Shown here: one piece after another, positions 1 through 64,000 of the stretch | Numbering within the stretch: position 1 is the first letter of the stretch | Layout: the number at the start of each line of letters is the position of its first letter | Notes under the pieces: model-generated | What the model saw: only the letters and a program-made list of their open reading frames with translations | What the model was told of the DNA's origin: nothing | The model's database searches: none | Made by a program: the position numbers and the translations under genes | Virus record (IMG/VR): IMGVR_UViG_3300043446_003193 | Coordinates: 124,001-188,000 of that record | Strand: one strand, 5' to 3' | DNA length: 64,000 nt

Positions 1-1878
1 TCCAATATATAAATCATCCCAAAGATGTGTAGGGTCTCCTAAACTATATGCACTATATGTTACATTAGTTGCAGGTATTACATTTTGATTTAATGAATTT
101 AAGTAAGATGCAGTTAATGAATTTACTGCGTTTGAAGCAGTTACATATGCTATTGGTGTCCAACTTGCAGTATAAGGTGAACCTGCTGAAACTTGTAAAA
201 CATATCCTGCATAAGATGAACTAATAGAAGGTAAGTCACCACCTATTGTACCAATTGCCCAACCTGCTGCCGCTTCAGGGAATGTAATTAGAGATGAAGT
301 GTTATCCGTTAATACAATTGTTTGAGGAATTATTTTCTCGTAATTACTGTCAAATGTTTGGATATTAACAAATCTATCTCCAAAATTATGTTCAAATCTC
401 CATTCTAAAGAAGATGTAAAACTTTGTTTAACTGTTCTACCATTCACTTCAATTATACCACCAATACCTGCTACCGCGTATCCAGCAACTGGTGTACCAA
501 ATTCTAAAACTAAAGTATTCACATCAGTTGCAGTAATGGTTTGTGGAAGAACTATTTGTCCGGAATTATTATAAACCGTTACATTTGGATATTGTACATT
601 TAAATTATGCGTGAATGTCCAAGTTGCTGCAGAGGTAGTTTGTGTATGTATTTTTCCACCTCCAGTTAATCCGGTCAATAGAGAACCATCACCTTTGAAT
701 GAACCAGTAAATGAACCAGTGAACGGGTCTGTTAAGGTTACAAATTGTGCAGATCCAGATATTAATGTAGGTTTTTCAGTTAATTCAGTAAATGTAATTG
801 GTGTACCTACTTGTCTATATCTTAAATCTAAAGATGCTGTTGTTTGTTCTGAACCACTAATAATTCCGCCTGGTTTATTTGCAATATTGTCCCAAGTTGT
901 TTGAGTTATTGAACCGCTTAAAACATATCTATTATCGTATGAAGCGGTCAATTGTGCAGATGAACTTACTAAACCATTTGATGCAGATATTGGGCCCGTT
1001 ACTTGTAAAGTACCATTAACTATTATTTTATTTCCACCCGTTTGAGTAATAATAGAATCGGAAATGTGGTCATCTCCACTTGCTACCGGAAGATATCCAG
1101 TTGTTAAACCAATTTCATTTCCCAAAGAACCCGTATTTTTAGGTCCTGCTATTAATATTGCCGAACTATATGCTGCTCCAGATGGATTTTCGTATATCCA
1201 ATGATTATTTACCGAATCCCACCAAAGAGAACCGGTTCCAGATGTACTTCCAGAATCTTGTACACTTATACCACCAAAACGAACTGCAGGTGTTGCTGTA
1301 TTTAATAAAACCGTATTTGTTCCAATACTTACTGCCGAACCCGTAATATTTTGAATTGATGATGTACCTTGAACAATTAAATTTTCAGTTACATATAAAG
1401 AACCACTCATTATTTGTGTTCCTTTAAATGTATTTGAACCAGTTGTTGCAAATGAAGATTCAATTACATCTAATCTTGTATCAATTGATGCGGATAAAAC
1501 ATTTGTACTTGCTGCACTTGCACTAAATGATGTTGCAACGGAGGAACTAAAGTCTCCAGTAACAGTTGAAACCGAAGCAGATAATGCTGAAATATTTGCA
1601 TTACTTGCACTTATTGATGTTGCAACGGAAGAAGAAAATGATTGTGTAAATGAATTAATAGCAGATAACGAAGTATCAACCGATGCCGATTTTGCTTCCA
1701 AAGAATTTAATCTCAATGCCTGTGAACCACTATCTGTTGATAATTCATTAAGCCTTTGATTAATTGAAGCGGAAGCAGCTAAAAACGAAGACGATACTGC
1801 TGTATATCTAGGTATTTCTGCTGTTTGTCCGGCTTGCTGTATTAAGGAACCGGTTATAATAGGACTATCTAAAATCAT
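1..1878 (-). CDS. Fibre/virion structural protein, truncated at the left window edge (not in ORF track)
   Basis: ATG at 1878 (MILDSPIITGSLIQQAGQ...). Segments I translated stay in this frame towards position 1. Shares ATTGSNTF, NLIVQG..NIG.N...RFGG..DSGS, QTTWDNIANKP and TWTFTHNL modules with the neighbouring fibre genes. Confidence 0.85.
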   Translation of the reverse strand, partial: MILDSPIITGSLIQQAGQTAEIPRYTAVSSSFLAASASINQRLNELSTDSGSQALRLNSLEAKSASVDTSLSAINSFTQSFSSSVATSISASNANISALSASVSTVTGDFSSSVATSFSASAASTNVLSASIDTRLDVIESSFATTGSNTFKGTQIMSGSLYVTENLIVQGTSSIQNITGSAVSIGTNTVLLNTATPAVRFGGISVQDSGSTSGTGSLWWDSVNNHWIYENPSGAAYSSAILIAGPKNTGSLGNEIGLTTGYLPVASGDDHISDSIITQTGGNKIIVNGTLQVTGPISASNGLVSSSAQLTASYDNRYVLSGSITQTTWDNIANKPGGIISGSEQTTASLDLRYRQVGTPITFTELTEKPTLISGSAQFVTLTDPFTGSFTGSFKGDGSLLTGLTGGGKIHTQTTSAATWTFTHNLNVQYPNVTVYNNSGQIVLPQTITATDVNTLVLEFGTPVAGYAVAGIGGIIEVNGRTVKQSFTSSLEWRFEHNFGDRFVNIQTFDSNYEKIIPQTIVLTDNTSSLITFPEAAAGWAIGTIGGDLPSISSSYAGYVLQVSAGSPYTASWTPIAYVTASNAVNSLTASYLNSLNQNVIPATNVTYSAYSLGDPTHLWDDLYIG

Positions 1879-1896
1879 TTCTCCGTTTTATTTAAG

Positions 1897-1905
1897 TATA
1901 AATAT
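1897..1905 (-). promoter_or_regulatory. Putative late promoter motif ATATTTATA
   Basis: Intergenic, 18 nt upstream of ATG 1878. Confidence 0.65.
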
Positions 1906-1912
1906 CTTTATG

Positions 1913-2236
1913 TTATGGTTTTGGGTATTTTGCTTTTACTTCTAAACATTTTTGTATATAAGCATCAATTTGTTCTTGATCTCCTTTTACAATCCCATCT
2001 AAATAATCCGTAATTGGTGGATATTCCAATTTTCTCCTTCTTTGATAATTCAATGCATTATATTCGGAAATCAATTCTGCTCTTTTTTCTTCAATATCGG
2101 ATGGTAATGTTATAATATTGCCATCCATATCTACAAGTTCTCCATTTATATTAGCACCCTTAATACCATATTTTTCATTTAATACTGAAATATCATCAAT
2201 ATAATCTATATCTATTATTTTATTTTTATTTATCAT
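1913..2236 (-). CDS. Putative tail-fibre assembly chaperone
   Basis: 107 aa directly after a fibre gene. C-terminal YQRRRKLEYPP...VKAKYPKP resembles small phage fibre-associated chaperones. Confidence 0.55.
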   Translation of the reverse strand: MINKNKIIDIDYIDDISVLNEKYGIKGANINGELVDMDGNIITLPSDIEEKRAELISEYNALNYQRRRKLEYPPITDYLDGIVKGDQEQIDAYIQKCLEVKAKYPKP

Positions 2237-2250
2237 AATTATTTATTTTT

Positions 2251-5200
2251 TTATATCCAATATCCCATTATCCATAATCCAATATAATGTGTACCTCCGG
2301 AATAACCAGTAGCTAAATTTGCATAAACACTTCCATTACTATTTACATTTATTATACCACTATCCATAAGACCGTAATATTGAACACCATTTGTTGTATT
2401 TGCGTTGGATGCATCACCATCATGCCATAATACAAATGATCCATAATCTGATCTAGTAAAAGTGCTTGCTGAATATGGGTATGGTCCTCCTGGTCCTGAC
2501 CAAGGATATGGAGTTGTATCAGTTGATGTACCAAATAAAGATACCGCATGATCACCTTGTCCTGCACCACCACTATATCCAGTAATATGATACCAACCCA
2601 ATACTTGAAGTGCTTTTACACCAGATGGTAAACCTAATCCGGTTGTTGAAAATGATGTTTGAACATTACCAGTTACCGATGCACACCATCCAATTGATGT
2701 TGTTAATACACAATATGTGTGTGCTTTGTAGTTTGCGGTACTAATAATTGGAACCGATGGACAAACAGCATTTGGATGTATTGATAATTTTGCCGTGTTA
2801 TTTGTATAGAATACGTGTCTAGAATTTGTTGCATCTCCACTAGAATGATATTGTATATCATAAATTGGTCCAGAAGTAAATCCATGTATAGTTGCTCCAG
2901 AATTAAATAAGTAAAGTTTTAATGAACCATCAGTATATCCACTTGAATAATCATTATTAAATCTTAATGCTGATGGTGTTGCTGTATTTACTTGTGCTGC
3001 ATTGTTTCCCGTATCAATTAAAATATTTCTTTTATCTTTAATTCTAAATCTTTCATCAAAAGTAGAACCATTCCACATTGTGAATATCATATCGGAACAG
3101 TTTGATCCTGCAGACCCACCTATATTACAAACTTTAATTTGTGCGTTACCAAGACCTGCACCGGCTGTACTGTTATCTACTCCAAAATCAATTCCGGTTG
3201 AAGTTCCTGCTGTATTACTACAATTTGTTAAAGTTATAGATGCCGCATATCCTCCAGCAGATACTCCATTTATATGTAACGTGCTTTCCGGAGATGCAGT
3301 TCCTAATCCCATTGCTCCTGAACCTTGACAGAAAAATATTACATTATTTCCTAATTCATTTATATAAAGTGGTTTTGAACCATGTGACTGTATCCAAGAA
3401 TAACTACAACAAGATACACCCATTCTCAAAGTTGCTCCAGTTGGTGAACCTAATCTTAACATACCCGTATTAGAGTCTCCAGTATTACCACATATATCTA
3501 ATAAAAACGATGGAGTACACGTTCCAATTCCAATTTTACCATCACCCTTTATAAACATTAAAGGTTTTGATACACCGCAGTTTGGCGTGGTACTTGTTCC
3601 AAAATAGATACCATTGTTAGGATCACTGCCGGAATAATCATATACTGCTATATGCAATGCTTCACCAAATGTTCCCGCAGTTTGACAAGTATATTCTTTA
3701 TATCCTATAAATCCATTTAATCCATTATCAGTAAATGCTATACCTTGCATTGCTCCATATGCCGAACTGCAGGTTCTCATTTCTATAAGTTGGTGATTAT
3801 CACTATCTATTAAAAGTAATGTATTTGCGTTTGGTGCACCTGCTCCATTTGGACAACTTGCATAAATGTGAACTTTTGCTAATGCAGAATTTGTTCCTAT
3901 ACCAATTTTTCCACCATCTCTTTGTAAATATAAATCTCTAACAACTCCAGCAGGTGTATATGATTGGATTACTGCTCCACATGCAGTTTGTCCACCAATT
4001 CTTAATTCTCCCGTTGAACTTCCAATTCTTGTATGCCAAACATCATAATCACAATAAACGTGTAAAATTGAAGTTGGGCAAGCGGTATTAATACCCACAT
4101 TACCATTTGGTAACCAAGATGTCCTTACAGTTCCACCAACATTATCAAAAACATATAAATTATCTGTACTATCATTATTTAATTGTAACCACCATTTAAT
4201 ATTTCCTGCGGTTGAAAATTGAATATTTGCTTCCGTATTTACATTACATGCTCTATCAATACGAATACCACCAACTCCATCTCCGGTTGTAGAATTATAT
4301 ACTGTAAATTGTAAACAAGGTGTTGATGTTCCTATACCAATTTTACCACCAATTATATTATTACCACCAAAACATGCATTACCAGTAGAACAAACTGTTC
4401 CAGAAGATAATATAGATGGTGAACATACTGCGGTAGAACCATATAATGTAGTTCCACTTAAAGTTCCTCCTACAAATGCACCGGCACATGATGTACCAAA
4501 ACAACCTATTGGTGAACATGCAATTGTAGATGCATAATTAGTTGTTCCACTCATTGTACCACCAATAAATGATGTAGCACATGCTGTACCAAAACATCCT
4601 ATTGGTGAACAAGATATAGTTGATGAATATGTTGTTGTACCTGTTATAGTACCAGTTCCTATTAAATTATTTTTAACACAAGTTGTTGTACCATCATCTA
4701 CAATGCAAGAATCTACAATATGAAAACCACTTTGTACTTTCGGAATGATATTTGTACTTAAACGAGTTTCATTGCCCAAATTATTATAAGTTTCTGGACC
4801 AGTGATCATTATTGATGATGTTAGTGCCGCTCCACTTACAATTTGGTGAACAAATATCCATTCATTATCAACAGAATCAAATAATAACGAACCAGAAACT
4901 TGCGGTGATGAACCACTATCAATTGCTGCCAATCCTGAAAATCTACTTGAAGGGTTTACAGAGTTTACTGTTATTAAATTAGTACCAATATTAAGAGTAC
5001 TTTGAGAAATATATTGTATTGATGATGAACCTTGTACTACTAAATTTTGACTAATATATAACGAACCTGTAATTGTTTGGTCGGCTTTATAAATATTTGA
5101 ACCAGTTGTTGCTAAACTTCCTGTCTTATTTTCTAATGAGTTTAATCTTGAAATATTAGATGCTGATACAGTTTCTAATGAATTAATTCTTGAAATATTA

Positions 5201-5643
5201 GATGCCGAAATTGTTTCCAATGAACCTATTCTACTTAAATTTGAAGCAGATATTGTTTCAATAGAATTTAATCTTGCCGAAGTAGAAGATGTAAATGTAT
5301 TGATATTAGTTATAGAAATATCAACACTTGAACTTTTACTCTCTAAACTATTTAATCTTCCAATATTAGAACCAGAAACTGTCTGTAAAGTAGTTAATTG
5401 AGATGAAACGGAAGAACTAAATGGATTAAATGAAGAAGTAAATACAAAAGCAGAAGCGGAATATCCATTTAATGTATTTGAATTGTCCGCAGTACCAGTT
5501 ATAGTAGTACTTCCTAAATTAATACTATTGATTTGTGAAAAGTTTGCAGTTGATCCTGAAAATGAAATAGTTCCGTCTGCAGATGCTGATATCTGTGCTA
5601 CTATATTTCCACAACTGTCTTTAAATCTATATTGTCCTGCCAT
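2251..5643 (-). CDS. Tail fibre / receptor-binding protein with Cys-rich distal region
   Basis: 1130 aa; coiled-coil repeats, ATTGSN module and repeated G(K/N)(I/V)GIGTxxP fibre repeats. Confidence 0.75.
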   Translation of the reverse strand: MAGQYRFKDSCGNIVAQISASADGTISFSGSTANFSQINSINLGSTTITGTADNSNTLNGYSASAFVFTSSFNPFSSSVSSQLTTLQTVSGSNIGRLNSLESKSSSVDISITNINTFTSSTSARLNSIETISASNLSRIGSLETISASNISRINSLETVSASNISRLNSLENKTGSLATTGSNIYKADQTITGSLYISQNLVVQGSSSIQYISQSTLNIGTNLITVNSVNPSSRFSGLAAIDSGSSPQVSGSLLFDSVDNEWIFVHQIVSGAALTSSIMITGPETYNNLGNETRLSTNIIPKVQSGFHIVDSCIVDDGTTTCVKNNLIGTGTITGTTTYSSTISCSPIGCFGTACATSFIGGTMSGTTNYASTIACSPIGCFGTSCAGAFVGGTLSGTTLYGSTAVCSPSILSSGTVCSTGNACFGGNNIIGGKIGIGTSTPCLQFTVYNSTTGDGVGGIRIDRACNVNTEANIQFSTAGNIKWWLQLNNDSTDNLYVFDNVGGTVRTSWLPNGNVGINTACPTSILHVYCDYDVWHTRIGSSTGELRIGGQTACGAVIQSYTPAGVVRDLYLQRDGGKIGIGTNSALAKVHIYASCPNGAGAPNANTLLLIDSDNHQLIEMRTCSSAYGAMQGIAFTDNGLNGFIGYKEYTCQTAGTFGEALHIAVYDYSGSDPNNGIYFGTSTTPNCGVSKPLMFIKGDGKIGIGTCTPSFLLDICGNTGDSNTGMLRLGSPTGATLRMGVSCCSYSWIQSHGSKPLYINELGNNVIFFCQGSGAMGLGTASPESTLHINGVSAGGYAASITLTNCSNTAGTSTGIDFGVDNSTAGAGLGNAQIKVCNIGGSAGSNCSDMIFTMWNGSTFDERFRIKDKRNILIDTGNNAAQVNTATPSALRFNNDYSSGYTDGSLKLYLFNSGATIHGFTSGPIYDIQYHSSGDATNSRHVFYTNNTAKLSIHPNAVCPSVPIISTANYKAHTYCVLTTSIGWCASVTGNVQTSFSTTGLGLPSGVKALQVLGWYHITGYSGGAGQGDHAVSLFGTSTDTTPYPWSGPGGPYPYSASTFTRSDYGSFVLWHDGDASNANTTNGVQYYGLMDSGIINVNSNGSVYANLATGYSGGTHYIGLWIMGYWI
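4420..4650 (-). repeat. Coding 93-nt (31-aa) Cys-containing tandem repeat
   Basis: GTT.Y.ST..CSPIGCFGT.CA..F.GGT.S repeated about 2.4 times. Confidence 0.8.
5125..5290 (-). repeat. Coding 42-nt (14-aa) tandem repeats
   Basis: RLNSIETISASNLS / RIGSLETISASNIS / RINSLETVSASNIS; related copies near 7765-7910. Confidence 0.8.
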
Positions 5644-5653
5644 TTATTTTTTA

Positions 5654-8191
5654 TTAATAATTATTACCTGATATTGTTATTTTTCCTGTTAAGCTTTCAA
5701 TTGAGAAAATTCTAACTTCTCCCCATACAAAAGATGATGAACCTAAACTTGAAGAGAAATCTACTTTTACTACACTTCTACATGTACCATCAATTGCAAC
5801 GGTCATTGGTGCATGTGTATTAATAGCACATCCAGAACCACCGGTTATTAGGTTACTATCTGTAATAGATGCTGTTCCTCCAACAAATCTATTAACACCA
5901 TATGTTCTTAAAGAAGTCTGTGTATAAGAATCACTTACACCTTGTAATCTTGAACCATATTCAATCGTAAAAATTAATTCTTGGAAACTATCATTATTAT
6001 CTATTGTAACTAAACAAACAGTTCTTGCAGTACCACTTCCAGTAGTTTTTTCAATATAAAATGGAATTTTATACCATTGTCCACCGGTATGGTAATCATA
6101 TCCTTTTCTTGATAATGAACCACCCGAACATATGGTACAAGCAAAACAAGATATACCGGTACTATCAATACGAAGTCTTTGGCCTCCATCTGCTACAGCT
6201 CCAGTTCCGTATAAAACATCTCCAGCTGTTCCTGCATTTGCTCTTGTATAAAATGTTATACCTTCATTATAATACTGCCTAATAAAACTACCATAATATC
6301 CATTATTCATTTGAACAATAGTATTAGCAATAGCTTGGGATGAGATAGCATTATGTCCTAATACTCCCATTTGTCCACTTGGTGTTGCACTTAAAGAATT
6401 ATAAGAATTAACACAATAAACAGAAGAAAATATTGATGTACTAGCAAATAATACAGGTGTACAAACTTGACAACTAAAACAAGCAATTCCTGTTGCTGCA
6501 AACGTCAATCTAGCTGTATAACAAGTACCTATGGATAGAGGAAACGCGCATCTGGTAGATATAAAGTAATCGTCATTGAATACTTGTATGTCGTTAGCAG
6601 CAAAGTGAGTATATCTATTTGAATCACTTTGACCCACTCCAATACCTGTAGCAGTTCCTCCGGTTATAACTTTTAATATTCCTCCTGCTGTATTTACACC
6701 TGCTCCTGAAGTCATGATATTCATTGCTGGTGCACAAACTTGACAACTAAAACAAGCTATACCTGTACTAGTAATACGCAATCTTTCAGTATTTAAGTAA
6801 GTAGCAAAGCGAATTGTATCTGCTACACCGAATCCTATATTTAATTCATTTCCAGAACCTAAAAAAAGTGTTTGCCCCAATGTTCCATCTGCTCTTTTTA
6901 TGAAAATTCCTTTATCATTTGATAAATTTATATTATCTGTTGTAGTAAGTGTTAATGCGCAAACATTACCAGAAAAACAAGCATTACCGCTTCTATCCAA
7001 TAACATTCTACTTGTATAAGTACCAACTCCATTATTTGTATAAACTTGTAAACCTGTTCCAGTTGATAATGCTACTTTCTCATTATATCCCGTTGTTATT
7101 TCAAAGTTGGTACCAGGACTATTAAGACTAAGTCCTGCTGTTGCTTGATTTGAATATCCCCATTGAATATACCCATCTGTAAACCCACCAACTGAACACC
7201 CTTTTATTGTTATTGATGAAGAATTGGTTGTGTTACCCACAACAAGATTACATGCTATTGTTGTAGTATTACCAAAACATGCGGTTCCTGTACCTATTAA
7301 ATTATTTTTAATACAGGTCGTAGTACCATTATCAAATATACAAGAATCAGTAATATGAAAACTATTAGTTGATTTTGGAATTATATTCGTAGTTAAACGA
7401 GTTTCATTACCGATATTATCGTAAGTTTCGGGACCAGTAATTACGGTAGAAGATGTTACAGCAGTGTTTCCTGCATGAACAAAAATCCATTCATTATCAG
7501 TTGAGTCAAAATAAAGTGAGCCACTCTTTCCCGCTGCACTACCACTATCAATTGCAGATATACCAGCAAATCTAACCGATGGGTTTGCGGTATTTAATAG
7601 GACGGTATTTGTACCAATATTAACCGCCGATGCAGTAATGTTTTGAAGTGAAGAACTACCTTGAACTACTAAGTTATTTTGAATATAAACAGTTCCACTT
7701 ATAATTTGGTCTCCGTTAAATGTGTTACTACCAGTAGTTGCTAATGAACCAGTTTTATTTTCTAACGAATTTAATCTTACAATATTTGAAGCGGATATTG
7801 TTTCAATAGAATTTAATCTTGCAGAAGTAGATGAAGTAAATGCTTCTACACTTCCTAATCTTGCGATGTTTGAAGCAGATATTATTTCAATAGAATTTAA
7901 TCTTGCCGTAGCAGATGCTGTAAATGTATTAGTTCCGGAATTACTTGCAGTAAATGAGTTTAATGAAGAAAGAATACCAACTACTTGTTCACTTCCACTA
8001 ACTAAAGTTGGAACACCTGTTAAGTTTGTATAACTAATAGAACCGGTTAATGCTGATGCAGATACTGCTCCTACAATACTTTGGTCACCTACGAATGTAT
8101 TTGAACCAGTTGTTGTATAAGCTCCTAAATCATTAAATGCATCACCATTTACCGAGAAACTACCAGTAATTATCGCTGAATCTATTCTCAT
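5654..8191 (-). CDS. Tail fibre protein, paralogue of 2251..5643
   Basis: 845 aa; N-terminal third closely similar to the 1130-aa gene (SGSL.FDS.DNEWIFVH, ITGPETY.N.GNETRL); ERLRI/GIACFS repeats distally. Confidence 0.75.
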   Translation of the reverse strand: MRIDSAIITGSFSVNGDAFNDLGAYTTTGSNTFVGDQSIVGAVSASALTGSISYTNLTGVPTLVSGSEQVVGILSSLNSFTASNSGTNTFTASATARLNSIEIISASNIARLGSVEAFTSSTSARLNSIETISASNIVRLNSLENKTGSLATTGSNTFNGDQIISGTVYIQNNLVVQGSSSLQNITASAVNIGTNTVLLNTANPSVRFAGISAIDSGSAAGKSGSLYFDSTDNEWIFVHAGNTAVTSSTVITGPETYDNIGNETRLTTNIIPKSTNSFHITDSCIFDNGTTTCIKNNLIGTGTACFGNTTTIACNLVVGNTTNSSSITIKGCSVGGFTDGYIQWGYSNQATAGLSLNSPGTNFEITTGYNEKVALSTGTGLQVYTNNGVGTYTSRMLLDRSGNACFSGNVCALTLTTTDNINLSNDKGIFIKRADGTLGQTLFLGSGNELNIGFGVADTIRFATYLNTERLRITSTGIACFSCQVCAPAMNIMTSGAGVNTAGGILKVITGGTATGIGVGQSDSNRYTHFAANDIQVFNDDYFISTRCAFPLSIGTCYTARLTFAATGIACFSCQVCTPVLFASTSIFSSVYCVNSYNSLSATPSGQMGVLGHNAISSQAIANTIVQMNNGYYGSFIRQYYNEGITFYTRANAGTAGDVLYGTGAVADGGQRLRIDSTGISCFACTICSGGSLSRKGYDYHTGGQWYKIPFYIEKTTGSGTARTVCLVTIDNNDSFQELIFTIEYGSRLQGVSDSYTQTSLRTYGVNRFVGGTASITDSNLITGGSGCAINTHAPMTVAIDGTCRSVVKVDFSSSLGSSSFVWGEVRIFSIESLTGKITISGNNY

Positions 8192-11100
8192 TATTCTCCT
8201 ATTTTATTTTCTAATTGTTTAACTTTTTCCGATAACTCTTTTACTGCTCCGATTAACAATGCTGTTACTTTTGAGTAATCTAACAACATTACTTCTTCGT
8301 ATGTATTTCCTATAAGTATTTCTTTTTTCGTCACTAATTCTGGTTGAACATCATAAACTTCTTGAGCAATCATACCAATTTGTTTAACTCCTTCGTTGTT
8401 GTATTCACTAACCCAATCAAAAGTATATCCGTTTAATTTCTCTACTTTGTCCAATGAGTTTTCAATCAATTCTAAATTAGTTTTTAAACGATTGTCAGAG
8501 GTTGTATTAAAGTTTTGTGCGTCTACATCACCCGTAACAACCAATGAACCAGTGAACTGATATGAACCATTGCCCATATCGTTTAGTCCGTTCATTATTC
8601 TCGGACCACCTTTAGAAAGTATTGCGTTTCCGGCTGTTGGTATTGCAAAAGTTAAAGTTAAAGTATTTGCATTTGTTGCCTTTATCGTTTGTGGTAATAA
8701 CATTTCATCGTTACTATCATAAACATTTACATTAACATATTTGTAGTTAAGTCCGTGATTAATTGTCCAAGTTGATGCCGATGTTGCTTGGTTATAAAGG
8801 TATCTGTCTCCGGATAAGTTTGAAATACCACCAACGGAAACATGCGCAAATCCATTTTCAGCAGATGCAAATGTAATTGTAAGTTGTGTATTAGAAACTT
8901 TTGTTATTTCATCTGGTATAATTACTTTACCACTATTATCATAAATTGTAACTGATGGATAATCGTATTCTAAATTATGCGTAACTGTCCAAGTTGTACT
9001 CGCTACACTTTGTGAATGTAAATATCTACCACTATCAATGTTTGCATTATCCAATATAAGAGAACCAGTAATAATTAATGAACCAGTGATTATTTCAGTA
9101 CCAATAAATGTATTTGAACCAGTAGTTGCTAATCTACTATATCCAATTAATGTATTTATATCGTTTCCAACTTCTACATATCTTAAATCATATGAAGATG
9201 TTAATTGAGCCGCTCCACTTACAATTCCTGCTGGTTTGTTTTCAATATTATCCCAAGTCGTTTGAGTGATACTTCCACTTAAAACATATCTTGTATCATA
9301 AGAAGATGTAAGTTGAGAAGAACCACTAATCAACCCTAAACCATTTGAAAATATTGAACCAGATACTCCGAAAGAACCAGTAACTTCTGCACCATTACCA
9401 CTCACTCTGAATTTTCTTAACCAAGTACTTCCGTTAAATTCTGCAACATTGAATCCACTACCACCACTATTTCTAGTATCAAATACAAATTCAGAAGAAC
9501 CTCTTTGTCCTAAATCTGCATAATTGTTACCAAACATTTGATAATATGGTCCGTATATTGTAGAACCATCAAACATTCCAAACAATGTATTTGCAGTTGC
9601 ACTATGTACTTGCAATTGTCCATTATTTCCTAAAACAATACTTCCAAGAGTTTTTATAGAACCGGTAAACGAATGTATATCATCTGAACTATCACCAAAT
9701 TTAGTAGAACCACTTTCATATGCTACAAAAGATGTAGTTAATTGTGTTTGTATTTGTTGAGCTACTAAAGTTCCAGTAATTGTTAAACTTCCAGTTATTA
9801 CCTGATTACCATTAAAATTATTTGAACCAGTTGTTGCTAAACTTCCACTTTTAAGTTCTAATGATGTTAATCTATTATTTACAGAAGAACTTAATGCAGT
9901 TATGTTTCCGTTACTTGCACTAAATGATGTTGCAACTGAAGAACTAAAATCTCCGGTAACAGTTGATACACTTGCACTTAAAGAAGTTATATTAGCATTA
10001 CTTGCTGAAATAGAAGTTGCAAAAGCTCCACTTACTGAACTCAATGATGCTGAAACTGAAGAACTTAATGAACTTAATTCCGCATCAGTTGCGTATGTTG
10101 TATTCAAAGAAGAACTCCAACTTTCTAAATTTACAAATCTACTATTTAATGAAGAACTAAATGTAGAATATCCAGTTGTTGAACTTAATGTAATTTGAGA
10201 TGAACCAGAAACTAATGTAGGTTTATTTGCTACATTTGTATAAGAAATATATGATGATGTTTGTGAATTTGATACCGATGCACTCACTATTGATTGCCAA
10301 CTTGCAAATCCATTTTGAACTTGTAAAGTATATCCTTCGTAAGAAGCACTAATAGATGGTAATCCACCACCAACACTTGCTACGACTGTACCAGTTGTTG
10401 GATAAGGGAAATAAATTATAGCTTGTCCACTATCTACGGTTTCAATTCTTGATGGTATAACTACATCTCCAGAAGGTCCAAATACTTCAAATACAGGATA
10501 TTTGTCACCAATATTATGTTGGAATATCCAAGTATCAGATGCAACTGATACTGTTAATCTTTTTGAAGTTCCTTGAGTTGATACACCACCAATACTTGCT
10601 ACTGCATAACCGGTTCTAGCTGATGAAAACACAATATCCATTGAAGAAGTAGTCATTGACTCAATTCTTAATGGCTGTATTACTTGATTATTATTATCAT
10701 AAACGGTTACTACCGGATGTAAATTTTCTAAATTATGTGTGAATGACCAAGTTTGAGCTGCTACCGATTGTGATAATTGTGCAAAGTTTACAGTGTCTAA
10801 TGCAATACCGGTACCAGTATTTGTACCAGTAAATGATATTGATGCTGTTCCACTTGCTAATACAACATTTATTCCAGAACCAGTTTCAAAATTTAATTGT
10901 CCTGCAGTTCCTAAAAATGTACTACCCGTTGCAATTGTTACACCACTTCCCGCTGCAATAATACCATATAATCCACTACCATCTCCACTAAATGCACCAG
11001 TAATTGCAGATGCAGAAACTGTTGATGCTGATATATGTGTAATGTTTAATGAATCAATTGATGTTCCACTTAATTGAGATGAACCAGATATTAATCCATC

Positions 11101-11520
11101 TGGTCTATTTGCAATATTATCCCAAGTTGTTTGTGTTATTGAACCACTTAAAACATATCTTGTATCATAAGAAGAAGTTAATTGAGAAGAACCAGAAACA
11201 ATACCGGATGGTTTATTTGCAATATTATCCCAAGTCGTTTGAGTAATACTTCCAATTAAAACATAACGGAAATCTAATGAAGATGTAACTTGATTTGAAG
11301 AACTTACAACATTTGCTAAATTTGGAGCAATAACATTTCCACTTACAAAAAGAGAACCAGAAATAGTTTGGTCACCAATAAAAGTATTTGAGCCGGTAAT
11401 AAAACCATTGACGTTTCTAGTTTCCCATAAACGAGTAGTCTCATTAAAAAATGGGATATGGTTCTGTTTTGGAGAACTTATATTAACTTCTATGGGTTTT
11501 CTACCTATTAACTTTGACAT
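8191..11520 (-). CDS. Fibre protein with C-terminal peptidase S74 intramolecular chaperone
   Basis: C-terminal TSDNRLKTN...LNGYTFDW...GMIAQEV...DYSKVTALLIGAVKEL is the S74 signature; four TW.(F/I/V).H(N/G)L-type domains. Confidence 0.8.
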   Translation of the reverse strand: MSKLIGRKPIEVNISSPKQNHIPFFNETTRLWETRNVNGFITGSNTFIGDQTISGSLFVSGNVIAPNLANVVSSSNQVTSSLDFRYVLIGSITQTTWDNIANKPSGIVSGSSQLTSSYDTRYVLSGSITQTTWDNIANRPDGLISGSSQLSGTSIDSLNITHISASTVSASAITGAFSGDGSGLYGIIAAGSGVTIATGSTFLGTAGQLNFETGSGINVVLASGTASISFTGTNTGTGIALDTVNFAQLSQSVAAQTWSFTHNLENLHPVVTVYDNNNQVIQPLRIESMTTSSMDIVFSSARTGYAVASIGGVSTQGTSKRLTVSVASDTWIFQHNIGDKYPVFEVFGPSGDVVIPSRIETVDSGQAIIYFPYPTTGTVVASVGGGLPSISASYEGYTLQVQNGFASWQSIVSASVSNSQTSSYISYTNVANKPTLVSGSSQITLSSTTGYSTFSSSLNSRFVNLESWSSSLNTTYATDAELSSLSSSVSASLSSVSGAFATSISASNANITSLSASVSTVTGDFSSSVATSFSASNGNITALSSSVNNRLTSLELKSGSLATTGSNNFNGNQVITGSLTITGTLVAQQIQTQLTTSFVAYESGSTKFGDSSDDIHSFTGSIKTLGSIVLGNNGQLQVHSATANTLFGMFDGSTIYGPYYQMFGNNYADLGQRGSSEFVFDTRNSGGSGFNVAEFNGSTWLRKFRVSGNGAEVTGSFGVSGSIFSNGLGLISGSSQLTSSYDTRYVLSGSITQTTWDNIENKPAGIVSGAAQLTSSYDLRYVEVGNDINTLIGYSRLATTGSNTFIGTEIITGSLIITGSLILDNANIDSGRYLHSQSVASTTWTVTHNLEYDYPSVTIYDNSGKVIIPDEITKVSNTQLTITFASAENGFAHVSVGGISNLSGDRYLYNQATSASTWTINHGLNYKYVNVNVYDSNDEMLLPQTIKATNANTLTLTFAIPTAGNAILSKGGPRIMNGLNDMGNGSYQFTGSLVVTGDVDAQNFNTTSDNRLKTNLELIENSLDKVEKLNGYTFDWVSEYNNEGVKQIGMIAQEVYDVQPELVTKKEILIGNTYEEVMLLDYSKVTALLIGAVKELSEKVKQLENKIGE

Positions 11521-11529
11521 CTTCTTCTA

Positions 11530-11877
11530 TTAGTTATTTGCGTTTTCAAGAACTGATAATACTACTTCTAATGATCCAGATTGTGTAGTTCTCATAATCA
11601 ATGCGTCATTTCTTTCTAAAATTACTTTACCAGGAAAAGGATTTAATGCTTCTCCAACTGGAATATGTGCGTTGTATATCAAAGATGATAATGCTAAAGA
11701 ACCACTCTTTTGAACTTGAACCGTTACAGTTTGTTCACTACCGGTAACATTCGTTACTGCAGCAGATAAAAGGATTGTAGCTAAGTCTTGGTCTTCCTGA
11801 TATATTGTGTTACTTCCACTTGCTAAAGTTTTAGTAATTACTCTGAATCTATTTAAAGGTAATTGACTAGTTGCCAT
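11530..11877 (-). CDS. Small virion structural protein
   Basis: 115 aa beta-rich (LNRFR...GKVILE...LSVLE); resembles small proteins that follow beta-helix structural genes in T4-like phages. Confidence 0.55.
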   Translation of the reverse strand: MATSQLPLNRFRVITKTLASGSNTIYQEDQDLATILLSAAVTNVTGSEQTVTVQVQKSGSLALSSLIYNAHIPVGEALNPFPGKVILERNDALIMRTTQSGSLEVVLSVLENANN

Positions 11878-11887
11878 AATTTATTTT

Positions 11888-14800
11888 TTAATTTTCTAAT
11901 GCTAAGTTTAATGGTGTAAATTGTGCCGATAATGCTTTTGTAAATGTTCTACCTTCAATTGTTCCGGTAGCTTGTCTAATTACAAAATCATTTCCTGCAT
12001 AAAAATCACCTGTTTCATCTCCTGATGTGTGGAATACTCTACCACCACTCACTTCGGAAATTCTAATATCATAATTTGTTTCTCCCACACCACCCTGATT
12101 TACAGGTAATGCTAAGAAGTTAACCCCTGCACCTGCATATGAAAAATCATGTGAAGTTGAAGTGATTAATGAACCAAACTCTTCTAAATATTCTTTTCCT
12201 GCTCCTTGAATAACAACTGTATCTATTGTGTTAATAATAACATCAAATAGTTGTCCAATTTTATTTTTTGCAGGAACACTTAAAGTTGTAAAATGTGAAT
12301 CTGGATCAGTTATAATATATTCTTTCATATATTGCCAAGCCAAAACAAAATCACCTGCTAAAGAGCCGGATGTATTTGATATTTGTGGTATCACCGTAAT
12401 TACTCCTTGTGTAAATGATGAAGTTGCTGCAACTGGTAAAGTATATAATCCAGTTCCAGAAATATCTTGTCCTTTAAATAATCCTTGTGTAAATTGTGAA
12501 GTTCTTGCTGCTTTTGGAACTAATAAATCAGCTGCAATAGCATCAACTACTAATCCACTATCTGTTATTGTAGAAGCATATCTACTACCACTTCCACTCA
12601 CATATGATGATGCATAACTACCTGATAAAGCTAGTTTGTTTATCATATATGTTTGTATATTACTCTTTTGTGCCGAAACTAAAAGAGAAGCATCGGTATC
12701 AATTGATGCACTTACTGCTGAAATATCAGGTTTAACTAACATTCTTAAACCTTCTGCTCTTAACCCATAATCACCAAATGTAGTATTTGAGTTTAATAAA
12801 GAAGCATGTCCTCCATCAATACAATATACACCAGTACTACTAAAGTTTGTAAAGAATGATACCAATTGTCCATATCCTCTACCTCTAATACAAATACCAA
12901 TACCATTAAATGCTACCTGTGTGTAAGCATCTACAATCATTGATTTAAGTGGTGAGTAAGGATGTAATACTGAATCATCTACAATCATTCCACCAGGTCC
13001 GTTTCCTACCAATGGATTATTATTTTCATAATCTAAAGGTACATAGAATTTATCAGCCGGCGTTGAAATTGCAGAACAGTTTTGAACATATGGAGAAGTT
13101 ACGATATAAGCGTTTGGTGCGAATGCAAAAAAGAATCCTTGTCTTGGGTCATCTAAATCATCAATTTCACAACCCTCTAATCTTAATCCCCAACAATATG
13201 TACCATTATTCATTAAGAATAAATTCTCACCTTTTGTTCCAGTTGTAGGTCTAACCACAACACTTCTCAAATCATCTCCCAATATAGAAACATTTGATGG
13301 AACTGTAATTGGTGCTTCCTCAACATAGTATCCACTTTTTACTTGAACACTTTGTCTATAAACAGGAAGACCAGGATTTGCTGCTAATGAAGCGGATGCA
13401 GCTGTTATTGCCGCTTTTATAGTTCTGAATGAAGTTGAAAGAGTTTTACCATCGTTTGTATCTAATCCATCTTCACTTACATACCAAACTTTTTCAGTTA
13501 CACCTATATCAGTTAATCCTGCACCAGAACCACTAAGAGCAGTTGCTATTAAAGTTCCACCAACTGTCAAACTATCTCTTAAACTAACTGAACCTGTAAT
13601 TAAAAGTGAACCGGATATTACAACTGAACCTGTAAATTCATGCTTATCGTCTCCGGTATTTCCAAATTTGTTTGAACCAGAAGTATATAGAACAGATGAA
13701 GAAACTAGGGTTACATGATATTCTTTTGCTGTAATAGTTCCAGTTACATCTAAATTACCACTTATTATTTGATTATCTCTAAATGTATTTGAACCCGTTA
13801 ATGCAATCTTATCAATGTTTGTGGTTTGTAATACATCTATTTGAACTGAACCTGAAACTAATGTAGGTTTTTGTCCAATGTTAGAATATAATACATTTGA
13901 TGCGGATGTTGCAGTTGATGCATTACCATACAAAGAACCACTAATTTGTGTAGCTTGTAAAATACTAGCGGATATTGTATTAGTTGAATATAATGAACCC
14001 GTTAATTGATAAGTTCCATTTAATGATTTTGAATTAACCCATTGTCCACCATTAAATACTAATGTATCTCCAGCGGAAATACCACTAATTGCTACATCTG
14101 ATAATCCTCCTAAAGTTACTGAAATTGGATTTGTTCCACTTGCACCAATTCCATTGATACTTCTAAATAATCCACCTTGTATAATTGCCGCAGTATTACT
14201 ATCTGCTAAATTGGTACAGTCTGCTCTTACTAAAAGATACGCTACAAATATTCCGTTTTGTGCCGTATTAGGTGCTTCAACAAATGATTCATTACTAATT
14301 GCGTTTTGTGCATTTAATAATGTAGTGTATTGGCCATTACCATAATAAACTATAAAAGCGTTTGTAGGTGAATTTGGTATCCAAAACACTCTTTGAATTG
14401 TCCATTGATAGTTATTTGGATTTGTACCATCTACGGTTGTTAATAAACCTGTTGTTTGATCAACATATTTTGTTGGGTCAATTACCGAATATCCCGAATT
14501 TCCTACTCCCGTATCAATTATAGAAGTTGAACCACTAAGATGATAACGATATATTTTTGAAGTATTTATTGCACTTTCAGAAATACTTGATGGGTGATTT
14601 GGATTATTAACATAGTTTGCACCTTGTTTATAAGAAACACCGGCTCCTTTTACAATACTTAATGTTGAACCACTTGGAGCCAATGTATGACCTGATATTT
14701 TTAAAGGTCCAAATGCTCTTGTAAAATCATCATTTTGTTGTTGTGCTCCGTATGCAATTTGTGGTGAATTATATACACCAGTTGATACACTTCCGCTTAA

Positions 14801-15562
14801 ATGAAGTACAACACCTAAACTTATTTCAGTATCCCATTGATTTATATCCGCACTACCCCAAGCATTAGTTTGTTGTACATCTTGTCCATATTCATCAATA
14901 CCAACATATGTTATTTTTGCCGAACCAGAATACTTTATCGGTAAATTGGTTTTTGCATCCCAACTTACTTTTTTAACTGTTGGAAATGGATCTTGAGTAA
15001 GGGATGCATTTAACTTAACAATAAGACCCTCACCTGCTGATATACTAAATGTAGTTGAACCAGGCGTAGAACTCAATACACCACCTTTAAGAACACCTGT
15101 GTAAAGATTACTTTCTAGCCATCTTAAACGAGTTACATTGGTATATCCTTCTCCGTTTTGTGAAAAGTATAAATCATTTGTTGAACCGGAAACATAAATA
15201 TAAGATGCTGAAATAGAAGTATCTATATTAGTAGATACTGGCATAAATTGAACATACCCCTTAATAGTTTCACTACCAGATACATTTAATGCTCCAGTTA
15301 AAGATGTTACACCAATTAAAGTATTTGAACCCGTTGTATATAATGATCCTGTAATTACTACATCTCCGATAGTATTTAATGACCCACTATTTTGTGTATT
15401 TGTTGTGAAAATCTCTTGAATAGTTTCACCATTGGAGCCAGATTTTTCAAAATAAATCTTACCATCGTAAGTATTTATCGCTAATTCTCCTAAATCTAAT
15501 TGAGCAGTAGTTGGACGGTTTCCAGCTACGGCACTCCTACGCAACTTAATTGTTTGGGCCAT
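11888..15562 (-). CDS. Fibre/spike with Mtd_N-like N-terminus and pectin-lyase-like beta-helix
   Basis: N-terminal IKLRRS...P...L.LGELAINTYDGKIYF; internal WYVS.DG.D.NDG...FRTIKAA...VKSGYYVE..PI.VP..VSI.GDDLR is a typical beta-helix cap. Confidence 0.7.
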   Translation of the reverse strand: MAQTIKLRRSAVAGNRPTTAQLDLGELAINTYDGKIYFEKSGSNGETIQEIFTTNTQNSGSLNTIGDVVITGSLYTTGSNTLIGVTSLTGALNVSGSETIKGYVQFMPVSTNIDTSISASYIYVSGSTNDLYFSQNGEGYTNVTRLRWLESNLYTGVLKGGVLSSTPGSTTFSISAGEGLIVKLNASLTQDPFPTVKKVSWDAKTNLPIKYSGSAKITYVGIDEYGQDVQQTNAWGSADINQWDTEISLGVVLHLSGSVSTGVYNSPQIAYGAQQQNDDFTRAFGPLKISGHTLAPSGSTLSIVKGAGVSYKQGANYVNNPNHPSSISESAINTSKIYRYHLSGSTSIIDTGVGNSGYSVIDPTKYVDQTTGLLTTVDGTNPNNYQWTIQRVFWIPNSPTNAFIVYYGNGQYTTLLNAQNAISNESFVEAPNTAQNGIFVAYLLVRADCTNLADSNTAAIIQGGLFRSINGIGASGTNPISVTLGGLSDVAISGISAGDTLVFNGGQWVNSKSLNGTYQLTGSLYSTNTISASILQATQISGSLYGNASTATSASNVLYSNIGQKPTLVSGSVQIDVLQTTNIDKIALTGSNTFRDNQIISGNLDVTGTITAKEYHVTLVSSSVLYTSGSNKFGNTGDDKHEFTGSVVISGSLLITGSVSLRDSLTVGGTLIATALSGSGAGLTDIGVTEKVWYVSEDGLDTNDGKTLSTSFRTIKAAITAASASLAANPGLPVYRQSVQVKSGYYVEEAPITVPSNVSILGDDLRSVVVRPTTGTKGENLFLMNNGTYCWGLRLEGCEIDDLDDPRQGFFFAFAPNAYIVTSPYVQNCSAISTPADKFYVPLDYENNNPLVGNGPGGMIVDDSVLHPYSPLKSMIVDAYTQVAFNGIGICIRGRGYGQLVSFFTNFSSTGVYCIDGGHASLLNSNTTFGDYGLRAEGLRMLVKPDISAVSASIDTDASLLVSAQKSNIQTYMINKLALSGSYASSYVSGSGSRYASTITDSGLVVDAIAADLLVPKAARTSQFTQGLFKGQDISGTGLYTLPVAATSSFTQGVITVIPQISNTSGSLAGDFVLAWQYMKEYIITDPDSHFTTLSVPAKNKIGQLFDVIINTIDTVVIQGAGKEYLEEFGSLITSTSHDFSYAGAGVNFLALPVNQGGVGETNYDIRISEVSGGRVFHTSGDETGDFYAGNDFVIRQATGTIEGRTFTKALSAQFTPLNLALEN

Positions 15563-15614
15563 ATCTATGGTTCTTATTACAGTATATACTAAAAAATGAC
15601 TTATATAAGTCTCT

Positions 15615-15623
15615 TATAAATAT
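15615..15623 (-). promoter_or_regulatory. Putative late promoter motif ATATTTATA
   Basis: Directly after a terminator, upstream of 15562. Confidence 0.65.
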
Positions 15624-15652
15624 AAAAGGATTGATGTTTCCACCAATCCTTT
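15624..15652 (-). terminator. Intrinsic terminator
   Basis: Minus strand AAAGGATTGGTG-GAAA-CATCAATCCTTTT: long stem, GAAA loop, U tract, downstream of 15680..17593. Confidence 0.75.
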
Positions 15653-15679
15653 CCAATTTAATTTTTTATGTTCGTTCTA

Positions 15680-17593
15680 TTAGAAATATCCACCATCAAT
15701 TTTAGATGAGAATTCTAATTTACCATCACTTTCTCTATATCCTAAAATACCAGTCAATACATTTGTAGTAGCTGTTGTAGAAACATATCCTAACTCATTT
15801 GAAGAGTTTCTGAATAATATTGCCGATGAGTTTGTATTTGCATCAGTTCCACCCGCATGCGCTAAAGTTACTTTACCTTTAATGTATGTTTGACCAGATG
15901 AACCGGTTACGATTAATGCGTCTGTGTAATAAGAGAATACTGTTCCGTTATCAATTAAATAAGAATCTCCAATTGCACTTGCTCCAGTTGCTTTTGGTAA
16001 AGTGTTTGGAGTTAAACTAATTTCAGAACCTTGAGTACCATAAGTAGTTGTAATTACTTTACCACTCTGTAAACTAGATGAAACTAATAAGAAATAATCA
16101 TTTGTTGAATCCCAAAGTAAAGATGAAGATATGTTATTAGAACCACTATCCATCATCTCAATACCTGCGTATCTTTGATAAGGTGCGTAAGCGTTTAATC
16201 TAATAATGTTATCATCAATTTCAAGAGTTGATGCGGATAATATGATTTGATTTGCCGAACCTAAAACAGTTAAGTTACCTGCAATAGTAGTTGAACCACT
16301 AACATATAAATTCTTACCGATACCAACACCACCACTTACGATTAATGCTCCATCGTTCCAAGTTGAGTTTTGAGTTGTATTAGAAATAGTTGTAATACCG
16401 GTTACTGATACATTACCTGCTGTTTCTAATTTAATCTTTTCAGAACCATTAGTTGTATCAATTGTAATGTACGGATTTGAAGCTTCTTTTAATACATAAG
16501 CGTTTGCAACATTATCTTCAATTACTTCATTGATTGATGTGATTGAATTACCAATAGTAACTAATTCTGAATTATCAGTTGTTGTGATTGCTACATAGTT
16601 ATTAGCTCCTTCAGCAATTGTTAATGCGTTTGATGTATTATCTTTTAATGCAATGTTAGTTGCTGCATTTGCTACATTAATTGTACCACCACTAACAAAA
16701 AGGTTATCGGTAATTCTAACATTACCTGCACTAACATTTATACCACCACTTACATTTAAAGAACCCGTTTGAGTTGTATTACCTAATTGAGATAATGAAC
16801 CTGTAAGAGCTACTGAAGATGAAATGAAAACTGATGCAGTTGCTGTTAATCTATCAGTTGAATCCGTACCAAATGTAGCAGAACCACTAACAGTAATATT
16901 GTTATAGATTTGAACATCGGATAAATTGATGTTTTGAATATTTGCAGTACCACTAACATGTAAGTTTCTCCAAGCTTGAGTACCACTACCTAAATCAAAT
17001 GCGTTATTAACATCTGGTAGGATTGATGAACTAACTTCACCACCAAAAATAATTTGGTCAGTATTAAAATCACCAATATTAATATTACCACCCAAAGTGA
17101 TATTACCTTTAATATTTGCGTTTCCTTGTAATTCTAAATTTGATGCAGAAATATCACCACTTGCAGAAATGTTTTGAGAAAGAGTTAAACTACCTGTTAA
17201 ATTTACAGAACCATTTAATTGATCAATTGTAAGTTTAGTAACACTTCTTCCTTCTAAGTTACCAGTTAAATCAATATTTGTATTTCCACCACCACCAACA
17301 TTACCTAATATATAAAGAGCTTGGTCATTAGTTGAATAAAATGGAGTACCATCTAATACAGAACCATAAGTTGCAGTTGCAATTGATGGTGCGTTTGTAC
17401 CGGTATAAATTTTTGATACCGCTACGTGCGCTCCAGCTACTCCCTCATCATTTACATTTGGGGAACCTATTAATACGAAAGGACCGTTTAAGTCATTAAT
17501 TGAGCCGGATGCGATAATTAATTCGGCGTTTCTAGCAGTAGTTGTTTTTACACTACCTATACTACCCCTACGATGTTTTATAATTTGAGCCAT
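15680..17593 (-). CDS. Fibre/adaptor protein (Mtd_N-like start, C-terminal IDGGYF)
   Basis: 637 aa; MAQIIKHRRG start, GALIVSGGVGIGKNLYVSG fibre repeat, ends KIDGGYF. Confidence 0.65.
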   Translation of the reverse strand: MAQIIKHRRGSIGSVKTTTARNAELIIASGSINDLNGPFVLIGSPNVNDEGVAGAHVAVSKIYTGTNAPSIATATYGSVLDGTPFYSTNDQALYILGNVGGGGNTNIDLTGNLEGRSVTKLTIDQLNGSVNLTGSLTLSQNISASGDISASNLELQGNANIKGNITLGGNINIGDFNTDQIIFGGEVSSSILPDVNNAFDLGSGTQAWRNLHVSGTANIQNINLSDVQIYNNITVSGSATFGTDSTDRLTATASVFISSSVALTGSLSQLGNTTQTGSLNVSGGINVSAGNVRITDNLFVSGGTINVANAATNIALKDNTSNALTIAEGANNYVAITTTDNSELVTIGNSITSINEVIEDNVANAYVLKEASNPYITIDTTNGSEKIKLETAGNVSVTGITTISNTTQNSTWNDGALIVSGGVGIGKNLYVSGSTTIAGNLTVLGSANQIILSASTLEIDDNIIRLNAYAPYQRYAGIEMMDSGSNNISSSLLWDSTNDYFLLVSSSLQSGKVITTTYGTQGSEISLTPNTLPKATGASAIGDSYLIDNGTVFSYYTDALIVTGSSGQTYIKGKVTLAHAGGTDANTNSSAILFRNSSNELGYVSTTATTNVLTGILGYRESDGKLEFSSKIDGGYF

Positions 17594-17626
17594 TTGCTTT
17601 ACTTTATTGTTATGGTTATTCTAATC

Positions 17627-17635
17627 TATAAATAT
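17627..17635 (-). promoter_or_regulatory. Putative late promoter motif ATATTTATA
   Basis: Intergenic, upstream of 17593. Confidence 0.65.
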
Positions 17636-17670
17636 GTTTTTTTCATATAAAAGTGATGATTTGGATTAAA

Positions 17671-18009
17671 TTAAAAAAATCCACCCAGATCTATAACACC
17701 TACATTCTGCATTGAACTATCTGCAACAGGTGAAGTAGTACCAACTGTTCCAACTCTTTGAATATAAACTGAAGCGGAAACTGCTGTTCTATTAATCGCA
17801 TCTAAACTTGCAGAAACTTGATTATCAACCACCGCCATTGCTCCACTTACAATTACTGAATACTCATCATCAGTTCTTGCCTTAAATGTTGATGATCCAG
17901 AAACTATTAATGCAGATCCGGTTGAATTTCCTACGATTACTACCGAACCTGTAATTGGAACATCAAAATTACTAAAATCTATTTGTTTAGGTTGAATTAA
18001 CTCTGCCAT
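17671..18009 (-). CDS. Small virion adaptor protein
   Basis: 112 aa, TGS/SGS-rich, ends VIDLGGFF. Confidence 0.55.
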   Translation of the reverse strand: MAELIQPKQIDFSNFDVPITGSVVIVGNSTGSALIVSGSSTFKARTDDEYSVIVSGAMAVVDNQVSASLDAINRTAVSASVYIQRVGTVGTTSPVADSSMQNVGVIDLGGFF

Positions 18010-18034
18010 TATCTACTTTGTGTATATTATTATC

Positions 18035-18043
18035 TATAAATAT
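18035..18043 (-). promoter_or_regulatory. Putative late promoter motif ATATTTATA
   Basis: Intergenic, upstream of 18009. Confidence 0.65.
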
Positions 18044-18049
18044 TATTAA

Positions 18050-19144
18050 TTATAGTTTCGTTATTGTTATATATCCTGAACCTGAATTATATCTACTTAA
18101 ATTTGTTATTGCACTTCCACTAAATGTAGATAATCCATCATAATTTCCATCAGATGTTGATATCGTAGTTGCAGTTGATATGATATAAGAACTACCACCC
18201 CCACCACCATCAGATGCAGGTTGAGAACTTCCCCAAGAACCGGCACCTCCGGCATATCCACCACCACCACCACCGGCAATAGGAGTTCCACCGCCACCAC
18301 CACCAAATCCACCTGCAGTTGCATTTGCGGGTGTATATGTTAATGCAGGTAATCCACCAACTGCACCACTTACAAATGCAAAACCTCCTGCACCATGTGA
18401 ACCCAGTTGTGTCATTGTAAATGTTCCGTCACCTCTCATACCATTTCCTAAAAATCCACCACCACCACCTCCATCGTAAAGATTTGAAGATACTACCGAT
18501 GCAGTATTTATATGAGAACGACCTCCTAAACTTCCTGTTCCACCGGGAGCGTTATGTCTTGATAATGAACCGGTTGTTGCGGTTGAACCATTACCTGCCA
18601 ACGAACCACTTTTTAGTATTCCACCAAATCCCATAACATCACCACTATATGCACCTTGCCCACCTGCACCACCTGCTACTAAATAAGGAGTATTTGAACC
18701 TGATAAAACAAAGAATGAACCTCCGCCTCCGCCTACACCAACATATGATAATCCAGATGTTGCTGTATTTAAACTTCTTTGACCAACAACCATTGTAAAC
18801 TTTTGTCCTTGTGTTAGAGGAACTCTGGCTTTAACAATTGCTCCCATAGAACCAGAATATATTCTTGGATATGAACTAATACCACTTGCTGCACCCGCTA
18901 CTTCAATTTCATAAGTTGCAGTTTCAGGTACTGTCCATATTTGATAACCTTGAAATGAACCAGTTGTAAAAAATAAAGGATTTAAAAAATAACTACCAGA
19001 TGTAGAACCCGTATATGCTGCTAATATCGCAGTACCCAAAGGACCGGTTGAACCACTAATTCCTACTGTTGTAAAAGTAAACGATGTAAATGGATATAAT
19101 GCTAAAGAACCTATTGTAAATCCATTTGAAAATTGTATTGCCAT
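18050..19144 (-). CDS. Glycine-rich domain protein (ALK/LTK-type Gly_rich), probable fibre tip
   Basis: GYQIWTVP...YEIEVAGA...VVGQ...GGGGGSF...LVAGGAGG...GGFGGGGG...GGGGGGY.GG pattern. Confidence 0.7.
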   Translation of the reverse strand: MAIQFSNGFTIGSLALYPFTSFTFTTVGISGSTGPLGTAILAAYTGSTSGSYFLNPLFFTTGSFQGYQIWTVPETATYEIEVAGAASGISSYPRIYSGSMGAIVKARVPLTQGQKFTMVVGQRSLNTATSGLSYVGVGGGGGSFFVLSGSNTPYLVAGGAGGQGAYSGDVMGFGGILKSGSLAGNGSTATTGSLSRHNAPGGTGSLGGRSHINTASVVSSNLYDGGGGGGFLGNGMRGDGTFTMTQLGSHGAGGFAFVSGAVGGLPALTYTPANATAGGFGGGGGGTPIAGGGGGGYAGGAGSWGSSQPASDGGGGGSSYIISTATTISTSDGNYDGLSTFSGSAITNLSRYNSGSGYITITKL

Positions 19145-19156
19145 AATTTATACTAT

Positions 19157-21649
19157 TTAGAATAATCTCGCAACACCTTTAATATTAAATGTTCCCGTTT
19201 CAGTTACTTTAATTTGTATATTTCCACCAGATTGTCCAATTGACATTGCAGGTGATGGTCCACCTGCGCCCGATGTTTGTTTACCATTTTGTGATATACC
19301 TGCGTTTACTCCATAAGATGCAAATTGATAGTTTGCAGAAGTTGCAGTTGAGTTTGTAGTATTTACCATCAAAATATCAAATGTTCCACCATTGTAAGAT
19401 GCAGTTGGATAACTCACCAATACATATGCTGTTGGGTTTGTTACTGCTGTATAACTAAATGCGGTTGATGTAGAACCCAATGAAGATTGTAATGTTGCAA
19501 TACTTGCTGATATATTTTGGTCAGATGTGGTAGTACTCGCCGATAATGCATAAAGTGAAGCACTTACCGTATTAAATGATGAACCAGTCCAACTATTAAA
19601 TGATGCGGTTGAAAGTAATGATGAAGTTTGAAATTGTGATGATACACCATTACTATTTCCTACCCAAGCATACCCACTTTGTAAACTTGCGGTAAATGAA
19701 CCACTTATATTAACTGCTCCTGTAATTTCAGCTATTCCATTGTTTTGAATATATAAACTACTACCACTTGTTAATGATAAAACAGAACCAGATGGTATTG
19801 ATAAAGATGAACTTATTAGTGCTACGGAACTTACAGTTAAAGAACCTGTAATAATTTGATTACCATTAAATGCGTTTGAACCGGTAGTTGCAAATGAAGA
19901 TGTTAATTGAGAACTTCCACTAATTACACCAGTAGGTAATAATGAAATAATTTGTGAACTACCACTAACAATACCTCTACCCGTTGTTTCATAACTTCCA
20001 CTTACAAACCCAAAAGAAGATATTTGTGCAGAACTACTAATTGTTCCGGCAGGCGTTCCTGCTACGGTTAAGTTTACTATTCTCGTATTAAATGAAGAAC
20101 TATCTGTTGTATATGATGATGTAAATGTATTAAATGATGAAGTTGTTGTATATCCCCAATTAGTTGTTTGCAACGATGAAGATATAATTCCTCTACCAAT
20201 TATTTCATAACTTCCACTTACAAAGCCAAATGAAGATATTTGTGTAGAACTACTAATTGTTCCAACAGGTATTGTTGAAGAACTAATAAATCCTAATGAG
20301 GTTATTTGTGCAGAAGAACTAATTGTTCCTGCAGGAGAGCTTCCACTTAAATCATATCTTGCATCAAGTGAAGATGTAAGTTGCGAAGAACCACTAATTG
20401 TTCCAGATGGTAATTGTGCTGAACTACTTATTATTCCTCTACCAATTATTTCATAACTTCCACTAACAAATCCAAATGATGTAATTTGTGTAGAAGAACT
20501 TATTAAATTAGATGGTAATGGTTGAACACTACCACTTAATGTATATCTTAAATCATATGAAGATGTTAATTGTGAAGAACTACTAATTGCTCCACTTAAA
20601 CTTGTCAAATATGAACCACTAACAAATCCCAAAGATGTAATTTGTGTAGATGAAGATATAATATTTCTACCAATTGTTTCATATGAACCCGTATTTGATT
20701 CTAATGAGTTTAATCTATCTACTAAACTTGCTGTTGAAAAACTTGCTGTAAAATTATTAAGTGATGATAAATCTACAAATGATTGTGTGGATACTTGAAC
20801 TCCGTTTATTGTTAATCCACCTACTATTTGAACACTACCACTTAAAATTTGAGTATCATTTAATTGGTCTCCAAATTGATTACTACCACTTGCATAAATT
20901 ACAGAAGATGTTTCATATAAAGTATGTAAATTAGTTACAGTTAAATTATCAATAGTTGTTCCATTTAATTGAGTACTACTACTGATTATTCCTCTACCTG
21001 TTGCTTCAAACTCAGTAATTTGTGCAGATGAACTATAAACTCCACTTCCACCCAATACTTGCGAACTTGCACTTACCACTCCCGTTGGTAATAAACTTAT
21101 GATAGAACCACTTAAAATACCTCTACCAGTAGTTTCGTAAGAACCACTCACAAAACCAAATGATGTTATTTGTGATGAACCACTAATTAATGCAGGTTTA
21201 TTTACAATTGTATCAAAATTAGTTGAACCGGTTATACCTGCCGCGGCGGATATTGGTGCTAATATATCAATTGTTGTACCACTAATACCATCAATTCTTC
21301 TTAAATATGCTCTATCATTTGCAGTTAATTGATTTGCAACAAATGATGTACCTGTTTGAGTATCTGTAAATGTGTTTGATCCAGTTATTGCAAATCCTAA
21401 ATCATTTATTTGTTGAGATGATGATATTGTCCCATTTGGTATATTTGTAGATGCTGTAAATGATGCGGTATAATTTTCTAATGAAGTTAATCTTTGATCA
21501 TCTAATGTATTTATACTATCTTTTACTGCATTACTAACAACACTTAATCCCAATTTATAGGTCGTACCTCTATCAATACCCACTATTTGAGTTTCAAGTG
21601 ATGCACTTGTGAGTGGTATTAGTTGCGATATTCTTTTTCCTTGACTCAT
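19157..21649 (-). CDS. Ser-rich repetitive fibre/decoration protein
   Basis: 830 aa; KRISQL N-terminal module and many GTISSSxQI / GFVSGSYE..GRGII repeats. Confidence 0.7.
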   Translation of the reverse strand: MSQGKRISQLIPLTSASLETQIVGIDRGTTYKLGLSVVSNAVKDSINTLDDQRLTSLENYTASFTASTNIPNGTISSSQQINDLGFAITGSNTFTDTQTGTSFVANQLTANDRAYLRRIDGISGTTIDILAPISAAAGITGSTNFDTIVNKPALISGSSQITSFGFVSGSYETTGRGILSGSIISLLPTGVVSASSQVLGGSGVYSSSAQITEFEATGRGIISSSTQLNGTTIDNLTVTNLHTLYETSSVIYASGSNQFGDQLNDTQILSGSVQIVGGLTINGVQVSTQSFVDLSSLNNFTASFSTASLVDRLNSLESNTGSYETIGRNIISSSTQITSLGFVSGSYLTSLSGAISSSSQLTSSYDLRYTLSGSVQPLPSNLISSSTQITSFGFVSGSYEIIGRGIISSSAQLPSGTISGSSQLTSSLDARYDLSGSSPAGTISSSAQITSLGFISSSTIPVGTISSSTQISSFGFVSGSYEIIGRGIISSSLQTTNWGYTTTSSFNTFTSSYTTDSSSFNTRIVNLTVAGTPAGTISSSAQISSFGFVSGSYETTGRGIVSGSSQIISLLPTGVISGSSQLTSSFATTGSNAFNGNQIITGSLTVSSVALISSSLSIPSGSVLSLTSGSSLYIQNNGIAEITGAVNISGSFTASLQSGYAWVGNSNGVSSQFQTSSLLSTASFNSWTGSSFNTVSASLYALSASTTTSDQNISASIATLQSSLGSTSTAFSYTAVTNPTAYVLVSYPTASYNGGTFDILMVNTTNSTATSANYQFASYGVNAGISQNGKQTSGAGGPSPAMSIGQSGGNIQIKVTETGTFNIKGVARLF
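19900..21200 (-). repeat. Coding Ser-rich repeats in the 830-aa gene
   Basis: Multiple SSSxQI(T/S)S(F/L)GFVSGSYE..GRGI units. Confidence 0.8.
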
Positions 21650-21650
21650 T

Positions 21651-22280
21651 TTATAATATTATTTCTTCATCATTTTCGGTTAATATATTGATATTATCTT
21701 CCGTATCTAATATAAATTGTACAAATTTACCTTTTACATAAATATTTGTCTTATTTTTATTAGTTTCATCAATTCCAATAAATTCATTAATTATTAAATG
21801 AACTCCTGTTTCGGATTGTTCAAAACTAAGATAAGTTGGTGTTCTAACTCCATTAACATATACATCAAAATTTGCTTCATATAATTCAGTAACCGCCTGT
21901 ATATAAACATTATTAAAAGTTAATCTAATCCTTCTGTCATCTAAAATATCAATATAATCTGGTTGACGAAATATCCAGTTTGCTGTAATATCTAATATTT
22001 CATCTCTAAATCCTAAAACTAAATCCTTTTCACTTCTTTTAATAGTAGTCGGAATTAACGCTTGACGAGTTTTAGAATTAAATGTTTTTCTGCTTCTACT
22101 ATCAAATGATGTTTCATAATCATAAGTTTGAACCGATGCCAAACTTCCAGAAAATGTTTCCCCTTGAATTTTTAAATCATTTGCAAGTTTGTCAATAAAA
22201 GATGCACCTGGTATTTTATTAATATCAGTTTTAGGTACTACCTTATCTAATTTTCTTGTATTTGAATTAAATATTTTCAT
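21651..22280 (-). CDS. Neck-associated structural protein
   Basis: FDVYVNG beta domain as in the two upstream genes; acidic C-terminal ILDTEDNINILTENDEEIIL. Confidence 0.5.
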   Translation of the reverse strand: MKIFNSNTRKLDKVVPKTDINKIPGASFIDKLANDLKIQGETFSGSLASVQTYDYETSFDSRSRKTFNSKTRQALIPTTIKRSEKDLVLGFRDEILDITANWIFRQPDYIDILDDRRIRLTFNNVYIQAVTELYEANFDVYVNGVRTPTYLSFEQSETGVHLIINEFIGIDETNKNKTNIYVKGKFVQFILDTEDNINILTENDEEIIL

Positions 22281-22603
22281 TACCCTCTATATTCTACGTC
22301 TGCAGAAAGATATACTTTATCTCTTTCGTTTAGAACGTATGGAAAATTTGATTTTTTAAATTTTATATTAACACCATCTGAACTTTCTTCAATAAGATAA
22401 TCTACTGGATTGATTATTACGGTATTTATGTAAACTAAAATTCTATTTTCGTTTTTTTGTCTTTTTATTTCTCTTAAATAGAGTTTAAAAAACCAAAATT
22501 TTGCAACAAAAGTATAATAAGTTTCATCAACACTTTTAAATGTACAAAGTGCTTGATTATCGGTATTGTAGGTATTAACCATATCCAAAAAACTATTCTT
22601 CAT
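22280..22603 (-). CDS. Neck-associated hypothetical protein
   Basis: 107 aa, ILVYIN motif paralogous to the C-terminal domain of 22603..23703; coupled start/stop. Confidence 0.5.
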   Translation of the reverse strand: MKNSFLDMVNTYNTDNQALCTFKSVDETYYTFVAKFWFFKLYLREIKRQKNENRILVYINTVIINPVDYLIEESSDGVNIKFKKSNFPYVLNERDKVYLSADVEYRG

Positions 22604-23703
22604 TATAAATCAATAAATTTACCTATTATTGCAACTTCATAACCAGTAGTTTCTACATTATATCCTAAAACTCCACTATCAAATGTTATTGTTAAATTAT
22701 TTCCTGTTATTAATTTTGAATACGCGCCAACTTCCTCATATACTCTAATACCATTTATATAAACTTTCAAATTATCGTTATTACCAACGGTTGATGAAAG
22801 GATTGACGGTACTGGTATAAATTTAATATCAGAAGTTATAAAAATATTTTGTGCACTTGCTGTTAATATTTTTGAATTATTAAGATTTAACCAATCAATT
22901 ATATCTTTATTATCATAATATGGTGATGGTTTTGTTAGCACTCCTTCTAATCTTCCGTTTCCTGTTACATCCGTTTCGGTAGTAATAACTACTTTCTTTG
23001 TAGACATTGATTTTTTAATAGTTGATTGTTCATCAAACTTTTCAGGAAGTAAATATGCTTTTACATTAAGATTGAATTCTACTCTATTGATTCTTTCAGT
23101 ACCTTCACCAACTTCATTTACAACATTGAACTCAGATACTTCTGTTCTAAATTTAAAACGGTCTTTATCTCCCCAATATTGTCCAGTATAGTTTAATTGT
23201 TCAATTACCTGATTTAATTGTTCAGTAAAGTTTGTCCAACCCATACATTCATAATTCACTTCCACATATTCTGGCATTTGAATTTTATAAATTTCGTATT
23301 TAGGTTTTGAAGTTGTACCTAATAATGTAAAACGGTCGTATCTATTATCTTTTGAATATTTTGTTACTCCTTGATATGAAACGTGTCTTTTTAACATCGG
23401 CATTGCTTCATCTTTTGCAATTGACGTTCTTCTAATCATCAATAATGGTAATTGTATTTTACCATGTATGTCTCTAAAAACACCTTGTCTTCTTGCACCA
23501 TTCCATCTTTCCGAATTACCATATATTACAGGTATTTTTAACGCTTTACCATTATCATCTAATGTTGGTAAAACAGTATCTTCTAAATAAGACATCATTG
23601 CATAATCAATATCAAAGAGAGATACACTTTGTTTAAAGTCTCCTTTGTTTGATTTTAGTTGATTTCCCCTATTTAATGTTTCTTTTAATGGATTTGTAGA
23701 CAT
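22603..23703 (-). CDS. Tail terminator / sheath-stabiliser-like protein (T4 gp15-like)
   Basis: KIPVIYG..ERW...LPLLMI...PEYVEVNYE pattern; third gene after the capsid gene. Confidence 0.55.
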   Translation of the reverse strand: MSTNPLKETLNRGNQLKSNKGDFKQSVSLFDIDYAMMSYLEDTVLPTLDDNGKALKIPVIYGNSERWNGARRQGVFRDIHGKIQLPLLMIRRTSIAKDEAMPMLKRHVSYQGVTKYSKDNRYDRFTLLGTTSKPKYEIYKIQMPEYVEVNYECMGWTNFTEQLNQVIEQLNYTGQYWGDKDRFKFRTEVSEFNVVNEVGEGTERINRVEFNLNVKAYLLPEKFDEQSTIKKSMSTKKVVITTETDVTGNGRLEGVLTKPSPYYDNKDIIDWLNLNNSKILTASAQNIFITSDIKFIPVPSILSSTVGNNDNLKVYINGIRVYEEVGAYSKLITGNNLTITFDSGVLGYNVETTGYEVAIIGKFIDL

Positions 23704-23704
23704 T

Positions 23705-24160
23705 TTAGTTTATTCTTTCTTCTATGTTAAGATTTGATTTAGATACCATAAATGTTTGACAAACAACACTAAAATTATTACCAGGTTGTCCACCTACTAA
23801 TTGTACTTCGGTTGTATTATCAATCTCATAGTATGCTGTATTGAAATAAATGATATCACCTATTTCTGGATATATTCCTTTTTCTTCTAACATCCATCTA
23901 TCCAATTTGAATGTTACATTTTGATCAGTTTCGGCTCCAAATCCTTCGTATCTAGCAGTTTCTGGATCTTTGTTAATTAAAGCAAATACTTCTACACCAG
24001 GATGCCAGGTTTTGTTTATAGATTCTCCATAAATGTTTACCTTTGTTTCATTTAAATTAATTTTAAATAAAACAACTTTATTTTGAACTACATCGTCTAC
24101 TACTTCTCTAGCAAGACTTTTAAATAATTCTATATCTCTACCTACTAAAAATTTTGGCAT
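23705..24160 (-). CDS. Neck/head-closure protein (T4 gp14-like)
   Basis: NIYGES...PEIGDIIYF...YYEI motifs; synteny. Confidence 0.6.
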   Translation of the reverse strand: MPKFLVGRDIELFKSLAREVVDDVVQNKVVLFKINLNETKVNIYGESINKTWHPGVEVFALINKDPETARYEGFGAETDQNVTFKLDRWMLEEKGIYPEIGDIIYFNTAYYEIDNTTEVQLVGGQPGNNFSVVCQTFMVSKSNLNIEERIN

Positions 24161-24161
24161 A

Positions 24162-25358
24162 TTATCCTACATATAATTTTAAAGGAACTTTTCTTAACAT
24201 TTCTTGGTGGTGATTTGATTCATGCGCTTGTTTTTCAAACACATTCTTTCTACTCATCTCTTCTAAATTTTCTCTTAATTGCGTTACTAATAAATCTTTT
24301 TCCACTTGTGCTTCTGCTCTTAACGCTGCACCATCCAATGCAATTTCTCCATCTGGAATAGGAACAGAGGAATATTTTTCTCTAATAGCTCCTAATAATT
24401 CTTTAGATAATGCAAGAGTATATTTTCTAATCCATTGTTTACCCACATCATTAATATTTGAATACTGAATAAAATCATATGGAATATCAGAATAATCAGA
24501 AAGTGAATCGGCTTGAATTGTTTGAGAATCATGTTCAAATTCATCTCTACTCATATATTCAAAATAAACTCTATTCATTCCTGTTCCAGTTGGTACTGGA
24601 AATATTTCTAATTTATTATCTACAATATTAAATGTATGTGCAGATTTTCTTATGTGATCATTAAATTCAATTTGTTGCATTCTTAGAACATCTTCATATA
24701 AAGGCATCATTAAGAATTGTGCTGCAGGTGAGTAGTTACCAAATCCTAATTCTGAAATTAAGTTTAGAGTACCTTGTGCACCAACTGAATATGGGTCAAA
24801 GAAACGAGTGATAGCAGGAATTGCTTCGTGATATACTCTGGTTACATCTATTGTTGAACTTCCTGAAAACAATGTTTGAAAAGATGAAGAAGTTTCAACA
24901 TCTATTGCCTGTTTCATAATATCATATATCTGAACTGATGCGGTTAAATCAACATATGCTTTCTTTATTGCGGTAGAACCACCCACACCCGCTTGAGTTC
25001 CGTATTGTTGTGCCATACGAATCGCAGTAGGAAGAAATGAACCATCAACAAGTGTTTGAGAAAAATTTGAAACTTTTCCCTTTGGTTGGCCTCTTAAAAT
25101 ATCAAGATTATTACGAAGGTTAAATTGATTTACTTGAGAAGAATATTCTGAAGTTGCTTCTTCAAAACAAGCCCAAATTTGTTCATTTTCCAATTCAATA
25201 TTTACAATTGGATAACCTAATCTTTTTGCTACCCAAGTTGCAGTTTTTGGTGCATCTAATCTAAATTCGCTATCGGAATCGTATAATCCAAAAGGAGTTG
25301 ATGAACCTGATATAAATGAGCCAGATATTGAACCAGACCAATAAGTGTTTGCAGACAT
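24162..25358 (-). CDS. Neck/adaptor protein (T4 gp13-like)
   Basis: RLGYPIVNIEL...WIRKYTLALSKELLG.IR.KY...LDG..L..EA..E motifs. Confidence 0.75.
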   Translation of the reverse strand: MSANTYWSGSISGSFISGSSTPFGLYDSDSEFRLDAPKTATWVAKRLGYPIVNIELENEQIWACFEEATSEYSSQVNQFNLRNNLDILRGQPKGKVSNFSQTLVDGSFLPTAIRMAQQYGTQAGVGGSTAIKKAYVDLTASVQIYDIMKQAIDVETSSSFQTLFSGSSTIDVTRVYHEAIPAITRFFDPYSVGAQGTLNLISELGFGNYSPAAQFLMMPLYEDVLRMQQIEFNDHIRKSAHTFNIVDNKLEIFPVPTGTGMNRVYFEYMSRDEFEHDSQTIQADSLSDYSDIPYDFIQYSNINDVGKQWIRKYTLALSKELLGAIREKYSSVPIPDGEIALDGAALRAEAQVEKDLLVTQLRENLEEMSRKNVFEKQAHESNHHQEMLRKVPLKLYVG

Positions 25359-25384
25359 AATAAAAATTTATAGTTTTATACTAC

Positions 25385-25393
25385 TATAAATAT
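25385..25393 (-). promoter_or_regulatory. Putative late promoter motif ATATTTATA
   Basis: After the capsid terminator, upstream of the neck gene. Confidence 0.65.
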
Positions 25394-25398
25394 AGAAA

Positions 25399-25432
25399 TA
25401 AAAAAAGAGGAGATATTTCTACCCCCTCTTTC
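25399..25432 (-). terminator. Intrinsic terminator after the major capsid gene
   Basis: Minus strand AAGAGGGGGTA-GAAA-TATCTCCTCTTTTTT. Confidence 0.85.
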
Positions 25433-25457
25433 TTTTTATTACTCTAATCCGTTAAGA

Positions 25458-27083
25458 TTATAAAGTGTTTAAACCGTTTACGATAATCTTACCGTAGAAT
25501 TCTGGTCTAACGATCTTCTTAGCGTAACGAGTCATAACTCCTCTTCTTGGAGTGAAGTTAGTTGGATCGTACACTAAAGGAGTCATAATCAATGGAACAT
25601 ATGGAGCGTATACAGCACCTGTCTCAAAGAAGTTAGAACCTTTAAATCCTAATAAGATAACGTTCTCAGTCATGTATGGGTTTTTGTAAACATCATATCT
25701 GTTAGAGATAGAACCGATGTTAGTTACACCTGCAGCAAATTGTAAAGCATCTTTACCAGGATTTGCAGAGAAACCGTTCATTGATTCCAAAATAGTTGCA
25801 ACGTTTGGAGATACTACTACGAAGTTAGCACCACCTCTCATTGTTAACTGATGGATTTTGTTAGATACCTTTTGTAATTTGATACCTAAAGTTTGATACC
25901 AAGTACTCTTAGTGTATGCAGAAGCAGCTGCTGCGTTAGAATCTACCGCGAATGCTCCAGTTGCACTATTGTAATCGTATCCAACTCTTGCATCCCAATA
26001 ATCAGTTGTGAATGCGTTTTGTTGTAACATTTCTAAGATTTCCAAATCAATTTCTAAAGAAATGTACTCAGATAACATTTGAGTTAACTCAGCTTCAGCG
26101 TCTACACTATGGTAAGCATTTAAGTCTTGAGCTAATTCAGGAGTCCAAATTGCTTTCAACTTACGAGTCTTAGCAACGATTGGTTCTGATTTCAATTCTA
26201 ATTCAATTTCTGGAATGTCTAAGTTTGAACCTTTATCTTCAAAGTCACCTCTGTTTTCAGCAGATGGTTGCTTATGATAAGATAATGTAGCACCACCAGC
26301 ACTTACACCACCTGCAGATCCTGTACCGTAGAATTCTACTGAAGTACCATTGATCTTAGTGTATTTAGGATAGTAGTTGTTAGCTGTGATAGAACCAGAT
26401 TGTAAGATTTCAAATGCTCTTACACCGTTCCAATCAGCATCAGTTGGTAAAGTTACAGTTACTTTTTTGATACCACCAGCTGCTAAAGAAGCAGATAAGT
26501 CAGCGTCAAAATTGATATCAGCCCAAGATGCAGTTGCAACTGTTGCGTCTAACGCTGCTGATGTATCGTTGATTGTATAACCAAATCTTCCAGCTCCGTA
26601 AAGACCACCTTCAGCAACTTGAGTAGAACCCAATTTGTTACCGTGAGATGCTTCAGAGTTGTAAGTTAAGTTATCCTTACCGAAAGTACCACCTTTACCG
26701 AATAATGAATTACCGTTAAAGTCTGGGTTACCAGCTTGTGAAGTACCATATTTGAAGTCCATGTAGAAAATAAGACCTGAAGGTAAGTTCATAGGTTGTA
26801 CTGAAACGAATTCTTTAGCTGCGATAGAACCGAAGATTCTTCTTACTAAAGGTAACGCAACACCAGCCCATTCTTCAGAACCTGCTGAAGTACCTGTTCT
26901 TGTAGCCTCATCCAATAATTGCTTAGCTTGGTTTTCTAACATTACTGCCATACCATGCTTAGTAGTTTCTGAACCTACTCCTTCAAGTAAGCCAGTTTTT
27001 TCCCATTTGCTTTTCAAACCTCTAGTTTGCTCAAGCATTACGCTCTGTGGGTTAGCGCCTGTCATTAATTTTTTTAAGTCCAT
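25458..27083 (-). CDS. Major capsid protein (T4 gp23 family)
   Basis: LPLVRR, VSVQPMNLPSGLIFY, AKTRKLKA.WT.ELAQDL.A.H..DAEAEL, YAPYVPL, F.PRRGVMTRY are gp23 signatures. Confidence 0.97.
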   Translation of the reverse strand: MDLKKLMTGANPQSVMLEQTRGLKSKWEKTGLLEGVGSETTKHGMAVMLENQAKQLLDEATRTGTSAGSEEWAGVALPLVRRIFGSIAAKEFVSVQPMNLPSGLIFYMDFKYGTSQAGNPDFNGNSLFGKGGTFGKDNLTYNSEASHGNKLGSTQVAEGGLYGAGRFGYTINDTSAALDATVATASWADINFDADLSASLAAGGIKKVTVTLPTDADWNGVRAFEILQSGSITANNYYPKYTKINGTSVEFYGTGSAGGVSAGGATLSYHKQPSAENRGDFEDKGSNLDIPEIELELKSEPIVAKTRKLKAIWTPELAQDLNAYHSVDAEAELTQMLSEYISLEIDLEILEMLQQNAFTTDYWDARVGYDYNSATGAFAVDSNAAAASAYTKSTWYQTLGIKLQKVSNKIHQLTMRGGANFVVVSPNVATILESMNGFSANPGKDALQFAAGVTNIGSISNRYDVYKNPYMTENVILLGFKGSNFFETGAVYAPYVPLIMTPLVYDPTNFTPRRGVMTRYAKKIVRPEFYGKIIVNGLNTL

Positions 27084-27106
27084 TGTATGTACTTTTAATT
27101 GTTTGT

Positions 27107-28324
27107 TTATTTAATAATACCTGCTAATTTCTTAAATCTGTCAGAAAAATCAGCTGATTCAGCAATTACTTGCTTAGCTGCTGCTGGCTTAGTAGATTTT
27201 ACTGCTTTGCTAGCGATTCCTTCAGAAATAGATTTTTTAGTAGATTTGTTAGATGAAGAATATTTGAAATTCTCTGCTAATGTAGAGTAAACCAATTTAA
27301 CTTCTCTAACTGATTTTGTTCTATCCAAAGTTTCAATCACTTTAACTTTTTGTTCGTTAGTCATGTTGTGTGCTCTGAATAATTTGTTAGCGAATAACAA
27401 CTTAGCGTTCAATAAGTTCACTTCGTTGATTGTTTTTTGTAAAGACTTGATAGTTTTGTAAGCTTCGTTAAGTTCTTTTTCTTTTTCTTCTTCTTCAGCT
27501 TCGTCAACTTTCTCTTTATCGTCTTTCATATCCGCTTCCATTTCACGTAAGATTTCTTCTAAATCAACAACGTCTTTGTCATCTTCTTTAGATTCTTCTT
27601 CGTTGGTTACAACCACTTTAGGGTCTTCACCTTTGTCTGTACCTGCTTCAGAACCATCTGCTAAATTTTCGTTTTTAGCTTCTTCATCTTCTTCAGCTTC
27701 GTACATAGGTTTTTCTTCTTCTTCAGAATCTTCACCTTCTAATTGAGCTTCTAATTCTCTGATGATAGCTTCTAAGTCCATGTCATCTTCTGTTTCTTCT
27801 TCTTCAGAACCAGTTACGTCATAGTCTTCACCATCTTCTTCTCCTGTCTCATCCGCACCCGCAGTAAATGCTGGTAATTCTTCTTCAGAATCTTCTCCTT
27901 CTAATTCTGCTAATCTAGCTTTTAATTGAGCGATTTCGTCTTGTTTTGCAACTTCGTCATCACCAGCTTGATCATCAGCGAAAGGATTTTCTTCTTCAGA
28001 GATATCTGCTACCTTTTTGAAATCATCAACTTGTGCACCTGGTTCGCCAGATGTTGTTTCAGTTGAACCTGCTTCAAATTCAGTATCAGCGTCTAATGTA
28101 GGATTAGATGTAGATGCACCAATGTTTGATGAATCTAATTCTTCGTCAACTTTTTCAGCTTCTTTATCTTCAGCTTCAGCTTCTGCTCTTAACTTTGCAG
28201 ATAAGATAGATTGAAGTCTTGGAGTGAAAGCCTCTTCAAGTGCGATTTTTGCGTTTGCTAAAGCAGTTTCTTTTACAGCTTTGGCATCAGCGATTGCTTC
28301 TTTCAATAATTTTGAATTTGCCAT
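27107..28324 (-). CDS. Prohead core scaffold protein (gp22-like)
   Basis: Very acidic coiled-coil protein directly upstream of the capsid gene; ends FKKLAGIIK. Confidence 0.75.
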   Translation of the reverse strand: MANSKLLKEAIADAKAVKETALANAKIALEEAFTPRLQSILSAKLRAEAEAEDKEAEKVDEELDSSNIGASTSNPTLDADTEFEAGSTETTSGEPGAQVDDFKKVADISEEENPFADDQAGDDEVAKQDEIAQLKARLAELEGEDSEEELPAFTAGADETGEEDGEDYDVTGSEEEETEDDMDLEAIIRELEAQLEGEDSEEEEKPMYEAEEDEEAKNENLADGSEAGTDKGEDPKVVVTNEEESKEDDKDVVDLEEILREMEADMKDDKEKVDEAEEEEKEKELNEAYKTIKSLQKTINEVNLLNAKLLFANKLFRAHNMTNEQKVKVIETLDRTKSVREVKLVYSTLAENFKYSSSNKSTKKSISEGIASKAVKSTKPAAAKQVIAESADFSDRFKKLAGIIK

Positions 28325-28470
28325 CTTTTTTCCTTAAATTTTGTTGTGAAGTTATTCTTGTAGGGAACTCCAATGTAATTATGTTGATTGTTCGGTCACA
28401 CCTTATAAGAGAAGGGTATTCATTAACCAACGATGTCTTGTAATCTTATAATAAAAATAAGATATTTGAG

Positions 28471-28479
28471 AATAAATAT
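28471..28479 (-). promoter_or_regulatory. Putative late promoter motif variant ATATTTATT
   Basis: Upstream of the scaffold-capsid unit. Confidence 0.55.
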
Positions 28480-28489
28480 ATAAAATTTT

Positions 28490-28510
28490 TAGAAAACTAA
28501 AGAAAATTAG
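28490..28510 (+). repeat. AGAAAACTAA-AGAAAATTAG tandem (candidate operator)
   Basis: TAGAAAACTAAAGAAAA (17 nt) is identical to 55574-55590. Confidence 0.7.
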
Positions 28511-28686
28511 TGATTATACTTATTTTTTCTTATAGTTTCTTCTTTTTGTAACCTTTTTTTAATAGAAGGTTTAGTAAAGTTCTTTCTTTCTCTAAGTTCT
28601 TCTATTTGTTTTATGGACTGAACTTTCTTTTTATATTCCTTTAATGCCCACTCTATGTTTCCGTTTTTCACGTTAACTATTAACAT
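28507..28686 (-). CDS. rpsU: 30S ribosomal protein bS21 (phage-encoded; 59 aa, absent from ORF track)
   Basis: My translation: MLIVNVKNGNIEWALKEYKKKVQSIKQIEELRERKNFTKPSIKKRLQKEETIRKNKYNH*. It has the S21 pattern V...NIE.ALK..K.K......ELR.R..F.KPS..R, with an MLI(I/V) start as in Bacteroidota S21. Confidence 0.9.
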   Translation of the reverse strand: MLIVNVKNGNIEWALKEYKKKVQSIKQIEELRERKNFTKPSIKKRLQKEETIRKNKYNH

Positions 28687-28692
28687 AACTAA

Positions 28693-28992
28693 TTAATATG
28701 GTGTTTGATATTCCAATTGTTTTTTTAATTCTCTTTCGTATTCCTTTTCAATTTTATCTAAATCATCTTTAGCAGATTTAATATCTTCTTGATGTTTTTT
28801 TAATTGATAAAGATATTGGTTTTTTCTATCTTCGTTTTGTTCATCAAAATATGCTTTACTCATCATTTTTTGACGAGTTGTTAATCCTTCATATTTTCTT
28901 ATAGCATCAATGTATGCAGATGATGCTTTTCTAAAACCGGCTCTTATTTTAACTGCTTCTTCTTTTAAAGGAATTAGATTTATTAGTTTCAT
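28693..28992 (-). CDS. Putative internal head protein
   Basis: Coiled-coil 99 aa beginning MKLINLIPLKEE. Confidence 0.5.
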   Translation of the reverse strand: MKLINLIPLKEEAVKIRAGFRKASSAYIDAIRKYEGLTTRQKMMSKAYFDEQNEDRKNQYLYQLKKHQEDIKSAKDDLDKIEKEYERELKKQLEYQTPY

Positions 28993-29363
28993 TATTGTAA
29001 ATTAACTAATTTATATTTTGTAGAATATAATAAAGTTACAATCGTATCAATATCGTTTTGTAACCAACTCATTTGTAACTTTTCATCTTTTCTTAATTTC
29101 TCAACTGCTTTACAAAGTTTTTCAAAATAAGAAATTATATTTTTGATATCATTGTTAGTATCAATACCACTTACTGGTTGAACTTTGATTAATCCGTACT
29201 GTCCTTGATATGCTTCCACTAATCCATCTACTAATCCACCAATTGAATCGTAATATGTACCTAAAGCCAAATGAGCAGATAATGCACCAACACCTTTAAC
29301 TCCCCAATGGAAAGCATGTGCTTGTGTTCTACTGTGTAATAATAATGATGCTAATTGTTCCAT
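28992..29363 (-). CDS. Ferritin/Dps-like four-helix protein (DUF5856-like)
   Basis: QAH.FHW...HLALG.YYD.I..LVD.LVE.YQG.YG...LQN.ID.I..L...T.YKL pattern. Confidence 0.75.
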   Translation of the reverse strand: MEQLASLLLHSRTQAHAFHWGVKGVGALSAHLALGTYYDSIGGLVDGLVEAYQGQYGLIKVQPVSGIDTNNDIKNIISYFEKLCKAVEKLRKDEKLQMSWLQNDIDTIVTLLYSTKYKLVNLQ

Positions 29364-29792
29364 TTATTTACAAGTTTTACATTCGTTAATTCCCAGTCTT
29401 TGTTTCATCACATCTTCAGAAATATCTGCTATTTCAAAATATCTTCCTAATACATGTCCCATATCTTCATAAAGAGCCTCTAATCTTTGTTGTTGTGCTC
29501 TAGCTTCTACTGCTTCCTTTTCAAATGAAGTTTGTAACTTTTTAAGTTCATTCATATTTCTCTTAATAGTTACTCTATCAAACCAATCTCCACCTTCTCT
29601 TAAAGTATATTCTTGTGCTGCATCTGCAATACCACCCAATGTTTCTGCAATTTGCATAATATCAGATTTTCTACTCATACCTTCTCTATGTTGGTTATAT
29701 GTAGAAATTATTTCTAAGAAGTGTTTTTTTAATTCAGAAGGCAATTGTTCTAATTGTTCTTCTTCTTTCAATAAATCTTTTAACTTTATCAT
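29364..29792 (-). CDS. Putative internal head protein
   Basis: 142 aa helical, begins MIKLKDLLKEEE. Confidence 0.5.
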   Translation of the reverse strand: MIKLKDLLKEEEQLEQLPSELKKHFLEIISTYNQHREGMSRKSDIMQIAETLGGIADAAQEYTLREGGDWFDRVTIKRNMNELKKLQTSFEKEAVEARAQQQRLEALYEDMGHVLGRYFEIADISEDVMKQRLGINECKTCK

Positions 29793-30067
29793 CTATGTAC
29801 GATTTTATACTTTTTTAATCTTTGTACTGCCTGAGATAAGTCCTGTGGAGTCATATCTAATGCGTCTACTAATTTAGCAATAACTAATTGTTCTTTTTTT
29901 CTTGGTAAGTTATATGATTTAATAACTTGCAATGCTCTATCTAAAAATCTTTCTACTTTAGAAGGTAGATTAACATCCATATCTTCCAAATCTTCATTCA
30001 TTTCTTCTTTTGAAAGAACTACTGCAGTTGTATAATTAGCCGGTATTAAGTTTATTAACTTTGCCAT
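29789..30067 (-). CDS. Putative internal head protein
   Basis: 92 aa, begins MAKLINLIP; ATGA overlap with the next gene. Confidence 0.5.
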   Translation of the reverse strand: MAKLINLIPANYTTAVVLSKEEMNEDLEDMDVNLPSKVERFLDRALQVIKSYNLPRKKEQLVIAKLVDALDMTPQDLSQAVQRLKKYKIVHR

Positions 30068-30068
30068 A

Positions 30069-30659
30069 TTAGTTTAATTCAATTATGATTTCTCTCATTA
30101 AATCCTGTGATTTACACCACTTACCACATTCTTCTGCCATCTGTTTCCATTGTTTAGATTCGTTCATTGGTGCCATAAATGCTCCATGTGTAGATGGATT
30201 AGAAACAAAATCCCAACCTACTAATTCAAAATCTTCTTGAACCATTACAGTTCCATCTCTTAATTCTTTAACAGACCCTAAACCTCTTGATGAAATACCT
30301 AAACGAATATTATTCTTTAATAATTCTTTTAATATGTTACCAGATGGAGTTGAAAGTATTTCTACTACACCACATACATCATCACCTTCCCAAAAAATTT
30401 CTCTAATATTGTGAGATACATTTTTTAAGTTAATTACTGGAGAATCCGGATGGTCTAATTCACCCAACGCTCTTCTTTCTTTAATGAGTTGTTCGTATTT
30501 TTTACACTCTCTTTCCAATATTTCACGTGGATATCTTCTACCATTTTGGTTTGCAGCCCCAGCTCTTTGAAGAATGCCCTTAACTAAATAAGTACCATTT
30601 TCTTCTTGTTGAAGTTTTGCTTCAAATAAGTGTGTTTCTATTAATAGTCCTTTGTTCAT
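30069..30659 (-). CDS. Prohead core protease (T4 gp21 family)
   Basis: NQNGRRYP, ALGELDHP, INL.NVSH, TPSGNI, LGISSRGLGS, DFVSNPST..AF signatures. Confidence 0.95.
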   Translation of the reverse strand: MNKGLLIETHLFEAKLQQEENGTYLVKGILQRAGAANQNGRRYPREILERECKKYEQLIKERRALGELDHPDSPVINLKNVSHNIREIFWEGDDVCGVVEILSTPSGNILKELLKNNIRLGISSRGLGSVKELRDGTVMVQEDFELVGWDFVSNPSTHGAFMAPMNESKQWKQMAEECGKWCKSQDLMREIIIELN

Positions 30660-30952
30660 TAGTCTTTTTTTCTTAATGCTGCTAAATCAGAACCTTCAAT
30701 TTCTCCGTCTTTATCAACATCAATTTGTTTTTGCTTATCAGTCAATTCTGCTTCATTATATCCTCTTAATCTACCTTCTGATTTTGCTTTATAAGCAGTA
30801 TCAACCGCATTAAAGAATTTTTTCTTATCATCATCACTCATAGAGCTGATATCTTTGCCACTCTTATCTAACATATGTTTAAACAATTGCTGATAATCGT
30901 TTTCTTCTTTAACTACCTGACGGATAAGTTCTTTTAATTGTGATGTTTTCAT
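30659..30952 (-). CDS. Putative internal head protein with EF-hand-like loop
   Basis: MKTSQLKELIRQVVKEE start; C-terminal DVDKDGEIEGSD. Confidence 0.55.
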   Translation of the reverse strand: MKTSQLKELIRQVVKEENDYQQLFKHMLDKSGKDISSMSDDDKKKFFNAVDTAYKAKSEGRLRGYNEAELTDKQKQIDVDKDGEIEGSDLAALRKKD

Positions 30953-31549
30953 TTATTCTGATATTTTACGAATTTGTTGCTCTAATTTTATCAATCTTTC
31001 CTTTATAGTATAAATATGTTTATTTGTTCTTTTCCAAAAATTCTGATTACTTACACCACTTTCTTGCTTTATTTTACCATACCAATTCAAAAACCTTTCC
31101 ATTTCAGCAAGTTGTTTACTTATATTAGAAATTCCTTTTCCTATTTTGTGTGTTGCAGGAACATTTTCTTTTTTAAGTTCTAACCAACGATTTTCTTTAA
31201 CAACACTATATCCAGTTAAATCTGCTTGCCTTTTTCCTTTAGATTTTTCATCACCTTTTTTAGTGAACGCATATGGAGTATTATAAGGACCAGCCGCATC
31301 GCTAGTTGTCATTTCATCAACCATTCGTTCTCTAACCATTTTACGAATGATTTCTTTTATTTTTTGAAGTTCTTCTTCCTTTTTATCAGGTAATCCAGCG
31401 TGTTTTGTAGATGCAAAATCTTTAGCATCTTTATCGGACATTGAATCTGCTGCTTTTTGTACTTCTGGAGATGGGTTTTCCATATCACCTTTTTGAGCGG
31501 CATGAACCATTCCCATAAATCTTTGTTGTGCTTTAGATACTGCTGGCAT
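30953..31549 (-). CDS. DUF3008-like multi-module head protein
   Basis: MPAVSKAQQRFMG...DFASTKH.GLP.K N-terminal module followed by further modules after Glu sites. Confidence 0.6.
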   Translation of the reverse strand: MPAVSKAQQRFMGMVHAAQKGDMENPSPEVQKAADSMSDKDAKDFASTKHAGLPDKKEEELQKIKEIIRKMVRERMVDEMTTSDAAGPYNTPYAFTKKGDEKSKGKRQADLTGYSVVKENRWLELKKENVPATHKIGKGISNISKQLAEMERFLNWYGKIKQESGVSNQNFWKRTNKHIYTIKERLIKLEQQIRKISE

Positions 31550-31565
31550 TTTTAATAAATTTAAA

Positions 31566-31802
31566 TTATTGTAATACTATAACCGAACCGGTTAAATTAA
31601 TTAATGCTGCAGGATAACAAGGAAATATCTGATGGTTATCTATTGAAGCCAAACTTATACTACCACCACCCTCTAATGCTATACTTCCACTAGGATTTCC
31701 TTCCCCTCTCATTATACCCCAAACATTTGGATAGTTTGTACCTGGACCTAATGCAACTGAAGAAGATACTATTGTTACTTTGTATGCTCTATAATTTGTC
31801 AT
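31566..31802 (-). CDS. Small hypothetical (likely exterior head) protein
   Basis: 78 aa beta-rich, contains SSS, SGS and TGS. Confidence 0.5.
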   Translation of the reverse strand: MTNYRAYKVTIVSSSVALGPGTNYPNVWGIMRGEGNPSGSIALEGGGSISLASIDNHQIFPCYPAALINLTGSVIVLQ

Positions 31803-31805
31803 TTT

Positions 31806-32681
31806 TTATTTTTTTATTGATTCCTTTAATTCTTTTAATAATTCATAACTCATCATCAATGCAGATAAATGTTGTTCTTTAATCTTTTTTACAGATTTAA
31901 TTTTTTTAATATTTGCAATTGTTTCTGCTAATTTGATTTTAGTAACTTTATCTGAAATTTTTGAACCAACTTCTTTTAAATTAGTAACTATGTTTGAAAC
32001 TTCATTACTAACATATTCATTTAACTTACCAGTATTATTGATATTGTTGATATATTCTCTCAATAATCCTTTTTGTTCTTCAGTAAGGTTTTTGTATTTT
32101 GTATTAAAACTTTCTACTAATAACTTGTAAGATACTGCTCTTAAATCCTCATCTTGTTTTTTATATTCTTCTAAAACAGCATCTTTCATTTTAGAATCTT
32201 TATTTTGAATAGAAGAGTTGATAATATTTTCTGCAATTGTAAAACGAGATGAAACTATATCAGTTGGGTCAAATTGTTCATCTGATGTAACTGTTTCAAA
32301 AATTTTATAAATAGATGCTAATGTTTTATAATTAGAAATTGGAGATTTAATAAACTCATCTAAATTATAAGTTTCTTTAATCTCTTTAATAAGATTATAT
32401 TTTTCTTTTGTAAGTTTTTTCTCGTCTAATCTTTTACGAGCTTCTAAAATCGTATTGATGAATTGATCAGCTTTTGATTCTGAATTATATTTTTCATTAA
32501 TAAGATATTGGTATAATTTCAATTCTTTTGATAATTCTTTTTTAGAATTAAAATATTCTTTTAGAATTTTTTCTGCTACGGACTTATTTGCAGACATTAT
32601 TTCTGCGGTAATTTGTCTTACTAGTAATTCAAATATAAAACCAGTATTTTTAAATTTAGAATGTTTAATTTTTTTCATCAA
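31806..32681 (-). CDS. Conserved head-morphogenesis protein downstream of portal
   Basis: 291 aa helical, KHSKFKNTG.IFELLVR; ATG at 32678 is the likelier start. Confidence 0.55.
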   Translation of the reverse strand: MMKKIKHSKFKNTGFIFELLVRQITAEIMSANKSVAEKILKEYFNSKKELSKELKLYQYLINEKYNSESKADQFINTILEARKRLDEKKLTKEKYNLIKEIKETYNLDEFIKSPISNYKTLASIYKIFETVTSDEQFDPTDIVSSRFTIAENIINSSIQNKDSKMKDAVLEEYKKQDEDLRAVSYKLLVESFNTKYKNLTEEQKGLLREYINNINNTGKLNEYVSNEVSNIVTNLKEVGSKISDKVTKIKLAETIANIKKIKSVKKIKEQHLSALMMSYELLKELKESIKK

Positions 32682-32699
32682 TTGATATAGTTAATCAGA

Positions 32700-32708
32700 T
32701 ATAAATAT
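32700..32708 (-). promoter_or_regulatory. Putative late promoter motif ATATTTATA
   Basis: Intergenic, upstream of 32681. Confidence 0.65.
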
Positions 32709-32725
32709 ATTTTTCTATTAGTTTA

Positions 32726-34474
32726 TTACTCTTTTGTTAAATCTTCTGTCAAAATCTTCTTTTTGTTACCATTCATATCTTTGAAAACTTCTAAATATGA
32801 ATTTTTTGGAACATATTTTTTAACAGAACCTTCTTTCGCTTTAAGAGTTTTTATTCCTAATGGGTCTCTACCTTCTGGATGGTCATCCTTACCATATCTA
32901 ACTGGGTCTTTAGGTCTACCAACCCCATCTTCCTCTAATTCTGCTTTTAATTTATTTAATTCTTCTTCAACATTTGTAGGGCCTTCGGTTCCAGTTTCTT
33001 TTGCTGGATCTACACCCTGTGTTTCAATTGATGTTAAACGGAATGTTTGTTTAGTATCTTCTAATATTGAAAGTGTTTGCTCATCTTGTTCATCTTTAGC
33101 CATTCCCATTATAGCTTGATACATCCATTCTTTAGAGAACATTTTTGTTTGTTGCATTTGTTGAATTAATGCAACTTTAGATGTATACAACTCTACTTTC
33201 TCTTGCTCATAAATTTTAGATGGAATAGTTAATTCCAATGTAAAGTTTGTTAAACGGTCATCATCAATACCTTGTGCGTATAAGTGGATGATTGCAATTT
33301 TGGTTAATTCAGAAACCATAACTCTTTGTATTCTCTCAATGGTTTTTGCAAATCTAACATCCATCGCTGCAAGAGTTGCTTTACCATTTGTATCTTCTTC
33401 ATATCCTAAATATGCTTTTGGAATTTGAAGTGCTGCCATCAATTTATTTTTAAGATAATTGATGTCTTCAATCATATTGTATTCCAACCCTTTTAGAGTA
33501 TCAATTGAAGTACCATTATCATTACCTCTTACTGGCATATAATAATCTTCAATCAAATTCTGTATATTGTATTTTAAATTATATTCACCCGTTCTTTCAT
33601 CAACAAATGGAACTTTTTTAGATGCATTTATAATTTTTTGCATGTAGTTATCTACCTCATTTGGTGGAATATTACCTACATCAATTTTAAAGATTCGTTT
33701 TTCAGGTGCTCTCATTACTCTATGAATCAACATAGCATCTTCCATCAACATCAATTGTTTCCAAACTCTTCTTGCACCTTCTAACATTGATTTACCATAT
33801 GGAAGGAAGTTGGAATCGTTATTTAAACGGAAGTGAGCAACTTCATAATTTTCAAATTCTTTTTTAGGAGTTTGTCCATAAGAACCCAATGGGTTTTGAT
33901 ATGGAGCGTATACAAATTTAACTCTTTGTGGATTTTGTTGGTCAAACCCTTCAACTCTACTAACTTCATATGAAGAAAGTGGCATAACATTTACAATACC
34001 AATTCCTTCTTCTGCTGCGATTTCTAATTGTAAATATAAATCACCATATTTTACTAAATTTCTTGTCCATGGCCATAAGTTAAATTCAACATTTAAAATA
34101 TCGTAGAAAAGATTTTCTAATATTTGTTTTACATTATCATCTTCGTGATGAATTTTTAAAACATTACCCATTTCATTTCTAGCAGTACACTCATCTGCAT
34201 ATGTATTTAATGCTGATGATAGTATTGGGTCTGTATCCATTGAATCGTAATCTCTGAACAAGTCAATTCTAACTTGTTGATATGCCATTGATGATTCAAT
34301 GTTACCAGTTCCATAATTTGTAACCTTTAATTTCATAAAGCGGTCAACAAGATTAGTGGTCATATTTTGCCACTCATCTGTATCAATTACTTTAACTCCC
34401 TTTTCGGTTTTACGAACTATGGTGTTTGTTGAAAATAATTTTTGTAACCTGCCTAATACTGATTTATCTGCCAT
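32726..34474 (-). CDS. Portal protein (T4 gp20 family)
   Basis: LMLMEDAMLIHR.MRAPE.RIF.IDVGN.P, EDYY.P.RG...T.IDTL.G, EDI.Y...KL..AL.IP. Confidence 0.95.
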   Translation of the reverse strand: MADKSVLGRLQKLFSTNTIVRKTEKGVKVIDTDEWQNMTTNLVDRFMKLKVTNYGTGNIESSMAYQQVRIDLFRDYDSMDTDPILSSALNTYADECTARNEMGNVLKIHHEDDNVKQILENLFYDILNVEFNLWPWTRNLVKYGDLYLQLEIAAEEGIGIVNVMPLSSYEVSRVEGFDQQNPQRVKFVYAPYQNPLGSYGQTPKKEFENYEVAHFRLNNDSNFLPYGKSMLEGARRVWKQLMLMEDAMLIHRVMRAPEKRIFKIDVGNIPPNEVDNYMQKIINASKKVPFVDERTGEYNLKYNIQNLIEDYYMPVRGNDNGTSIDTLKGLEYNMIEDINYLKNKLMAALQIPKAYLGYEEDTNGKATLAAMDVRFAKTIERIQRVMVSELTKIAIIHLYAQGIDDDRLTNFTLELTIPSKIYEQEKVELYTSKVALIQQMQQTKMFSKEWMYQAIMGMAKDEQDEQTLSILEDTKQTFRLTSIETQGVDPAKETGTEGPTNVEEELNKLKAELEEDGVGRPKDPVRYGKDDHPEGRDPLGIKTLKAKEGSVKKYVPKNSYLEVFKDMNGNKKKILTEDLTKE

Positions 34475-34494
34475 TTTGTTTTATATAATTTTTT

Positions 34495-34525
34495 TGAAGA
34501 TACGAAAAATAATTGGAATTACCAA
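34495..34525 (-). promoter_or_regulatory. Bacteroidota-type promoter (variant) upstream of portal
   Basis: Minus strand TTG-N20-TATCTTCA. Confidence 0.5.
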
Positions 34526-35586
34526 GCTCTACAACTCCAATATCTTGCTTTCCATCTTGGGCCTGGATTATCACAATTATGTCTCGCTCTAAAATTCTTT
34601 CTTCTTTCTGGATTATCTTTTTTAATAACCATTCTCTTTCCTTTTGCAGATGTACCACCAAATCCAAAGTTTACTTTAACAACATTTCCTTTGTCGTTTT
34701 TAACATATACTTTAAATTTCTTTACATCACCTTGCATTGGTTTACCTAATTTAACACTTCTACCTTGATATTCTGCTTCATATACACAATTACAATTTGC
34801 CTCTGCAAGTTGTTTGGTATATTCTCTCATAAATTTAATAAAATCATGAGTATCTTGTTCGTTTTCTACATCATACTCATCAATTTCTGTTGCGTCATCT
34901 CCATAGTATCCACCAGGTTGGTCGTTTTCTTTTACAGGTACACAGTTTGGAACCATTTTACCATTTTTCATTTTACCACCAATTTCTCTATATCCATCCC
35001 AACATTCATGTAATGCATTTAGTTCTCCTAAACTTTCATCACATTTTCTCCAACCACCACCTTTTTCTTTGTAGTTTTTTGCGGCCCATCCATTTGCATA
35101 TGCTGATGGGTATACATCAAATTTAGACTTAGCAGCGGATTTAGATGCTGCCCATTTACCAGGGTCTGTTGGGCAATTCTTTTCTAAGAATAAATTTAGT
35201 TTTTCTTCTATATTCATAGTTTCATTTTTTTTCTTTCCTGCGCAATGTGCTTTTTGACTAAAACCTTTTGGATTATTACAGTCTATACTATTTTTATATT
35301 TTTGACTCCAATCTTCATTTTTTGGTTTAGTAGAAACATATATAGGTGTTTTACCTTGTCCACTACTATCTTTACCACCTCTTCCCGCATCGTTTTGTGC
35401 AGCTCTCTTTCTACGAGTTGCACTTTCTTTCTCTTTCTTACTCATTCCGGCAGCTTTTGCAGCGGGAACACATTTGGCATATCCACTTTTATCTCCAGAA
35501 GTTCCACATGGTGGGTGTTTACCATCAACTTTCTTGCCGATGTTTACCCATTTTTCTTTAAACCATTTATTTAAATCTTCGTTCAT
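34519..35586 (-). CDS. Multi-module basic Cys/Trp-rich protein (candidate polyprotein)
   Basis: 355 aa made of about five short basic modules separated by acidic xxE linkers. Confidence 0.7.
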   Translation of the reverse strand: MNEDLNKWFKEKWVNIGKKVDGKHPPCGTSGDKSGYAKCVPAAKAAGMSKKEKESATRRKRAAQNDAGRGGKDSSGQGKTPIYVSTKPKNEDWSQKYKNSIDCNNPKGFSQKAHCAGKKKNETMNIEEKLNLFLEKNCPTDPGKWAASKSAAKSKFDVYPSAYANGWAAKNYKEKGGGWRKCDESLGELNALHECWDGYREIGGKMKNGKMVPNCVPVKENDQPGGYYGDDATEIDEYDVENEQDTHDFIKFMREYTKQLAEANCNCVYEAEYQGRSVKLGKPMQGDVKKFKVYVKNDKGNVVKVNFGFGGTSAKGKRMVIKKDNPERRKNFRARHNCDNPGPRWKARYWSCRAW

Positions 35587-35603
35587 CTATAAGAGTTTCA
35601 ACA

Positions 35604-35612
35604 TATAAATAT
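35604..35612 (-). promoter_or_regulatory. Putative late promoter motif ATATTTATA
   Basis: Intergenic, upstream of 35586. Confidence 0.65.
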
Positions 35613-35617
35613 AAAAT

Positions 35618-37225
35618 TTATCCAATTAACCAGGTTAAATTTTCTGTTCCTTTTTTTCCTAAATCCATTTCATATGGATTTTGTTTTAAATGGTTAGTGG
35701 ATATTAATCCTTCATATTTGTTTATTTGTGTTGCACCTAACATACTTTTAGTTAAGTCAATACCTTCTTGTTTTAAACGAAGTGCTGTATTTCTAACCCA
35801 AAGTCCAATTGCCATAGCCATTGTCAAGTCATCATTATAACCCTTCATAGCTTCTGCTCTTCCAGCTTGCCAAATAAATGTAAATAATTCATCTATCAAT
35901 CTACCAGAACGAATAAGGATATCTTTATCGTTTATGTAGGTATCTAATGTTGAAATAATAAGAGGACGAGTTTTTGATGTAGTAGAGAATCCTGCAACCA
36001 TTTTCTTTTCATCTCTATAAAATTTACTACTCATTTGTTTTTCTACATCAATATATTTTAAATCAACACTCATATAAAATAGATTTCCGTATCCTCTATC
36101 TATACATTGTTGAATTGTAGACCATCCTACGTTTGAGTTTTCTACTACTAGTAATGCGTTGTTCCATTCGGTTGCAACGGCTACTAAAAAGTTTCCAAAG
36201 TCTTTTGTTTCAATTTTACCTCTATATTCTGCAACTTGAGAACTATCCTCAATATCAATAACCTGAAAAGTAGAATAATCCGAACCATCTCCTCTCGCTA
36301 CGTCGGCCACTACCATATATTGTCTATTATAATTTGGATGTTCCCATTTCCAATAGTTACCATCAAACCCAGTTTTTTCTATCGGGTCCATCACATATGT
36401 ATCTTTATACCACATCAATAATTGAGGATCTATTACAGTGTCACCAGAAGATACGAAGTCACAGTCACATTCTTGTGCTGCACCTTTAACTCCTAAGATT
36501 CTTGTTTGTTCATCTCTCCACGCTTGATTTCTTTCAGGGTGTACAGTCCAATGTAGATTAATACAATTAAACCCGTTTGAACCATTTTCTCCTTCAACCC
36601 ACATTTTATGGAACCAGTTACCCACACCATTAGGAGTAGATAATACAATAGCAGCACCACCCGTTGAAAGTGTTGACTGTGCTGATAACCAAATTTCATC
36701 AATATCTCTAATGAATGCGGCCTCATCCACAACTAATAGGGATAGGGCTTCCGAACGTCCTGCATCAGGAGAACTTGCAATTGCTTTTACTTGAGAACCA
36801 TTTTTTAATTTAAGAGAAAGTTTGTTATCTTCAGCTGCTGCGGTTGAACCATCTCTTAACCAAACAGGAAGAAGGTCATGCATTACTCTAACCTTTTCAA
36901 CAAGGTTTTTGGCTACCGTAACTTTTGTTGCAATAACCAATGCATTAAAATCTTGATTAAATAACATTTTCCAAAGAATGTATCCTGCAGAAAGTGTTGA
37001 AAGACCTAACTGACGGGATTTAAGAATAATGTTAAAACGATTATCTTTAAAATCTGTTAAACATCCCTCCTGGAAAGGATAAAGGTGAAAGGGTATTTTT
37101 CCTCTCACCGGGTGCTGAATTACACAATATTTTTTCATAAAGTAAATGGGGTCTCCCGCACACTTACGATATTCTTCAGCGATTATCTCTTTCAGGCTCT
37201 TCTTTGGTTGAGCTTGAGCTTGCAT
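35618..37225 (-). CDS. Terminase large subunit (T4 gp17 family)
   Basis: Walker A ILKSRQLGLST, Walker B LLVVDEAAF, STPNG, RNase H-like ADVARGDGSDYS and NDDL.MA. Confidence 0.96.
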   Translation of the reverse strand: MQAQAQPKKSLKEIIAEEYRKCAGDPIYFMKKYCVIQHPVRGKIPFHLYPFQEGCLTDFKDNRFNIILKSRQLGLSTLSAGYILWKMLFNQDFNALVIATKVTVAKNLVEKVRVMHDLLPVWLRDGSTAAAEDNKLSLKLKNGSQVKAIASSPDAGRSEALSLLVVDEAAFIRDIDEIWLSAQSTLSTGGAAIVLSTPNGVGNWFHKMWVEGENGSNGFNCINLHWTVHPERNQAWRDEQTRILGVKGAAQECDCDFVSSGDTVIDPQLLMWYKDTYVMDPIEKTGFDGNYWKWEHPNYNRQYMVVADVARGDGSDYSTFQVIDIEDSSQVAEYRGKIETKDFGNFLVAVATEWNNALLVVENSNVGWSTIQQCIDRGYGNLFYMSVDLKYIDVEKQMSSKFYRDEKKMVAGFSTTSKTRPLIISTLDTYINDKDILIRSGRLIDELFTFIWQAGRAEAMKGYNDDLTMAMAIGLWVRNTALRLKQEGIDLTKSMLGATQINKYEGLISTNHLKQNPYEMDLGKKGTENLTWLIG

Positions 37226-37872
37226 TATTTTTTAAATTTAATCTTCCAATATACACCTGCCCCAACATATGGTGATAAAGAACCATTTGTTCCATCAACC
37301 GTTCTGTTTGCAACGCCGGCACCTAATTGGTAAATTTTATCTTTTTTAGTTTTTACTATAACACCTGCACCTATATTAGATACCACATCTGCTTTATTAA
37401 ATCCACCATTGAATCCATAATATACTTGTGTTTTAGGTAATTCTTTAACAATAAGAGTTTCTTTAATTTCTCTTTGTTTTACACTTGCATTGAAAGTTCT
37501 ACCTAAAATTTTATTTTGTGTAATAGTATCTGTTACTGCTACTGTACCCAATGAATCAGGCAATCTTAAAGTATCTTTATAAACATTTTTAGCAAAGAAA
37601 TCTTTTAATAACGCTGCTGTGTCTACTATTGTAGGAATTACAACTTCTTTTTCAACAATTGTTTCGTGATAAATATCTGCACCTTTTTTAGTTACAACTT
37701 TAGTTTTTACAACTTCAAATGTATCAATATCATGTTTAATAACTTCATATTTTTTACCATCAATTCTAACAGTTCTTCCTGGCATTTTACCACCTGGATT
37801 AAAATACTCCAATAATACGATTACAACTAATACCGCAATTGCGATGTTTTTTAAATTTAATAATTTTTTCAT
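37225..37872 (-). CDS. Membrane-anchored protein, candidate lysis/spanin-like
   Basis: N-terminal hydrophobic helix, extended stalk, C-terminal amphipathic beta-strands ending YVGAGVYWKIKF. Confidence 0.55.
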   Translation of the reverse strand: MKKLLNLKNIAIAVLVVIVLLEYFNPGGKMPGRTVRIDGKKYEVIKHDIDTFEVVKTKVVTKKGADIYHETIVEKEVVIPTIVDTAALLKDFFAKNVYKDTLRLPDSLGTVAVTDTITQNKILGRTFNASVKQREIKETLIVKELPKTQVYYGFNGGFNKADVVSNIGAGVIVKTKKDKIYQLGAGVANRTVDGTNGSLSPYVGAGVYWKIKFKK

Positions 37873-37876
37873 AATT

Positions 37877-38545
37877 TTATTTTTTAATTAATTCTGGATG
37901 ATTTAACTCAACCAACTTTTCTTCTAATAACCTTTTTCTTTCAATCAATAATTCTATTGCTTCATAAGAATTATCAATATCTTTTTTTAAATCTTTTTTT
38001 ACTTTTTCAATGTCAACATCCCAATCCCATTTTGAAATTGTACCATCTTCATTAACCATTTCAATTTGTTGTTTCACTCCACCTAAAGCCTCTTCCAATC
38101 TATCTTTATATTCTCTTATAAAAGCCAATTTATTTCTGGTTATTTTATAATCTTCATAGTACGGATATGTACCATCTATCTTTAGATTTGTTTCTAGTTT
38201 TGCTAAACAATTTGTACATAATCCTGTTTTACGGATTAGTTTTTTGTCTGCCCAACTATATTTTCCAGTCTCACATTTTTCATCAGAACAAGTATTTAAT
38301 TTTTGTAAATACTGTCTAACATCATCCATTTGTGAATGAGCGATTTTAAAACCTTCTTTTTGTTCCCAAGTCTTACCATCAGAATCGGTCCAGATTTCTC
38401 CAACCTTTCTTTTTTGCTCACTTTCTTTTTCATAACCAAATACTCTTTGAGTATTATCTTCTCTTCCAAAAACCGTGTCTATAATGAGTTTACGAGATTT
38501 GTGCATCCCTTTTGCTTTCTCATCAAAACTTTTTCTTTTTGCCAT
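37877..38545 (-). CDS. Hypothetical protein with putative Zn site
   Basis: CSDEKC...LCTNC; lies upstream of the terminase. Confidence 0.6.
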   Translation of the reverse strand: MAKRKSFDEKAKGMHKSRKLIIDTVFGREDNTQRVFGYEKESEQKRKVGEIWTDSDGKTWEQKEGFKIAHSQMDDVRQYLQKLNTCSDEKCETGKYSWADKKLIRKTGLCTNCLAKLETNLKIDGTYPYYEDYKITRNKLAFIREYKDRLEEALGGVKQQIEMVNEDGTISKWDWDVDIEKVKKDLKKDIDNSYEAIELLIERKRLLEEKLVELNHPELIKK

Positions 38546-38564
38546 TGTAACTGTTTAATTTATA

Positions 38565-38573
38565 TATAAATAT
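38565..38573 (-). promoter_or_regulatory. Putative late promoter motif ATATTTATA
   Basis: Intergenic, upstream of 38545. Confidence 0.65.
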
Positions 38574-38581
38574 ATATTGTC

Positions 38582-41500
38582 TTATTCATAAAAAATACCA
38601 AGTATCTGATTTAATGGTGCGAATGTACCTGTAAGTTTATATGTTTTTCCATTATAAAAGAATACCAGTCCTTCATTTGCCACTATTCTTTCAATTCCAC
38701 CCAATCTATTCAATCTACTCAATTCTTGTTTTAATTTTTGAATTTGTGCAGGATTGCCAGAAGTTTTAACTTGATCGGCAACTGTTTTTAATCGTGATTT
38801 CATTGAACGAATTGCCTTATCAGGATGAACCGTCAATACACTACCAACAAATTCTAAAACATCTGCACCTACTCCTAAAAATATTTCTTCAAATGGTTTG
38901 ATATTATCTTTTTGTTGTTTTGCAACATTTACTTTATCATTATTCATTGCCCAGTCTTGTAACTTAGGATTTGATATTGTATTTAATCTAAAAGATTTAT
39001 CACCAAATGCCCATCTTCTAATTAAAGCTTCTTTTGTAAGTTTATCAACTTTAACAGGTGCGTTTGATGTAATCCACCAATCCCACCAACTTTGATGATA
39101 ATCTGCTACATTATCTGAATCTTTTAATCCAAATTCGGATTGTAATTTTGAAATCTTAGAAAGATATTTTGATTGTTTAGAACTTAAATCTTCTGATTTT
39201 GGAATTTCAGTTATTGGTGGTCCTTGAATTGTGTATTTAGATTGAACATCTGCATTTACTTGCTTAATCATACCTGCTAATACACTCTCTGCTCCATCCA
39301 CCTTACCAACAGCGTTTCCTTTTTCATCATATTCTATACAATTGTGAAATACTAAAAGTGCTTGTCCGTAAGGAATAACATTTACCGAAGTTGGCCAAAT
39401 TACTTCAATATTCATAAATTTGGTTCCTTCACCAAATACTTTTTCTCTTTGTTTTTGAGATAATGCAGATACTGCTGCTGAAAGGTCTTTCATTGCGTAA
39501 TTATATGCATCTGTTAAACCACCTCTTCCGCCAAATTTTGATGCAACATCTTCAATGCCCATTGCACTTGCTCCACCATTTGATAAATGTCCTTTATTTC
39601 TAGCTGCAATTAATCTACCATTTTTCCAGCTGATTGCTAACGCCTGTCCATCGGTTTTTTCTCTTACTACACCTAAATCCCCATTAAGTGCTTTTGTAAC
39701 GATATCTTTAAGGTGTCCAAATGTCAAATCCATATCATCAAATGGATGACTCATATGACCATATGCCCCACCTTCCATTAATAGACCTTCTTTTAAAAAT
39801 TCAGTTGGTTTTTCATCAAATCTAGGTAGGTTTCTTGCAGAATATTTTACAGTATATTGGGTTTCATCTTCATCACCCCATATTGCATCTGCTATTGGAA
39901 AATCCATCTGCGTATATCCACCACTATAATACCAATCATCTCCTTTATTTACACCATCGTCTGCGTCTAATTTTCTAGTATGTCCTTTTGGTAAATAAGC
40001 ACCATCGGCTTGAGAATCTGCATCAGCTAATCCACTTATTTCATTTATATACATTTCAATATCTTCGTATAATTTTGAAATTTGTTCGTCAAAGTTAGGT
40101 TTGATGTTTAATTCTTTTTCCATTTTAGTTATCTCATCATATCCCATATTTCTCAATGATCTTGCAACATCATTTGCTTTATATCCGTTTGGATTTCCGA
40201 ATAAGTATGCATTTATTCTTTTTCTGAATGTTGAATTTTTATATGCATCAATTAAATTTTTAAAATGAACATCATTGGAACCCATTTCATCTATTTTACG
40301 AAATGTAGTTGCCTGTCTTCCATTTATTGTTGGCATTCCATGATCATCCTTTCCAATATCTTTAACTTGTACCTTTTTATTTTTAAACTTACCCATTAAA
40401 ATAGTATCACCCGTATCAACATCTACATTAACATCTTCTTTGTTAATTTCAATTGCTGCCAGTTGCTTTTTAGCAGATGCTAACGAATCATGAGTTCCTA
40501 ATCTATCTCCACCATTTTTTGGATATACAACATATTTGTCACCAACTTTTTTTATGGTTTCGTTTACATTTTCATTGTAGATTTGTTTGTTGATTCTACC
40601 ATATTCTCTCATTAGAATTCCTGCAACTGCATGTGCTTGGTTTTCTATTGGAGAACCATCTGCACCATCTTTTTCTAAATTTCTAACTAACCCCAATTCA
40701 TCTTGCTTTCTATGAACCATTTCATGTGCAAGAGTTCTTAGGATATCTGCTGTTAATCTACCTTCGGTTGCAACATATATGGATTTATCTTCAGGATTAT
40801 ATCCACCTAAACTTGTTTTTACTTCTGCGAATTCTCTTCCACCAACTAATGTAACATTTGGTGTTTCTTTTAATTTTAATCTTTTAGTTGCAAATTCTAC
40901 AAAATGTTGAATAGATTGTTGTTTTGTTTCTGATAAATTTTCATTTAAAGAAAACTTACTAATCATTTTTTTATTATTCCAACTATCTGCTATTTTTTCC
41001 GCAATTTCAGGAGTAATATCCATATTTTCTATTCTTTCTGCAATTGCGGCTGCAAATATATTTAGTGCACTTGCTTCATCAATATCTTCGGCAAAAATAG
41101 CAGCTTTTCCTACACCAGTTGCAACTACTTCTGTTACAGCATGTGGTATCAATTCCATAGCCGTATGTTTTACCAACCCAGCAGCACCATGTGCCAATCC
41201 GCCACCAACTGCTGCAAATAATGCTGTTGTAGCTATTTTAATACCAACGGATTTTAAAGCTTTTTTCTGCTTATCATCTAATTTACCACCAGCCATTAAA
41301 GTTTTTACACTACTACCAGCTGTTTTAAATGTATCATATTCATGCTTCAAACCATGCATAATTGCATGTCCAGCACCTTTTGCTTTGTCCATTATAGCCT
41401 GACCCCAACTTCTTCTCTCATCGTGTCCTTCTTTTTTATTTAATAACTTAGAAAAAGTTTGTTTTTCTTCTTTACTCCAATTTTTTACTTTTTCTTGTAT

Positions 41501-42667
41501 TCTTTTTACTTGACCTTCTTTTGTATTTCCTGATTTTTCTTTTTGTGCATTTTTTTCAGCATCAGATTTTAATTCTACACCAGATAATTTTTGTTCTGGA
41601 GGCGGACCTTGTTGGGTATCAGAATCGGTTCCTATTGGAGAAGTTTTTTCTTTATCTATTTTTCCTTGAGTGGTTTGTCCTTGTTTTGTTGGTTGTCCAG
41701 GCTCAGATGGTTTAGCTGCTTGAGTTGCTGCTTTTCCAGGTTCTTCTTTTTTCTTTGGTTGATTAGCAGGAGCATCGGCTGGCCCAGCTATTTTAGCAGC
41801 TTGAATATGTGCAGGATGCTCTTTAGGTAATCGTAATGCATCTCTTGCTTTAATTTTCTTTTGTTGTCCTTTTGAATTTGTATATGTTATATCAACGTCT
41901 AATGCAGGATTTTCAGCTTCTCCAAAATATTGATTTGTAAATTCTTCAAACATTTCATTGGTAATGTAGTTTTGAATTATTTCAGAAATAGGATCATATA
42001 CATAATCATCGTCTGTTGTAGCTACTGCTCTAATTTCTTTATTCTTTTTTTCAATAGCCTCTACATCTTCTTTTGAAGGGTATCCTCTATATAATTCTTC
42101 GTTAAGTTTGGTTGTTATCATTTTGAATATTTCTCTATCAAATTTTGGATATGCTTTTAAGAAAAACTTTTTAGCTTTTTCTTTATCATTACTTCCCAAT
42201 CCTTTTCTAACTTGAGTTCCACTAATTGGATTTGGTTCTGGAGGGATAGGATATGTATAACCAATTTCATCATAACCATATCCAGATTTTCCGTTATATG
42301 GTTTGAAATATTTACCTTGTAACCTTGTTGCATCTTTTTCACCAACTGCTGCAATATAAGCAGTAGTTTTTCCATCAAACTTTCCAAGTATTTCTACCGG
42401 TCTATATGGGTTAGAAACTTTAACAAATTTTGAAGCAGGAACTCCAAACATTGTAGTTGCTATTTCTTTTTTTTCTTTAAAAGTAAATGGTGATTTATCT
42501 GAAGATGTATCATTAGAACTTGCTATATAGACATTTGCTTCTCCAAACTGAGAAACTAATCTTTGATACGCATCATAATGTCCTCTGTGAAATGGTTGAA
42601 AACGACCACCGTATATTACGATAGTTTTTTTAACCTCTGGTTTATTCACTTCTTTTATTAAATTCAT
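38582..42667 (-). CDS. Multidomain protein: HxGH nucleotidyltransferase + HExxH metallopeptidase-like + RNA-ligase-like (DUF6267-like) domain
   Basis: YGGRFQPFHRGH at the N-terminus; LRTLAHEMVH mid-protein; C-terminal GHMSHPFD...EKTDG...EGLVF...YKLTG. Confidence 0.75.
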   Translation of the reverse strand: MNLIKEVNKPEVKKTIVIYGGRFQPFHRGHYDAYQRLVSQFGEANVYIASSNDTSSDKSPFTFKEKKEIATTMFGVPASKFVKVSNPYRPVEILGKFDGKTTAYIAAVGEKDATRLQGKYFKPYNGKSGYGYDEIGYTYPIPPEPNPISGTQVRKGLGSNDKEKAKKFFLKAYPKFDREIFKMITTKLNEELYRGYPSKEDVEAIEKKNKEIRAVATTDDDYVYDPISEIIQNYITNEMFEEFTNQYFGEAENPALDVDITYTNSKGQQKKIKARDALRLPKEHPAHIQAAKIAGPADAPANQPKKKEEPGKAATQAAKPSEPGQPTKQGQTTQGKIDKEKTSPIGTDSDTQQGPPPEQKLSGVELKSDAEKNAQKEKSGNTKEGQVKRIQEKVKNWSKEEKQTFSKLLNKKEGHDERRSWGQAIMDKAKGAGHAIMHGLKHEYDTFKTAGSSVKTLMAGGKLDDKQKKALKSVGIKIATTALFAAVGGGLAHGAAGLVKHTAMELIPHAVTEVVATGVGKAAIFAEDIDEASALNIFAAAIAERIENMDITPEIAEKIADSWNNKKMISKFSLNENLSETKQQSIQHFVEFATKRLKLKETPNVTLVGGREFAEVKTSLGGYNPEDKSIYVATEGRLTADILRTLAHEMVHRKQDELGLVRNLEKDGADGSPIENQAHAVAGILMREYGRINKQIYNENVNETIKKVGDKYVVYPKNGGDRLGTHDSLASAKKQLAAIEINKEDVNVDVDTGDTILMGKFKNKKVQVKDIGKDDHGMPTINGRQATTFRKIDEMGSNDVHFKNLIDAYKNSTFRKRINAYLFGNPNGYKANDVARSLRNMGYDEITKMEKELNIKPNFDEQISKLYEDIEMYINEISGLADADSQADGAYLPKGHTRKLDADDGVNKGDDWYYSGGYTQMDFPIADAIWGDEDETQYTVKYSARNLPRFDEKPTEFLKEGLLMEGGAYGHMSHPFDDMDLTFGHLKDIVTKALNGDLGVVREKTDGQALAISWKNGRLIAARNKGHLSNGGASAMGIEDVASKFGGRGGLTDAYNYAMKDLSAAVSALSQKQREKVFGEGTKFMNIEVIWPTSVNVIPYGQALLVFHNCIEYDEKGNAVGKVDGAESVLAGMIKQVNADVQSKYTIQGPPITEIPKSEDLSSKQSKYLSKISKLQSEFGLKDSDNVADYHQSWWDWWITSNAPVKVDKLTKEALIRRWAFGDKSFRLNTISNPKLQDWAMNNDKVNVAKQQKDNIKPFEEIFLGVGADVLEFVGSVLTVHPDKAIRSMKSRLKTVADQVKTSGNPAQIQKLKQELSRLNRLGGIERIVANEGLVFFYNGKTYKLTGTFAPLNQILGIFYE

Positions 42668-42670
42668 GTC

Positions 42671-42679
42671 TATAAATAT
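42671..42679 (-). promoter_or_regulatory. Putative late promoter motif ATATTTATA
   Basis: Ends 3 nt before ATG 42667. Confidence 0.55.
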
Positions 42680-42720
42680 CTTAAATGTTGTACTTTTAGC
42701 TTTTTAGTAACTTTTTTAAT

Positions 42721-42751
42721 CAAACATAGTGAAAATTTTTGAAATTTCCAA
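42721..42751 (-). promoter_or_regulatory. Bacteroidota housekeeping-sigma promoter
   Basis: Minus strand TTG-N20-TATGTTTG, a full match to the -33 TTG / -7 TAnnTTTG consensus, upstream of 42667. Confidence 0.7.
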
Positions 42752-44140
42752 TTAAAGTTTTACATTTATCATCCAAGCATTTTCTGCAAATTGTTCTTTT
42801 GATACTAATTCGTATTGAACTTGATTTATACCATCTTCCTTATAATTTATTTTTCCTTCCTGCATTTCCTTAACAAATCTTCTTTCGTTTTTTGCAGTTG
42901 GTTCACCCTTTATCCATTCTCCATTTACAAATCCCTCACTAGGATGTGGTAATGCGTAAAATCTTCCATTTCTTCTATATGGTGTATTATTACTACTTAC
43001 TTTAAATGTTTCATTTGTTATCTCTACATTATGTATCAATAAATCAGAAATTACATTATTTTTATCTTTTAAAAAATCAGATATATTTTCAGGTAAAACT
43101 ACATCATTGTAAATTTTAATATCTGCAATCTTTCCTTTTAAATAATTTGCTATAATTGGATTACATTCACTGCATGGATTTTTACCAATTAAAATATCAT
43201 TATTATATTTTTTTAATTTACCTTCAAATTCATGCGGTTTATATTCCAATGTTTCTGTTCTTGTATTTTTAATTAAATTACTATTACAATAAAAATATAT
43301 TTTATTTTCTTTAGAGTCTACCGAAACTGTTATCCATGTCCATTCTCCAAATCCTCTTTTTATCCATGCATAAATTTGATTATCGTTTTGAGAATATAAA
43401 GAAGCGGATATTGCTCTAGAATTATTAAATCCTATAAAATAAGATTCTTTTTTATCTATACTTAAAATTGGATATTCTACATATCGTTTATCTTTTATAC
43501 CTATTAACCATTCTTTATATTTTTCAGGCTGATCTTCAATTTTACACAAAATAGATAATGTATGTGATTGGGATAATAATTCCGATATACCAGTATCTTT
43601 TGGAATCGTTATATAAGAATTCTCTCCATCAAAATTAAAACAAGGAATATCATTGTATTCAAAAAATAAATTATCTTCTGTTAATCCTTCAAAACGACAT
43701 CTCCAAAATAGGTCATCATCTTCCATACCCCAATCCCAATATTCATTAGAGTAACCATTTGTTGCTTCTACCTGTTCTTTATTCATTAATACAACACCAC
43801 CGAAGTATTGTTCATAGTTTAATCTATATTTGTATTTAGATACGGCGGTTGCAATATGTGTTGGAAACTTGTCTGGATATGAATAATCACAACTATCGTT
43901 TTCCGGTAACATATCTACATCGTGAAAAGCAACATAATCACATCCATCTTCAAATGCATGTTTGGCTGCAATATTTTTCATCGCACCTCTATTGAATAAT
44001 TTATCATCCGTTTGGTGTACAATATAAAATTGATGTGGAATTCCTTTTTTGTTTAAAAATTTTGTAAGATGAGGAACTAACATTTTAAGATGATATTCCC
44101 TATCTCTATAAGGAACACATATTCCGAGTTTTTTTATCAT
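42752..44140 (-). CDS. GT7 (beta-1,4-galactosyltransferase-like) glycosyltransferase with inserted LamG/ConA-like domain
   Basis: VPYRDR..HL, FNRG, FHDVD, YFGGV, NGYSN.YW.WG.EDDD GT7 motifs; insert with FNFDG..SYI...W..ITV...GKIADIKIYN; GT7 C-terminus resumes at RF..LPH...DGIN.V.Y. Confidence 0.85.
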   Translation of the reverse strand: MIKKLGICVPYRDREYHLKMLVPHLTKFLNKKGIPHQFYIVHQTDDKLFNRGAMKNIAAKHAFEDGCDYVAFHDVDMLPENDSCDYSYPDKFPTHIATAVSKYKYRLNYEQYFGGVVLMNKEQVEATNGYSNEYWDWGMEDDDLFWRCRFEGLTEDNLFFEYNDIPCFNFDGENSYITIPKDTGISELLSQSHTLSILCKIEDQPEKYKEWLIGIKDKRYVEYPILSIDKKESYFIGFNNSRAISASLYSQNDNQIYAWIKRGFGEWTWITVSVDSKENKIYFYCNSNLIKNTRTETLEYKPHEFEGKLKKYNNDILIGKNPCSECNPIIANYLKGKIADIKIYNDVVLPENISDFLKDKNNVISDLLIHNVEITNETFKVSSNNTPYRRNGRFYALPHPSEGFVNGEWIKGEPTAKNERRFVKEMQEGKINYKEDGINQVQYELVSKEQFAENAWMINVKL

Positions 44141-44142
44141 AA

Positions 44143-44607
44143 CTATTTTCCTTTAGGAGACACATAAATTGTATCTCTTATAAGTATTTGTTTTTCCGTA
44201 TAAGGAGCATATACGGATGTATTATAACATTTAATATCTAAAAAATGACCAGCTTTTGTTGTTGGCATATTGACATATTCTATATTATTTATTTCTATTT
44301 CATTTAATTTATAATCTAATATTTTTATATTATTTCCTTCCTTTATTTGGGTATATAATTCATTTATTCTTATTTCCAATATTTCATCTGATTCATTTTT
44401 ATATAAAACATATGAATCTGGATGAAAAATAATTCCATCAATTTTGTAATAGTTTGGTTCTTTCAAAACTTTAGTAAACTCTATTGTTGCGGTTTTATAT
44501 TTTTCCTCAACAGGGCAATATCCTGTTAATGAGTTTACCTTTGGCTTTAAATCAATAATATTTTTAATTATTAATTCGTTATATTTTATATTCTCAAATA
44601 AATTCAT
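44143..44607 (-). CDS. Hypothetical protein
   Basis: 154 aa ORF packed between the Hint-domain gene and the GT7 gene. Confidence 0.6.
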   Translation of the reverse strand: MNLFENIKYNELIIKNIIDLKPKVNSLTGYCPVEEKYKTATIEFTKVLKEPNYYKIDGIIFHPDSYVLYKNESDEILEIRINELYTQIKEGNNIKILDYKLNEIEINNIEYVNMPTTKAGHFLDIKCYNTSVYAPYTEKQILIRDTIYVSPKGK

Positions 44608-44609
44608 AA

Positions 44610-47600
44610 TTAAGGAGTTATTTTACCACCTGGCCCTAAAACGTTGTGTACTAATATATTATTTGCAAAGTAAGTATCATTTGTTTCAACATCTAATGAA
44701 ATAAATTCATCTAATTCATCAACTCTTATTTTTTCTTCAATCATTTCCCAGTTACCATCTAAATTATACATCATATCACCAACTATAACGTCTTCTGCTC
44801 TTAAAAATTTATATTCATTATCTCTTTTTATAAAAATAGGATGTTCAAAAGTTATTTTTAATTTATCATTTATTACATAATGATAATGCCAGACTCCACT
44901 TGTAACAGATTTTACGGCACTCATAGAATCTACATAATCAAAAGTATTTGTAGAAAATGTTTTCCATGCATCTTCTTCTTCAGAAAATCCATCAATAGAA
45001 ATATTTTTTAATAAATCCCCTTCTATCAAATCTTCAACATTTTTTTCACTACCATCCCACATTAAAATTTTTGTACCTTTTGCTAAACACGTTCCGCCAC
45101 CTGTACAATCACAACCTGCTCCTGTGTATTTATATATCAAACAAGAGGAATTTGCTGTTCCAGAACACCCACTTTCAGATACTGCATATATTTCATAATA
45201 TATTGGGTTATCACATGCAATACTACTTATACTAAAAGCATATGATGTACCAAATGAACGAGAACCTTGATTTAATATACTACCTTCCGGTCCATAATCA
45301 AATGTACATTTATACCAAACTACATAATAAGTCGCCGCATTTTGTGCGTTTGCAGTACCTGTTCTGGAAAATGCGTATGTTAAAGTACCACAAGTTGGAG
45401 TATCCAATGAAACAGTAGGTGCAGTTATATTTCCAGATGCAGCTACTGCATTATATGAAATTGCACTATTTGTTGCGGTTGTTGATAATAATGTATCTGA
45501 TGAATTATATATTTTCGCTCTAAAATACATAGTAGTACCACTTGTTAGTGATATAAAAGCAGCATAATTAGTATTTGCTGTAATACTTGTAAATGTTTCT
45601 GCCGCCGTCCAAGTTGAATTATCCGTACTTTTTTCTATTACCAATTTTGTAGCAGTATCAATTTGACCAACCGAATATGTAGCAGTTACTCCACCACATA
45701 CTACTGATTTAGATACAAATGATAATGTATTTACTACACCTCTATTTCTTAATACAATATAATAATCAGTTCCTTGAGAAGTATCTGTTGATGATTTTTG
45801 CCCATGTATACGATATGTAGTTGTTACTCCTAAAGTAGCACTACTTACAACTCTTGCAGCTAAATAGTAATTACCATTTGTATATGGTAGACTGTTTCCA
45901 GAAGTATCACCTGTATTATATAATTGGAAGGTTTTTATATTTAGCGCACCTTCACCCTGTTGTGGAGATGTATTATCTGCTGTTTCCCAAAGTCCATTAT
46001 ATGTGTTTTGAAACATTCTAAACATACCATATGCGCCGGTTCCTGGTGCATTTCCGGAATCTACTGATACTGTCATTGTAGTATACGCACCTGGGAAATT
46101 ACTCCAAGTGTATTTATTATCCATTGATAATACGGTATGTATGGATGCCAAAGCCTTTGTGTTCGGTTCTAAATTATCAAATGTAATTACAGAAGAATTT
46201 GTACTAAATGTACCGCCAGTTCTACCACTCCAGGTATCTAAATTTATAATTCTAGTAGGAGTATATGTTGGTCCTTGATATGCGTATATACCATATAGTG
46301 TTGCAGGGGTATTTAATGTAAAAGTATAATCTAAATCTTCAACTAATTGATTTGCAGTCCAACTAGAATATTTTATTGTACCCCAGTCATCGGTTGCTTT
46401 TACTCTCATTTTATATGTACTACCAAAACTCAAACCAGTAAATGTAATACCCGATTGTGTTGTAAGAACAGTACCATTAGTATCTGCTATTTGGTATTCA
46501 ACTGTTATATTATCAGCAGTTAAATCAATAGTTCCATCATTTGAATCATATGTTAATAATCCTGCATATATACTCATTTCAGTATATCCTTTTGTAAATG
46601 CTACACTAGGAGTTCCTGTTATTGATGCTAATCTTTTACCCTTTACTGTTATTGAAATATCTTTAGACCTTTCACTACCAGCATTAATATATAAAGTCCA
46701 TGCATTAGTTGTACCGGAGTAAGTATATAAGTTACCCCACCATGTATAAGTTACTGTTCCTCTTGATGAAGAACTTAAAGTAGTTTTTGATGTTGTTGCC
46801 AACTTTCTACAAAATGTAGTACTGGTATTTGTTCTTATCAAATAAGTGCCATTATACGGGTTTGCACCATTAAAACTAAGTGGAGATGCTTGCATTCTAT
46901 TATTATCTAACCAAACATACCAATATCCACCCTGTGAGTTTGTCTCAGTTGGACCGTTTGTTGTATATGATGCATCTAATGTAAAATTAACTCCTCTAAT
47001 AGCATATCCGTCAACAAACCCACTTCCTCCTTTTACCACATCAATTGTTCCAGGTTCTCTAGTAACAGTAACTGTTTTATTAGTTAAAGTATGATAATAA
47101 TATAATCCTGAACTTATTGTATATGTTAAATAAACCGAACCATATCCATCACCAATTGTAGATGAATTACAAATTGCATCATATAAACTAAGTGCAGAAA
47201 AAGAAAAAGAAGCTACTGAATCTGGGTCTATTTGTGCATCAGTTAAACTTTGTCCTCCCGCACTTCCCCCATTTGGATAATATGCATCCAATCTTGCAGA
47301 TATTTTAGTGAAATTGCCAGATGATCTGGTTACTGAAAAAACAACAGACTGAACTTGAGAAAGTGTACCGGAATTTATGTTAGATGTTAAAGAATATCCG
47401 TATCCTTGATTTGGATACCCATATACTGTCACACTTGTTTCATTAAAATCAGATTGTCTATATGTACCACCAGATGCTTTTACATGATAATACCAAGTTT
47501 GATCAGCAGATGGAGCAGTCCAACCATTATGTGCTGTTGTATAAGTACCACTATTCAAATCTGCATAAGTTCCTCCAGACCCTACTTTGTATTGAAAGTT

Positions 47601-49406
47601 ATCATAAGTAAATGCAGTTGCTAATGATTTTGTTATACTAATAGAACCATTTGAATATTCTCTTCCAGTTACCCAACTTGCACCCAATCCAATTTGACTT
47701 TGATTTATTTTAAAACGAACACTAAAATTATCAGTTAATACAAATCCATTTCCATCTGTAATTGTGGCCGTATGTGTTGATGTTCCATCATTTGCAGATG
47801 TCGCAGGATTATTAACAGTTATAGTAATTACTCCAGATGCCGTTTTTGCTCCTGATGCGGAAACCGTGCTATCGGTTGACGTAGCAGAAACACTTGTAAC
47901 AGAAAATCCATTATCATTTGAACCATTAATAGTAACCGTTCCTGTAAAAGTTCTATTAGCTCCTGTTAAAACATAATCTTGATCATCAATTGTTAAAACT
48001 CCCTTTTGTGGTATTAATATATCTCCGGTTTCTGTATATCCGGATACAAATGTAGAATTGCCATCGCTTCTTCTTGCTCTTACTCTTGCTTTTGCATATT
48101 GTGCAGTTGTAGTTTTACCTGCAATAGTTACCGAAGGTGTTACATTTGTACCGGCTGCAACCAAAGAAGTCCATGCTCCATAAGAACCACCACTATCTTT
48201 AACAGCATAATCTATATCATAATTTAAAGTAGTTCCACTTACAGCTGCAGTCAAAGCAGTGACCGTTACACCAAATGATTGTCCAAAAGCAGAATATGCT
48301 GCACTAATAGATGGTGAAACCATAGCAACAGTTACATTCGTAGTTGTATGATTTCTAACACTACTATTACTACTATTTGTAATATTTACTCTAAGAGATT
48401 GACTACCTAAAGTATTATAATAAATTGATAAATTTTGAGAAGTTGATGTAGAAATACTTGCTCCTGTTAATACCCAATTATAAGATATTGCAATAGAATC
48501 GGGATTATATAAAACTGTTGAAGTAACAGAATATGCAACAAAAGGTTCTACACTCGTAGAAGCACCAATTGATACCGCCATTGGTCTTCTAAATGTAGTT
48601 GCCGTAGTACTTGCCGTATCAAATGGGTTTGCCGAATCTTTGACCACAATAGTATAATCATCATCGGCCGTATTACTTGAATTATTAAAAGTTGCAGTAT
48701 TTACATCTGCAGAACCATAACCTGCTCCATTAAAATTATAATAATACGGAGAAACACCACCTGCAACATTCACAGTAAAATCTACGGAACCGGTAGTATA
48801 ATTATACGTTCCTGCGCCAGTAAATGATGGAGAAGTTGTAACTGATGTAATTGTTAAATCAACTGCATTTACAAAAACTGTTTTAGAATCATTTGCTTGT
48901 TTATTTGAAGAGTTTATTCTAAGTTCTAATCGTAATGTGTTTGTAGAATTTGGTACAATATATGTATTACTATTATCAACATAAAAGTCAGAAGCATTAG
49001 TTACATTTCCGGTAAGAGTTGCAGGAAATACATTTGTTCCAGTATATACACCATTTACCCAGATTTTAATATATGCCGTTTCTCCGGACTGCATACCCGT
49101 CACAGTATATGTAAAATCTAATCTTTTACCTGATTGAGCATTTGTATTAGCAGGACTAGTTAAAGTATTTATTGTAATTGCAGGAACTTTACCTTCAAAT
49201 TCTACAAACTCATATTGACTTCCAGTAGGCCTTGCTCCAGTACTTGGGTTTAATACTCCGACAGTATTTGGTAAATCTCTGACAGTATTTGGGTCAACTG
49301 TACCGGTCAAAAATTGATTTGCAACATATGAACCACTTACTGTCGTAGTTGCAGTGTTAAGACCGGCAGAAGAACCTAAATCTCCAATTCGTATATTACT
49401 TGCCAT
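44610..49406 (-). CDS. Large Ig/FN3-like repeat tail protein with C-terminal Hint domain
   Basis: S/T-rich beta-sandwich repeats; GGT|CLAKGTKILMWDG...T.EHP...TYFANNILVHN. Confidence 0.8.
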   Translation of the reverse strand: MASNIRIGDLGSSAGLNTATTTVSGSYVANQFLTGTVDPNTVRDLPNTVGVLNPSTGARPTGSQYEFVEFEGKVPAITINTLTSPANTNAQSGKRLDFTYTVTGMQSGETAYIKIWVNGVYTGTNVFPATLTGNVTNASDFYVDNSNTYIVPNSTNTLRLELRINSSNKQANDSKTVFVNAVDLTITSVTTSPSFTGAGTYNYTTGSVDFTVNVAGGVSPYYYNFNGAGYGSADVNTATFNNSSNTADDDYTIVVKDSANPFDTASTTATTFRRPMAVSIGASTSVEPFVAYSVTSTVLYNPDSIAISYNWVLTGASISTSTSQNLSIYYNTLGSQSLRVNITNSSNSSVRNHTTTNVTVAMVSPSISAAYSAFGQSFGVTVTALTAAVSGTTLNYDIDYAVKDSGGSYGAWTSLVAAGTNVTPSVTIAGKTTTAQYAKARVRARRSDGNSTFVSGYTETGDILIPQKGVLTIDDQDYVLTGANRTFTGTVTINGSNDNGFSVTSVSATSTDSTVSASGAKTASGVITITVNNPATSANDGTSTHTATITDGNGFVLTDNFSVRFKINQSQIGLGASWVTGREYSNGSISITKSLATAFTYDNFQYKVGSGGTYADLNSGTYTTAHNGWTAPSADQTWYYHVKASGGTYRQSDFNETSVTVYGYPNQGYGYSLTSNINSGTLSQVQSVVFSVTRSSGNFTKISARLDAYYPNGGSAGGQSLTDAQIDPDSVASFSFSALSLYDAICNSSTIGDGYGSVYLTYTISSGLYYYHTLTNKTVTVTREPGTIDVVKGGSGFVDGYAIRGVNFTLDASYTTNGPTETNSQGGYWYVWLDNNRMQASPLSFNGANPYNGTYLIRTNTSTTFCRKLATTSKTTLSSSSRGTVTYTWWGNLYTYSGTTNAWTLYINAGSERSKDISITVKGKRLASITGTPSVAFTKGYTEMSIYAGLLTYDSNDGTIDLTADNITVEYQIADTNGTVLTTQSGITFTGLSFGSTYKMRVKATDDWGTIKYSSWTANQLVEDLDYTFTLNTPATLYGIYAYQGPTYTPTRIINLDTWSGRTGGTFSTNSSVITFDNLEPNTKALASIHTVLSMDNKYTWSNFPGAYTTMTVSVDSGNAPGTGAYGMFRMFQNTYNGLWETADNTSPQQGEGALNIKTFQLYNTGDTSGNSLPYTNGNYYLAARVVSSATLGVTTTYRIHGQKSSTDTSQGTDYYIVLRNRGVVNTLSFVSKSVVCGGVTATYSVGQIDTATKLVIEKSTDNSTWTAAETFTSITANTNYAAFISLTSGTTMYFRAKIYNSSDTLLSTTATNSAISYNAVAASGNITAPTVSLDTPTCGTLTYAFSRTGTANAQNAATYYVVWYKCTFDYGPEGSILNQGSRSFGTSYAFSISSIACDNPIYYEIYAVSESGCSGTANSSCLIYKYTGAGCDCTGGGTCLAKGTKILMWDGSEKNVEDLIEGDLLKNISIDGFSEEEDAWKTFSTNTFDYVDSMSAVKSVTSGVWHYHYVINDKLKITFEHPIFIKRDNEYKFLRAEDVIVGDMMYNLDGNWEMIEEKIRVDELDEFISLDVETNDTYFANNILVHNVLGPGGKITP

Positions 49407-52400
49407 TAGATAAAACCTGTTTTAAAGTATTTACTTCTTTTTTTAAATTTTGTATTTGTTTAACCATAATTGGAATTAGTTCATTATATTTTATGGTTAA
49501 ATACTCTCCCATTATTCTTCCATCTGTTAAATTTGGATATATTTTTTCAACATCTTGTGCAATAAATCCATAATGTTTTTTATTTTCACTATCAGAATTC
49601 CAACTATATGCAACCGGATGTAATCTATCCATATCTTCAATTTCAGTTTCATCTATATCAACTATATTTTTTTTCAATCTTATATCAGAACTAAGTGATG
49701 TTGAAAAACCGGCAATATCACCTTTTACATGCAATTCTCCATAGTGAGCAAAATATCCTGCAGATTTTATATTTGCATTAGCAGCTGTTGGTGTAGCAAT
49801 ATCTTCAACTTTAAGAAAATTACCAGTACTATCCTGTGAACTATTAAATAATGCCTGTAATCCTCTTTCTGAAATTTCTACTTGTTTTGTTAATGAAGTA
49901 GCTGTTAAAGATAATCCTTTTGCATAATAATTTGTTGAAGATGGTGAATATGAATCTACTCCAATACTTTCTGCCCAAATTGCATATCCAGCTGGTATAG
50001 TACCAAATCCAAATAAAGTAAATGAATCATAATAATCAATATGCCATCTTGTTTTTCTATAATTCGCAACCAAACCATTTGATTTTGTAGTGGATATTTG
50101 TAATGGGTTTGTTGTTTTACCAAGAGTTATAAATTGAAAAGAAGTATCTGCAAATTCTTCTTGAGTACTTGTAGTAGATGGAGAAACTGTTCTAGAAATT
50201 GAACCAATTGATGTTCCACCATAAGATAATGTACTTGTTACAGTTGCAGTACCAGTAACCGAATCAAAAGAAGTATAAAAATCAATATATTGTCCATCCA
50301 TTTGTGAAAGAGTAGTATATGATGTTCCTTTTTTAGTATTAAAATATGATATAAAAGCAGTAACAGCTGCTTCAGCACTACCACCTATCCATCCTCTAGT
50401 GATAGAAGAATAATAATTTAAATTCGTTGGGTCTTGACTTAAATTATATTTTATATGATATGCAATATTTAGAGCTGCTTGATCAACAGTTGAAAAAGTA
50501 CCAGTAGAAGCTACATATGTATACTCCATTGTTGGAGCATTGTTCCATTCTAAATCAATTCTATATTTAACCGATGCGTTAATTGAATATGTTGATGTAG
50601 CAGATAAACTGGTATACATATTAGTACTTGTTGCCGACAAAGTAGCTACCGTAGAACCATTAACATTATACAAATACAAATTTTGTGGTGTTGAAGTTCC
50701 TATACTAAAATAAGTTTGAGCGGTAGTTGCCGTTATTGCACTACCTGCTCCTGGAACTGTTGTTAACAATTCACCTGGATGAATAAGTACACGGTTTCCT
50801 GCATAGGTACTTTCCCCTGTAATTTGAATATAATTATCAGCCCCAGTTCCTCCAGCATTTAAAGTAATTTTATCTTTAGAAATGCTATTTTGACCAATAA
50901 CCCACCCACCAATAGTACCATCAGTAGCAGTTATTTTTCCAGATATGTTCGCGTTGGAAGCTACTAAAGCACCTGCAGTATCTACTCTAAATGGAGCAGA
51001 GTTAAATGCCGTATTACCCGCATGAAATCCTGCAATTGACATTACCGCTTGTGAATTACCGGATGAATTACCTGCTATTACTCTTGATTGACCACCATCT
51101 AATATCACACCATTTGTTGCAGTACCACCAATTAATTTTCCTGCTTGAATTTCAAATCCACCAATTGATCCAGTTTGAGCAGTTAATGTTGTTGCAGATA
51201 TTGCACCACCAATATCAACTATATTTGTTGCAGATGCATCGTATTTAAAATAATTACTACCACTAACAAAACTTACTTTTGGTACAAATGAACTTCCACT
51301 AATTCCTAACCAAATACCATTAGTACCATATGATTGAACTCCTTGACCTATTGAAACAAATGGTTTGGTAGTTCCACCTGCTAATGTTATATTTGCAGCA
51401 GAACCAGATGCATTAGTACCAATATTTAAAGTATTTTTAACATACGATTCATCAAATATTGCAATCTTAGCTGCAACAAAGAAATCTTGTGTTCCCAAAT
51501 ATTCCCAATAAGAATTGCTTGCTCCATCGGTAGGTGCATTTCCAGTTGTTTGCTGTAATGTTGCGTAATATTTTGTAACACCTCCTGAACTTTGATAAAC
51601 GGCATCTCTTCTTGAAGAACCCGCAACAGTTGTGTAATAATAAGTTGTGCCTGCTGCATATTCTCCTCTTAACACAATACCAGGACCCGTCGCTCCGGTA
51701 TTTCCATCAGTACCATCCGATGAAACATTTACATTATGTGTTTTATAAAAAGTTGTAGAAGTTCCTTCCGAATCTACATATGATCCGGTAATGCTTACAA
51801 TTAATCCACTTGTAGAAGATGGTGTAGAAGGTGTTATTGTTGTATATCCATCACCATCTACACCGGCATTTGTACCATTTGTTACAGAAGATATTCTAAA
51901 TGAAGGTATAACATATGGAGAAGTGGCATCATACGCATATGCACTACCACCTTCATTTACATATAATTTAAATGAAGAAGGAGTACCATATGAACCTGCT
52001 GTACTTTTTGTAATAGTTTGTCCATCTTTTTCAATTGATACAACTACCGCCGGTGGTGCCGCTAATGCTTTAGAAACGGTAGCTACAACATTTTTAGTAC
52101 CAGATGTACCTTCACTATCGGTATAGTTTACAGGTATTGTTACTTGAGCAGTTGAACCAGTTATTGAAGATGCCGTTGATGTTATTGTTATAACATTTGA
52201 CGAAACTGTTCCTGCCAATCCATTTGTATATGTTGGTGTACCTATTGAAGTAAATCTACTTGTACCAGATTCCAAAGCAGTTATCGTTAATGCGGTTGGA
52301 GTAGCAGAACCACTTGTTTTTGAATTTGCATTTATTGATTGTGCAGATGGAGATACTGCTACTAATACATTTGGTGTACCTGCTTTAGCTTTTGAATATG

Positions 52401-55400
52401 TTACTAATTTTACAAATGTACTATCACTTCCTCTACCATCTCTGTAAGTTACTTTTAAATTTATACTACCACTATCAGCGGATAACGCGGTTATAGAATA
52501 GTTGTTATTTGTAAGTACTGCTGTTACATTTGAAGATGATGAAATACTTGCACTAAATTTATTGTTTCCAATTGTAGATGCGTATGAAATATCTTCACTT
52601 CCAACTTTTACTGATATAGAACCACTACTTGCTAAAAACCCACCAAAAACAGTTCCACCAGAATATGCAGGAAATGTTGTATTTTCGTTTGATACTGTCA
52701 CTGCAATTTGTGATTCAGCTATTACCGGAGTAATTGTAATTGTATCACTATAAACTGCATTATTTAAATCATAAGCAGTAAATGTATATGTTGTTGCGCC
52801 AGATGAATATGAATAATCACTACCATTTATACTATATGATTGTACACCGGTGGTATTATTGTTAGAACCAACGGTCAAAGCTGGTTTACTACTACCACTA
52901 GTTACAGTAATTTCATTTGTAGTACTTCCTAAATTATTTCTTTTTACATCAATTGTTATAGTTTGTCCAGATGGTGATAAACTCAAATCGGTCATTTTAT
53001 AAAAAAACTGATTAGCGTTAGAAACTGCATTTAAGTTTTTACTCTTATCACCTTTTAATACACCTTCCAATTGTACCGAAGATGAATATCCTCCTTTATT
53101 AAAATAATAAGTTCCTTTATGTGTAAGTTGGGTAGGAGTAGCATATGACCAAGATGCTACATTTGTACCTAGCATTGCAACATCGTGTTGATCATCTCCA
53201 CTAAAAACACGATAAACAGACTCGGTAGATTTTCCTATATATTCGGTAGATATTAAAGCTAATTTTGGTAAATAAGAACCAGAAGTTATGTAAATACTAC
53301 CAGAAACAATGTTATTTGTTAGCTTTATATCAATAAAATCATTAAGTTGTGCAGGAACATTATTATCGTCTGGATCATACACAAATTGATTTTTATTAGC
53401 AATTGCAATGAAATTTTGACCATCAATACCATCTGCACCAACAGCTCCTTGATCAACTCTATAAATGTTTACCAAATCTCTTACATCTTCGCAAGATGCC
53501 GTATATTGAACTCTACTAATTTTTGATGAAGATATTGATCCAGTAAAATTAGAAACCAAAAGAGTTGCGGATGTTTCCGTTACATTTGTTAATAAACCAG
53601 GATAAAAAGGTTCAGATGCATAAACCGATGGATTAATGTAATCACCATTTGCATCAAATGCTGAAGAGTAGAATGTTACAGAACCGGTTAATCCTATTTT
53701 TGAAATATCAAAATTTATTGAAGATACTCCAATTGTTTCTCCTGAGCCAGAAAAACTAAATAGTGTATTATCTGGAGTTACTGTTAATGATTTTTGAACA
53801 ATTGTATCTGTTCCACCAGTAAATGTAATTTCTTTTTCTAAAGTAACAGGTACATAATTGTTATTAATATCGTAAAATTCAAAACGAAAATCGTAAGTAT
53901 CATTATTTACTTTAGTCGGAACATTTACATTTAGAGTAACTTCATTAGGAGAAAAGTTTGTTTCTTGAGAAGCTCGTAAACTTATGTTTGATAAATACCA
54001 TTCTCCTTGATGAATATTAAAAAATATTTGTCCCTGCCCATCAGTATCTGGTTTAAAATTTATTTGTTGTTTATCAAATCTTCTAAAAGATTCACTAACA
54101 TTAAATTCACCTAAAAGTTTTCCATATCCAAGATCAGAGTCCTCAACTACGAATGCCGGTCCAACACCAAACACATTTAATTTTCCATAACCAAAAGAAG
54201 ATGATTGCAATAAAAGACTGAAATCTAATTGATATTCAGTATTACTTAGAAAATCAATATCATTGTGATTATAAAAAACTCTCTGTGGATGTTGTGTTGT
54301 ATTTAAAGTATTATCGTCTTGTAGTTTTACTGAAGATGCTAATACTGAATCATTTTGTGTAGCAGTATAATATGTATTTTCTTCATGTTTTTTATATTTC
54401 CAAAAATCATCTATTATTTTTTGAGATGAAAATTGTCCTATTCTAACATTTACACTTCCACTATATGCATCAGTTTGAAATAGTTCATTTGATTCTAACT
54501 GAATATCTTCTAATAAACTATAATTTCCAATATCTGATTTTCTTTTACCAAATATTTTCAAACGATTTACATCACCACTAAATGTTTCCAAATTAGCTAT
54601 TTTTATTTTAGCATAAGAAGAACTAATTGCAGAGTTTGTTAAAGTTACACTTTCGTTATATGGTAATGTAAATGATGCGGAAGAAAAATCAGTTACATAT
54701 TGTACGGCGTTTGTGGCATTTGAAGATGTTTCATAATAAGGAATTGTTGCTAATGCTTTTTTAGAATTAACAACATCTTTTATAATTGTAGAATATGATT
54801 GATTTAATCCAGTTATCGTAATTGTTTCACCTTCCATAGATGATGAAAAATTACTTCCACTAATTTTTAATTCATAAATTGTATCACCTTTGAAAGTTCT
54901 AAAATTTGAACCAGATGTAGGTTGTACCGAAACACCATCAACACTTCCACTAATAGTTACTCTATTTACAGTTCTATTGTATATTGGTAAAATTGTTTCA
55001 GTTATATCTACCGTCGGTCTACGATAGAAACGAATCTTTGTTGTATTTGCAATAATAGGATTTACATTCACTACTTTTTGCCATCTAACATTATATTGAT
55101 TTTCCCAGTTTGAAGGGATTGGTGTTAGTAATCCATTAGCATCTTCATATTCACTTAATTCTCCTAATATAGTAATTGTACATGGACCAAATGCAGTATC
55201 TGGATAAACATATACTGCCACTACTTTTGAAGTTCCTTCATAATATTCAGGAATACCTTCTCCTGGTTCGTGATAAATTACATTTCCTAATGCATCTTTA
55301 ATTTCTATCTTTATAAGAGTATCGGCAACTAATTCAGGAGAACCCTGAATTAAAAAAGAGTTTTTACCACCAGAAAAAGTTCCAGGTAGTTCGGTGATTC

Positions 55401-55491
55401 TAAAGTATCTACTATTTGGATCAGTATCTTCTAAAAATATATTATATCTCTCTAAATTTTCTGGAAATAGAGTCTTTTTAAGAATGGCCAT
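49396..55491 (-). CDS. Giant tail/central fibre protein with C-terminal peptidase S74 chaperone
   Basis: 2031 aa; G.IGG(F/W).I repeats; ends SSDIRLKKNI...PVAYSWN...GFIAQDV...YNELIPIMV. Confidence 0.8.
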   Translation of the reverse strand: MAILKKTLFPENLERYNIFLEDTDPNSRYFRITELPGTFSGGKNSFLIQGSPELVADTLIKIEIKDALGNVIYHEPGEGIPEYYEGTSKVVAVYVYPDTAFGPCTITILGELSEYEDANGLLTPIPSNWENQYNVRWQKVVNVNPIIANTTKIRFYRRPTVDITETILPIYNRTVNRVTISGSVDGVSVQPTSGSNFRTFKGDTIYELKISGSNFSSSMEGETITITGLNQSYSTIIKDVVNSKKALATIPYYETSSNATNAVQYVTDFSSASFTLPYNESVTLTNSAISSSYAKIKIANLETFSGDVNRLKIFGKRKSDIGNYSLLEDIQLESNELFQTDAYSGSVNVRIGQFSSQKIIDDFWKYKKHEENTYYTATQNDSVLASSVKLQDDNTLNTTQHPQRVFYNHNDIDFLSNTEYQLDFSLLLQSSSFGYGKLNVFGVGPAFVVEDSDLGYGKLLGEFNVSESFRRFDKQQINFKPDTDGQGQIFFNIHQGEWYLSNISLRASQETNFSPNEVTLNVNVPTKVNNDTYDFRFEFYDINNNYVPVTLEKEITFTGGTDTIVQKSLTVTPDNTLFSFSGSGETIGVSSINFDISKIGLTGSVTFYSSAFDANGDYINPSVYASEPFYPGLLTNVTETSATLLVSNFTGSISSSKISRVQYTASCEDVRDLVNIYRVDQGAVGADGIDGQNFIAIANKNQFVYDPDDNNVPAQLNDFIDIKLTNNIVSGSIYITSGSYLPKLALISTEYIGKSTESVYRVFSGDDQHDVAMLGTNVASWSYATPTQLTHKGTYYFNKGGYSSSVQLEGVLKGDKSKNLNAVSNANQFFYKMTDLSLSPSGQTITIDVKRNNLGSTTNEITVTSGSSKPALTVGSNNNTTGVQSYSINGSDYSYSSGATTYTFTAYDLNNAVYSDTITITPVIAESQIAVTVSNENTTFPAYSGGTVFGGFLASSGSISVKVGSEDISYASTIGNNKFSASISSSSNVTAVLTNNNYSITALSADSGSINLKVTYRDGRGSDSTFVKLVTYSKAKAGTPNVLVAVSPSAQSINANSKTSGSATPTALTITALESGTSRFTSIGTPTYTNGLAGTVSSNVITITSTASSITGSTAQVTIPVNYTDSEGTSGTKNVVATVSKALAAPPAVVVSIEKDGQTITKSTAGSYGTPSSFKLYVNEGGSAYAYDATSPYVIPSFRISSVTNGTNAGVDGDGYTTITPSTPSSTSGLIVSITGSYVDSEGTSTTFYKTHNVNVSSDGTDGNTGATGPGIVLRGEYAAGTTYYYTTVAGSSRRDAVYQSSGGVTKYYATLQQTTGNAPTDGASNSYWEYLGTQDFFVAAKIAIFDESYVKNTLNIGTNASGSAANITLAGGTTKPFVSIGQGVQSYGTNGIWLGISGSSFVPKVSFVSGSNYFKYDASATNIVDIGGAISATTLTAQTGSIGGFEIQAGKLIGGTATNGVILDGGQSRVIAGNSSGNSQAVMSIAGFHAGNTAFNSAPFRVDTAGALVASNANISGKITATDGTIGGWVIGQNSISKDKITLNAGGTGADNYIQITGESTYAGNRVLIHPGELLTTVPGAGSAITATTAQTYFSIGTSTPQNLYLYNVNGSTVATLSATSTNMYTSLSATSTYSINASVKYRIDLEWNNAPTMEYTYVASTGTFSTVDQAALNIAYHIKYNLSQDPTNLNYYSSITRGWIGGSAEAAVTAFISYFNTKKGTSYTTLSQMDGQYIDFYTSFDSVTGTATVTSTLSYGGTSIGSISRTVSPSTTSTQEEFADTSFQFITLGKTTNPLQISTTKSNGLVANYRKTRWHIDYYDSFTLFGFGTIPAGYAIWAESIGVDSYSPSSTNYYAKGLSLTATSLTKQVEISERGLQALFNSSQDSTGNFLKVEDIATPTAANANIKSAGYFAHYGELHVKGDIAGFSTSLSSDIRLKKNIVDIDETEIEDMDRLHPVAYSWNSDSENKKHYGFIAQDVEKIYPNLTDGRIMGEYLTIKYNELIPIMVKQIQNLKKEVNTLKQVLSNGK

Positions 55492-55502
55492 TAATCTTTT
55501 TA

Positions 55503-55511
55503 CATAAATAT
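55503..55511 (-). promoter_or_regulatory. Putative late promoter motif variant ATATTTATG
   Basis: Upstream of 55491. Confidence 0.55.
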
Positions 55512-55532
55512 TCTCAAAAAAATAATCTTCAC

Positions 55533-55541
55533 ATATTTATA
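55533..55541 (+). promoter_or_regulatory. Putative late promoter motif ATATTTATA (plus strand)
   Basis: Upstream of the only plus-strand gene, 55602. Confidence 0.6.
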
Positions 55542-55544
55542 TAA

Positions 55545-55594
55545 AGAAAACTAATAAATACTATATTGTATTATAGAAAACTAAAGAAAACTAA
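55545..55594 (+). repeat. Three AGAAAACTAA direct repeats (candidate operator)
   Basis: Copies start at 55545, 55575 and 55585. Confidence 0.8.
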
Positions 55595-55601
55595 ATAAGT
55601 T

Positions 55602-55787
55602 ATGAAATACGCAATGTTGCAAATTAAAAAAGAAACCCATGAACTTCTCAAATCATATTGTGAAGAACACGGGTTTAAAATGGGTAGTTTAGTTGAAAAT
55701 CTAATCAAAAAACACGTTGGTGTTTCAAAACCTCAATCAGGTGTGTTGAAGGCTGATAAAGTTACTGTTAGAAATCAATCTTACTAA
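55602..55787 (+). CDS. Small DNA-binding regulator, ribbon-helix-helix-like
   Basis: Only credible plus-strand gene. A short beta strand (YAMLQI) precedes two helices (ETHELLKSYCEEHG.KM..LVE.LI); it has its own upstream ATATTTATA motif. Confidence 0.7.
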   Translation: MKYAMLQIKKETHELLKSYCEEHGFKMGSLVENLIKKHVGVSKPQSGVLKADKVTVRNQSY

Positions 55788-58700
55788 ATCCATTCTCTTT
55801 TTTTATTTCTATTAATCCATCTACGATATCTCTCATAGCATCTAAGTGAGAAATAACCCAAATGAAATCAAATTGAGTTTTAAGATATTGCATCATTCCG
55901 AATAGGGATGATAGATTATCACTATCTAATGTACCAAATCCCTCATCAATCACTAAGAAGTTTGGTCTAGGTAATCCACATATGTTTATCAATGCAACTC
56001 TGATTGCTAAACCACTAATAAACTTTTCCATACCACTACACATTTCTAATGCCCATTCTTGATCCTCGTAAACTATCTTTGCGTTGATATTCTTGCCATC
56101 TACTTCCATTACAACCCCGAAATCAACTACTTGTCCTAAGATATTATTTACTTCCGTTTGAATAACCGGTAATGCTTTAGAAATTAATTCATATGGAATA
56201 CCATCTCTCTTTACAGCATCTAAATAATAGGTGTATAGGCGGTTCTTTTCTTCTAAATCCTTAACTTCATCCATTTTAGCTTTGATACCGTCTATAAACG
56301 ATTGCAATTGAGAAATAGAACCATTTACAGAAGTTATATCTTTATTAATTTGTTTAATTACTTTATCAACTTCTGATTTAAGAATTTCTTTTTCTTTAAT
56401 TTGTTTTTCTAATTGTTTGTTTGTTTCAATTGTATCTTCGTTTTCGTAATATTTTTCAATATCTTCTTCAACTTTATCCAATTGAGTTTGTAATAATTCT
56501 TCTTTTGTTTCTAAACCTTTGTATTCCATTTCGGCTTTCTCTAATATAACTTTTATTCTGGAATATCTTGTTTTGATTTCTTGTAATTCATTATATTGTT
56601 CTTCTACACCTTCCATAGTATCCAATGTTTGTTGAATACCTGTACAATTAACCAATGCTTCTCTAAATTCTTCTTTCAATTGAGGTAATAATTCTTTTAC
56701 TCTCATTGCATCTTTTACAAAAGTATTATCACAACAAAACTCACAATTTGGGTCGTATTTATGATTATTCAAATGTGCAATCGTTTCTTCTGCAGAACTT
56801 ACATGCACTTTTGCAATATCATAAGTTTTAGTTGCTTCGGTTAATGCTTTTTGTTCTTTTTGATAATTTGAATATGCCGTTTCAATATCAACGCCGCCAA
56901 ATGATTTCTTATCTTCTATTGATTGTGATAATTCATTAAGGGTATTGGTATGATTTTCTATTTTAGTTTCAGTATTGGTATATTCCGTTTCTAAATCTTC
57001 AATTTGTTTTGTAATTAATTTTCTTTTATCTTCCAAAGTGGGTAAATCTAAATTAGAATCAATTGGTGCAAGTTGTCTTGTTAATCCTAACACCTCGTTC
57101 TCAATACTTTCTTTTATTTTTGCTTCAGAATTTAATTGTTGTTGTAATTCTTTTAATTCACCTTTTTTATATTTAATCTCAATACCTTTATTTGCCAATT
57201 CTGTTGTAAAATCAGTTTTCTTAAAATTTTTGATAAGAACACTTACTTCTCTAATATCTTCTACTGCTGTATCAAACAACTTATCAAAGATATTCAATCC
57301 CATAAATTGTGCCAATAAATCTTTTCTTTCACTTTGTGATTTATCAATGAATAGTGCATTATTCCCTTGCAGAGATAATGCAGTTAATACGAAATCCTCA
57401 TACTTACCAACATATTGTTCAATGATGGTGTTTGTATCTCTTCTTTCTGTTCCATTAAGTGAAGTTCTTTCATCTCCATCCATTTTATAGAACTCAACAT
57501 CTACTTTTACATTCTTTCCTTTGTTGATTGTTTTAGCAGTTCTTTCAATAAAATATCTTTCACCATTAATATCAAATTCTAACTTACATTTGAAATCGGT
57601 TTTACGATTATTCATTATGTTTGCTGCTTTGAATGCTCTACTACTCTTATCGTATAAACAAAATGAAATAGAGTCAAATAGAGATGATTTACCACTTGCA
57701 TTTGGTGCAAATAATCCCATCAATCCGTTTAATTTACTGAAATCAATAACATTGTCCTCACCATAGGAGAACATGTTACTAAACTCAAACTTTATAGGTT
57801 TCCATTGGATATTTCTTGCAACATCATCTAATACAATTCTACTATTAATATCTCTATTGATTGTTTCCAATTCAGATAAATCTTTATCTGTCACAAATGG
57901 CATCATTCTCTTAACATAATCATGTATTAAAGAGTTTTGATGGTTTACATCTGTAATATCTTCAAAATCTAATTTGTTTTGTCTATTTCCGGTCTTTAAT
58001 TTGGAAAGTGAATCCGTTCTAATGATTGTAAAATCTTCAAGTCCGTATCTCATCTTAATTTCTGTCAATACTTTCTTTGTATCGGCAGTATCGGTATTAG
58101 ATAAACGAACTCTCAATCTTGCATTCTTTGGCATATTGTTTACAACCGGAACTACACCATTATCTACATCCAAAGTATAATAACCATAATCGTTTGGTAA
58201 ATCAACACTCTCATAAGTTAGAGTATCCATATCCCAAACTAAGAAACCATGTTTATCTAATGTTTCACCGAAGTTTTGTTGAACCAATGAACCAGCATAA
58301 ACTACCTTACAACCTGCCGGACTAATCATCTCTTGTCTTTTATGAATATCACCCAATAGAGCTAAATCATATCCATCAAATATATCGGTTGTAAAATGTC
58401 TACTACTAACCACATAACCCACATCCGTAATAGAATTATCCACGGGGCCGTGGAATAATGCAATCTTTGTTTTTGCATCAATATCTTCTGCTTTAGGCCA
58501 ATTATCTTTATTATCAAAAATAGAATAAACAGCGAATGCAGTATCACCATATTTCCAAACTTGTGTATCTCTTAAATAATAAAAATTATCCAAATTCAAT
58601 GCTTCTACAATTGGAGTAAGAACATCAATTCTATCCAAATTATTCATATTACAATCGTGATTACCTGTAATAAGAATTGTAGGTGCTAATTTTGCACACT

Positions 58701-58914
58701 CCGTAAATAACCAACTAATCTCTCTAACTAATTCAGGAGACATTTCCAATTTAGCATGAGCAATATCACCTGCTAAATAAATGATTGCATTTTCCGTTCC
58801 TCTATTACGGATTTCCTCAAACATTTTTTCAAATACTTGTCTATACTCTTTGTGTCGTTTCACGTTACGGATATGTACGTCCGCAATATGGTAAATTGTT
58901 TTTAATTTACTCAT
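55768..58914 (-). CDS. Fused SbcD/Mre11 (gp47) - SbcC/Rad50 (gp46) recombination nuclease
   Basis: Phosphoesterase motifs ADVH, GDIAH, GNHD, GDIH; Walker A NASGKSS, Zn hook CEFC, signature SGME, Walker B IDEGFG, ISH. Confidence 0.92.
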   Translation of the reverse strand: MSKLKTIYHIADVHIRNVKRHKEYRQVFEKMFEEIRNRGTENAIIYLAGDIAHAKLEMSPELVREISWLFTECAKLAPTILITGNHDCNMNNLDRIDVLTPIVEALNLDNFYYLRDTQVWKYGDTAFAVYSIFDNKDNWPKAEDIDAKTKIALFHGPVDNSITDVGYVVSSRHFTTDIFDGYDLALLGDIHKRQEMISPAGCKVVYAGSLVQQNFGETLDKHGFLVWDMDTLTYESVDLPNDYGYYTLDVDNGVVPVVNNMPKNARLRVRLSNTDTADTKKVLTEIKMRYGLEDFTIIRTDSLSKLKTGNRQNKLDFEDITDVNHQNSLIHDYVKRMMPFVTDKDLSELETINRDINSRIVLDDVARNIQWKPIKFEFSNMFSYGEDNVIDFSKLNGLMGLFAPNASGKSSLFDSISFCLYDKSSRAFKAANIMNNRKTDFKCKLEFDINGERYFIERTAKTINKGKNVKVDVEFYKMDGDERTSLNGTERRDTNTIIEQYVGKYEDFVLTALSLQGNNALFIDKSQSERKDLLAQFMGLNIFDKLFDTAVEDIREVSVLIKNFKKTDFTTELANKGIEIKYKKGELKELQQQLNSEAKIKESIENEVLGLTRQLAPIDSNLDLPTLEDKRKLITKQIEDLETEYTNTETKIENHTNTLNELSQSIEDKKSFGGVDIETAYSNYQKEQKALTEATKTYDIAKVHVSSAEETIAHLNNHKYDPNCEFCCDNTFVKDAMRVKELLPQLKEEFREALVNCTGIQQTLDTMEGVEEQYNELQEIKTRYSRIKVILEKAEMEYKGLETKEELLQTQLDKVEEDIEKYYENEDTIETNKQLEKQIKEKEILKSEVDKVIKQINKDITSVNGSISQLQSFIDGIKAKMDEVKDLEEKNRLYTYYLDAVKRDGIPYELISKALPVIQTEVNNILGQVVDFGVVMEVDGKNINAKIVYEDQEWALEMCSGMEKFISGLAIRVALINICGLPRPNFLVIDEGFGTLDSDNLSSLFGMMQYLKTQFDFIWVISHLDAMRDIVDGLIEIKKENGFSKIDF

Positions 58915-59870
58915 AAACTATTTATTTTATTTAACAATAATTCTTCCGAAGTAAATTCTTTAGTTTTCTTTAGTTCTTCGTAGAATTTTTCATACCCCAT
59001 ATCGGCGGCATCTTTATCTTTTAAATACATCATTTTAACCTGTATTCCATTCTTTCTAAAATACTCTGCTGCTTTCAATGCCTCACTTATCGCATCGTTA
59101 TCTAATGAAATAATGATATCACTAACACCACTCATAAAGATTTTCTCAACTAATGATTTTGAAGGAAACTTACCTAATAGTGGAATGGCATTTCTTTTAA
59201 TTGTAATTGCATCAAATACACCCTCACAAAGTATAATTGGTTCATTCCAATTTACCTGAGAATCAAAACAAATTATATTTTTACTAATTGGTGGGTTTTT
59301 ATATTTCATCTTCTCTTCTGGATAATAAGAACGAGAAACAAAATAATTTAATGAACCATCGGAATTATAAGAAGGTATAATAACCCTTCTAGCGTATAAT
59401 CCTTCCATACAATATCCTATATTATATTTTATAATATCTTTTTCAGTAATACCCCTTTCAGTAAGATAATGCATGGCATGTTTATATTCAGGATTAAACC
59501 CTTTAGGAACCTCATTAAGAGGTTTAAATTCTTTTGGTAGGGAAATGAACACCTTTGTATCGGCATCCTCTAATTGTGGGTTATATTGAGAATCTCCATA
59601 TATTTCTCTAATAATAGAAATAGTCTTTCTATCAACATCCAACTTTTTTAATAAGGATGTTAGTTTTTTACCACCACTATTACACGTCCAACAATGCCAC
59701 TTTTGAGTTTCGGTATTAACTTGTAACTTTTGTTTGTGGTGATTACAAAACGGGCAATAAAATGCCAATTCGTTACCCCTTAATACGGAATAACTACCCA
59801 ACGCATTAGATAGCGTGGTCGTAACTATATTTTTATCAGTTTGCTTCAACACAACTGTAATATACAACAA
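58911..59870 (-). CDS. DNA primase (Zn finger + TOPRIM)
   Basis: CPFC...HCWTC, ILCEGVFD, LDND, KD motifs; the true start may be the in-frame GTG at 59852. Confidence 0.9.
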   Translation of the reverse strand: MLYITVVLKQTDKNIVTTTLSNALGSYSVLRGNELAFYCPFCNHHKQKLQVNTETQKWHCWTCNSGGKKLTSLLKKLDVDRKTISIIREIYGDSQYNPQLEDADTKVFISLPKEFKPLNEVPKGFNPEYKHAMHYLTERGITEKDIIKYNIGYCMEGLYARRVIIPSYNSDGSLNYFVSRSYYPEEKMKYKNPPISKNIICFDSQVNWNEPIILCEGVFDAITIKRNAIPLLGKFPSKSLVEKIFMSGVSDIIISLDNDAISEALKAAEYFRKNGIQVKMMYLKDKDAADMGYEKFYEELKKTKEFTSEELLLNKINSL

Positions 59871-59888
59871 ATATTTGATATTACCAAA
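59857..59888 (-). promoter_or_regulatory. Bacteroidota-type promoter (variant) upstream of primase
   Basis: Minus strand TTTG-N20-TATATTAC; shares TTGGTAAT with the portal-upstream site. Confidence 0.5.
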
Positions 59889-59905
59889 TATTTACATAAG
59901 TATTT

Positions 59906-60319
59906 TTACTCAGAAAACCAAGAATCCGGTATTTCTTTATCTGCATACTTAAATCCGTGTTTATCACACCAATCTCCGTATGTAGTTTTGGATTTTTTGT
60001 TGATTTTATTCTTAGAATTGGAAAATACGAATCGTATATCTAAATTAGGATTTTGTTCCTTTACCAGTAAGTGTTTCTTACGGTCTGCAATTACAAACCT
60101 ACCCTTTGTTTCTACTCTTATCCCGTTTGGTAACTTAAAATCAGGATTGTAAGTATGTTCAGAAGCAGGTATAGTATAAGATACTTTTTCGGATTCATAT
60201 TGAACCTCAATACCCCTAGCTGAAATTTGATTAGAAATGTTTTCTTCAAGACCTGACTTAAACCCATACTTTTTTGCAACCCATTTAGGATTGTTCTTTT
60301 TTGTAACTTTTTTAGCCAT
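59906..60319 (-). CDS. T7 endonuclease I-like Holliday junction resolvase
   Basis: FKSGLEE...YE...Y.PDF.LPNGI.VETKGRF...DRKKH. Confidence 0.9.
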   Translation of the reverse strand: MAKKVTKKNNPKWVAKKYGFKSGLEENISNQISARGIEVQYESEKVSYTIPASEHTYNPDFKLPNGIRVETKGRFVIADRKKHLLVKEQNPNLDIRFVFSNSKNKINKKSKTTYGDWCDKHGFKYADKEIPDSWFSE

Positions 60320-60324
60320 TAAGT

Positions 60325-60537
60325 TTATTTAGTTTTTAATGTGTCTGAGTATTTTTTCTCATTCACTTCTCCACCTCTACCTGTTTTAAATTTAGCCGCA
60401 GTTAATACTTGCTCATCTGCTTTTTTCAAATCATTTGTAGTATATGGAGTTTTTGCTGCAACACCAGCGTCAAATCCAATTTTATCAACACCTAATGCTG
60501 ATTGTTGTGCTTTGTATGTATCTAATATTGTTGCCAT
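60325..60537 (-). CDS. Hypothetical protein
   Basis: 70 aa with an upstream ATATTTATA motif. Confidence 0.65.
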   Translation of the reverse strand: MATILDTYKAQQSALGVDKIGFDAGVAAKTPYTTNDLKKADEQVLTAAKFKTGRGGEVNEKKYSDTLKTK

Positions 60538-60554
60538 CTGTTTTGTATTTTAAA

Positions 60555-60563
60555 TATAAATAT
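60555..60563 (-). promoter_or_regulatory. Putative late promoter motif ATATTTATA
   Basis: Upstream of 60537. Confidence 0.65.
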
Positions 60564-60567
60564 AAGA

Positions 60568-61521
60568 TTATGTGTCAAATCGTACAATAAAATTAACTGT
60601 CAAATCATGTTCTGACTTTATTGGTTGTGGTAATTTTGCAACCGCCAATAAATCACAGTTATCATCATACAATCCAATTGTTGTAATAAATGGTGCTAAA
60701 AAAGAGCCAGTTGAATCTACCGAACTACTAACATCCCAATGATCAAACCCACCTGATATAGCGGAATTTACAGATGAACCAAATCTATAATCTAATATAT
60801 CACCATTTTCTAATACTGATTTTTTACGAATGTATTTTGCGGGTTGGGTTGTATATAATTTTTGTATTTTATTATCTGCTGTGTTTAATTCATATTCTCC
60901 ACCAACACTAACTATTGCAGTTGGATTTGTTGAAACATTGAATTCATCTTGCTCACAAATCAAAAGATATTCGTGCTCATAAATTGTTTCGGTAGATTTA
61001 TATTGTATATCCCATGTACCACCTAATTTTGAATTAGAACCACTTGTAATTACAACCAATCCTTGATTGTAAAATACATTTCCAATTCTATGATTACTTC
61101 CGCTCAATACTAAATTACTATACTTATCATCTACATAGTAAGTTCCACCATCATTTAATAAAACCGAACCCTTTTTTATTCCATCACCAATACAATTTTG
61201 TGGTATTGATATTACTTTTGCTGAACCACTTAAAAATCTTTCTGGATTTGTTTCATCATATACATTTGTTTTACTACCTAATCTATAAAATGGGTCATTT
61301 TCTTTTCCATTATAAAATTGGGCTCTAAGCTGTCCAAATACAGAATATTTGTTATATATTGACCCACTTAATAATCCGGTAGTAATTGTATTTGCATCAT
61401 TAGATGTATAGTTACCATCTACTGCTTCCAATAGTGTAACTCCTGCTGATGTTTTATCCCATTCTTTATAAGCTTTGAATGGTCTAATACTAATATCTGA
61501 TTTAGGTATTCTTTTTAACAT
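60568..61521 (-). CDS. Baseplate/tail structural protein
   Basis: Ends PFITTIGLYDD...LLAVAKL..PI; paralogous to 61595..62818. Confidence 0.6.
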   Translation of the reverse strand: MLKRIPKSDISIRPFKAYKEWDKTSAGVTLLEAVDGNYTSNDANTITTGLLSGSIYNKYSVFGQLRAQFYNGKENDPFYRLGSKTNVYDETNPERFLSGSAKVISIPQNCIGDGIKKGSVLLNDGGTYYVDDKYSNLVLSGSNHRIGNVFYNQGLVVITSGSNSKLGGTWDIQYKSTETIYEHEYLLICEQDEFNVSTNPTAIVSVGGEYELNTADNKIQKLYTTQPAKYIRKKSVLENGDILDYRFGSSVNSAISGGFDHWDVSSSVDSTGSFLAPFITTIGLYDDNCDLLAVAKLPQPIKSEHDLTVNFIVRFDT

Positions 61522-61527
61522 ATCGTA

Positions 61528-61536
61528 TATAAATAT
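61528..61536 (-). promoter_or_regulatory. Putative late promoter motif ATATTTATA
   Basis: After a terminator, 6 nt before ATG 61521. Confidence 0.65.
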
Positions 61537-61545
61537 CTCAAAACT

Positions 61546-61570
61546 AAAAACCCACCAAATTAAGGTGGGT
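61546..61570 (-). terminator. Intrinsic terminator
   Basis: Minus strand ACCCACC-TTAATTT-GGTGGGTTTTT. Confidence 0.8.
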
Positions 61571-61594
61571 CATAGTTTTTATTTTATTCTCCGA

Positions 61595-62818
61595 TTAGAA
61601 GTCTAATTTAACTTTGATTGCAATCTCTTTATCAAAAGATTTTTCAATTGGTTTTGAAGTTTTAGCTACTGCTAATAATTCATTTGCGTCATCATACAAT
61701 CCAACAGTTGTAATGAAAACCTTAGGGTCTTTTTCAAATGTTGATTGAACGAATTGTCCAACTGAACCAGTTACGAATGTTGGGTTATTTGAGAAGTTAA
61801 ATTCTCTATTGTTTGCTCTTACGAAATAATGAGAGGTTGAAACATTCTCAGTTCTACGAGCTTGGAAATCTGCACCTAAATTAATTGCTTTAAATAAATT
61901 GATAGAACCAGTTAAGTTGTGATAAACACCACTTTGAGAACTAGTTGCACCCGCTAAATTACCACCAACACTTGCACTTATTGCAGATGGGTTTAATAAG
62001 ATAACACCCATATCAGGATAGAATAAACCATATCCTTTACCATTTGATGCTGTGTATGTACTAATAGATGATGTTAAAGCAGAACCAATGTTTAATGAAC
62101 CACTAACAATATTATAAACTCTACCTGCAGTTGTTACATTCTCATCTGTACCACCACTATCATCAATTAATGTAATTAAACCAACTGAACCAGAAAGTTT
62201 CAATGAGAAGTTTCCTGGGTCCAATCTTTCTTTATATCTTGCTCTATTTACATTAATTGCGTAGAAATTAGTTAAATCGTGTCCAGCTGCAGTTGAACCA
62301 CTATATACACTAAAGTACGGGTCAGCAGAATCTAATAATACATTTCTAAATTGGTTATAAACCGCTTTAGTAGGCATTGTAGATGAATCATCTTGTGTTA
62401 ATGTTGGTGCACCATATCCATCAACATCACCATACGCAATTGAGAATTGAACCTCTGCTGTATCTGATGATGGAGTTGCGTTATAAACATCAATATAGTA
62501 CTTACCACTTGCATCTGCAACTTGTGTTGAAGATGTATAGGCAACTGTCAATGAACCGGTATCACCACTCCATATACCAGAAGTTACTATTTCTGTTTTG
62601 TTAGTTACTTTATCAATTGCACCAAATTTTTTATAAATACCATTTGAAATAGTATTTGTATCTGCACTAATTTGTTCTCCTTGTCCTAAAAATGTGTTTA
62701 CGATTCTAACTAATTCGTTAGTATCTACCGGAGTACCTGTTGTATTTGCAGCAGTCGCTAAGTACTGTGATAAGTTACTTGCTAAAAGGGCTCCTCTATT
62801 GTCTCTTATTAATGCCAT
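61595..62818 (-). CDS. Baseplate/tail structural protein
   Basis: EFNFSNNPT...VFITTVGLYDDANELLAVAK.SKPI.K C-terminal domain. Confidence 0.6.
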   Translation of the reverse strand: MALIRDNRGALLASNLSQYLATAANTTGTPVDTNELVRIVNTFLGQGEQISADTNTISNGIYKKFGAIDKVTNKTEIVTSGIWSGDTGSLTVAYTSSTQVADASGKYYIDVYNATPSSDTAEVQFSIAYGDVDGYGAPTLTQDDSSTMPTKAVYNQFRNVLLDSADPYFSVYSGSTAAGHDLTNFYAINVNRARYKERLDPGNFSLKLSGSVGLITLIDDSGGTDENVTTAGRVYNIVSGSLNIGSALTSSISTYTASNGKGYGLFYPDMGVILLNPSAISASVGGNLAGATSSQSGVYHNLTGSINLFKAINLGADFQARRTENVSTSHYFVRANNREFNFSNNPTFVTGSVGQFVQSTFEKDPKVFITTVGLYDDANELLAVAKTSKPIEKSFDKEIAIKVKLDF

Positions 62819-62826
62819 AGTTTATA

Positions 62827-63450
62827 TTATTGAACGTAAGTTACTGTTACTGGAATAGTTTGTGAACCACCCGTTTCATTACCATAAACTGTGATTGTAG
62901 TTTTGATAGTAGATGTTAATGAACGGTTAGGAATAAATTTGAAAGATAAACCTTTAGCGATAGCTGCTGTTGCAGATACATCATCACCAATGAATACTGG
63001 TACTGAACCTACGTCAGATGTTACACCTTCACCTACAATATCACCTGCGTTTTTATTTGCCAATAGAATTGTATATCCTAAACTTCTATTTCCCGCTGGA
63101 GATGTAGTTGGTGATAAAGCAACTTCACCACTTCTTTGATTTACTGAAATATTAGGAACACCAAATTCAACAACAGGAATTCTAGTTGTGCTTTTTGGTA
63201 ATGTTACTAATTTGTATTTCATTACTTGAGTTTCATCTGGATTAGCTTCCAACACTGGCATATTTTTAATTGCCGCGTCGTAATATGCAGAACCCAATGG
63301 ATGAGCTGGCTCATATAAACTGTAATCAATTTCATCATCTGCTAAAGCAAATTGAGTGATGTTAATTCCTCCACCTGCTGCTAATTTCTCTCTACCTTTT
63401 TTGGTAAGAATAGCATCTACTGTTAATTCGGTGTTACTTAAATATCCCAT
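62827..63450 (-). CDS. Baseplate wedge-like structural protein
   Basis: DAILTKKGRE.LA...ITQFALADDEIDY N-terminus typical of baseplate/collar-like proteins. Confidence 0.55.
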   Translation of the reverse strand: MGYLSNTELTVDAILTKKGREKLAAGGGINITQFALADDEIDYSLYEPAHPLGSAYYDAAIKNMPVLEANPDETQVMKYKLVTLPKSTTRIPVVEFGVPNISVNQRSGEVALSPTTSPAGNRSLGYTILLANKNAGDIVGEGVTSDVGSVPVFIGDDVSATAAIAKGLSFKFIPNRSLTSTIKTTITVYGNETGGSQTIPVTVTYVQ

Positions 63451-63471
63451 AGTATTGTATTAATCGTTTGA

Positions 63472-63480
63472 TATAAATAT
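63472..63480 (-). promoter_or_regulatory. Putative late promoter motif ATATTTATA
   Basis: Upstream of 63450. Confidence 0.65.
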
Positions 63481-63498
63481 AATAATTTTCAAATTCCG

Positions 63499-64000
63499 TT
63501 ATTCTACTTCCAAAATTGGTTCACTTGCATCTCTACCTGCCTTATTAACTCTCAATGTATTAGGATTAGTAGTAAATACTTCTACTGGAGGAGTACCGTC
63601 TAATGTAGTCGCTGCAGTATTTTTGGAACCTCTAAAGAAAGAATTTTCTAATCCTCTTGTTAAATCGGAAGTATTTCTAAAGTGAGTAGGTAAGTATCCA
63701 TTTAATGGAGTTACACTAACAATACTTCCAGTTCCTGCATTTATAGTTTTTGAACCAGAAAATGGTTGTACATTTAAATATGTTTCATAATATACAGAAG
63801 ATGTTAGTTCAACTCCACCTCTTTCATCTCCCTTACCATTAACAACCACTTTATATTTAACAATATCTCTTCTTTTTTGTTCTTTAATTAAATCAACTTT
63901 GATTCTTTCTTTTACCGTTCTATTATTTTCATCAATATATGTTCTAATAGCATATCCGTTTTGTGCATATATTCCGAATCCAATTGTTTCATAATCAGTT
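63499..64000 (-). CDS. Structural protein, 5'-truncated at the right window edge
   Basis: The frame of the tracked 116-aa ORF stays open to 63999 (TDYETIGFGIYAQNGY...). Confidence 0.75.
   Translation of the reverse strand, partial: TDYETIGFGIYAQNGYAIRTYIDENNRTVKERIKVDLIKEQKRRDIVKYKVVVNGKGDERGGVELTSSVYYETYLNVQPFSGSKTINAGTGSIVSVTPLNGYLPTHFRNTSDLTRGLENSFFRGSKNTAATTLDGTPPVEVFTTNPNTLRVNKAGRDASEPILEVE

What the first reader, a model, noticed from the sequence alone, without database searches (positions are those of the whole stretch)
28490..55787. Shared phased operator links a small divergent regulator to the capsid operon
Seen: AGAAAACTAA occurs three times at 10-bp-multiple spacing (55545, 55575, 55585) between the promoter motif and start of the 61-aa plus-strand gene. 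The 17-mer TAGAAAACTAAAGAAAA recurs at 28490, about 10 nt upstream of the scaffold-capsid promoter motif. Established: ribbon-helix-helix proteins bind phased direct repeats and often autoregulate. Inference: the protein represses itself (sites downstream of its promoter) and modulates head-gene transcription (site upstream).
Basis: partly seen in the sequence, partly recalled or inferred. Interest (0 to 1): 0.65.

Follow-up and report, generated by a model that had tools for sequence, protein, structure and literature searches.

The report
Phage RHH regulator with shared operator
A tiny DNA-binding protein of an uncultured freshwater phage carries a phased 10-bp repeat in its own promoter region, and the same repeat sits, strongly conserved in over a hundred relatives, just upstream of the promoter of the head scaffold and capsid genes, so it most likely controls both itself and head-protein production.

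Summary
The 10-mer AGAAAACTAA occurs five times in the 209-kb phage genome, all inside this window.

In relatives from IMG/VR the architecture is kept:
- The late promoter core is followed after 3 nt by unit 1.
- The spacing from unit 1 to the last unit is exactly 20, 30 or 40 bp in 60 of 60 distinct sequences, while neighbouring spacers drift by single bases.
- The scaffold-side copy is at least 90% conserved per column in 50 distinct relatives whose scaffold proteins are only 59-89% identical.

The 61-aa protein is a real gene under purifying selection. It has a ribbon-helix-helix fold and is predicted to form the antiparallel-strand dimer typical of that fold.

Best reading: an Arc-like regulator, made from a late-class promoter, that represses itself and acts on the scaffold-capsid promoter, and possibly on the divergent tail-fibre promoter. 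Binding, and the direction of the effect on head genes, are inferred and not shown. This is a new member of a known kind of regulator. The closest functional analogue is SvtR of archaeal virus SIRV1.

The parts
55602..55787 (+). 61-aa ribbon-helix-helix (Arc-like) protein gene. It is one of only about 14 called ORFs on the plus strand of the 209-kb genome.
   Evidence: PHROG Arc-like repressor, E=4.8e-6. AF2 model with helices 10-23 and 27-38. The top Foldseek hits are nearly all RHH proteins, though weak. Homodimer score 0.39 against a best control of 0.00, with antiparallel pairing of residues 4-8. Variable sites by codon position are 7/3/28.
55533..55541 (+). Late-class promoter core ATATTTATA for the RHH gene.
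   Evidence: The motif has 40 genome copies, 38 on the gene strand and 30 within 80 nt of a start. Positions 1-8 of the core are 96-100% conserved and the last position 86% in 58 distinct relatives.
55545..55554 (+). Operator unit 1. It starts 3 nt after the promoter core and probably overlaps the transcription start.
   Evidence: The distance from promoter start to unit 1 is 12 nt in 60/60 distinct sequences. Per-position conservation is 93-100%.
55555..55574 (+). 20-bp spacer, possibly two decayed units. In relatives its length is 0, 10 or 20 bp beyond the penultimate unit.
   Evidence: The spacing from unit 1 to the last unit is 20 (17 sequences), 30 (30) or 40 (13) bp and never anything else.
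55575..55594 (+). Operator units 2 and 3, in tandem, ending 7 nt before the ATG.
   Evidence: Exact copies. Most positions of the block are 96-100% conserved (range 82-100%).
55503..55511 (-). Late-promoter-like core (ATATTTATG) of the divergent 2031-aa tail-fibre gene (49396-55491). The operator array lies upstream of it.
   Evidence: Sequence. ATAAATAT on the plus strand is kept in relatives. The fibre identity rests on Peptidase_S74 and phrog_1980.
28490..28510 (+). Capsid-side operator: one exact unit plus an 8/10 unit, with 17 bases identical to 55574-55590. On the transcribed (minus) strand it lies about -25 to -45 from the inferred start.
   Evidence: It is at least 90% conserved per column in 50 distinct relatives and exact in 60 of 72 further loci. 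It is present in four complete relatives.
28471..28479 (-). Late-promoter-like core (ATATTTATT) of the scaffold-MCP operon.
28325..28470 (-). Conserved structured 5' leader of the scaffold mRNA. It places the transcription start downstream of the operator.
   Evidence: 28 predicted pairs, 12 with compensatory changes. No Rfam match.
27107..28324 (-). 405-aa, very acidic, scaffold-like protein gene. The gp23-like major capsid gene follows at 25458-27083.
   Evidence: Translation. MCP matches Pfam Gp23 at E=1e-77.
58956..58975 (-). Possible third site, inside the last codons of the primase gene and 46 nt before the SbcCD start.
   Evidence: A 17-mer is shared with 55579. The rare codons CTA (7% usage) and AAG (18% usage) are kept in 41/55 and 45/55 distinct relatives, and lost in the rest.

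Best explanation
The 61-aa gene encodes a dimeric ribbon-helix-helix DNA-binding protein, transcribed from a late-class promoter. Its operator is the 10-bp unit AGAAAACTAA, whose outer bases form a pseudo-dyad (TTAG, four bases, CTAA). Dimers would bind successive units on one face of the helix.

At its own gene, unit 1 abuts the promoter core and covers the likely start site, and two tandem units fill the leader. Occupancy would therefore block initiation or early elongation, giving negative autoregulation.

A two-unit copy sits immediately upstream of the scaffold-MCP late promoter. The same protein would therefore tune head-protein transcription. I rate repression or damping as slightly more likely than activation, because all characterised single-domain phage and plasmid RHH regulators repress. 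The array also lies upstream of the divergent tail-fibre promoter and may affect it.

Shown here: the motif, its phasing, its conservation, the fold, and the predicted dimer. Inferred: that this protein binds the motif, and the sign of each effect.
For: - The motif is rare and specific: 5 copies in 209 kb, against 0.46 expected per window. Intergenic 17-mer sharing is far above chance.
- The promoter-to-unit-1 distance is fixed at 12 nt. The spacing from unit 1 to the last unit is quantised at 20/30/40 bp in 60/60 distinct relatives, while adjacent spacers vary by single bases (14-17, 27-30, 16-27).
- Operator bases are mostly 93-100% conserved, while synonymous sites of the adjacent gene vary.
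- The scaffold-side copy is conserved in 50 distinct relatives with 59-89% scaffold identity, while its upstream flank is not. It is exact in 60/72 further loci.
- In seven long genomes (G000-G006) the RHH gene and the scaffold-side site co-occur.
- Where a 198-aa gene is inserted (L052), the array stays with the promoter at the head of the operon.
- The DNA-reading strand residues M5-K10 are invariant, as is the operator core.
- SvtR of SIRV1 is a precedent: an RHH that represses its own promoter and binds a tail-fibre gene promoter (PMC5569661).
Against:
- No covariation test was possible, because both the strand residues and the operator are invariant. The two lineages with a diverged scaffold-side motif exist only on contigs of 20 kb or less, without the RHH locus.
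- The Pfam match is below its cut-off (18.7 against 21 bits), and the Foldseek E-values are above 0.4.
- A regulator made from a late promoter cannot prevent premature head-gene expression, so the biological logic of repression is unclear.
- The scaffold promoter core is non-consensus, which would fit activation instead.
- In several relatives the T-rich strand of the scaffold-side motif also serves as the U-tract of an upstream terminator.
Confidence: 0.6

Rival explanations
1. The repeat is a real regulatory site, but another phage or host factor binds it (for example a late-transcription accessory protein). The RHH gene is merely one of its targets.
For: Conservation and phasing show a constrained site, not who binds it. 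All three loci lie in late or replication-to-late transition regions.
Against: RHH proteins characteristically bind repeats in their own promoters (PMC5569661). The array is fixed at the head of the RHH operon even after a gene insertion. No other candidate regulator is adjacent.
Confidence: 0.15
2. The phased A-tracts act as intrinsically curved, UP-like DNA that boosts or shapes promoter activity without a dedicated protein.
For: A4 runs recur every 10 bp, and the 10-bp quantisation would preserve curvature. The lineages with a diverged scaffold-side motif still keep T-runs there.
Against: The non-A positions (G2, C7, T8) are 96-100% conserved in unit 1 and 86-100% in the last unit, and the identical sequence is used at both loci. 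Curvature does not require this. In the RHH gene the array is downstream of the promoter, where an UP-like role makes no sense.
Confidence: 0.1
3. The array acts at RNA level. It could be an A-rich unstructured translation leader for the first gene of the RHH operon. Or the RHH leader could pair with the complementary stretch at the 3' end of the bS21 transcript (17 nt).
For: The array ends 4-7 nt before the first start codon, including in L052. The plus-strand leader and the minus-strand transcript at 28490-28506 would be perfectly complementary.
Against: The scaffold-side copy lies upstream of the inferred transcription start and is kept where the upstream gene is not bS21 and ends in a terminator. 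The distance to the ATG drifts while the distance to the promoter is fixed.
Confidence: 0.05
4. The match is a chance product of A-rich, low-complexity sequence.
For: With one mismatch the 10-mer is at background. The reversed control pattern occurs 3 times in the genome.
Against:: exact tandem copies, intergenic 17-mer sharing about 90-fold over expectation, and deep conservation.
Confidence: 0.01

Closest known systems
[quoted passage not shown]
   Same: A small viral RHH dimer that represses its own promoter and binds, with highest affinity, upstream of a structural (tail-fibre) gene promoter (PMC5569661). The logic of 'self plus a virion gene' is the same as proposed here.
   Different: It is an archaeal virus with a TBP/TFB promoter. 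Its site is an imperfect inverted repeat about 80 nt from the promoter. No sequence similarity was detected. Here the units are 10-bp direct repeats, and the targets are the head scaffold/MCP genes of a bacterial T4-like phage.
Omega / ParB of plasmid pSM19035
   Same: An RHH dimer that binds contiguous short repeats whose number and arrangement differ between sites (PMC9499535). From my own knowledge, it regulates several promoters including its own.
   Different: It uses 7-bp heptads and has plasmid copy-control and partition roles with a ParA partner. No ParA-like neighbour is present here, and the units here are 10 bp.
Arc and Mnt repressors of phage P22 (from my own knowledge)
   Same: Arc is the best PHROG family match, and Arc structures are among the fold hits. 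Two dimers bind adjacent subsites about one helical turn apart and autoregulate.
   Different: P22 is a temperate phage, the immI region controls antirepressor, and the operators are palindromic 21-mers. Here the setting is a late promoter in a large, apparently lytic myovirus-type genome, with direct repeats.
T4 late transcription (TATAAATA promoters with gp55/gp33/gp45; from my own knowledge)
   Same: An AT-rich single-element promoter lies 3-35 nt upstream of structural genes. The capsid is gp23-like, and the gene order portal-protease-scaffold-MCP is shared.
   Different: The core here is ATATTTATA, not TATAAATA. I know of no gene-specific RHH regulator of T4 head promoters. Homologues of gp55/gp33 were not looked for here.

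Membership tests
Ribbon-helix-helix (Arc/MetJ) superfamily | An N-terminal strand followed by two helices, in about 45 residues. | tested here: met
   The AF2 model has residues 1-9 extended and helices 10-23 and 27-38, with pLDDT 74-91 over the first 40 residues. Among the Foldseek hits are VapB, NikR, ParG, Arc, CopG, omega and RelB, all weak (E of 0.4 or more) as expected for so small a domain.
Ribbon-helix-helix (Arc/MetJ) superfamily | An obligate homodimer in which the two N-terminal strands pair antiparallel. | tested here: met
   Homodimer score 0.39, best of 3 controls 0.00. That mark was reached by 21 of 30 solved homodimers and 0 of 23 monomers. The runs agree in at least 95% of contacts, and partner pLDDT is at least 64. 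The closest pairs are 4:8, 5:7, 6:6 and 34:34. This is a model, not a measurement, and it may reflect likeness to solved RHH dimers.
Ribbon-helix-helix (Arc/MetJ) superfamily | A sequence-profile match to a curated RHH family. | tested here: inconclusive
   PHROG phrog_3180, Arc-like repressor, E=4.8e-6. Pfam RepB-RCR_reg scores 18.7 bits, below its 21-bit cut-off. A PDB sequence search gave only chance hits.
Ribbon-helix-helix (Arc/MetJ) superfamily | Sequence-specific binding to repeated operator subsites, usually in the protein's own promoter. | not testable with these tools
   Phased, conserved repeats are present in its own promoter region. Binding needs EMSA or footprinting.
RHH antitoxin of a type II toxin-antitoxin pair | Co-transcribed adjacent toxin gene. 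| tested here: not met
   The gene stands alone on the plus strand between a tail-fibre gene and SbcCD. The only co-transcribed partner seen in relatives is a GDSL-like insert.
RHH centromere-binding protein (ParG / omega type) | A neighbouring ParA-type ATPase and a long array of four or more contiguous repeats. | tested here: not met
   No ATPase neighbour. The arrays hold 2-3 good units.
T4-type late promoter | A TATAAATA core recognised by a gp55-like sigma factor. | tested here: not met
   The strand- and position-biased motif here is ATATTTATA. TATAAATA itself shows no upstream bias (6 of 69 copies). The presence of gp55/gp33 homologues was not tested.

The most novel reading that the evidence does not exclude
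In a large clade of uncultured freshwater T4-like phages, probably of Bacteroidota, late transcription is not governed by promoter class alone. A dedicated late-made RHH protein forms a small regulon through one shared operator: its own gene, the divergent tail-fibre gene, the scaffold-MCP operon, and perhaps the primase/SbcCD junction. This regulon would couple head and fibre production. The operator array would evolve by whole helical-turn steps.
Probability: 0.35. Interest if true: 0.55.

Novelty: new member of a known kind. Interest (0 to 1): 0.45.

Why it matters
Gene-specific control of the most highly expressed late genes (scaffold and major capsid protein) is not part of the textbook picture of T4-like phages, where late promoters are thought to be switched on as a class.

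This clade is abundant in lake metagenomes: more than 150 contigs carry the regulator. It offers an unusually clean, testable cis/trans pair: a 61-aa protein, a 10-bp unit, and two or three sites per 200-kb genome.

It also supplies promoter consensus sequences for an uncultured phage group, and a conserved structured leader next to a phage-encoded ribosomal protein bS21. Both are useful for annotation and for building expression tools in Bacteroidota phages.

Tried and rejected
No transcript ends or expression data could therefore be obtained, and read laying was not used.
- GenBank phage collection: no protein match to the regulator and no DNA match to the scaffold leader. The MCP's nearest isolates are only 53-55% identical.
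- PDB sequence search with the family profile: only chance SUMO-like hits.
- Rfam on the scaffold leader: nothing.
- Covariation between protein and operator: impossible. Residues 5-10 and the operator core are both invariant.
- Search for long contigs of the two lineages with a diverged scaffold-side motif (L157 and L126/L148 types): only contigs of 20 kb or less were found. Whether their regulator differs is unknown.
- Sigma-70 and terminator scan around the RHH gene: promoter-like hits at or below shuffle level, and no terminator.
- Antitoxin and partition-protein readings: rejected for lack of partner genes.
- Chance: rejected.
- The big representative-protein search was not used. The word search already gave 166 family members, and no claim here rests on absence of relatives.
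Full report
**Setting**

The window is bases 124,001-188,000 of a 209,443-bp IMG/VR virus record rated complete. Of 222 called genes, 208 lie on the minus strand.

The capsid protein is gp23-like (Pfam Gp23, E=1e-77). Its nearest isolates are Flavobacterium phage immuto and Microcystis phage Mel-JY01, at 53-55% identity.

Read along the minus strand, the gene order is:
- primase (59870-58911)
- an SbcD-SbcC fusion (58914-55768)
- the plus-strand 61-aa gene (55602-55787)
- a 2031-aa tail fibre with a Peptidase_S74 end (55491-49396)
- further large proteins
- TerL (37225-35618)
- portal (34474-32726)
- prohead protease (30659-30069)
- ribosomal protein bS21 (28686-28507)
- a 405-aa very acidic, scaffold-like protein (28324-27107)
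- the major capsid protein (27083-25458)

**The observation**

There is a fifth copy on the minus strand at 58960. That makes five copies against 0.46 expected, and none of 100 shuffles reached five. These are the only five copies in the whole genome. With one mismatch allowed the count is at background, so the signal lies in the exact, tandem form.

The 17-mer shared by 28490 and 55574 is real. A second 17-mer links 55579 to 58959 on the other strand.

I called intergenic regions (83 regions, 9.1 kb) and asked how often two of them share an exact 17-mer. The answer was nine pairs, against about 0.1 expected under first- or third-order Markov models.

**The promoter motif**

Reading all intergenic regions on the gene strand shows two classes.
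- One class looks like a Bacteroidota host promoter: TTTGGTA, about 17 bases, then GTATAT. There are 12 copies, one of them in the 431-bp gap (59475-59905) that my script's gene calls left inside the primase ORF listed.
- The other class is ATATTTATA. It has 40 copies, 38 on the gene strand. Thirty lie within 80 nt of a start codon, typically 3-35 nt upstream, mostly before structural genes.

The second motif sits at 55533-55541 on the plus strand, 3 nt before repeat unit 1. Its 60-nt leader is the longest of the class, because the repeats are inserted in it.

On the minus strand, ATATTTATG (55511-55503) precedes the tail-fibre gene by 11 nt. The two late-type promoters therefore stand back to back.

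Before the scaffold gene the core is ATATTTATT (28479-28471), exactly 10 nt from the 17-mer, followed by a 146-nt leader.

**Relatives: the regulator side**

A peptide-pattern scan of IMG/VR found 151 contigs encoding the protein at 85-97% identity in the 80 kept. The word search found 166 cluster representatives; the 120 listed are all at least 75% identical, and the sources that name them call nearly all 'hypothetical protein'.

In 60 distinct upstream sequences:
- The promoter-to-unit-1 distance is always 12.
- The distance from unit 1 to the last unit is 20 (17 cases), 30 (30 cases) or 40 bp (13 cases), and never anything else.
- Control spacers in the same sequences drift by single bases: last unit to ATG 14-17, fibre core to RHH core 27-30, fibre start to fibre core 16-27.

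Within a length class the spacer sequence itself is poorly conserved. Length, not sequence, is what is kept. This fits proteins bound on one face of the helix. It also fits gain and loss of whole units, and the two explanations are not exclusive.

Operator positions are 93-100% conserved in unit 1 and 82-100% in the last unit. Meanwhile the adjacent coding region shows 28 variable third positions against 7 first and 3 second positions. That pattern also shows the ORF is a real gene under purifying selection.

In two contigs (L052, L024) a 198-aa GDSL-like gene has been inserted between the array and the regulator gene. The promoter and array stay at the head of the operon.

**Relatives: the capsid side**

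Scaffold homologues (59-89% identical) were fetched with their upstream DNA.

In 50 distinct sequences the block TTTCTTTAGTTTTCTAAAAA, the operator read on the gene strand, is at least 90% conserved per column. That is as well conserved as the promoter core and the leader. The sequence further upstream is not conserved.

A second set, fetched with a divergent scaffold as query, has the exact 16-mer in 60 of 72 loci and one mismatch in seven. Only two small lineages have a diverged version, and one contig has a deletion.

In four long relatives (three rated complete by CheckV, one 73%) the 11-mer core is rare (2-6 copies). It always marks both the regulator leader and the scaffold promoter. Two further long contigs that carry the scaffold-side site also carry the regulator.

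In some relatives the upstream gene is not bS21 but ends in a terminator hairpin that abuts the motif. The element therefore belongs to the scaffold promoter, not to bS21.

**The third site**

The copy at 58956-58975 lies in the codons GAA CTA AAG AAA ACT AAA of the primase C-terminus, 46 nt before the SbcCD start.

Among 55 distinct relatives the rare codons CTA (7% of Leu codons) and AAG (18% of Lys codons) are kept in 41 and 45 respectively. Other Leu codons nearby vary freely. Several lineages carry synonymous changes that destroy the motif.

I treat it as a possible, partly conserved site.

**The protein**

- PHROGs places it with Arc-like repressors (E=4.8e-6). Pfam gives only a sub-threshold match.
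- The AF2 model has an extended N-terminus and helices 10-23 and 27-38. A disordered, variable tail runs from residue 43.
- Foldseek hits are individually weak, but VapB, NikR, ParG, Arc, CopG and omega are among them.
- The homodimer test passed: score 0.39, best of three controls 0.00. That mark was reached by 21 of 30 solved homodimers and by 0 of 23 monomers. The runs agree in at least 95% of contacts, and pLDDT is at least 64. The strands pair antiparallel (4:8, 5:7, 6:6), with helix-2 contacts (34:34). This is the canonical architecture. The pass may partly reflect memory of solved RHH dimers.
- Residues 5-10 and most of the two helices are invariant across the family.

**Mechanism**

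Shown: a rare, phased, deeply conserved repeat at two promoters, and an adjacent RHH gene.

Inferred: the protein binds it.

*At its own gene.* Unit 1 begins 3 nt after the promoter core, so it should cover the start site, and two tandem units fill the leader. This geometry points to negative autoregulation.

*At the scaffold promoter.* The two-unit site spans roughly -25 to -45. The structured leader (see below) puts the start downstream of it, so the site acts on DNA, not within that transcript.

*The sign of the effect is open.* Precedent favours repression: Arc, CopG and omega, and SvtR, which represses its own promoter and binds a tail-fibre gene promoter (PMC5569661). The non-consensus core and the upstream position would suit activation. 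The regulator has a late-class promoter, so it cannot be a guard against premature expression. Damping or balancing of head-protein synthesis late in infection is my best guess.

*The tail-fibre promoter.* The array is also upstream of this divergent promoter, in the same orientation relative to transcription as at the scaffold promoter. It may therefore be a third target.

**Rivals**

- Another binding factor cannot be excluded (0.15).
- Pure DNA curvature fits the phasing, but not the strict conservation of G, C and T positions or the downstream location at the RHH gene (0.10).
- RNA-level roles fit the proximity to the start codon, but not the scaffold-side copy (0.05).
- Chance is excluded.

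**Known or new**

Autoregulating RHH proteins on phased repeats are well known. A paper on bS21-encoding lake phages describes a similar structural-gene neighbourhood, but mentions no promoter or regulator. There bS21 is on the opposite strand to the structural genes (PMC9723584).

I found no description of this family or of its operator. I rate it a new member of a known kind. It has one unusual setting: gene-specific control at the scaffold-MCP promoter of a T4-like phage.

**Limits**

- No binding data.
- No natural loss-of-regulator genome was available for comparison.
- Late-sigma homologues were not searched for.

Noticed in passing
window 28325-28470 (-): The 146-nt leader of the scaffold gene is a conserved structured RNA. 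It has a 5' hairpin with CG/UA swaps in 9 of 24 sequences, a nested two-stem element with GC/AU swaps in 10 of 24, and an invariant third hairpin. That is 28 pairs, 12 of them with compensatory changes. There is no Rfam match.
   Followed up: partly
window 28325-28345 (-), just before the scaffold ATG at 28324: An SD-like TAAGGA (AAGGAG in many relatives) is conserved 8-10 nt before the scaffold start. Only 13 of 222 genes in the genome have any SD-like word, which is the background rate. The gene directly follows a phage-encoded ribosomal protein bS21 in this lineage. From my own knowledge, bS21 helps sequester the anti-SD in Bacteroidota ribosomes. A link between phage bS21 and scaffold translation is worth testing.
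   Followed up: partly
window 28507-28686 (-): Phage-encoded ribosomal protein bS21 (Pfam Ribosomal_S21, E=5.5e-13). Here it lies on the same strand as the structural genes. The published bS21 lake phages carry it on the opposite strand (PMC9723584).
   Followed up: partly
whole genome G000; examples in window at 59860 (-), and at 35604, 38565, 32700 (-): There are two promoter classes. One is early, host-like: TTTGGTA, about 17 nt, then GTATAT (12 copies), resembling Bacteroidota -33/-7 promoters. The other is late: ATATTTATA (40 copies, 38 on the gene strand).
   Followed up: partly
window 55768-58914 (-): SbcD (metallophosphoesterase) and SbcC (SMC/AAA_23) are fused in one 1048-aa protein. 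Its 3' end overlaps the convergent regulator gene by 20 nt, so late transcription of the regulator runs antisense into it.
   Followed up: no
L052 2408-3004 (+); also L024: In some relatives a 198-aa GDSL-lipase-like gene is inserted between the operator array and the regulator gene, forming a two-gene operon.
   Followed up: partly
window 1-15562 (-) and genome 97,000-124,000: A series of very large paralogous genes (626+, 1130, 845, 1109 and 1224 aa, and more upstream of the window) share many exact 17- to 40-nt segments. They are probably a family of tail-fibre or receptor-binding proteins shuffling modules.
   Followed up: no
window 38582-42667 (-): A 1361-aa protein with an N-terminal cytidylyltransferase-like domain (phrog_395), set among the structural genes.
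   Followed up: no
window 25359-25457 (-) and 55795-55811 (+): A 17-mer, CTCTTTTTTTATTTCTA, is shared between the terminator-plus-late-promoter region downstream of the capsid gene and the DNA just past the regulator's stop codon. It is probably low-complexity coincidence. No hairpin was found at 55795.
   Followed up: no
genome G000 about 16,400-20,900 (outside the window): The intergenic stretches there look like a tRNA gene cluster, with typical acceptor and T-arm sequences. This was not checked with ARAGORN.
   Followed up: no

What the first reader, a model, noticed from the sequence alone, without database searches (positions are those of the whole stretch)
28693..31549. Family of capsid-targeting-like N-terminal leaders ending in Glu
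Seen: unrelated small proteins around the protease begin MKLINLIPLKEE, MIKLKDLLKEE, MAKLINLIP...KEEMNE and MKTSQLKELIRQVVKEE. Similar segments occur in the scaffold (SKLLKE), the 1361-aa protein (MNLIKE) and inside the 198-aa protein (LQKIKEIIRKMVRE). Established: T4 internal proteins carry a short capsid-targeting leader removed by gp21 after (L/I)-x-E. Inference: a portable packaging tag for cargo injected with the DNA.
Basis: partly seen in the sequence, partly recalled or inferred. Interest (0 to 1): 0.6.

Follow-up and report, generated by a model that had tools for sequence, protein, structure and literature searches.

The report
Portable capsid-targeting-like leaders in a phage
A 209-kb T4-like phage of freshwater Bacteroidota puts the same 10-11-residue N-terminal tags, each ending in hydrophobic-x-Glu, on many unrelated proteins; this closely resembles the phage T4 tag that loads proteins into the head and is then cut off, but neither loading nor cutting has been measured.

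Summary
The window lies in a 209,443-bp phage genome. Its head module has a T4 gp21-family (Peptidase_S77) protease and a gp23-family capsid protein.

- **Leader A** (MIKLKDLLKE) starts three unlinked, non-homologous genes in this genome. The DNA is 88-94% identical in the leader and at random level on both sides.
- **Leader B** (MKLINLIPLKE) starts two non-homologous genes next to the protease.
- **In IMG/VR**, leader A precedes 10 cargo clusters and leader B precedes 6. A scrambled control pattern gave 0 hits.
- **Where similarity stops:** exactly after the Glu.
- **Match to T4:** leader A has hydrophobic residues at positions 4, 7 and 8 and Glu at 10. These are the positions that govern targeting and processing in the T4 capsid targeting sequence.
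- **Cultured relatives:** Flavobacterium phage Immuto and Microcystis phage Mel-JY01 show the same habit.
- **Weaker items:** leader C is confined to one family in this clade. The scaffold and 1361-aa motifs are weak.

Packaging, cleavage and injection remain inferred. This is a new member of a known kind (T4-type capsid-targeting propeptides). It is useful as a sequence handle for finding packaged proteins in uncultivated phages.

The parts
30069..30659 (-). Prohead maturation protease, T4 gp21 family (Peptidase_S77), 196 aa. It is the presumed enzyme that removes the leaders.
   Evidence: Pfam PF03420 E 1.2e-29; PHROG 207 'head maturation protease' 4.6e-53. 37% identical to T4 gp21, with the GELxHP and SSRGLGS motifs kept.
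29763..29792 (-). Leader A (MIKLKDLLKE) of the 142-aa protein (gene 29364-29792).
   Evidence: The same leader starts genome genes at 27837 and 41618. DNA identity is 88-94% in the leader and 21-33% in the flanks. M1, L4 and E10 are invariant in the 46 aligned distinct orthologues drawn from the 72 found through their cargo part; position 7 is I/L and position 8 is L/M.
28960..28992 (-). Leader B (MKLINLIPLKE) of the 99-aa protein (gene 28693-28992).
   Evidence: The exact leader precedes 6 cargo clusters in IMG/VR. Similarity ends after LKE.
30002..30067 (-). Leader B variant of the 92-aa protein (gene 29789-30067): MAKLINLIP, a variable spacer, then a hydrophobic-x-Glu site.
   Evidence: 63 orthologues keep M(A)KL[IV]NLIP, followed by a spacer of variable length ending in [IVT]-x-E. 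The layout is the same as T4 IPI. KLINLIP is identical to the 99-aa protein, but the DNA is only 62% identical.
30905..30952 (-). Leader C (MKTSQLKELIRQVVKE) of the 97-aa protein (gene 30659-30952).
   Evidence: Conserved in 76 orthologues. It sits on only one cargo family in IMG/VR. C-type MKKSQL... leaders sit on 4 non-homologous proteins in phage Immuto.
31328..31369 (-). Internal leader-like segment (residues 61-74) of the 198-aa protein (gene 30953-31549), behind an N-terminal DUF3008 domain.
   Evidence: DUF3008 covers residues 3-57. Residues 61-117 align with the very N-termini of the Immuto 73-aa (E 1e-8) and Mel-JY01 178-aa (E 2e-7) orthologues.
27107..28324 (-). Acidic scaffold-like 405-aa protein starting MANSKLLKE.
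   Evidence: Lies between the protease and the capsid gene. The N-terminus is invariant in 43 of 49 relatives, but the Glu is N or Q in Mel-JY01 and Immuto, so a cleavage site here is doubtful.
25458..27083 (-). Major capsid protein, gp23 family, with a candidate maturation site LLDE|A near residue 58.
   Evidence: Pfam Gp23 E 1.2e-77; homology to T4 gp23. [LIV]-x-E|A is kept in Mel-JY01 and Immuto. The site was placed by eye, not measured.
38582..42667 (-). 1361-aa protein with a cytidylyltransferase-like N-domain, starting MNLIKE.
   Evidence: PF01467 E 8e-7. Orthologues start MNLNE. This resembles T4 Alt's MELITE, but is too short to test.
34519..35586 (-). 355-aa protein between terminase and portal. 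In relatives its C-terminal CW[KD]GY domain carries leader B instead of the DUF5872 N-domain.
   Evidence: In the window the junction reads ALHE|CWDGY.

Best explanation
These are capsid-targeting-type propeptides, as in T4.

**Proposed mechanism (inferred):**
1. A short N-terminal leader docks the newly made protein to the scaffolding core while the prohead assembles.
2. The gp21-family (S77) protease then cuts after the Glu of a hydrophobic-x-Glu motif at the leader's end.
3. The mature protein is left free inside the head. It either helps build the core or leaves with the DNA at infection.

**Shown here:** the leaders exist. They are shared by non-homologous proteins. Similarity stops at the Glu. 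Selection acts on the peptide. The phage has the T4-type protease, scaffold position and capsid protein. Leader A has the same residue pattern as the T4 tag.

**Inferred:** docking, cleavage, presence in the virion and injection.

The proteins conserved in order around the protease are more likely core or assembly parts. The variable proteins of unknown family elsewhere in the genome are more likely delivered cargo. One of them probably has a ParB/sulfiredoxin-like fold.
For: 1. The protease is Peptidase_S77 and the capsid protein is gp23 family.
2. Leader A starts three unlinked genes of this genome. The cargo parts are unrelated, and DNA identity is 88-94% in the 33-nt leader against 21-33% on either side.
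3. Orthologues found through their cargo part alone keep the leaders. For leader A, M1, L4 and E10 are invariant, position 7 is L/I and position 8 is L/M/I. This holds in the 142-aa family (72 orthologues) and in the 120 best of 975 homologues of the 335-aa protein.
4. T4 work assigns targeting to CTS residues 4 and 7 and processing to residues 8 and 10 (PMC9026906). T4 IPII/IPIII start MKTYQEFIAE and gp24 starts MAKINELLRE.
5. In IMG/VR, leader A precedes 10 cargo clusters and leader B precedes 6. Each starts at a Met; for leader A an in-frame stop lies within 12 codons upstream in most genes. A scrambled control found none.
6. Leader B is identical in two proteins although 6 of 7 codons differ by synonymous changes.
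7. Phage Immuto has three leader types on 9 non-homologous proteins. Mel-JY01 has MIKLKSLL[QK]E.
8. The internal segment of the 198-aa protein is the N-terminus in distant orthologues.
Against: - There are no virion proteomics, no N-terminal sequencing and no cleavage assay for this phage or any close relative.
- The complex prediction of protease with the leader gave no verdict.
- Leader B has a proline and does not fit the 4/7/8/10 pattern.
- Helical hydrophobic moments of the leaders are unremarkable.
- P1' is acidic here, whereas it is A or S in the T4 sites read here.
- The generic motif also occurs on proteins that should not be in heads, such as the terminase and a protein next to baseplate gp25.
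Confidence: 0.75

Rival explanations
1. The leaders are only protease-recognition propeptides of prohead-core or scaffold accessory proteins (like T4 gp67, gp68 and gp22). These proteins are degraded and expelled, so nothing is delivered to the host.
For: The 92-, 97-, 99-, 142- and 198-aa genes lie between portal and scaffold, where T4 has gp67 and gp68. They are kept in order in about 80 relatives. The 142-aa protein is predicted all-helical, though at low confidence.
Against: The same leaders sit on variable proteins of unknown family far from the head module (genome 27837 and 41618). In IMG/VR they sit on 10 and 6 unrelated cargo clusters, including a folded ParB/sulfiredoxin-like protein. 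This rival may still hold for the head-module subset.
Confidence: 0.15
2. The conserved element is nucleic acid: a translation-start region, a regulatory RNA or a recombination cassette. It is not a functional peptide.
For: The three leader A copies in this genome are nearly identical at the DNA level. Mobile regulatory cassettes are known in T4-type phages (own knowledge).
Against: Conservation begins at the ATG and ends at the Glu codon, with random-level flanks. The leader B pair is identical as a peptide but only 62% identical as DNA. Leu and Pro codons vary freely among IMG/VR copies. Substitutions in orthologues are conservative: K/R, D/N/S, L/I/M.
Confidence: 0.03
3. The leaders address proteins to some other place or partner (host membrane, secretion, another phage assembly), or mark them for turnover. 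They would be unrelated to the head.
For: No direct evidence links them to capsids. One carrier of the generic motif lies beside a baseplate gene.
Against: The leaders are charged and lack a hydrophobic core, unlike the true signal peptides seen in the same genome. They cluster around the head protease. They end in the motif that this protease family cuts. One IMG/VR contig with a leader A variant (MLKFKDFLKEE) also encodes an S77 protease.
Confidence: 0.05
4. The resemblance is chance in a K/L/E/I-rich, AT-rich genome.
For: The loose motif is common: 2.3% of interior 20-residue windows.
Against: The trio is 9-10/10 identical, against an interior maximum of 6/10. IMG/VR gave 26 and 77 exact sites, against 0 for a scrambled pattern.
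Confidence: 0.02

Closest known systems
Capsid targeting sequence (CTS) of phage T4 internal proteins IPI, IPII and IPIII (Mullaney and Black 1996; reviewed in PMC9026906 and PMC3012670)
   Same: A 10-19-residue N-terminal propeptide shared by otherwise unrelated proteins. Hydrophobic residues at positions 4, 7 and 8, and Glu at 10. A gp21-family protease in the same phage. A variant with a spacer before the cut site (IPI here matches the 92-aa family). Cargo is diverse and of unknown family.
   Different: No sequence identity beyond the pattern (K/L-rich, against MKTYQEFIAE). P1' is acidic. At least two or three leader classes occur in one genome. Many carriers lie inside the head module. The host is Bacteroidota. 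Nothing has been shown experimentally.
N-terminal propeptides of T4 gp24, gp22, gp67, gp68 and Alt
   Same: Short leaders ending in L/I-x-E on head proteins encoded beside the protease. gp24's MAKINELLRE resembles leaders A and B. Alt's MELITE resembles MNLIKE of the 1361-aa protein.
   Different: Those T4 proteins have no detectable homologues among the leader carriers here. In T4 these leaders are not known as a shared cassette.
Propeptides of giant phages phiKZ, 201phi2-1 and SPN3US (S80 proteases)
   Same: Many inner-head and ejection proteins are cut after Glu. The SPN3US paralogues gp53 and gp54 have identical N-termini despite divergence (PMC5694885).
   Different: Those propeptides are mostly over 100 residues and the motif is S/A-x-E. 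The protease here scores far better as S77 than as S80.
bS21-encoding Bacteroidetes phages (Chen et al. 2022, PMC9723584)
   Same: The same kind of head module, with a bS21 gene among terminase, portal, protease and capsid genes. Freshwater origin and a Bacteroidota host.
   Different: A term search of that paper found no mention of N-terminal leaders or propeptides. Its bS21 lies on the opposite strand, whereas here it is on the same strand.

Membership tests
T4-type capsid targeting sequence (CTS) propeptides | Short (10-19 residue) segment at the extreme N-terminus | tested here: met
   Leader A is 10 aa, leader B 11 aa (22 with spacer) and leader C 16 aa. Each starts at a Met; for leader A an in-frame stop lies within 12 codons upstream in most genes.
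T4-type capsid targeting sequence (CTS) propeptides | Ends in hydrophobic-x-Glu, the gp21 cleavage motif | tested here: met
   E10 is invariant in 108 distinct leader A N-termini, and position 8 is L/I/M. Leader B ends in LKE and leader C in V[KR]E.
T4-type capsid targeting sequence (CTS) propeptides | Hydrophobic residues at positions 4 and 7, needed for targeting in T4 | tested here: met
   Leader A has L4 invariant and L/I at position 7. The T4 requirement is taken from PMC9026906. Leader B does not follow this spacing.
T4-type capsid targeting sequence (CTS) propeptides | Same leader on otherwise unrelated proteins | tested here: met
   Three cargos in this genome; 10 (leader A) and 6 (leader B) cargo clusters in IMG/VR; no BLASTP similarity beyond the leader.
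T4-type capsid targeting sequence (CTS) propeptides | Phage encodes a gp21-family protease, a scaffold core and a gp23-type shell | tested here: met
   PF03420 and PF07068 hits; an acidic scaffold-like gene lies between them.
T4-type capsid targeting sequence (CTS) propeptides | Leader is removed by the protease | not testable with these tools
   The complex prediction gave no verdict. This needs N-terminomics or a cleavage assay.
T4-type capsid targeting sequence (CTS) propeptides | Leader is sufficient to load a foreign protein into the head, and the protein is delivered on infection | not testable with these tools
   Needs a reporter fusion in a cultured relative.
ParB/sulfiredoxin fold (335-aa leader A cargo, genome 40611-41618) | ParB/Srx fold with a DGHHR-type motif | tested here: inconclusive
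   Atlas clusters are named ParB/Sulfiredoxin (0.94-0.98) and ParBc_2 (0.92). LDGHHRW is invariant in 37 homologues. The top Foldseek hits are sulfiredoxin and ParB, but at E 0.1-0.4. Pfam and PDB sequence searches were empty.

The most novel reading that the evidence does not exclude
One phage runs several distinct leader classes (A, B, C-type) in parallel. These could act as different 'addresses' in the prohead, meaning different docking partners, copy numbers or exit order. Because the leaders are so conserved, they could serve as a sequence-only key to list the packaged and injected protein arsenal of a large, abundant, uncultivated group of T4-like phages of Bacteroidota and cyanobacteria. 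That arsenal would include candidate counter-defence factors and a ParB/sulfiredoxin-like enzyme.
Probability: 0.25. Interest if true: 0.7.

Novelty: new member of a known kind. Interest (0 to 1): 0.5.

Why it matters
Outside the T-even phages, and apart from inferred propeptide targeting in phiKZ-like giant phages and discussion of P1, capsid targeting tags have hardly been described. The paper library held 21 papers with the term, and those listed concern T4, P1, P22 or giant phages.

If these leaders work like the T4 tag, three things follow:
- A simple motif search would reveal which proteins of unknown family are carried inside the heads of a very abundant freshwater phage group. More than 300 IMG/VR contigs encode a relative of the protease, and the best 80 are 93-100% identical.
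- That set of proteins is a natural place to look for counter-defence factors.
- It would give ready-made tags for loading foreign proteins into phages of Flavobacterium and Microcystis hosts.

If the prediction fails, the strict conservation of a 10-residue N-terminus on unrelated proteins would need a new explanation.

Tried and rejected
- **Complex prediction** of the protease with residues 1-40 of the 142-aa protein: no answer (score 0.02). It counts neither for nor against binding.
- **AlphaFold2 of the 142-aa family:** mean pLDDT 46, all-helical, not usable for a fold search.
- **Pfam and PHROG scans of about 25 cargo proteins:** nothing informative.
- **PDB profile search with the 335-aa family:** empty.
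- **Degenerate DNA pattern over whole relatives:** it missed known leaders because Arg CGN codons were not covered. I replaced it by fetching the whole records and scanning proteins.
- **T4-type late promoter TATAAATA:** no clear link to leader genes.
- **Helical hydrophobic moment:** leaders A and C (0.44-0.45) equal T4 IPIII but lie within about 1 SD of all N-termini, so it does not discriminate.
- **Leader C as a portable tag in this clade:** rejected, because it has only one cargo family.
- **Scaffold LLKE as a conserved cut site:** doubtful.
- **First two protein-atlas calls:** failed because the machine was busy.
Full report
**Setting.** The window is bases 124001-188000 of a single 209,443-bp virus record. 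Nearly all genes are on the minus strand.

In transcription order the head module reads as follows:
- large terminase (35618-37225)
- a 355-aa protein
- portal (32726-34474)
- 291-aa and 78-aa proteins
- a 198-aa protein
- a 97-aa protein
- a 196-aa protease
- 92-aa and 142-aa proteins
- a 123-aa DUF5856/Dps-like protein
- a 99-aa protein
- ribosomal protein bS21
- an acidic 405-aa scaffold-like protein
- the major capsid protein

The protease is Peptidase_S77, the T4 gp21 family (E 1.2e-29). It is 37% identical to T4 gp21, with the GELxHP and SSRGLGS motifs kept. The capsid protein is gp23 family. The nearest cultured phages by protease are Microcystis phage Mel-JY01 (61%) and Flavobacterium phage Immuto (51%). 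The group matches the bS21-encoding Bacteroidetes phages of Chen et al. 2022 (PMC9723584). A term search of that paper found no mention of leaders or propeptides.

**Checking the observation.** The proteins without their leaders show no BLASTP similarity to one another.

I compared the first residues of all 198 minus-strand ORFs of the genome. The best three pairs are a trio sharing M[IL]KLKDLLKEE (9-10 of 10 identical). The 99-aa/92-aa pair follows at 7 of 10, level with three pairs of likely paralogues, two of them tail-fibre-like. An interior control never exceeded 6.

Two members of the trio lie far outside the window, at genome positions 27837 (117 aa) and 41618 (335 aa). For the 335-aa gene, orthologues in two complete relatives have a stop codon shortly upstream of the leader's Met, which fixes the true start.

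**Peptide, not DNA.** Among the three leader A genes, DNA identity is 88-94% over the 33 leader bases and 21-33% in the 33 bases on either side. Conservation therefore starts at the ATG and stops at the Glu codons.

The leader B pair shares KLINLIP exactly, yet 6 of 7 codons differ by synonymous changes (62% DNA identity). Among IMG/VR copies the Leu and Pro codons vary freely. In orthologues found only through their cargo part, substitutions are conservative (K/R, D/N/S, L/I/M). In 108 distinct leader A N-termini L7 is L or I and position 8 is L, I or M; M1, L4 and E10 are also fixed in the cargo-found 142-aa orthologues.

**Portability.**
- Eighty IMG/VR relatives have a protease 93-100% identical to this one. 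In them, leader B sits on at least five different proteins of the head module.
- One of these is a CW[KD]GY-domain protein between terminase and portal. In the window that protein carries a DUF5872 domain instead.
- A scan of IMG/VR for the exact leader B found 77 genes in 6 cargo clusters.
- A scan for leader A found 26 genes in 10 cargo clusters. Each starts at a Met, and an in-frame stop lies within 12 codons upstream in most of them. A scrambled pattern of the same composition found none.
- In every case similarity ends right after the Glu.
- One of the leader A variant contigs also encodes an S77 protease. The others are small fragments.
- A search of all G000 N-termini against about 4000 ORFs of relatives showed mass sharing without cargo homology only for the leader A and B genes.
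- Leader C precedes only one cargo family in IMG/VR, so it is not shown to be portable in this clade.

**Wider relatives.** In the cultured phage Immuto, nine proteins that are non-homologous beyond residue 22 share three leader types:
- a C-type MKKS[QE]L... leader on four proteins
- a MENFDLKKFLVE leader on three proteins
- a 22-residue leader ending in IITE on two proteins

Mel-JY01 has MIKLKSLL[QK]E on three paralogues. This is the same leader A as here, on a different cargo.

The leader-like stretch inside the 198-aa protein (residues 61-74) aligns with the very N-termini of the Immuto and Mel-JY01 orthologues. So in this clade a DUF3008 domain has been fused in front of an ancestral leader.

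The 335-aa cargo shares its post-leader domain with a 694-aa protein. There, a 60-residue pro-region ending in YLNEE stands in place of the leader.

**Comparison with T4.**
- T4 IPII and IPIII start MKTYQEFIAE.
- IPI has a related start, then a spacer, then ITE.
- gp24 starts MAKINELLRE, gp22 starts MLKEQLIAE and Alt starts MELITE.

According to Kuhn and Thomas 2022 (PMC9026906), the T4 capsid targeting sequences are 10-19 residues long. Targeting depends mainly on residues 4 and 7, and processing on residues 8 and 10. Leader A is 10 residues long, with invariant L4, L/I at 7, L/M/I at 8 and invariant E10, which is the same layout. The 92-aa family (leader, variable spacer, second site) mirrors IPI.

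Rao and Black 2010 (PMC3012670) describe the T-even internal proteins as a diverse set sharing only the targeting sequence. That is the pattern seen here.

A likely capsid maturation site LLDE|A is kept as [LIV]-x-E|A in Mel-JY01 and Immuto. Its correspondence to the T4 site was judged by eye only.

**What the cargos are.** Almost all have no family assignment. The 142-aa protein is predicted all-helical at low confidence.

The 335-aa protein probably has a ParB/sulfiredoxin-like C-terminal domain. Four lines of evidence agree, but none is significant alone:
- Atlas neighbours.
- An invariant LDGHHRW motif.
- A model with pLDDT 70-88 over that domain.
- Top Foldseek hits to sulfiredoxin and ParB, at E 0.1-0.4.

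In that model the leader (residues 1-9) has low confidence and lies outside the folded parts.

**Mechanism and limits.** The best reading is a T4-type targeting propeptide. It docks to the scaffold core, is cut after Glu by the S77 protease, and the mature protein is retained in the head.

The steps shown are sequence facts and comparative patterns. Docking, cleavage, virion presence and injection are inferred by homology of the machinery and analogy of the tag.

The head-module proteins may be core parts like gp67 and gp68 rather than injected cargo. The complex prediction gave no verdict. The loose motif also hits the terminase and a protein beside baseplate gp25, so only the specific leaders carry weight. 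The scaffold LLKE and the MNLIKE of the 1361-aa protein remain weak.

**Verdict.** This is a new member of a known kind, of moderate interest. Its main value is as a handle for finding packaged proteins in an abundant uncultivated phage group.

Noticed in passing
window 28507-28686 (-): A ribosomal protein bS21 gene (Pfam E 5.5e-13) sits inside the head module on the same strand as the structural genes. In the clades of Chen et al. 2022 it is on the opposite strand. Mel-JY01 also has it on the same strand.
   Followed up: partly
window 28992-29363 (-): A DUF5856 / Dps-like 123-aa protein lies among the leader-bearing genes but has no leader. It is conserved in all relatives examined.
   Followed up: no
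window 30953-31549 (-); L007:3191-4864: The DUF3008-fronted protein varies from 195 to 557 aa among close relatives, while its N-terminal domain stays constant. This suggests C-terminal module swapping.
   Followed up: no
L131:2032-4488 (+): Two tandem paralogues, each with leader B, are fused into one 818-aa open frame. The second leader lies internally at residue 406. If it is cut there, one gene would yield two proteins.
   Followed up: partly
genome 40611-41618 (L004:1611-2618, -): The leader A cargo has an invariant LDGHHRW motif and weak ParB/sulfiredoxin fold matches. The first-start ORF call extends 37 codons upstream of the true Met.
   Followed up: yes
genome 83975-86059: A 694-aa protein shares a 64-residue domain (59% identity) with the start of the mature 335-aa cargo. 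In the 694-aa protein it sits behind a 60-residue N-terminal region ending in YLNEE.
   Followed up: partly
window 19144, 25358 and genome 40578, 83226, 118725: Several genes, some in the head-tail region, have the string TATAAATT directly in front of the ATG. This may be a start-context or promoter signal.
   Followed up: no
window 38582-42667 (-): A 1361-aa protein has a cytidylyltransferase-like N-domain. Its orthologues are 44% identical in the N-terminal two thirds but 70-72% identical in the last 400 residues.
   Followed up: no
genome 25001-30000 (L003): A cluster of proteins with signal-peptide or lipoprotein-type N-termini, including a 494-aa Ser/Lys/Glu-rich protein. This is typical of Bacteroidota hosts. 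Two small leader-bearing genes (117 and 67 aa) lie among them.
   Followed up: no
window 11888-15562 and 15680-17593 (-): Large tail-fibre-like proteins share a conserved N-terminus (MAQ.IK.RR...). These appear to be true paralogues, unlike the leader families.
   Followed up: no

What the first reader, a model, noticed from the sequence alone, without database searches (positions are those of the whole stretch)
34519..35586. 355-aa string of basic Cys/Trp mini-domains separated by xxE sites
Seen: MNE|DLNKWFKEKWV..PCG..KCVP..; KNE|DWSQKYK.SIDC..PKGFSQKAHC; FLE|KNCPTDP..W..KFDVYPSAYANGW..; LHE|CWDGY..GKMVPNCVP; VYE|AEYQGR..RARHNC..RYWSCRAW. Most modules have a Cys pair and are Lys/Arg-rich. The gene lies between terminase and portal. 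Inference: a polyprotein cut by the prohead protease into several small nucleic-acid-binding or effector peptides.
Basis: partly seen in the sequence, partly recalled or inferred. Interest (0 to 1): 0.65.

Follow-up and report, generated by a model that had tools for sequence, protein, structure and literature searches.

The report
Cleavable string of phage head cargo modules
This gene of a large marine T4-like phage encodes five small, mostly basic Cys-pair domains joined by linkers that carry the cutting motif of the phage's own head protease, so it is most likely cut into several small head-packaged proteins; the cutting is inferred, not shown.

Summary
The ORF is real: window 34519-35586, minus strand, 355 aa, between TerL and a T4-type portal. 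A Peptidase_S77 (T4 gp21-type) prohead protease lies 4 kb downstream.

It has five conserved modules plus one acidic helical segment. Relatives are very numerous (8,345 cluster representatives), and the 150 best representatives carry the modules in about 40 different orders and combinations.

In those 150 proteins a [LIVMF]-x-Glu tripeptide ends 0-4 residues before module starts:
- m5: 124/127
- m3: 56/56
- m4: 35/42
- m1: 25/32
- m2: 14/20
- background: 13.6%

P3 is hydrophobic, P2 is free and P1 is Glu, which is the T4 gp21 motif L/I-x-E.

In five phages with an S77 protease, modules follow a leader or linker ending in this motif. In five viruses without one, the same modules begin directly at the start Met.

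AlphaFold gives separate units (pTM 0.34) with low confidence just before most junctions. Module 5 folds alone (pLDDT 91.5) and matches no solved structure. A cyanophage homologue was detected in purified virions.

Verdict: probably a polyprotein of T4-internal-protein-like head cargo. Cleavage and function are untested.

The parts
34519..35586 (-). Whole ORF P0001, 355 aa plus stop: a string of five modules and one acidic segment.
   Evidence: Pfam DUF5872 scores 30.6 bits against a cut-off of 27.5. Separate PHROGs hit separate segments.
35314..35577 (-). Residues 4-91: module m1 (4-68; conserved Trp8, Trp13, Cys27, Cys39) plus a basic Gly/Lys-rich tail ending KNE91. Predicted 9.5 kDa, pI 10.0.
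   Evidence: phrog_23735 (81-position profile) covers residues 4-68. DUF5872 profile positions 55-102 match here. 25/32 internal m1 starts in relatives follow phi-x-E. pLDDT is below 50 at residues 83-90.
35182..35313 (-). Residues 92-135: module m2 (92-120; Cys103, His114 and Cys115 all 100% conserved) plus a helix ending FLE135.
   Evidence: 14/20 internal m2 starts follow phi-x-E. In this protein P3 of the upstream site is Lys (KNE91), which is non-canonical.
35005..35181 (-). Residues 136-194: module m3 (136-182) plus a linker ending LHE194.
   Evidence: phrog_27331 (50-position profile) matches here, as do DUF5872 profile positions 1-39. 56/56 m3 starts follow phi-x-E. Phage DSL-LC04 has it as a standalone 62-aa ORF.
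34927..35004 (-). Residues 195-220: module m4, a predicted beta-hairpin with Cys195 and Cys215, ending VKE220.
   Evidence: AF2 strands 199-207 and 210-217. 35/42 m4 starts follow phi-x-E. Cys conservation is 95% and 100%.
34777..34926 (-). Residues 221-270: acidic segment (pI 4.1, net -11) with an amphipathic helix at 243-264 and four phi-x-E sites (IDE237, MRE255, LAE262, VYE270). Likely a propeptide or leader for m5.
   Evidence: The same 'lead' segment precedes m5 in 31 lead-m5 proteins among the 150 representatives.
34522..34776 (-). Residues 271-355: module m5, 9.9 kDa, pI 10.6, net +17, with invariant Cys338/Cys352 and Trp350/Trp355. It is an independent fold.
   Evidence: phrog_7595 (96-position profile) matches here. 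Thousands of standalone relatives at 82-92% identity exist. AF2 on m5 alone gives pLDDT 91.5 and pTM 0.78. 124/127 m5 starts follow phi-x-E. In viruses without S77 the ORF starts with Met directly at this point.
30069..30659 (-). Prohead protease, T4 gp21 type: the presumed processing enzyme.
   Evidence: Peptidase_S77 1.2e-29; phrog_207 4.6e-53.
29364..29792 (-). 142-aa head-module protein beginning with the decapeptide MIKLKDLLKE. Two distant genes of the same genome share this decapeptide, and it resembles the N-termini of longer P0001 relatives. Candidate capsid-targeting sequence.
   Evidence: The T4 CTS is 10 residues with processing determinants at residues 8 and 10 (PMC9026906).
32726..34474 (-). 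T4-type portal, downstream neighbour.
   Evidence: Portal_T4 1e-73.
35618..37225 (-). Large terminase, upstream neighbour.
   Evidence: Terminase_6N 1.7e-7; phrog_2 4.2e-46.
25458..27083 (-). Major capsid protein. Four phi-x-E sites lie in its first 59 residues (likely propeptide).
   Evidence: phrog_138 1.7e-75; N-terminal sites listed.

Best explanation
P0001 is a fusion of several small cargo proteins of the phage head, comparable to the T4 internal proteins. Most likely it enters the prohead with the assembly core. There the gp21-type protease (30069-30659) would cut after Glu in hydrophobic-x-Glu motifs at the module junctions.

Confident sites are FLE135, LHE194, VKE220 and VYE270, plus extra sites inside the acidic segment 221-270. 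Cleavage at KNE91 is doubtful.

Cutting would release small, basic domains that each carry a Cys pair:
- roughly residues 4-135, or 4-91 plus 92-135
- residues 136-194
- residues 195-220
- residues 271-355

These would stay with the packaged DNA and presumably enter the host with it. The acidic segment 221-270 would act as a charge-masking or core-binding propeptide and be degraded.

What is shown: modularity, shuffling, the conserved junction motif, its link with S77 proteases, and independent folding of m5.

What is inferred: entry into the head, actual cleavage, and the role of the products (DNA charge neutralisation or condensation, or an early effector).
For: 1. Setting. The gene lies in a T4-type head module that includes an S77 protease.
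2. Shuffling. About 40 module orders occur in the 150 best of 8,345 representatives. Extra modules are inserted exactly at the junctions in close relatives.
3. Junction motif. phi-x-E ends 0-4 aa before module starts:
- m5: 124/127
- m3: 56/56
- m4: 35/42
- m1: 25/32
- m2: 14/20
- control position (start of 'lead'): 11/63
- background: 13.6%
4. Logo. P3 is L/I/V/F/M, P2 and P4-P6 are variable, P1 is Glu. This equals T4 gp21's L/I-x-E (PMC9026906).
5. Depletion. The motif is about 10-fold rarer inside modules (0.38 versus 4.0 per 100 aa). Per Glu the share is 0.19 versus 0.40.
6. Link with the protease.
- Five genomes with S77 (HTVC008M, C48C1, Melnitz, S-SCSM1, S-BM3) have a leader or linker ending in phi-x-E before the modules.
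- Five without S77 (HTVC026P, Aegir, CRP-902, a Nitrosopumilaceae spindle virus, DSL-LC04) start the module at Met, exactly at the predicted P1'.
- Fisher p = 0.008.
7. Standalone m5 proteins have the T4-internal-protein layout: amphipathic N-terminal leader, acidic stretch, phi-x-E, basic domain.
8. Candidate CTS. Longer relatives begin with a 10-residue leader nearly identical to the one shared by three genes of this genome.
9. Structure. AF2 gives pTM 0.34, with pLDDT below 50 at 83-90, 186-193, 220-240 and 264-267. m5 alone gives pLDDT 91.5.
10. Virion evidence. The cyanophage homologue SSCSM1_29 is annotated 'virion protein' in a genome whose virion proteins were identified by mass spectrometry of CsCl-purified particles (PMC9602691).
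Against: - There is no direct evidence of cleavage, or of virion location, for this protein or any close relative.
- P0001 itself has no N-terminal targeting leader (it starts MNE|D), so how it would enter the prohead is open.
- KNE91 has Lys at P3.
- FLE135 lies at the end of a confidently predicted helix (pLDDT about 80).
- I set the module boundaries right after the Glu residues. Conservation alone therefore cannot separate 'cleavage site' from 'first conserved residues of the domain'.
- The representatives are not phylogenetically independent.
- The S77 association rests on ten genomes picked from hit lists.
- Standalone m5 genes in related contigs lie among small unknown genes near lysins, not in head modules.
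- The modules also exist in viruses with no such protease, so their core function does not depend on processing.
Confidence: 0.65

Rival explanations
1. Partial processing only. The protease removes or degrades the acidic segment 221-270 and frees m5. Residues 4-220 stay as one multi-domain basic protein, and the upstream junction motifs are not used.
For: The m5 junction is the cleanest case (124/127; P1' is Ala in 94%) and is the only one with a propeptide-like segment. KNE91 is non-canonical. FLE135 lies in a predicted helix.
Against: m3 starts follow phi-x-E in 56/56 cases and m4 in 35/42, including proteins with different upstream partners. m3 exists as a separate ORF starting a few residues from the predicted cut.
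Confidence: 0.2
2. No cleavage. The protein is an intact beads-on-a-string virion or DNA-associated protein, and the hydrophobic-x-Glu tripeptide is a structural cap or linker feature of each mini-domain.
For: Low-confidence linkers are normal for any multi-domain protein. No proteolysis data exist. P0001 lacks a targeting leader. The S-SCSM1 annotation says only that the protein is in virions, not that it is cut.
Against: - Five unrelated modules share the same prefix.
- The prefix is missing when the module starts a protein in viruses without S77.
- P2 is free, as in gp21 sites.
- The motif is depleted inside modules.
Confidence: 0.12
3. Not a head component. The protein is a cytoplasmic nucleic-acid-binding or regulatory protein that merely sits between the terminase and portal genes.
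For: The nearest isolates (Flavobacterium phage immuto, Microcystis phage Mel-JY01) have TerL directly followed by portal, so the gene is an insertion. Standalone modules in podophages and siphophages lie outside structural modules.
Against: - The cyanophage homologue was detected in virions.
- Protease-type junctions are present.
- CTS-like leaders occur in relatives.
- DSL-LC04 has the modules between the capsid and adaptor genes.
Confidence: 0.05

Closest known systems
T4 internal proteins IPI, IPII, IPIII and Alt (capsid targeting sequence plus gp21 cleavage)
   Same: - Small basic proteins packaged in a T4-type head.
- A gp21-family protease is present.
- The cut motif is L/I-x-Glu.
- Relatives carry a 10-residue N-terminal leader with Leu at position 8 and Glu at position 10.
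- Cargo genes are variable and shuffled between related phages.
   Different: - Several cargo domains are fused in one ORF with internal sites, rather than one cargo per gene.
- No sequence match to T4 IP families was found.
- P0001 lacks the N-terminal leader.
- The domains carry conserved Cys pairs.
- The modules also occur in viruses without the protease.
phiKZ / 201phi2-1 / SPN3US head and ejection proteins processed by gp21-like proteases
   Same: Many head-internal proteins are cut after Glu at a three-residue motif, with several redundant sites in long propeptides (PMC9026906, PMC10052503).
   Different: - Their motif has Ser/Ala at P3 (S/A-x-E, AXE), not Leu/Ile/Val.
- Multiple cuts there serve to clear propeptides, not to release several mature domains.
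- There is no sequence relation.
Pfam DUF5872 and PHROGs 23735, 727, 7595 and 27331 (all of unknown function)
   Same: P0001 passes the DUF5872 cut-off (30.6 versus 27.5 bits). Individual PHROG profiles of 50-96 positions match single modules.
   Different: DUF5872 is itself a two-module composite in the order m3 then m1, the reverse of P0001. None of these families has an assigned function or a described processing.
Cyanomyovirus gene cluster T4-GC_119 (e.g. S-BM3 SBM3_00185, S-SCSM1 SSCSM1_29)
   Same: It is homologous over residues about 2-220. It lies beside the terminase genes, is multi-module with phi-x-E before each module, and is a virion protein in S-SCSM1.
   Different: - It carries a different C-terminal module, one that is also standalone in DSL-LC04.
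- It has different leaders.
- m5 is absent.
- Identity is about 30-40%.
Adenovirus core protein precursors pVII and pX, cut by the viral protease (from general knowledge, not tested here)
   Same: Basic DNA-associated peptides are made as precursors and trimmed inside the capsid by the virion protease.
   Different: The virus, protease and sequences are unrelated. This is an analogy only.

Membership tests
T4-type capsid-targeted internal proteins | The phage encodes a gp21-family (Peptidase_S77) prohead protease. | tested here: met
   Window 30069-30659: PF03420 1.2e-29; phrog_207 4.6e-53.
T4-type capsid-targeted internal proteins | An N-terminal capsid targeting sequence of about 10-20 residues ending in L/I-x-E. 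| tested here: not met
   P0001 starts MNE|D. About 12% of close relatives, and many standalone m5 proteins, do carry such a leader. Three genes of this genome share one.
T4-type capsid-targeted internal proteins | L/I-x-E motif at the boundary of the mature product. | tested here: met
   FLE135, LHE194, VKE220 and VYE270 fit in P0001. The logo over relatives has P3 L/I/V/F/M, P2 free and P1 Glu. KNE91 and MNE3 do not fit.
T4-type capsid-targeted internal proteins | Actual cleavage by the protease, and presence of the products in mature heads. | not testable with these tools
   The only indirect support is the homologue SSCSM1_29, annotated as a virion protein from mass spectrometry.
T4-type capsid-targeted internal proteins | Sequence homology to T4 IPI, IPII, IPIII or Alt. 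| tested here: not met
   Pfam and PHROGs scans returned only families of unknown function.
Pfam DUF5872 | Whole-protein score above the gathering cut-off of 27.5 bits. | tested here: met
   30.6 bits, E 5.7e-7, in two stretches. The profile is a composite of m3 and m1.
Viral polyprotein (several mature products from one ORF) | Independently folding units that also exist as separate genes. | tested here: met
   AF2 pTM 0.34 for the whole protein against 0.78 for m5 alone. Standalone m3 and m5 ORFs exist. Module orders are shuffled.
Viral polyprotein (several mature products from one ORF) | Cognate protease sites at every junction. | tested here: inconclusive
   Four junctions fit the motif. 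The m1/m2 junction (KNE91) does not fit in this protein, although 14/20 relatives have phi-x-E there.
phiKZ-like processed head and inner-body proteins | S/A/G-x-E cleavage motif. | tested here: not met
   P3 at the junctions is L/I/V/F/M in about 90-100% for m1, m3 and m5, and about 75% for m2 and m4. The phiKZ motif is as given in PMC9026906.

The most novel reading that the evidence does not exclude
Abundant marine T4-like phages (this Bacteroidota-phage-like lineage, cyanomyoviruses, pelagimyophages) may carry a very large, unrecognised repertoire of capsid cargo.

In this reading, a set of small Cys-pair domains of unknown fold is freely shuffled into polyproteins. The shuffling works because one three-residue protease motif, plus a portable leader, is enough to load and release any domain. 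The released domains would act as protamine-like DNA counter-ions, or as first-wave effectors injected with the genome.

The same domains in podophages, siphophages and an archaeal spindle-shaped virus would be the unprocessed form of this cargo.
Probability: 0.35. Interest if true: 0.8.

Novelty: new variant of a known kind. Interest (0 to 1): 0.62.

Why it matters
- T4's capsid-targeting and gp21-processing system is a classic, but it is known mainly from one-cargo-per-gene internal proteins in coliphages.
- Here the same logic appears to have produced a combinatorial family of multi-cargo polyproteins. The family is very large (8,345 clusters at 50% identity) in ocean viruses. It includes a gene found in 262 phage records, mostly cyanomyoviruses, that is detected in virions.
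- If confirmed, this would assign a location and a maturation route to several widespread domains of unknown function (DUF5872; PHROGs 7595, 23735, 27331).
- It would give a simple sequence rule for predicting packaged proteins in uncultured T4-like phages.
- It would point to small injected proteins as a major variable compartment of marine phage-host interaction.
- Module 5 is 67-88% identical across proteins that are otherwise under 50% identical, and it has no known fold. That makes it a good target for structure and function work.

Tried and rejected
Searches that gave nothing useful:
- Megablast of window 30000-38000 against phage records found no match.
- Supplement search of the S-SCSM1 paper for the homologue or its peptides found nothing.
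- The genome search on metagenome loci L005, L006 and L010, to ask whether carriers of standalone m5 also have a P0001-like gene, failed because those records are not held.
- Fold searches found no significant match:
  - Whole model against PDB: best E 0.78.
  - m5 against PDB by Foldseek: best E 0.76.
  - m5 against 48,161 PDB representatives by VIA-align: best Z 2.2.
  - BFVD gave only uncharacterised viral proteins. Two larger m5-containing proteins are named ChaB and XkdF. I treat this as a weak lead only.
- Pfam on single modules at E up to 10 gave only DUF5872 and noise.
- The atlas feature search returned only viral hypothetical clusters and a DUF5754 cluster.

Ideas considered and rejected:
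- That MNEDLNKWFKE is itself a targeting leader. The segment is part of the conserved, folded m1 (helix 5-10), and Glu11 is not conserved in distant relatives.
- That the opposite-strand ORFs under the gene (78-109 aa) are genes. They are low-complexity shadows of a conserved coding frame.

Tools not used:
- Complex prediction, because no specific protein-protein binding claim is made.
- The read-mapping tools, because they cannot show protein processing.

Full report
**1. Observation**

- Composition: 15.2% Lys, 4.5% Arg, 12 Cys and 10 Trp.
- Neighbours: large terminase upstream (35618-37225), T4-type portal downstream (32726-34474, Portal_T4 1e-73).
- Further downstream are small head-module genes and a Peptidase_S77 prohead protease (30069-30659, 1.2e-29).
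- Beyond these lie an acidic scaffold-like 405-aa protein and the major capsid protein (25458-27083).

The window is part of a complete 209-kb virus record. By portal similarity, the nearest isolates are Microcystis phage Mel-JY01 (51%) and Flavobacterium phage immuto (47%). In both, TerL is directly followed by the portal gene. The gene is therefore an insertion into a conserved head block.

**2. Anatomy**

Family scans hit segments, not the whole protein:
- phrog_23735 (81 positions) on residues 4-68
- phrog_27331 (50 positions) on residues 146-175
- phrog_7595 (96 positions) on residues 271-355

Pfam DUF5872 passes its cut-off. It turns out to be a composite of m3 followed by m1.

I defined these units:
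- m1: residues 4-68
- m2: residues 92-120
- m3: residues 136-182
- m4: residues 195-219
- 'lead': acidic helical segment, residues 233-270
- m5: residues 271-355

If the protein is cut at the candidate sites, each piece carries two Cys. All pieces are basic except 221-270, which has pI 4.1 and net charge -11. m5 has pI 10.6 and net charge +17.

**3. Relatives and shuffling**

- The word search saturated at 8,000 relatives.
- The exhaustive search found 8,345 cluster representatives at E <= 0.001. Among the 150 best listed, lengths run from 130 to 1,239 aa.
- Close relatives (68-86% identity) differ by whole extra modules inserted exactly at the junctions. One such addition is an N-terminal leader plus zinc ribbon.
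- Among the 150 best representatives the modules occur in about 40 architectures. Examples are m3-m1-m5, m5-m4-m3, m4-m1-m2 and m1-m5-m3.
- m5 alone occurs in thousands of 87-158-aa proteins at 82-92% identity.
- m5 is 67-88% identical across proteins that are otherwise under 50% identical.

The homologue over residues 2-220 is found in 262 phage records, mostly T4-like cyanophages. It is gene cluster T4-GC_119, lying beside the terminase genes. In S-SCSM1 it is annotated 'virion protein', and that paper identified virion proteins by mass spectrometry of CsCl-purified particles (PMC9602691).

**4. The junction motif**

I built HMMs of the modules and applied them to the 150 best representatives. 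A [LIVMF]-x-Glu tripeptide ends 0-4 residues before the module start as follows:

| Position | With motif | Binomial p |
|---|---|---|
| m5 start | 124/127 | 8e-103 |
| m3 start | 56/56 | 3e-49 |
| m4 start | 35/42 | 5e-24 |
| m1 start | 25/32 | 3e-16 |
| m2 start | 14/20 | 1e-8 |
| start of 'lead' (control) | 11/63 | 0.23 |
| background | 13.6% | - |

- Logos show P3 as Leu/Ile/Val/Phe/Met and P1 as Glu. P2 and P4-P6 are variable.
- This is the specificity reported for T4 gp21: cleavage after Glu in L/I-x-E (PMC9026906).
- The motif is about ten-fold rarer inside modules than outside (0.38 versus 4.0 per 100 residues).
- Per Glu residue, the share with a hydrophobic P3 is 0.19 inside modules against 0.40 outside.

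**5. Link to the protease**

Genomes with Peptidase_S77:
- HTVC008M, C48C1, Melnitz, S-SCSM1 and S-BM3.
- Their modules are preceded by a leader or linker ending in the motif. For m5 the tripeptides are LEE, LTE and MME.

Viruses without Peptidase_S77:
- Pelagibacter phages HTVC026P and Aegir, Roseobacter phage CRP-902, a Nitrosopumilaceae spindle-shaped virus, and phage DSL-LC04.
- In the first four, the m5 ORF begins with Met directly at the residue matching Ala271.
- In DSL-LC04, a standalone m3 begins a few residues from the position matching Lys136.

These results come; Fisher p = 0.008. The tripeptide is therefore not needed for the fold, and it appears where the protease exists.

**6. 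Leaders**

Standalone m5 proteins from metagenomes have an amphipathic N-terminal leader, an acidic stretch, the motif, and then the basic domain. This is the layout of T4 internal proteins, whose 10-19-residue capsid targeting sequences are removed by gp21.

Three genes of this genome, far apart on the chromosome, begin with the same decapeptide M(I/L)KLKDLLKE:
- window 29364-29792
- G000 40611-41618
- G000 27484-27837

It has Leu at position 8 and Glu at position 10. Those are the positions reported as processing determinants in the T4 IPIII targeting sequence. Longer relatives of P0001 begin with a near-identical decapeptide followed by a zinc ribbon, and then a Val/Ile-Asn-Glu junction in front of m1.

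P0001 itself starts Met-Asn-Glu. This looks like what remains of that junction, so it lacks the leader. Residues 221-270 resemble the propeptide that precedes m5 in 31 'lead-m5' proteins, and they may supply the core-binding function. This point is open.

**7. Structure**

AlphaFold2 on the whole protein gives mean pLDDT 77 but pTM 0.34. pLDDT is below 50 at residues 75-77, 83-90, 186-193, 220-240 and 264-267. These stretches lie immediately before KNE91, LHE194 and VYE270, and after VKE220. FLE135 sits at the end of a confident helix.

m5 alone gives pLDDT 91.5 and pTM 0.78: a beta sheet followed by two helices. It has no significant match in the PDB by two methods. It matches only uncharacterised viral models in BFVD.

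Cys conservation:
- The pairs are conserved at 90-100% in m1, m2, m4 and m5.
- In m3, Cys138 and Cys182 are each kept in only 22% of relatives.
- The conserved pairing of Cys within each small module would fit a pairwise role such as a disulfide or a metal site. Which one applies is untested.

**8. Interpretation**

The best reading is a polyprotein of head cargo processed by the gp21-type protease. It is a fused, shuffled version of the T4 internal-protein system (confidence 0.65).

Firm results:
- modularity
- shuffling
- the conserved protease-type tripeptide and its link with S77
- independent folding of m5

Inferred points:
- loading into the prohead
- cleavage
- the role of the products

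Weak points:
- There is no proteolysis data.
- P0001 has no leader.
- KNE91 is non-canonical.
- I chose the module boundaries just after the Glu residues.
- The representatives are related to one another.
- The genome association test is small (ten genomes).
- Standalone m5 genes lie outside head modules.

Rivals are partial processing that frees only m5 (0.2), no processing (0.12), and a non-virion role (0.05).

**9. Novelty**

The library searches found no paper describing these modules or a polyprotein of phage internal proteins. DUF5872 is mentioned once, in a giant-virus genome paper.

In phiKZ-like phages, multiple cuts are known, but they clear long propeptides and use S/A-x-E.

I rate this a new variant of a known kind, with interest 0.62.

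Noticed in passing
window 29364-29792; G000:C1:40611-41618 (L020); G000:C1:27484-27837 (L021): Three otherwise unrelated genes of the 209-kb genome begin with the same decapeptide M(I/L)KLKDLLKE followed by acidic residues. This is a candidate capsid targeting sequence marking packaged proteins. The 335-aa and 117-aa proteins have no Pfam match.
   Followed up: partly
window 28507-28686 (-): A 59-aa ORF inside the head module is a ribosomal protein S21 homologue (Pfam Ribosomal_S21 5.5e-13). Microcystis phage Mel-JY01 has an S21 gene at the matching place.
   Followed up: partly
window 38582-42667 (-); L016:842-2794 (Melnitz gp18): The 1361-aa ORF upstream starts with a cytidylyltransferase-like domain (PF01467 8.3e-7). 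Methylophilales phage Melnitz gp18 (651 aa) starts with a similar nucleotidyltransferase-like motif, seen by eye and not scanned, and carries m4 and m5 further on, with a hydrophobic-x-Glu before m5. In S-SCSM1 an NMN adenylyltransferase was found in the virion proteome. Packaged nucleotidyltransferases may be a theme.
   Followed up: no
window 30953-31549 (-): A 198-aa protein between the portal and protease genes begins with a DUF3008 module (Pfam 1.4e-6) that hits several PHROGs of very different lengths (91-587 positions). It contains seven hydrophobic-x-Glu sites. It looks like another shuffled cargo-type module.
   Followed up: no
window 27107-28324 (-): A 405-aa, extremely acidic, helical protein just upstream of the capsid gene has 18 hydrophobic-x-Glu sites and an N-terminus MANSKLLKE. 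It is probably the scaffold, cut into many pieces as T4 gp22 is. It has no PHROG match.
   Followed up: no
window 28992-29363 (-): A 123-aa DUF5856 protein (Pfam 4.6e-14) also matches phrog_858 ('starvation-inducible transcriptional regulator'). It sits inside the head morphogenesis block.
   Followed up: no
L017:2498-2749 (Nitrosopumilaceae spindle-shaped virus ORF8): Module m5 (about 40% identity, Cys pair kept) is encoded by an archaeal spindle-shaped virus as well as by tailed phages of several types. This is an unusually wide spread for an 85-aa domain.
   Followed up: partly
L003:3506-3790 and L002:3683-4696: The C-terminal module of the cyanophage homologues, which differs from m5, also occurs as a standalone 94-aa ORF in phage DSL-LC04, next to a standalone m3 and between the capsid/cement and adaptor genes.
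   Followed up: partly
BFVD entries A0A6J5T6Y7 and A0A6J5M6S8: Two larger viral proteins that contain an m5-like domain are named XkdF (a phage protease-like family) and ChaB in UniProt. This hints at fusions of m5 to other head-associated domains.
   Followed up: no
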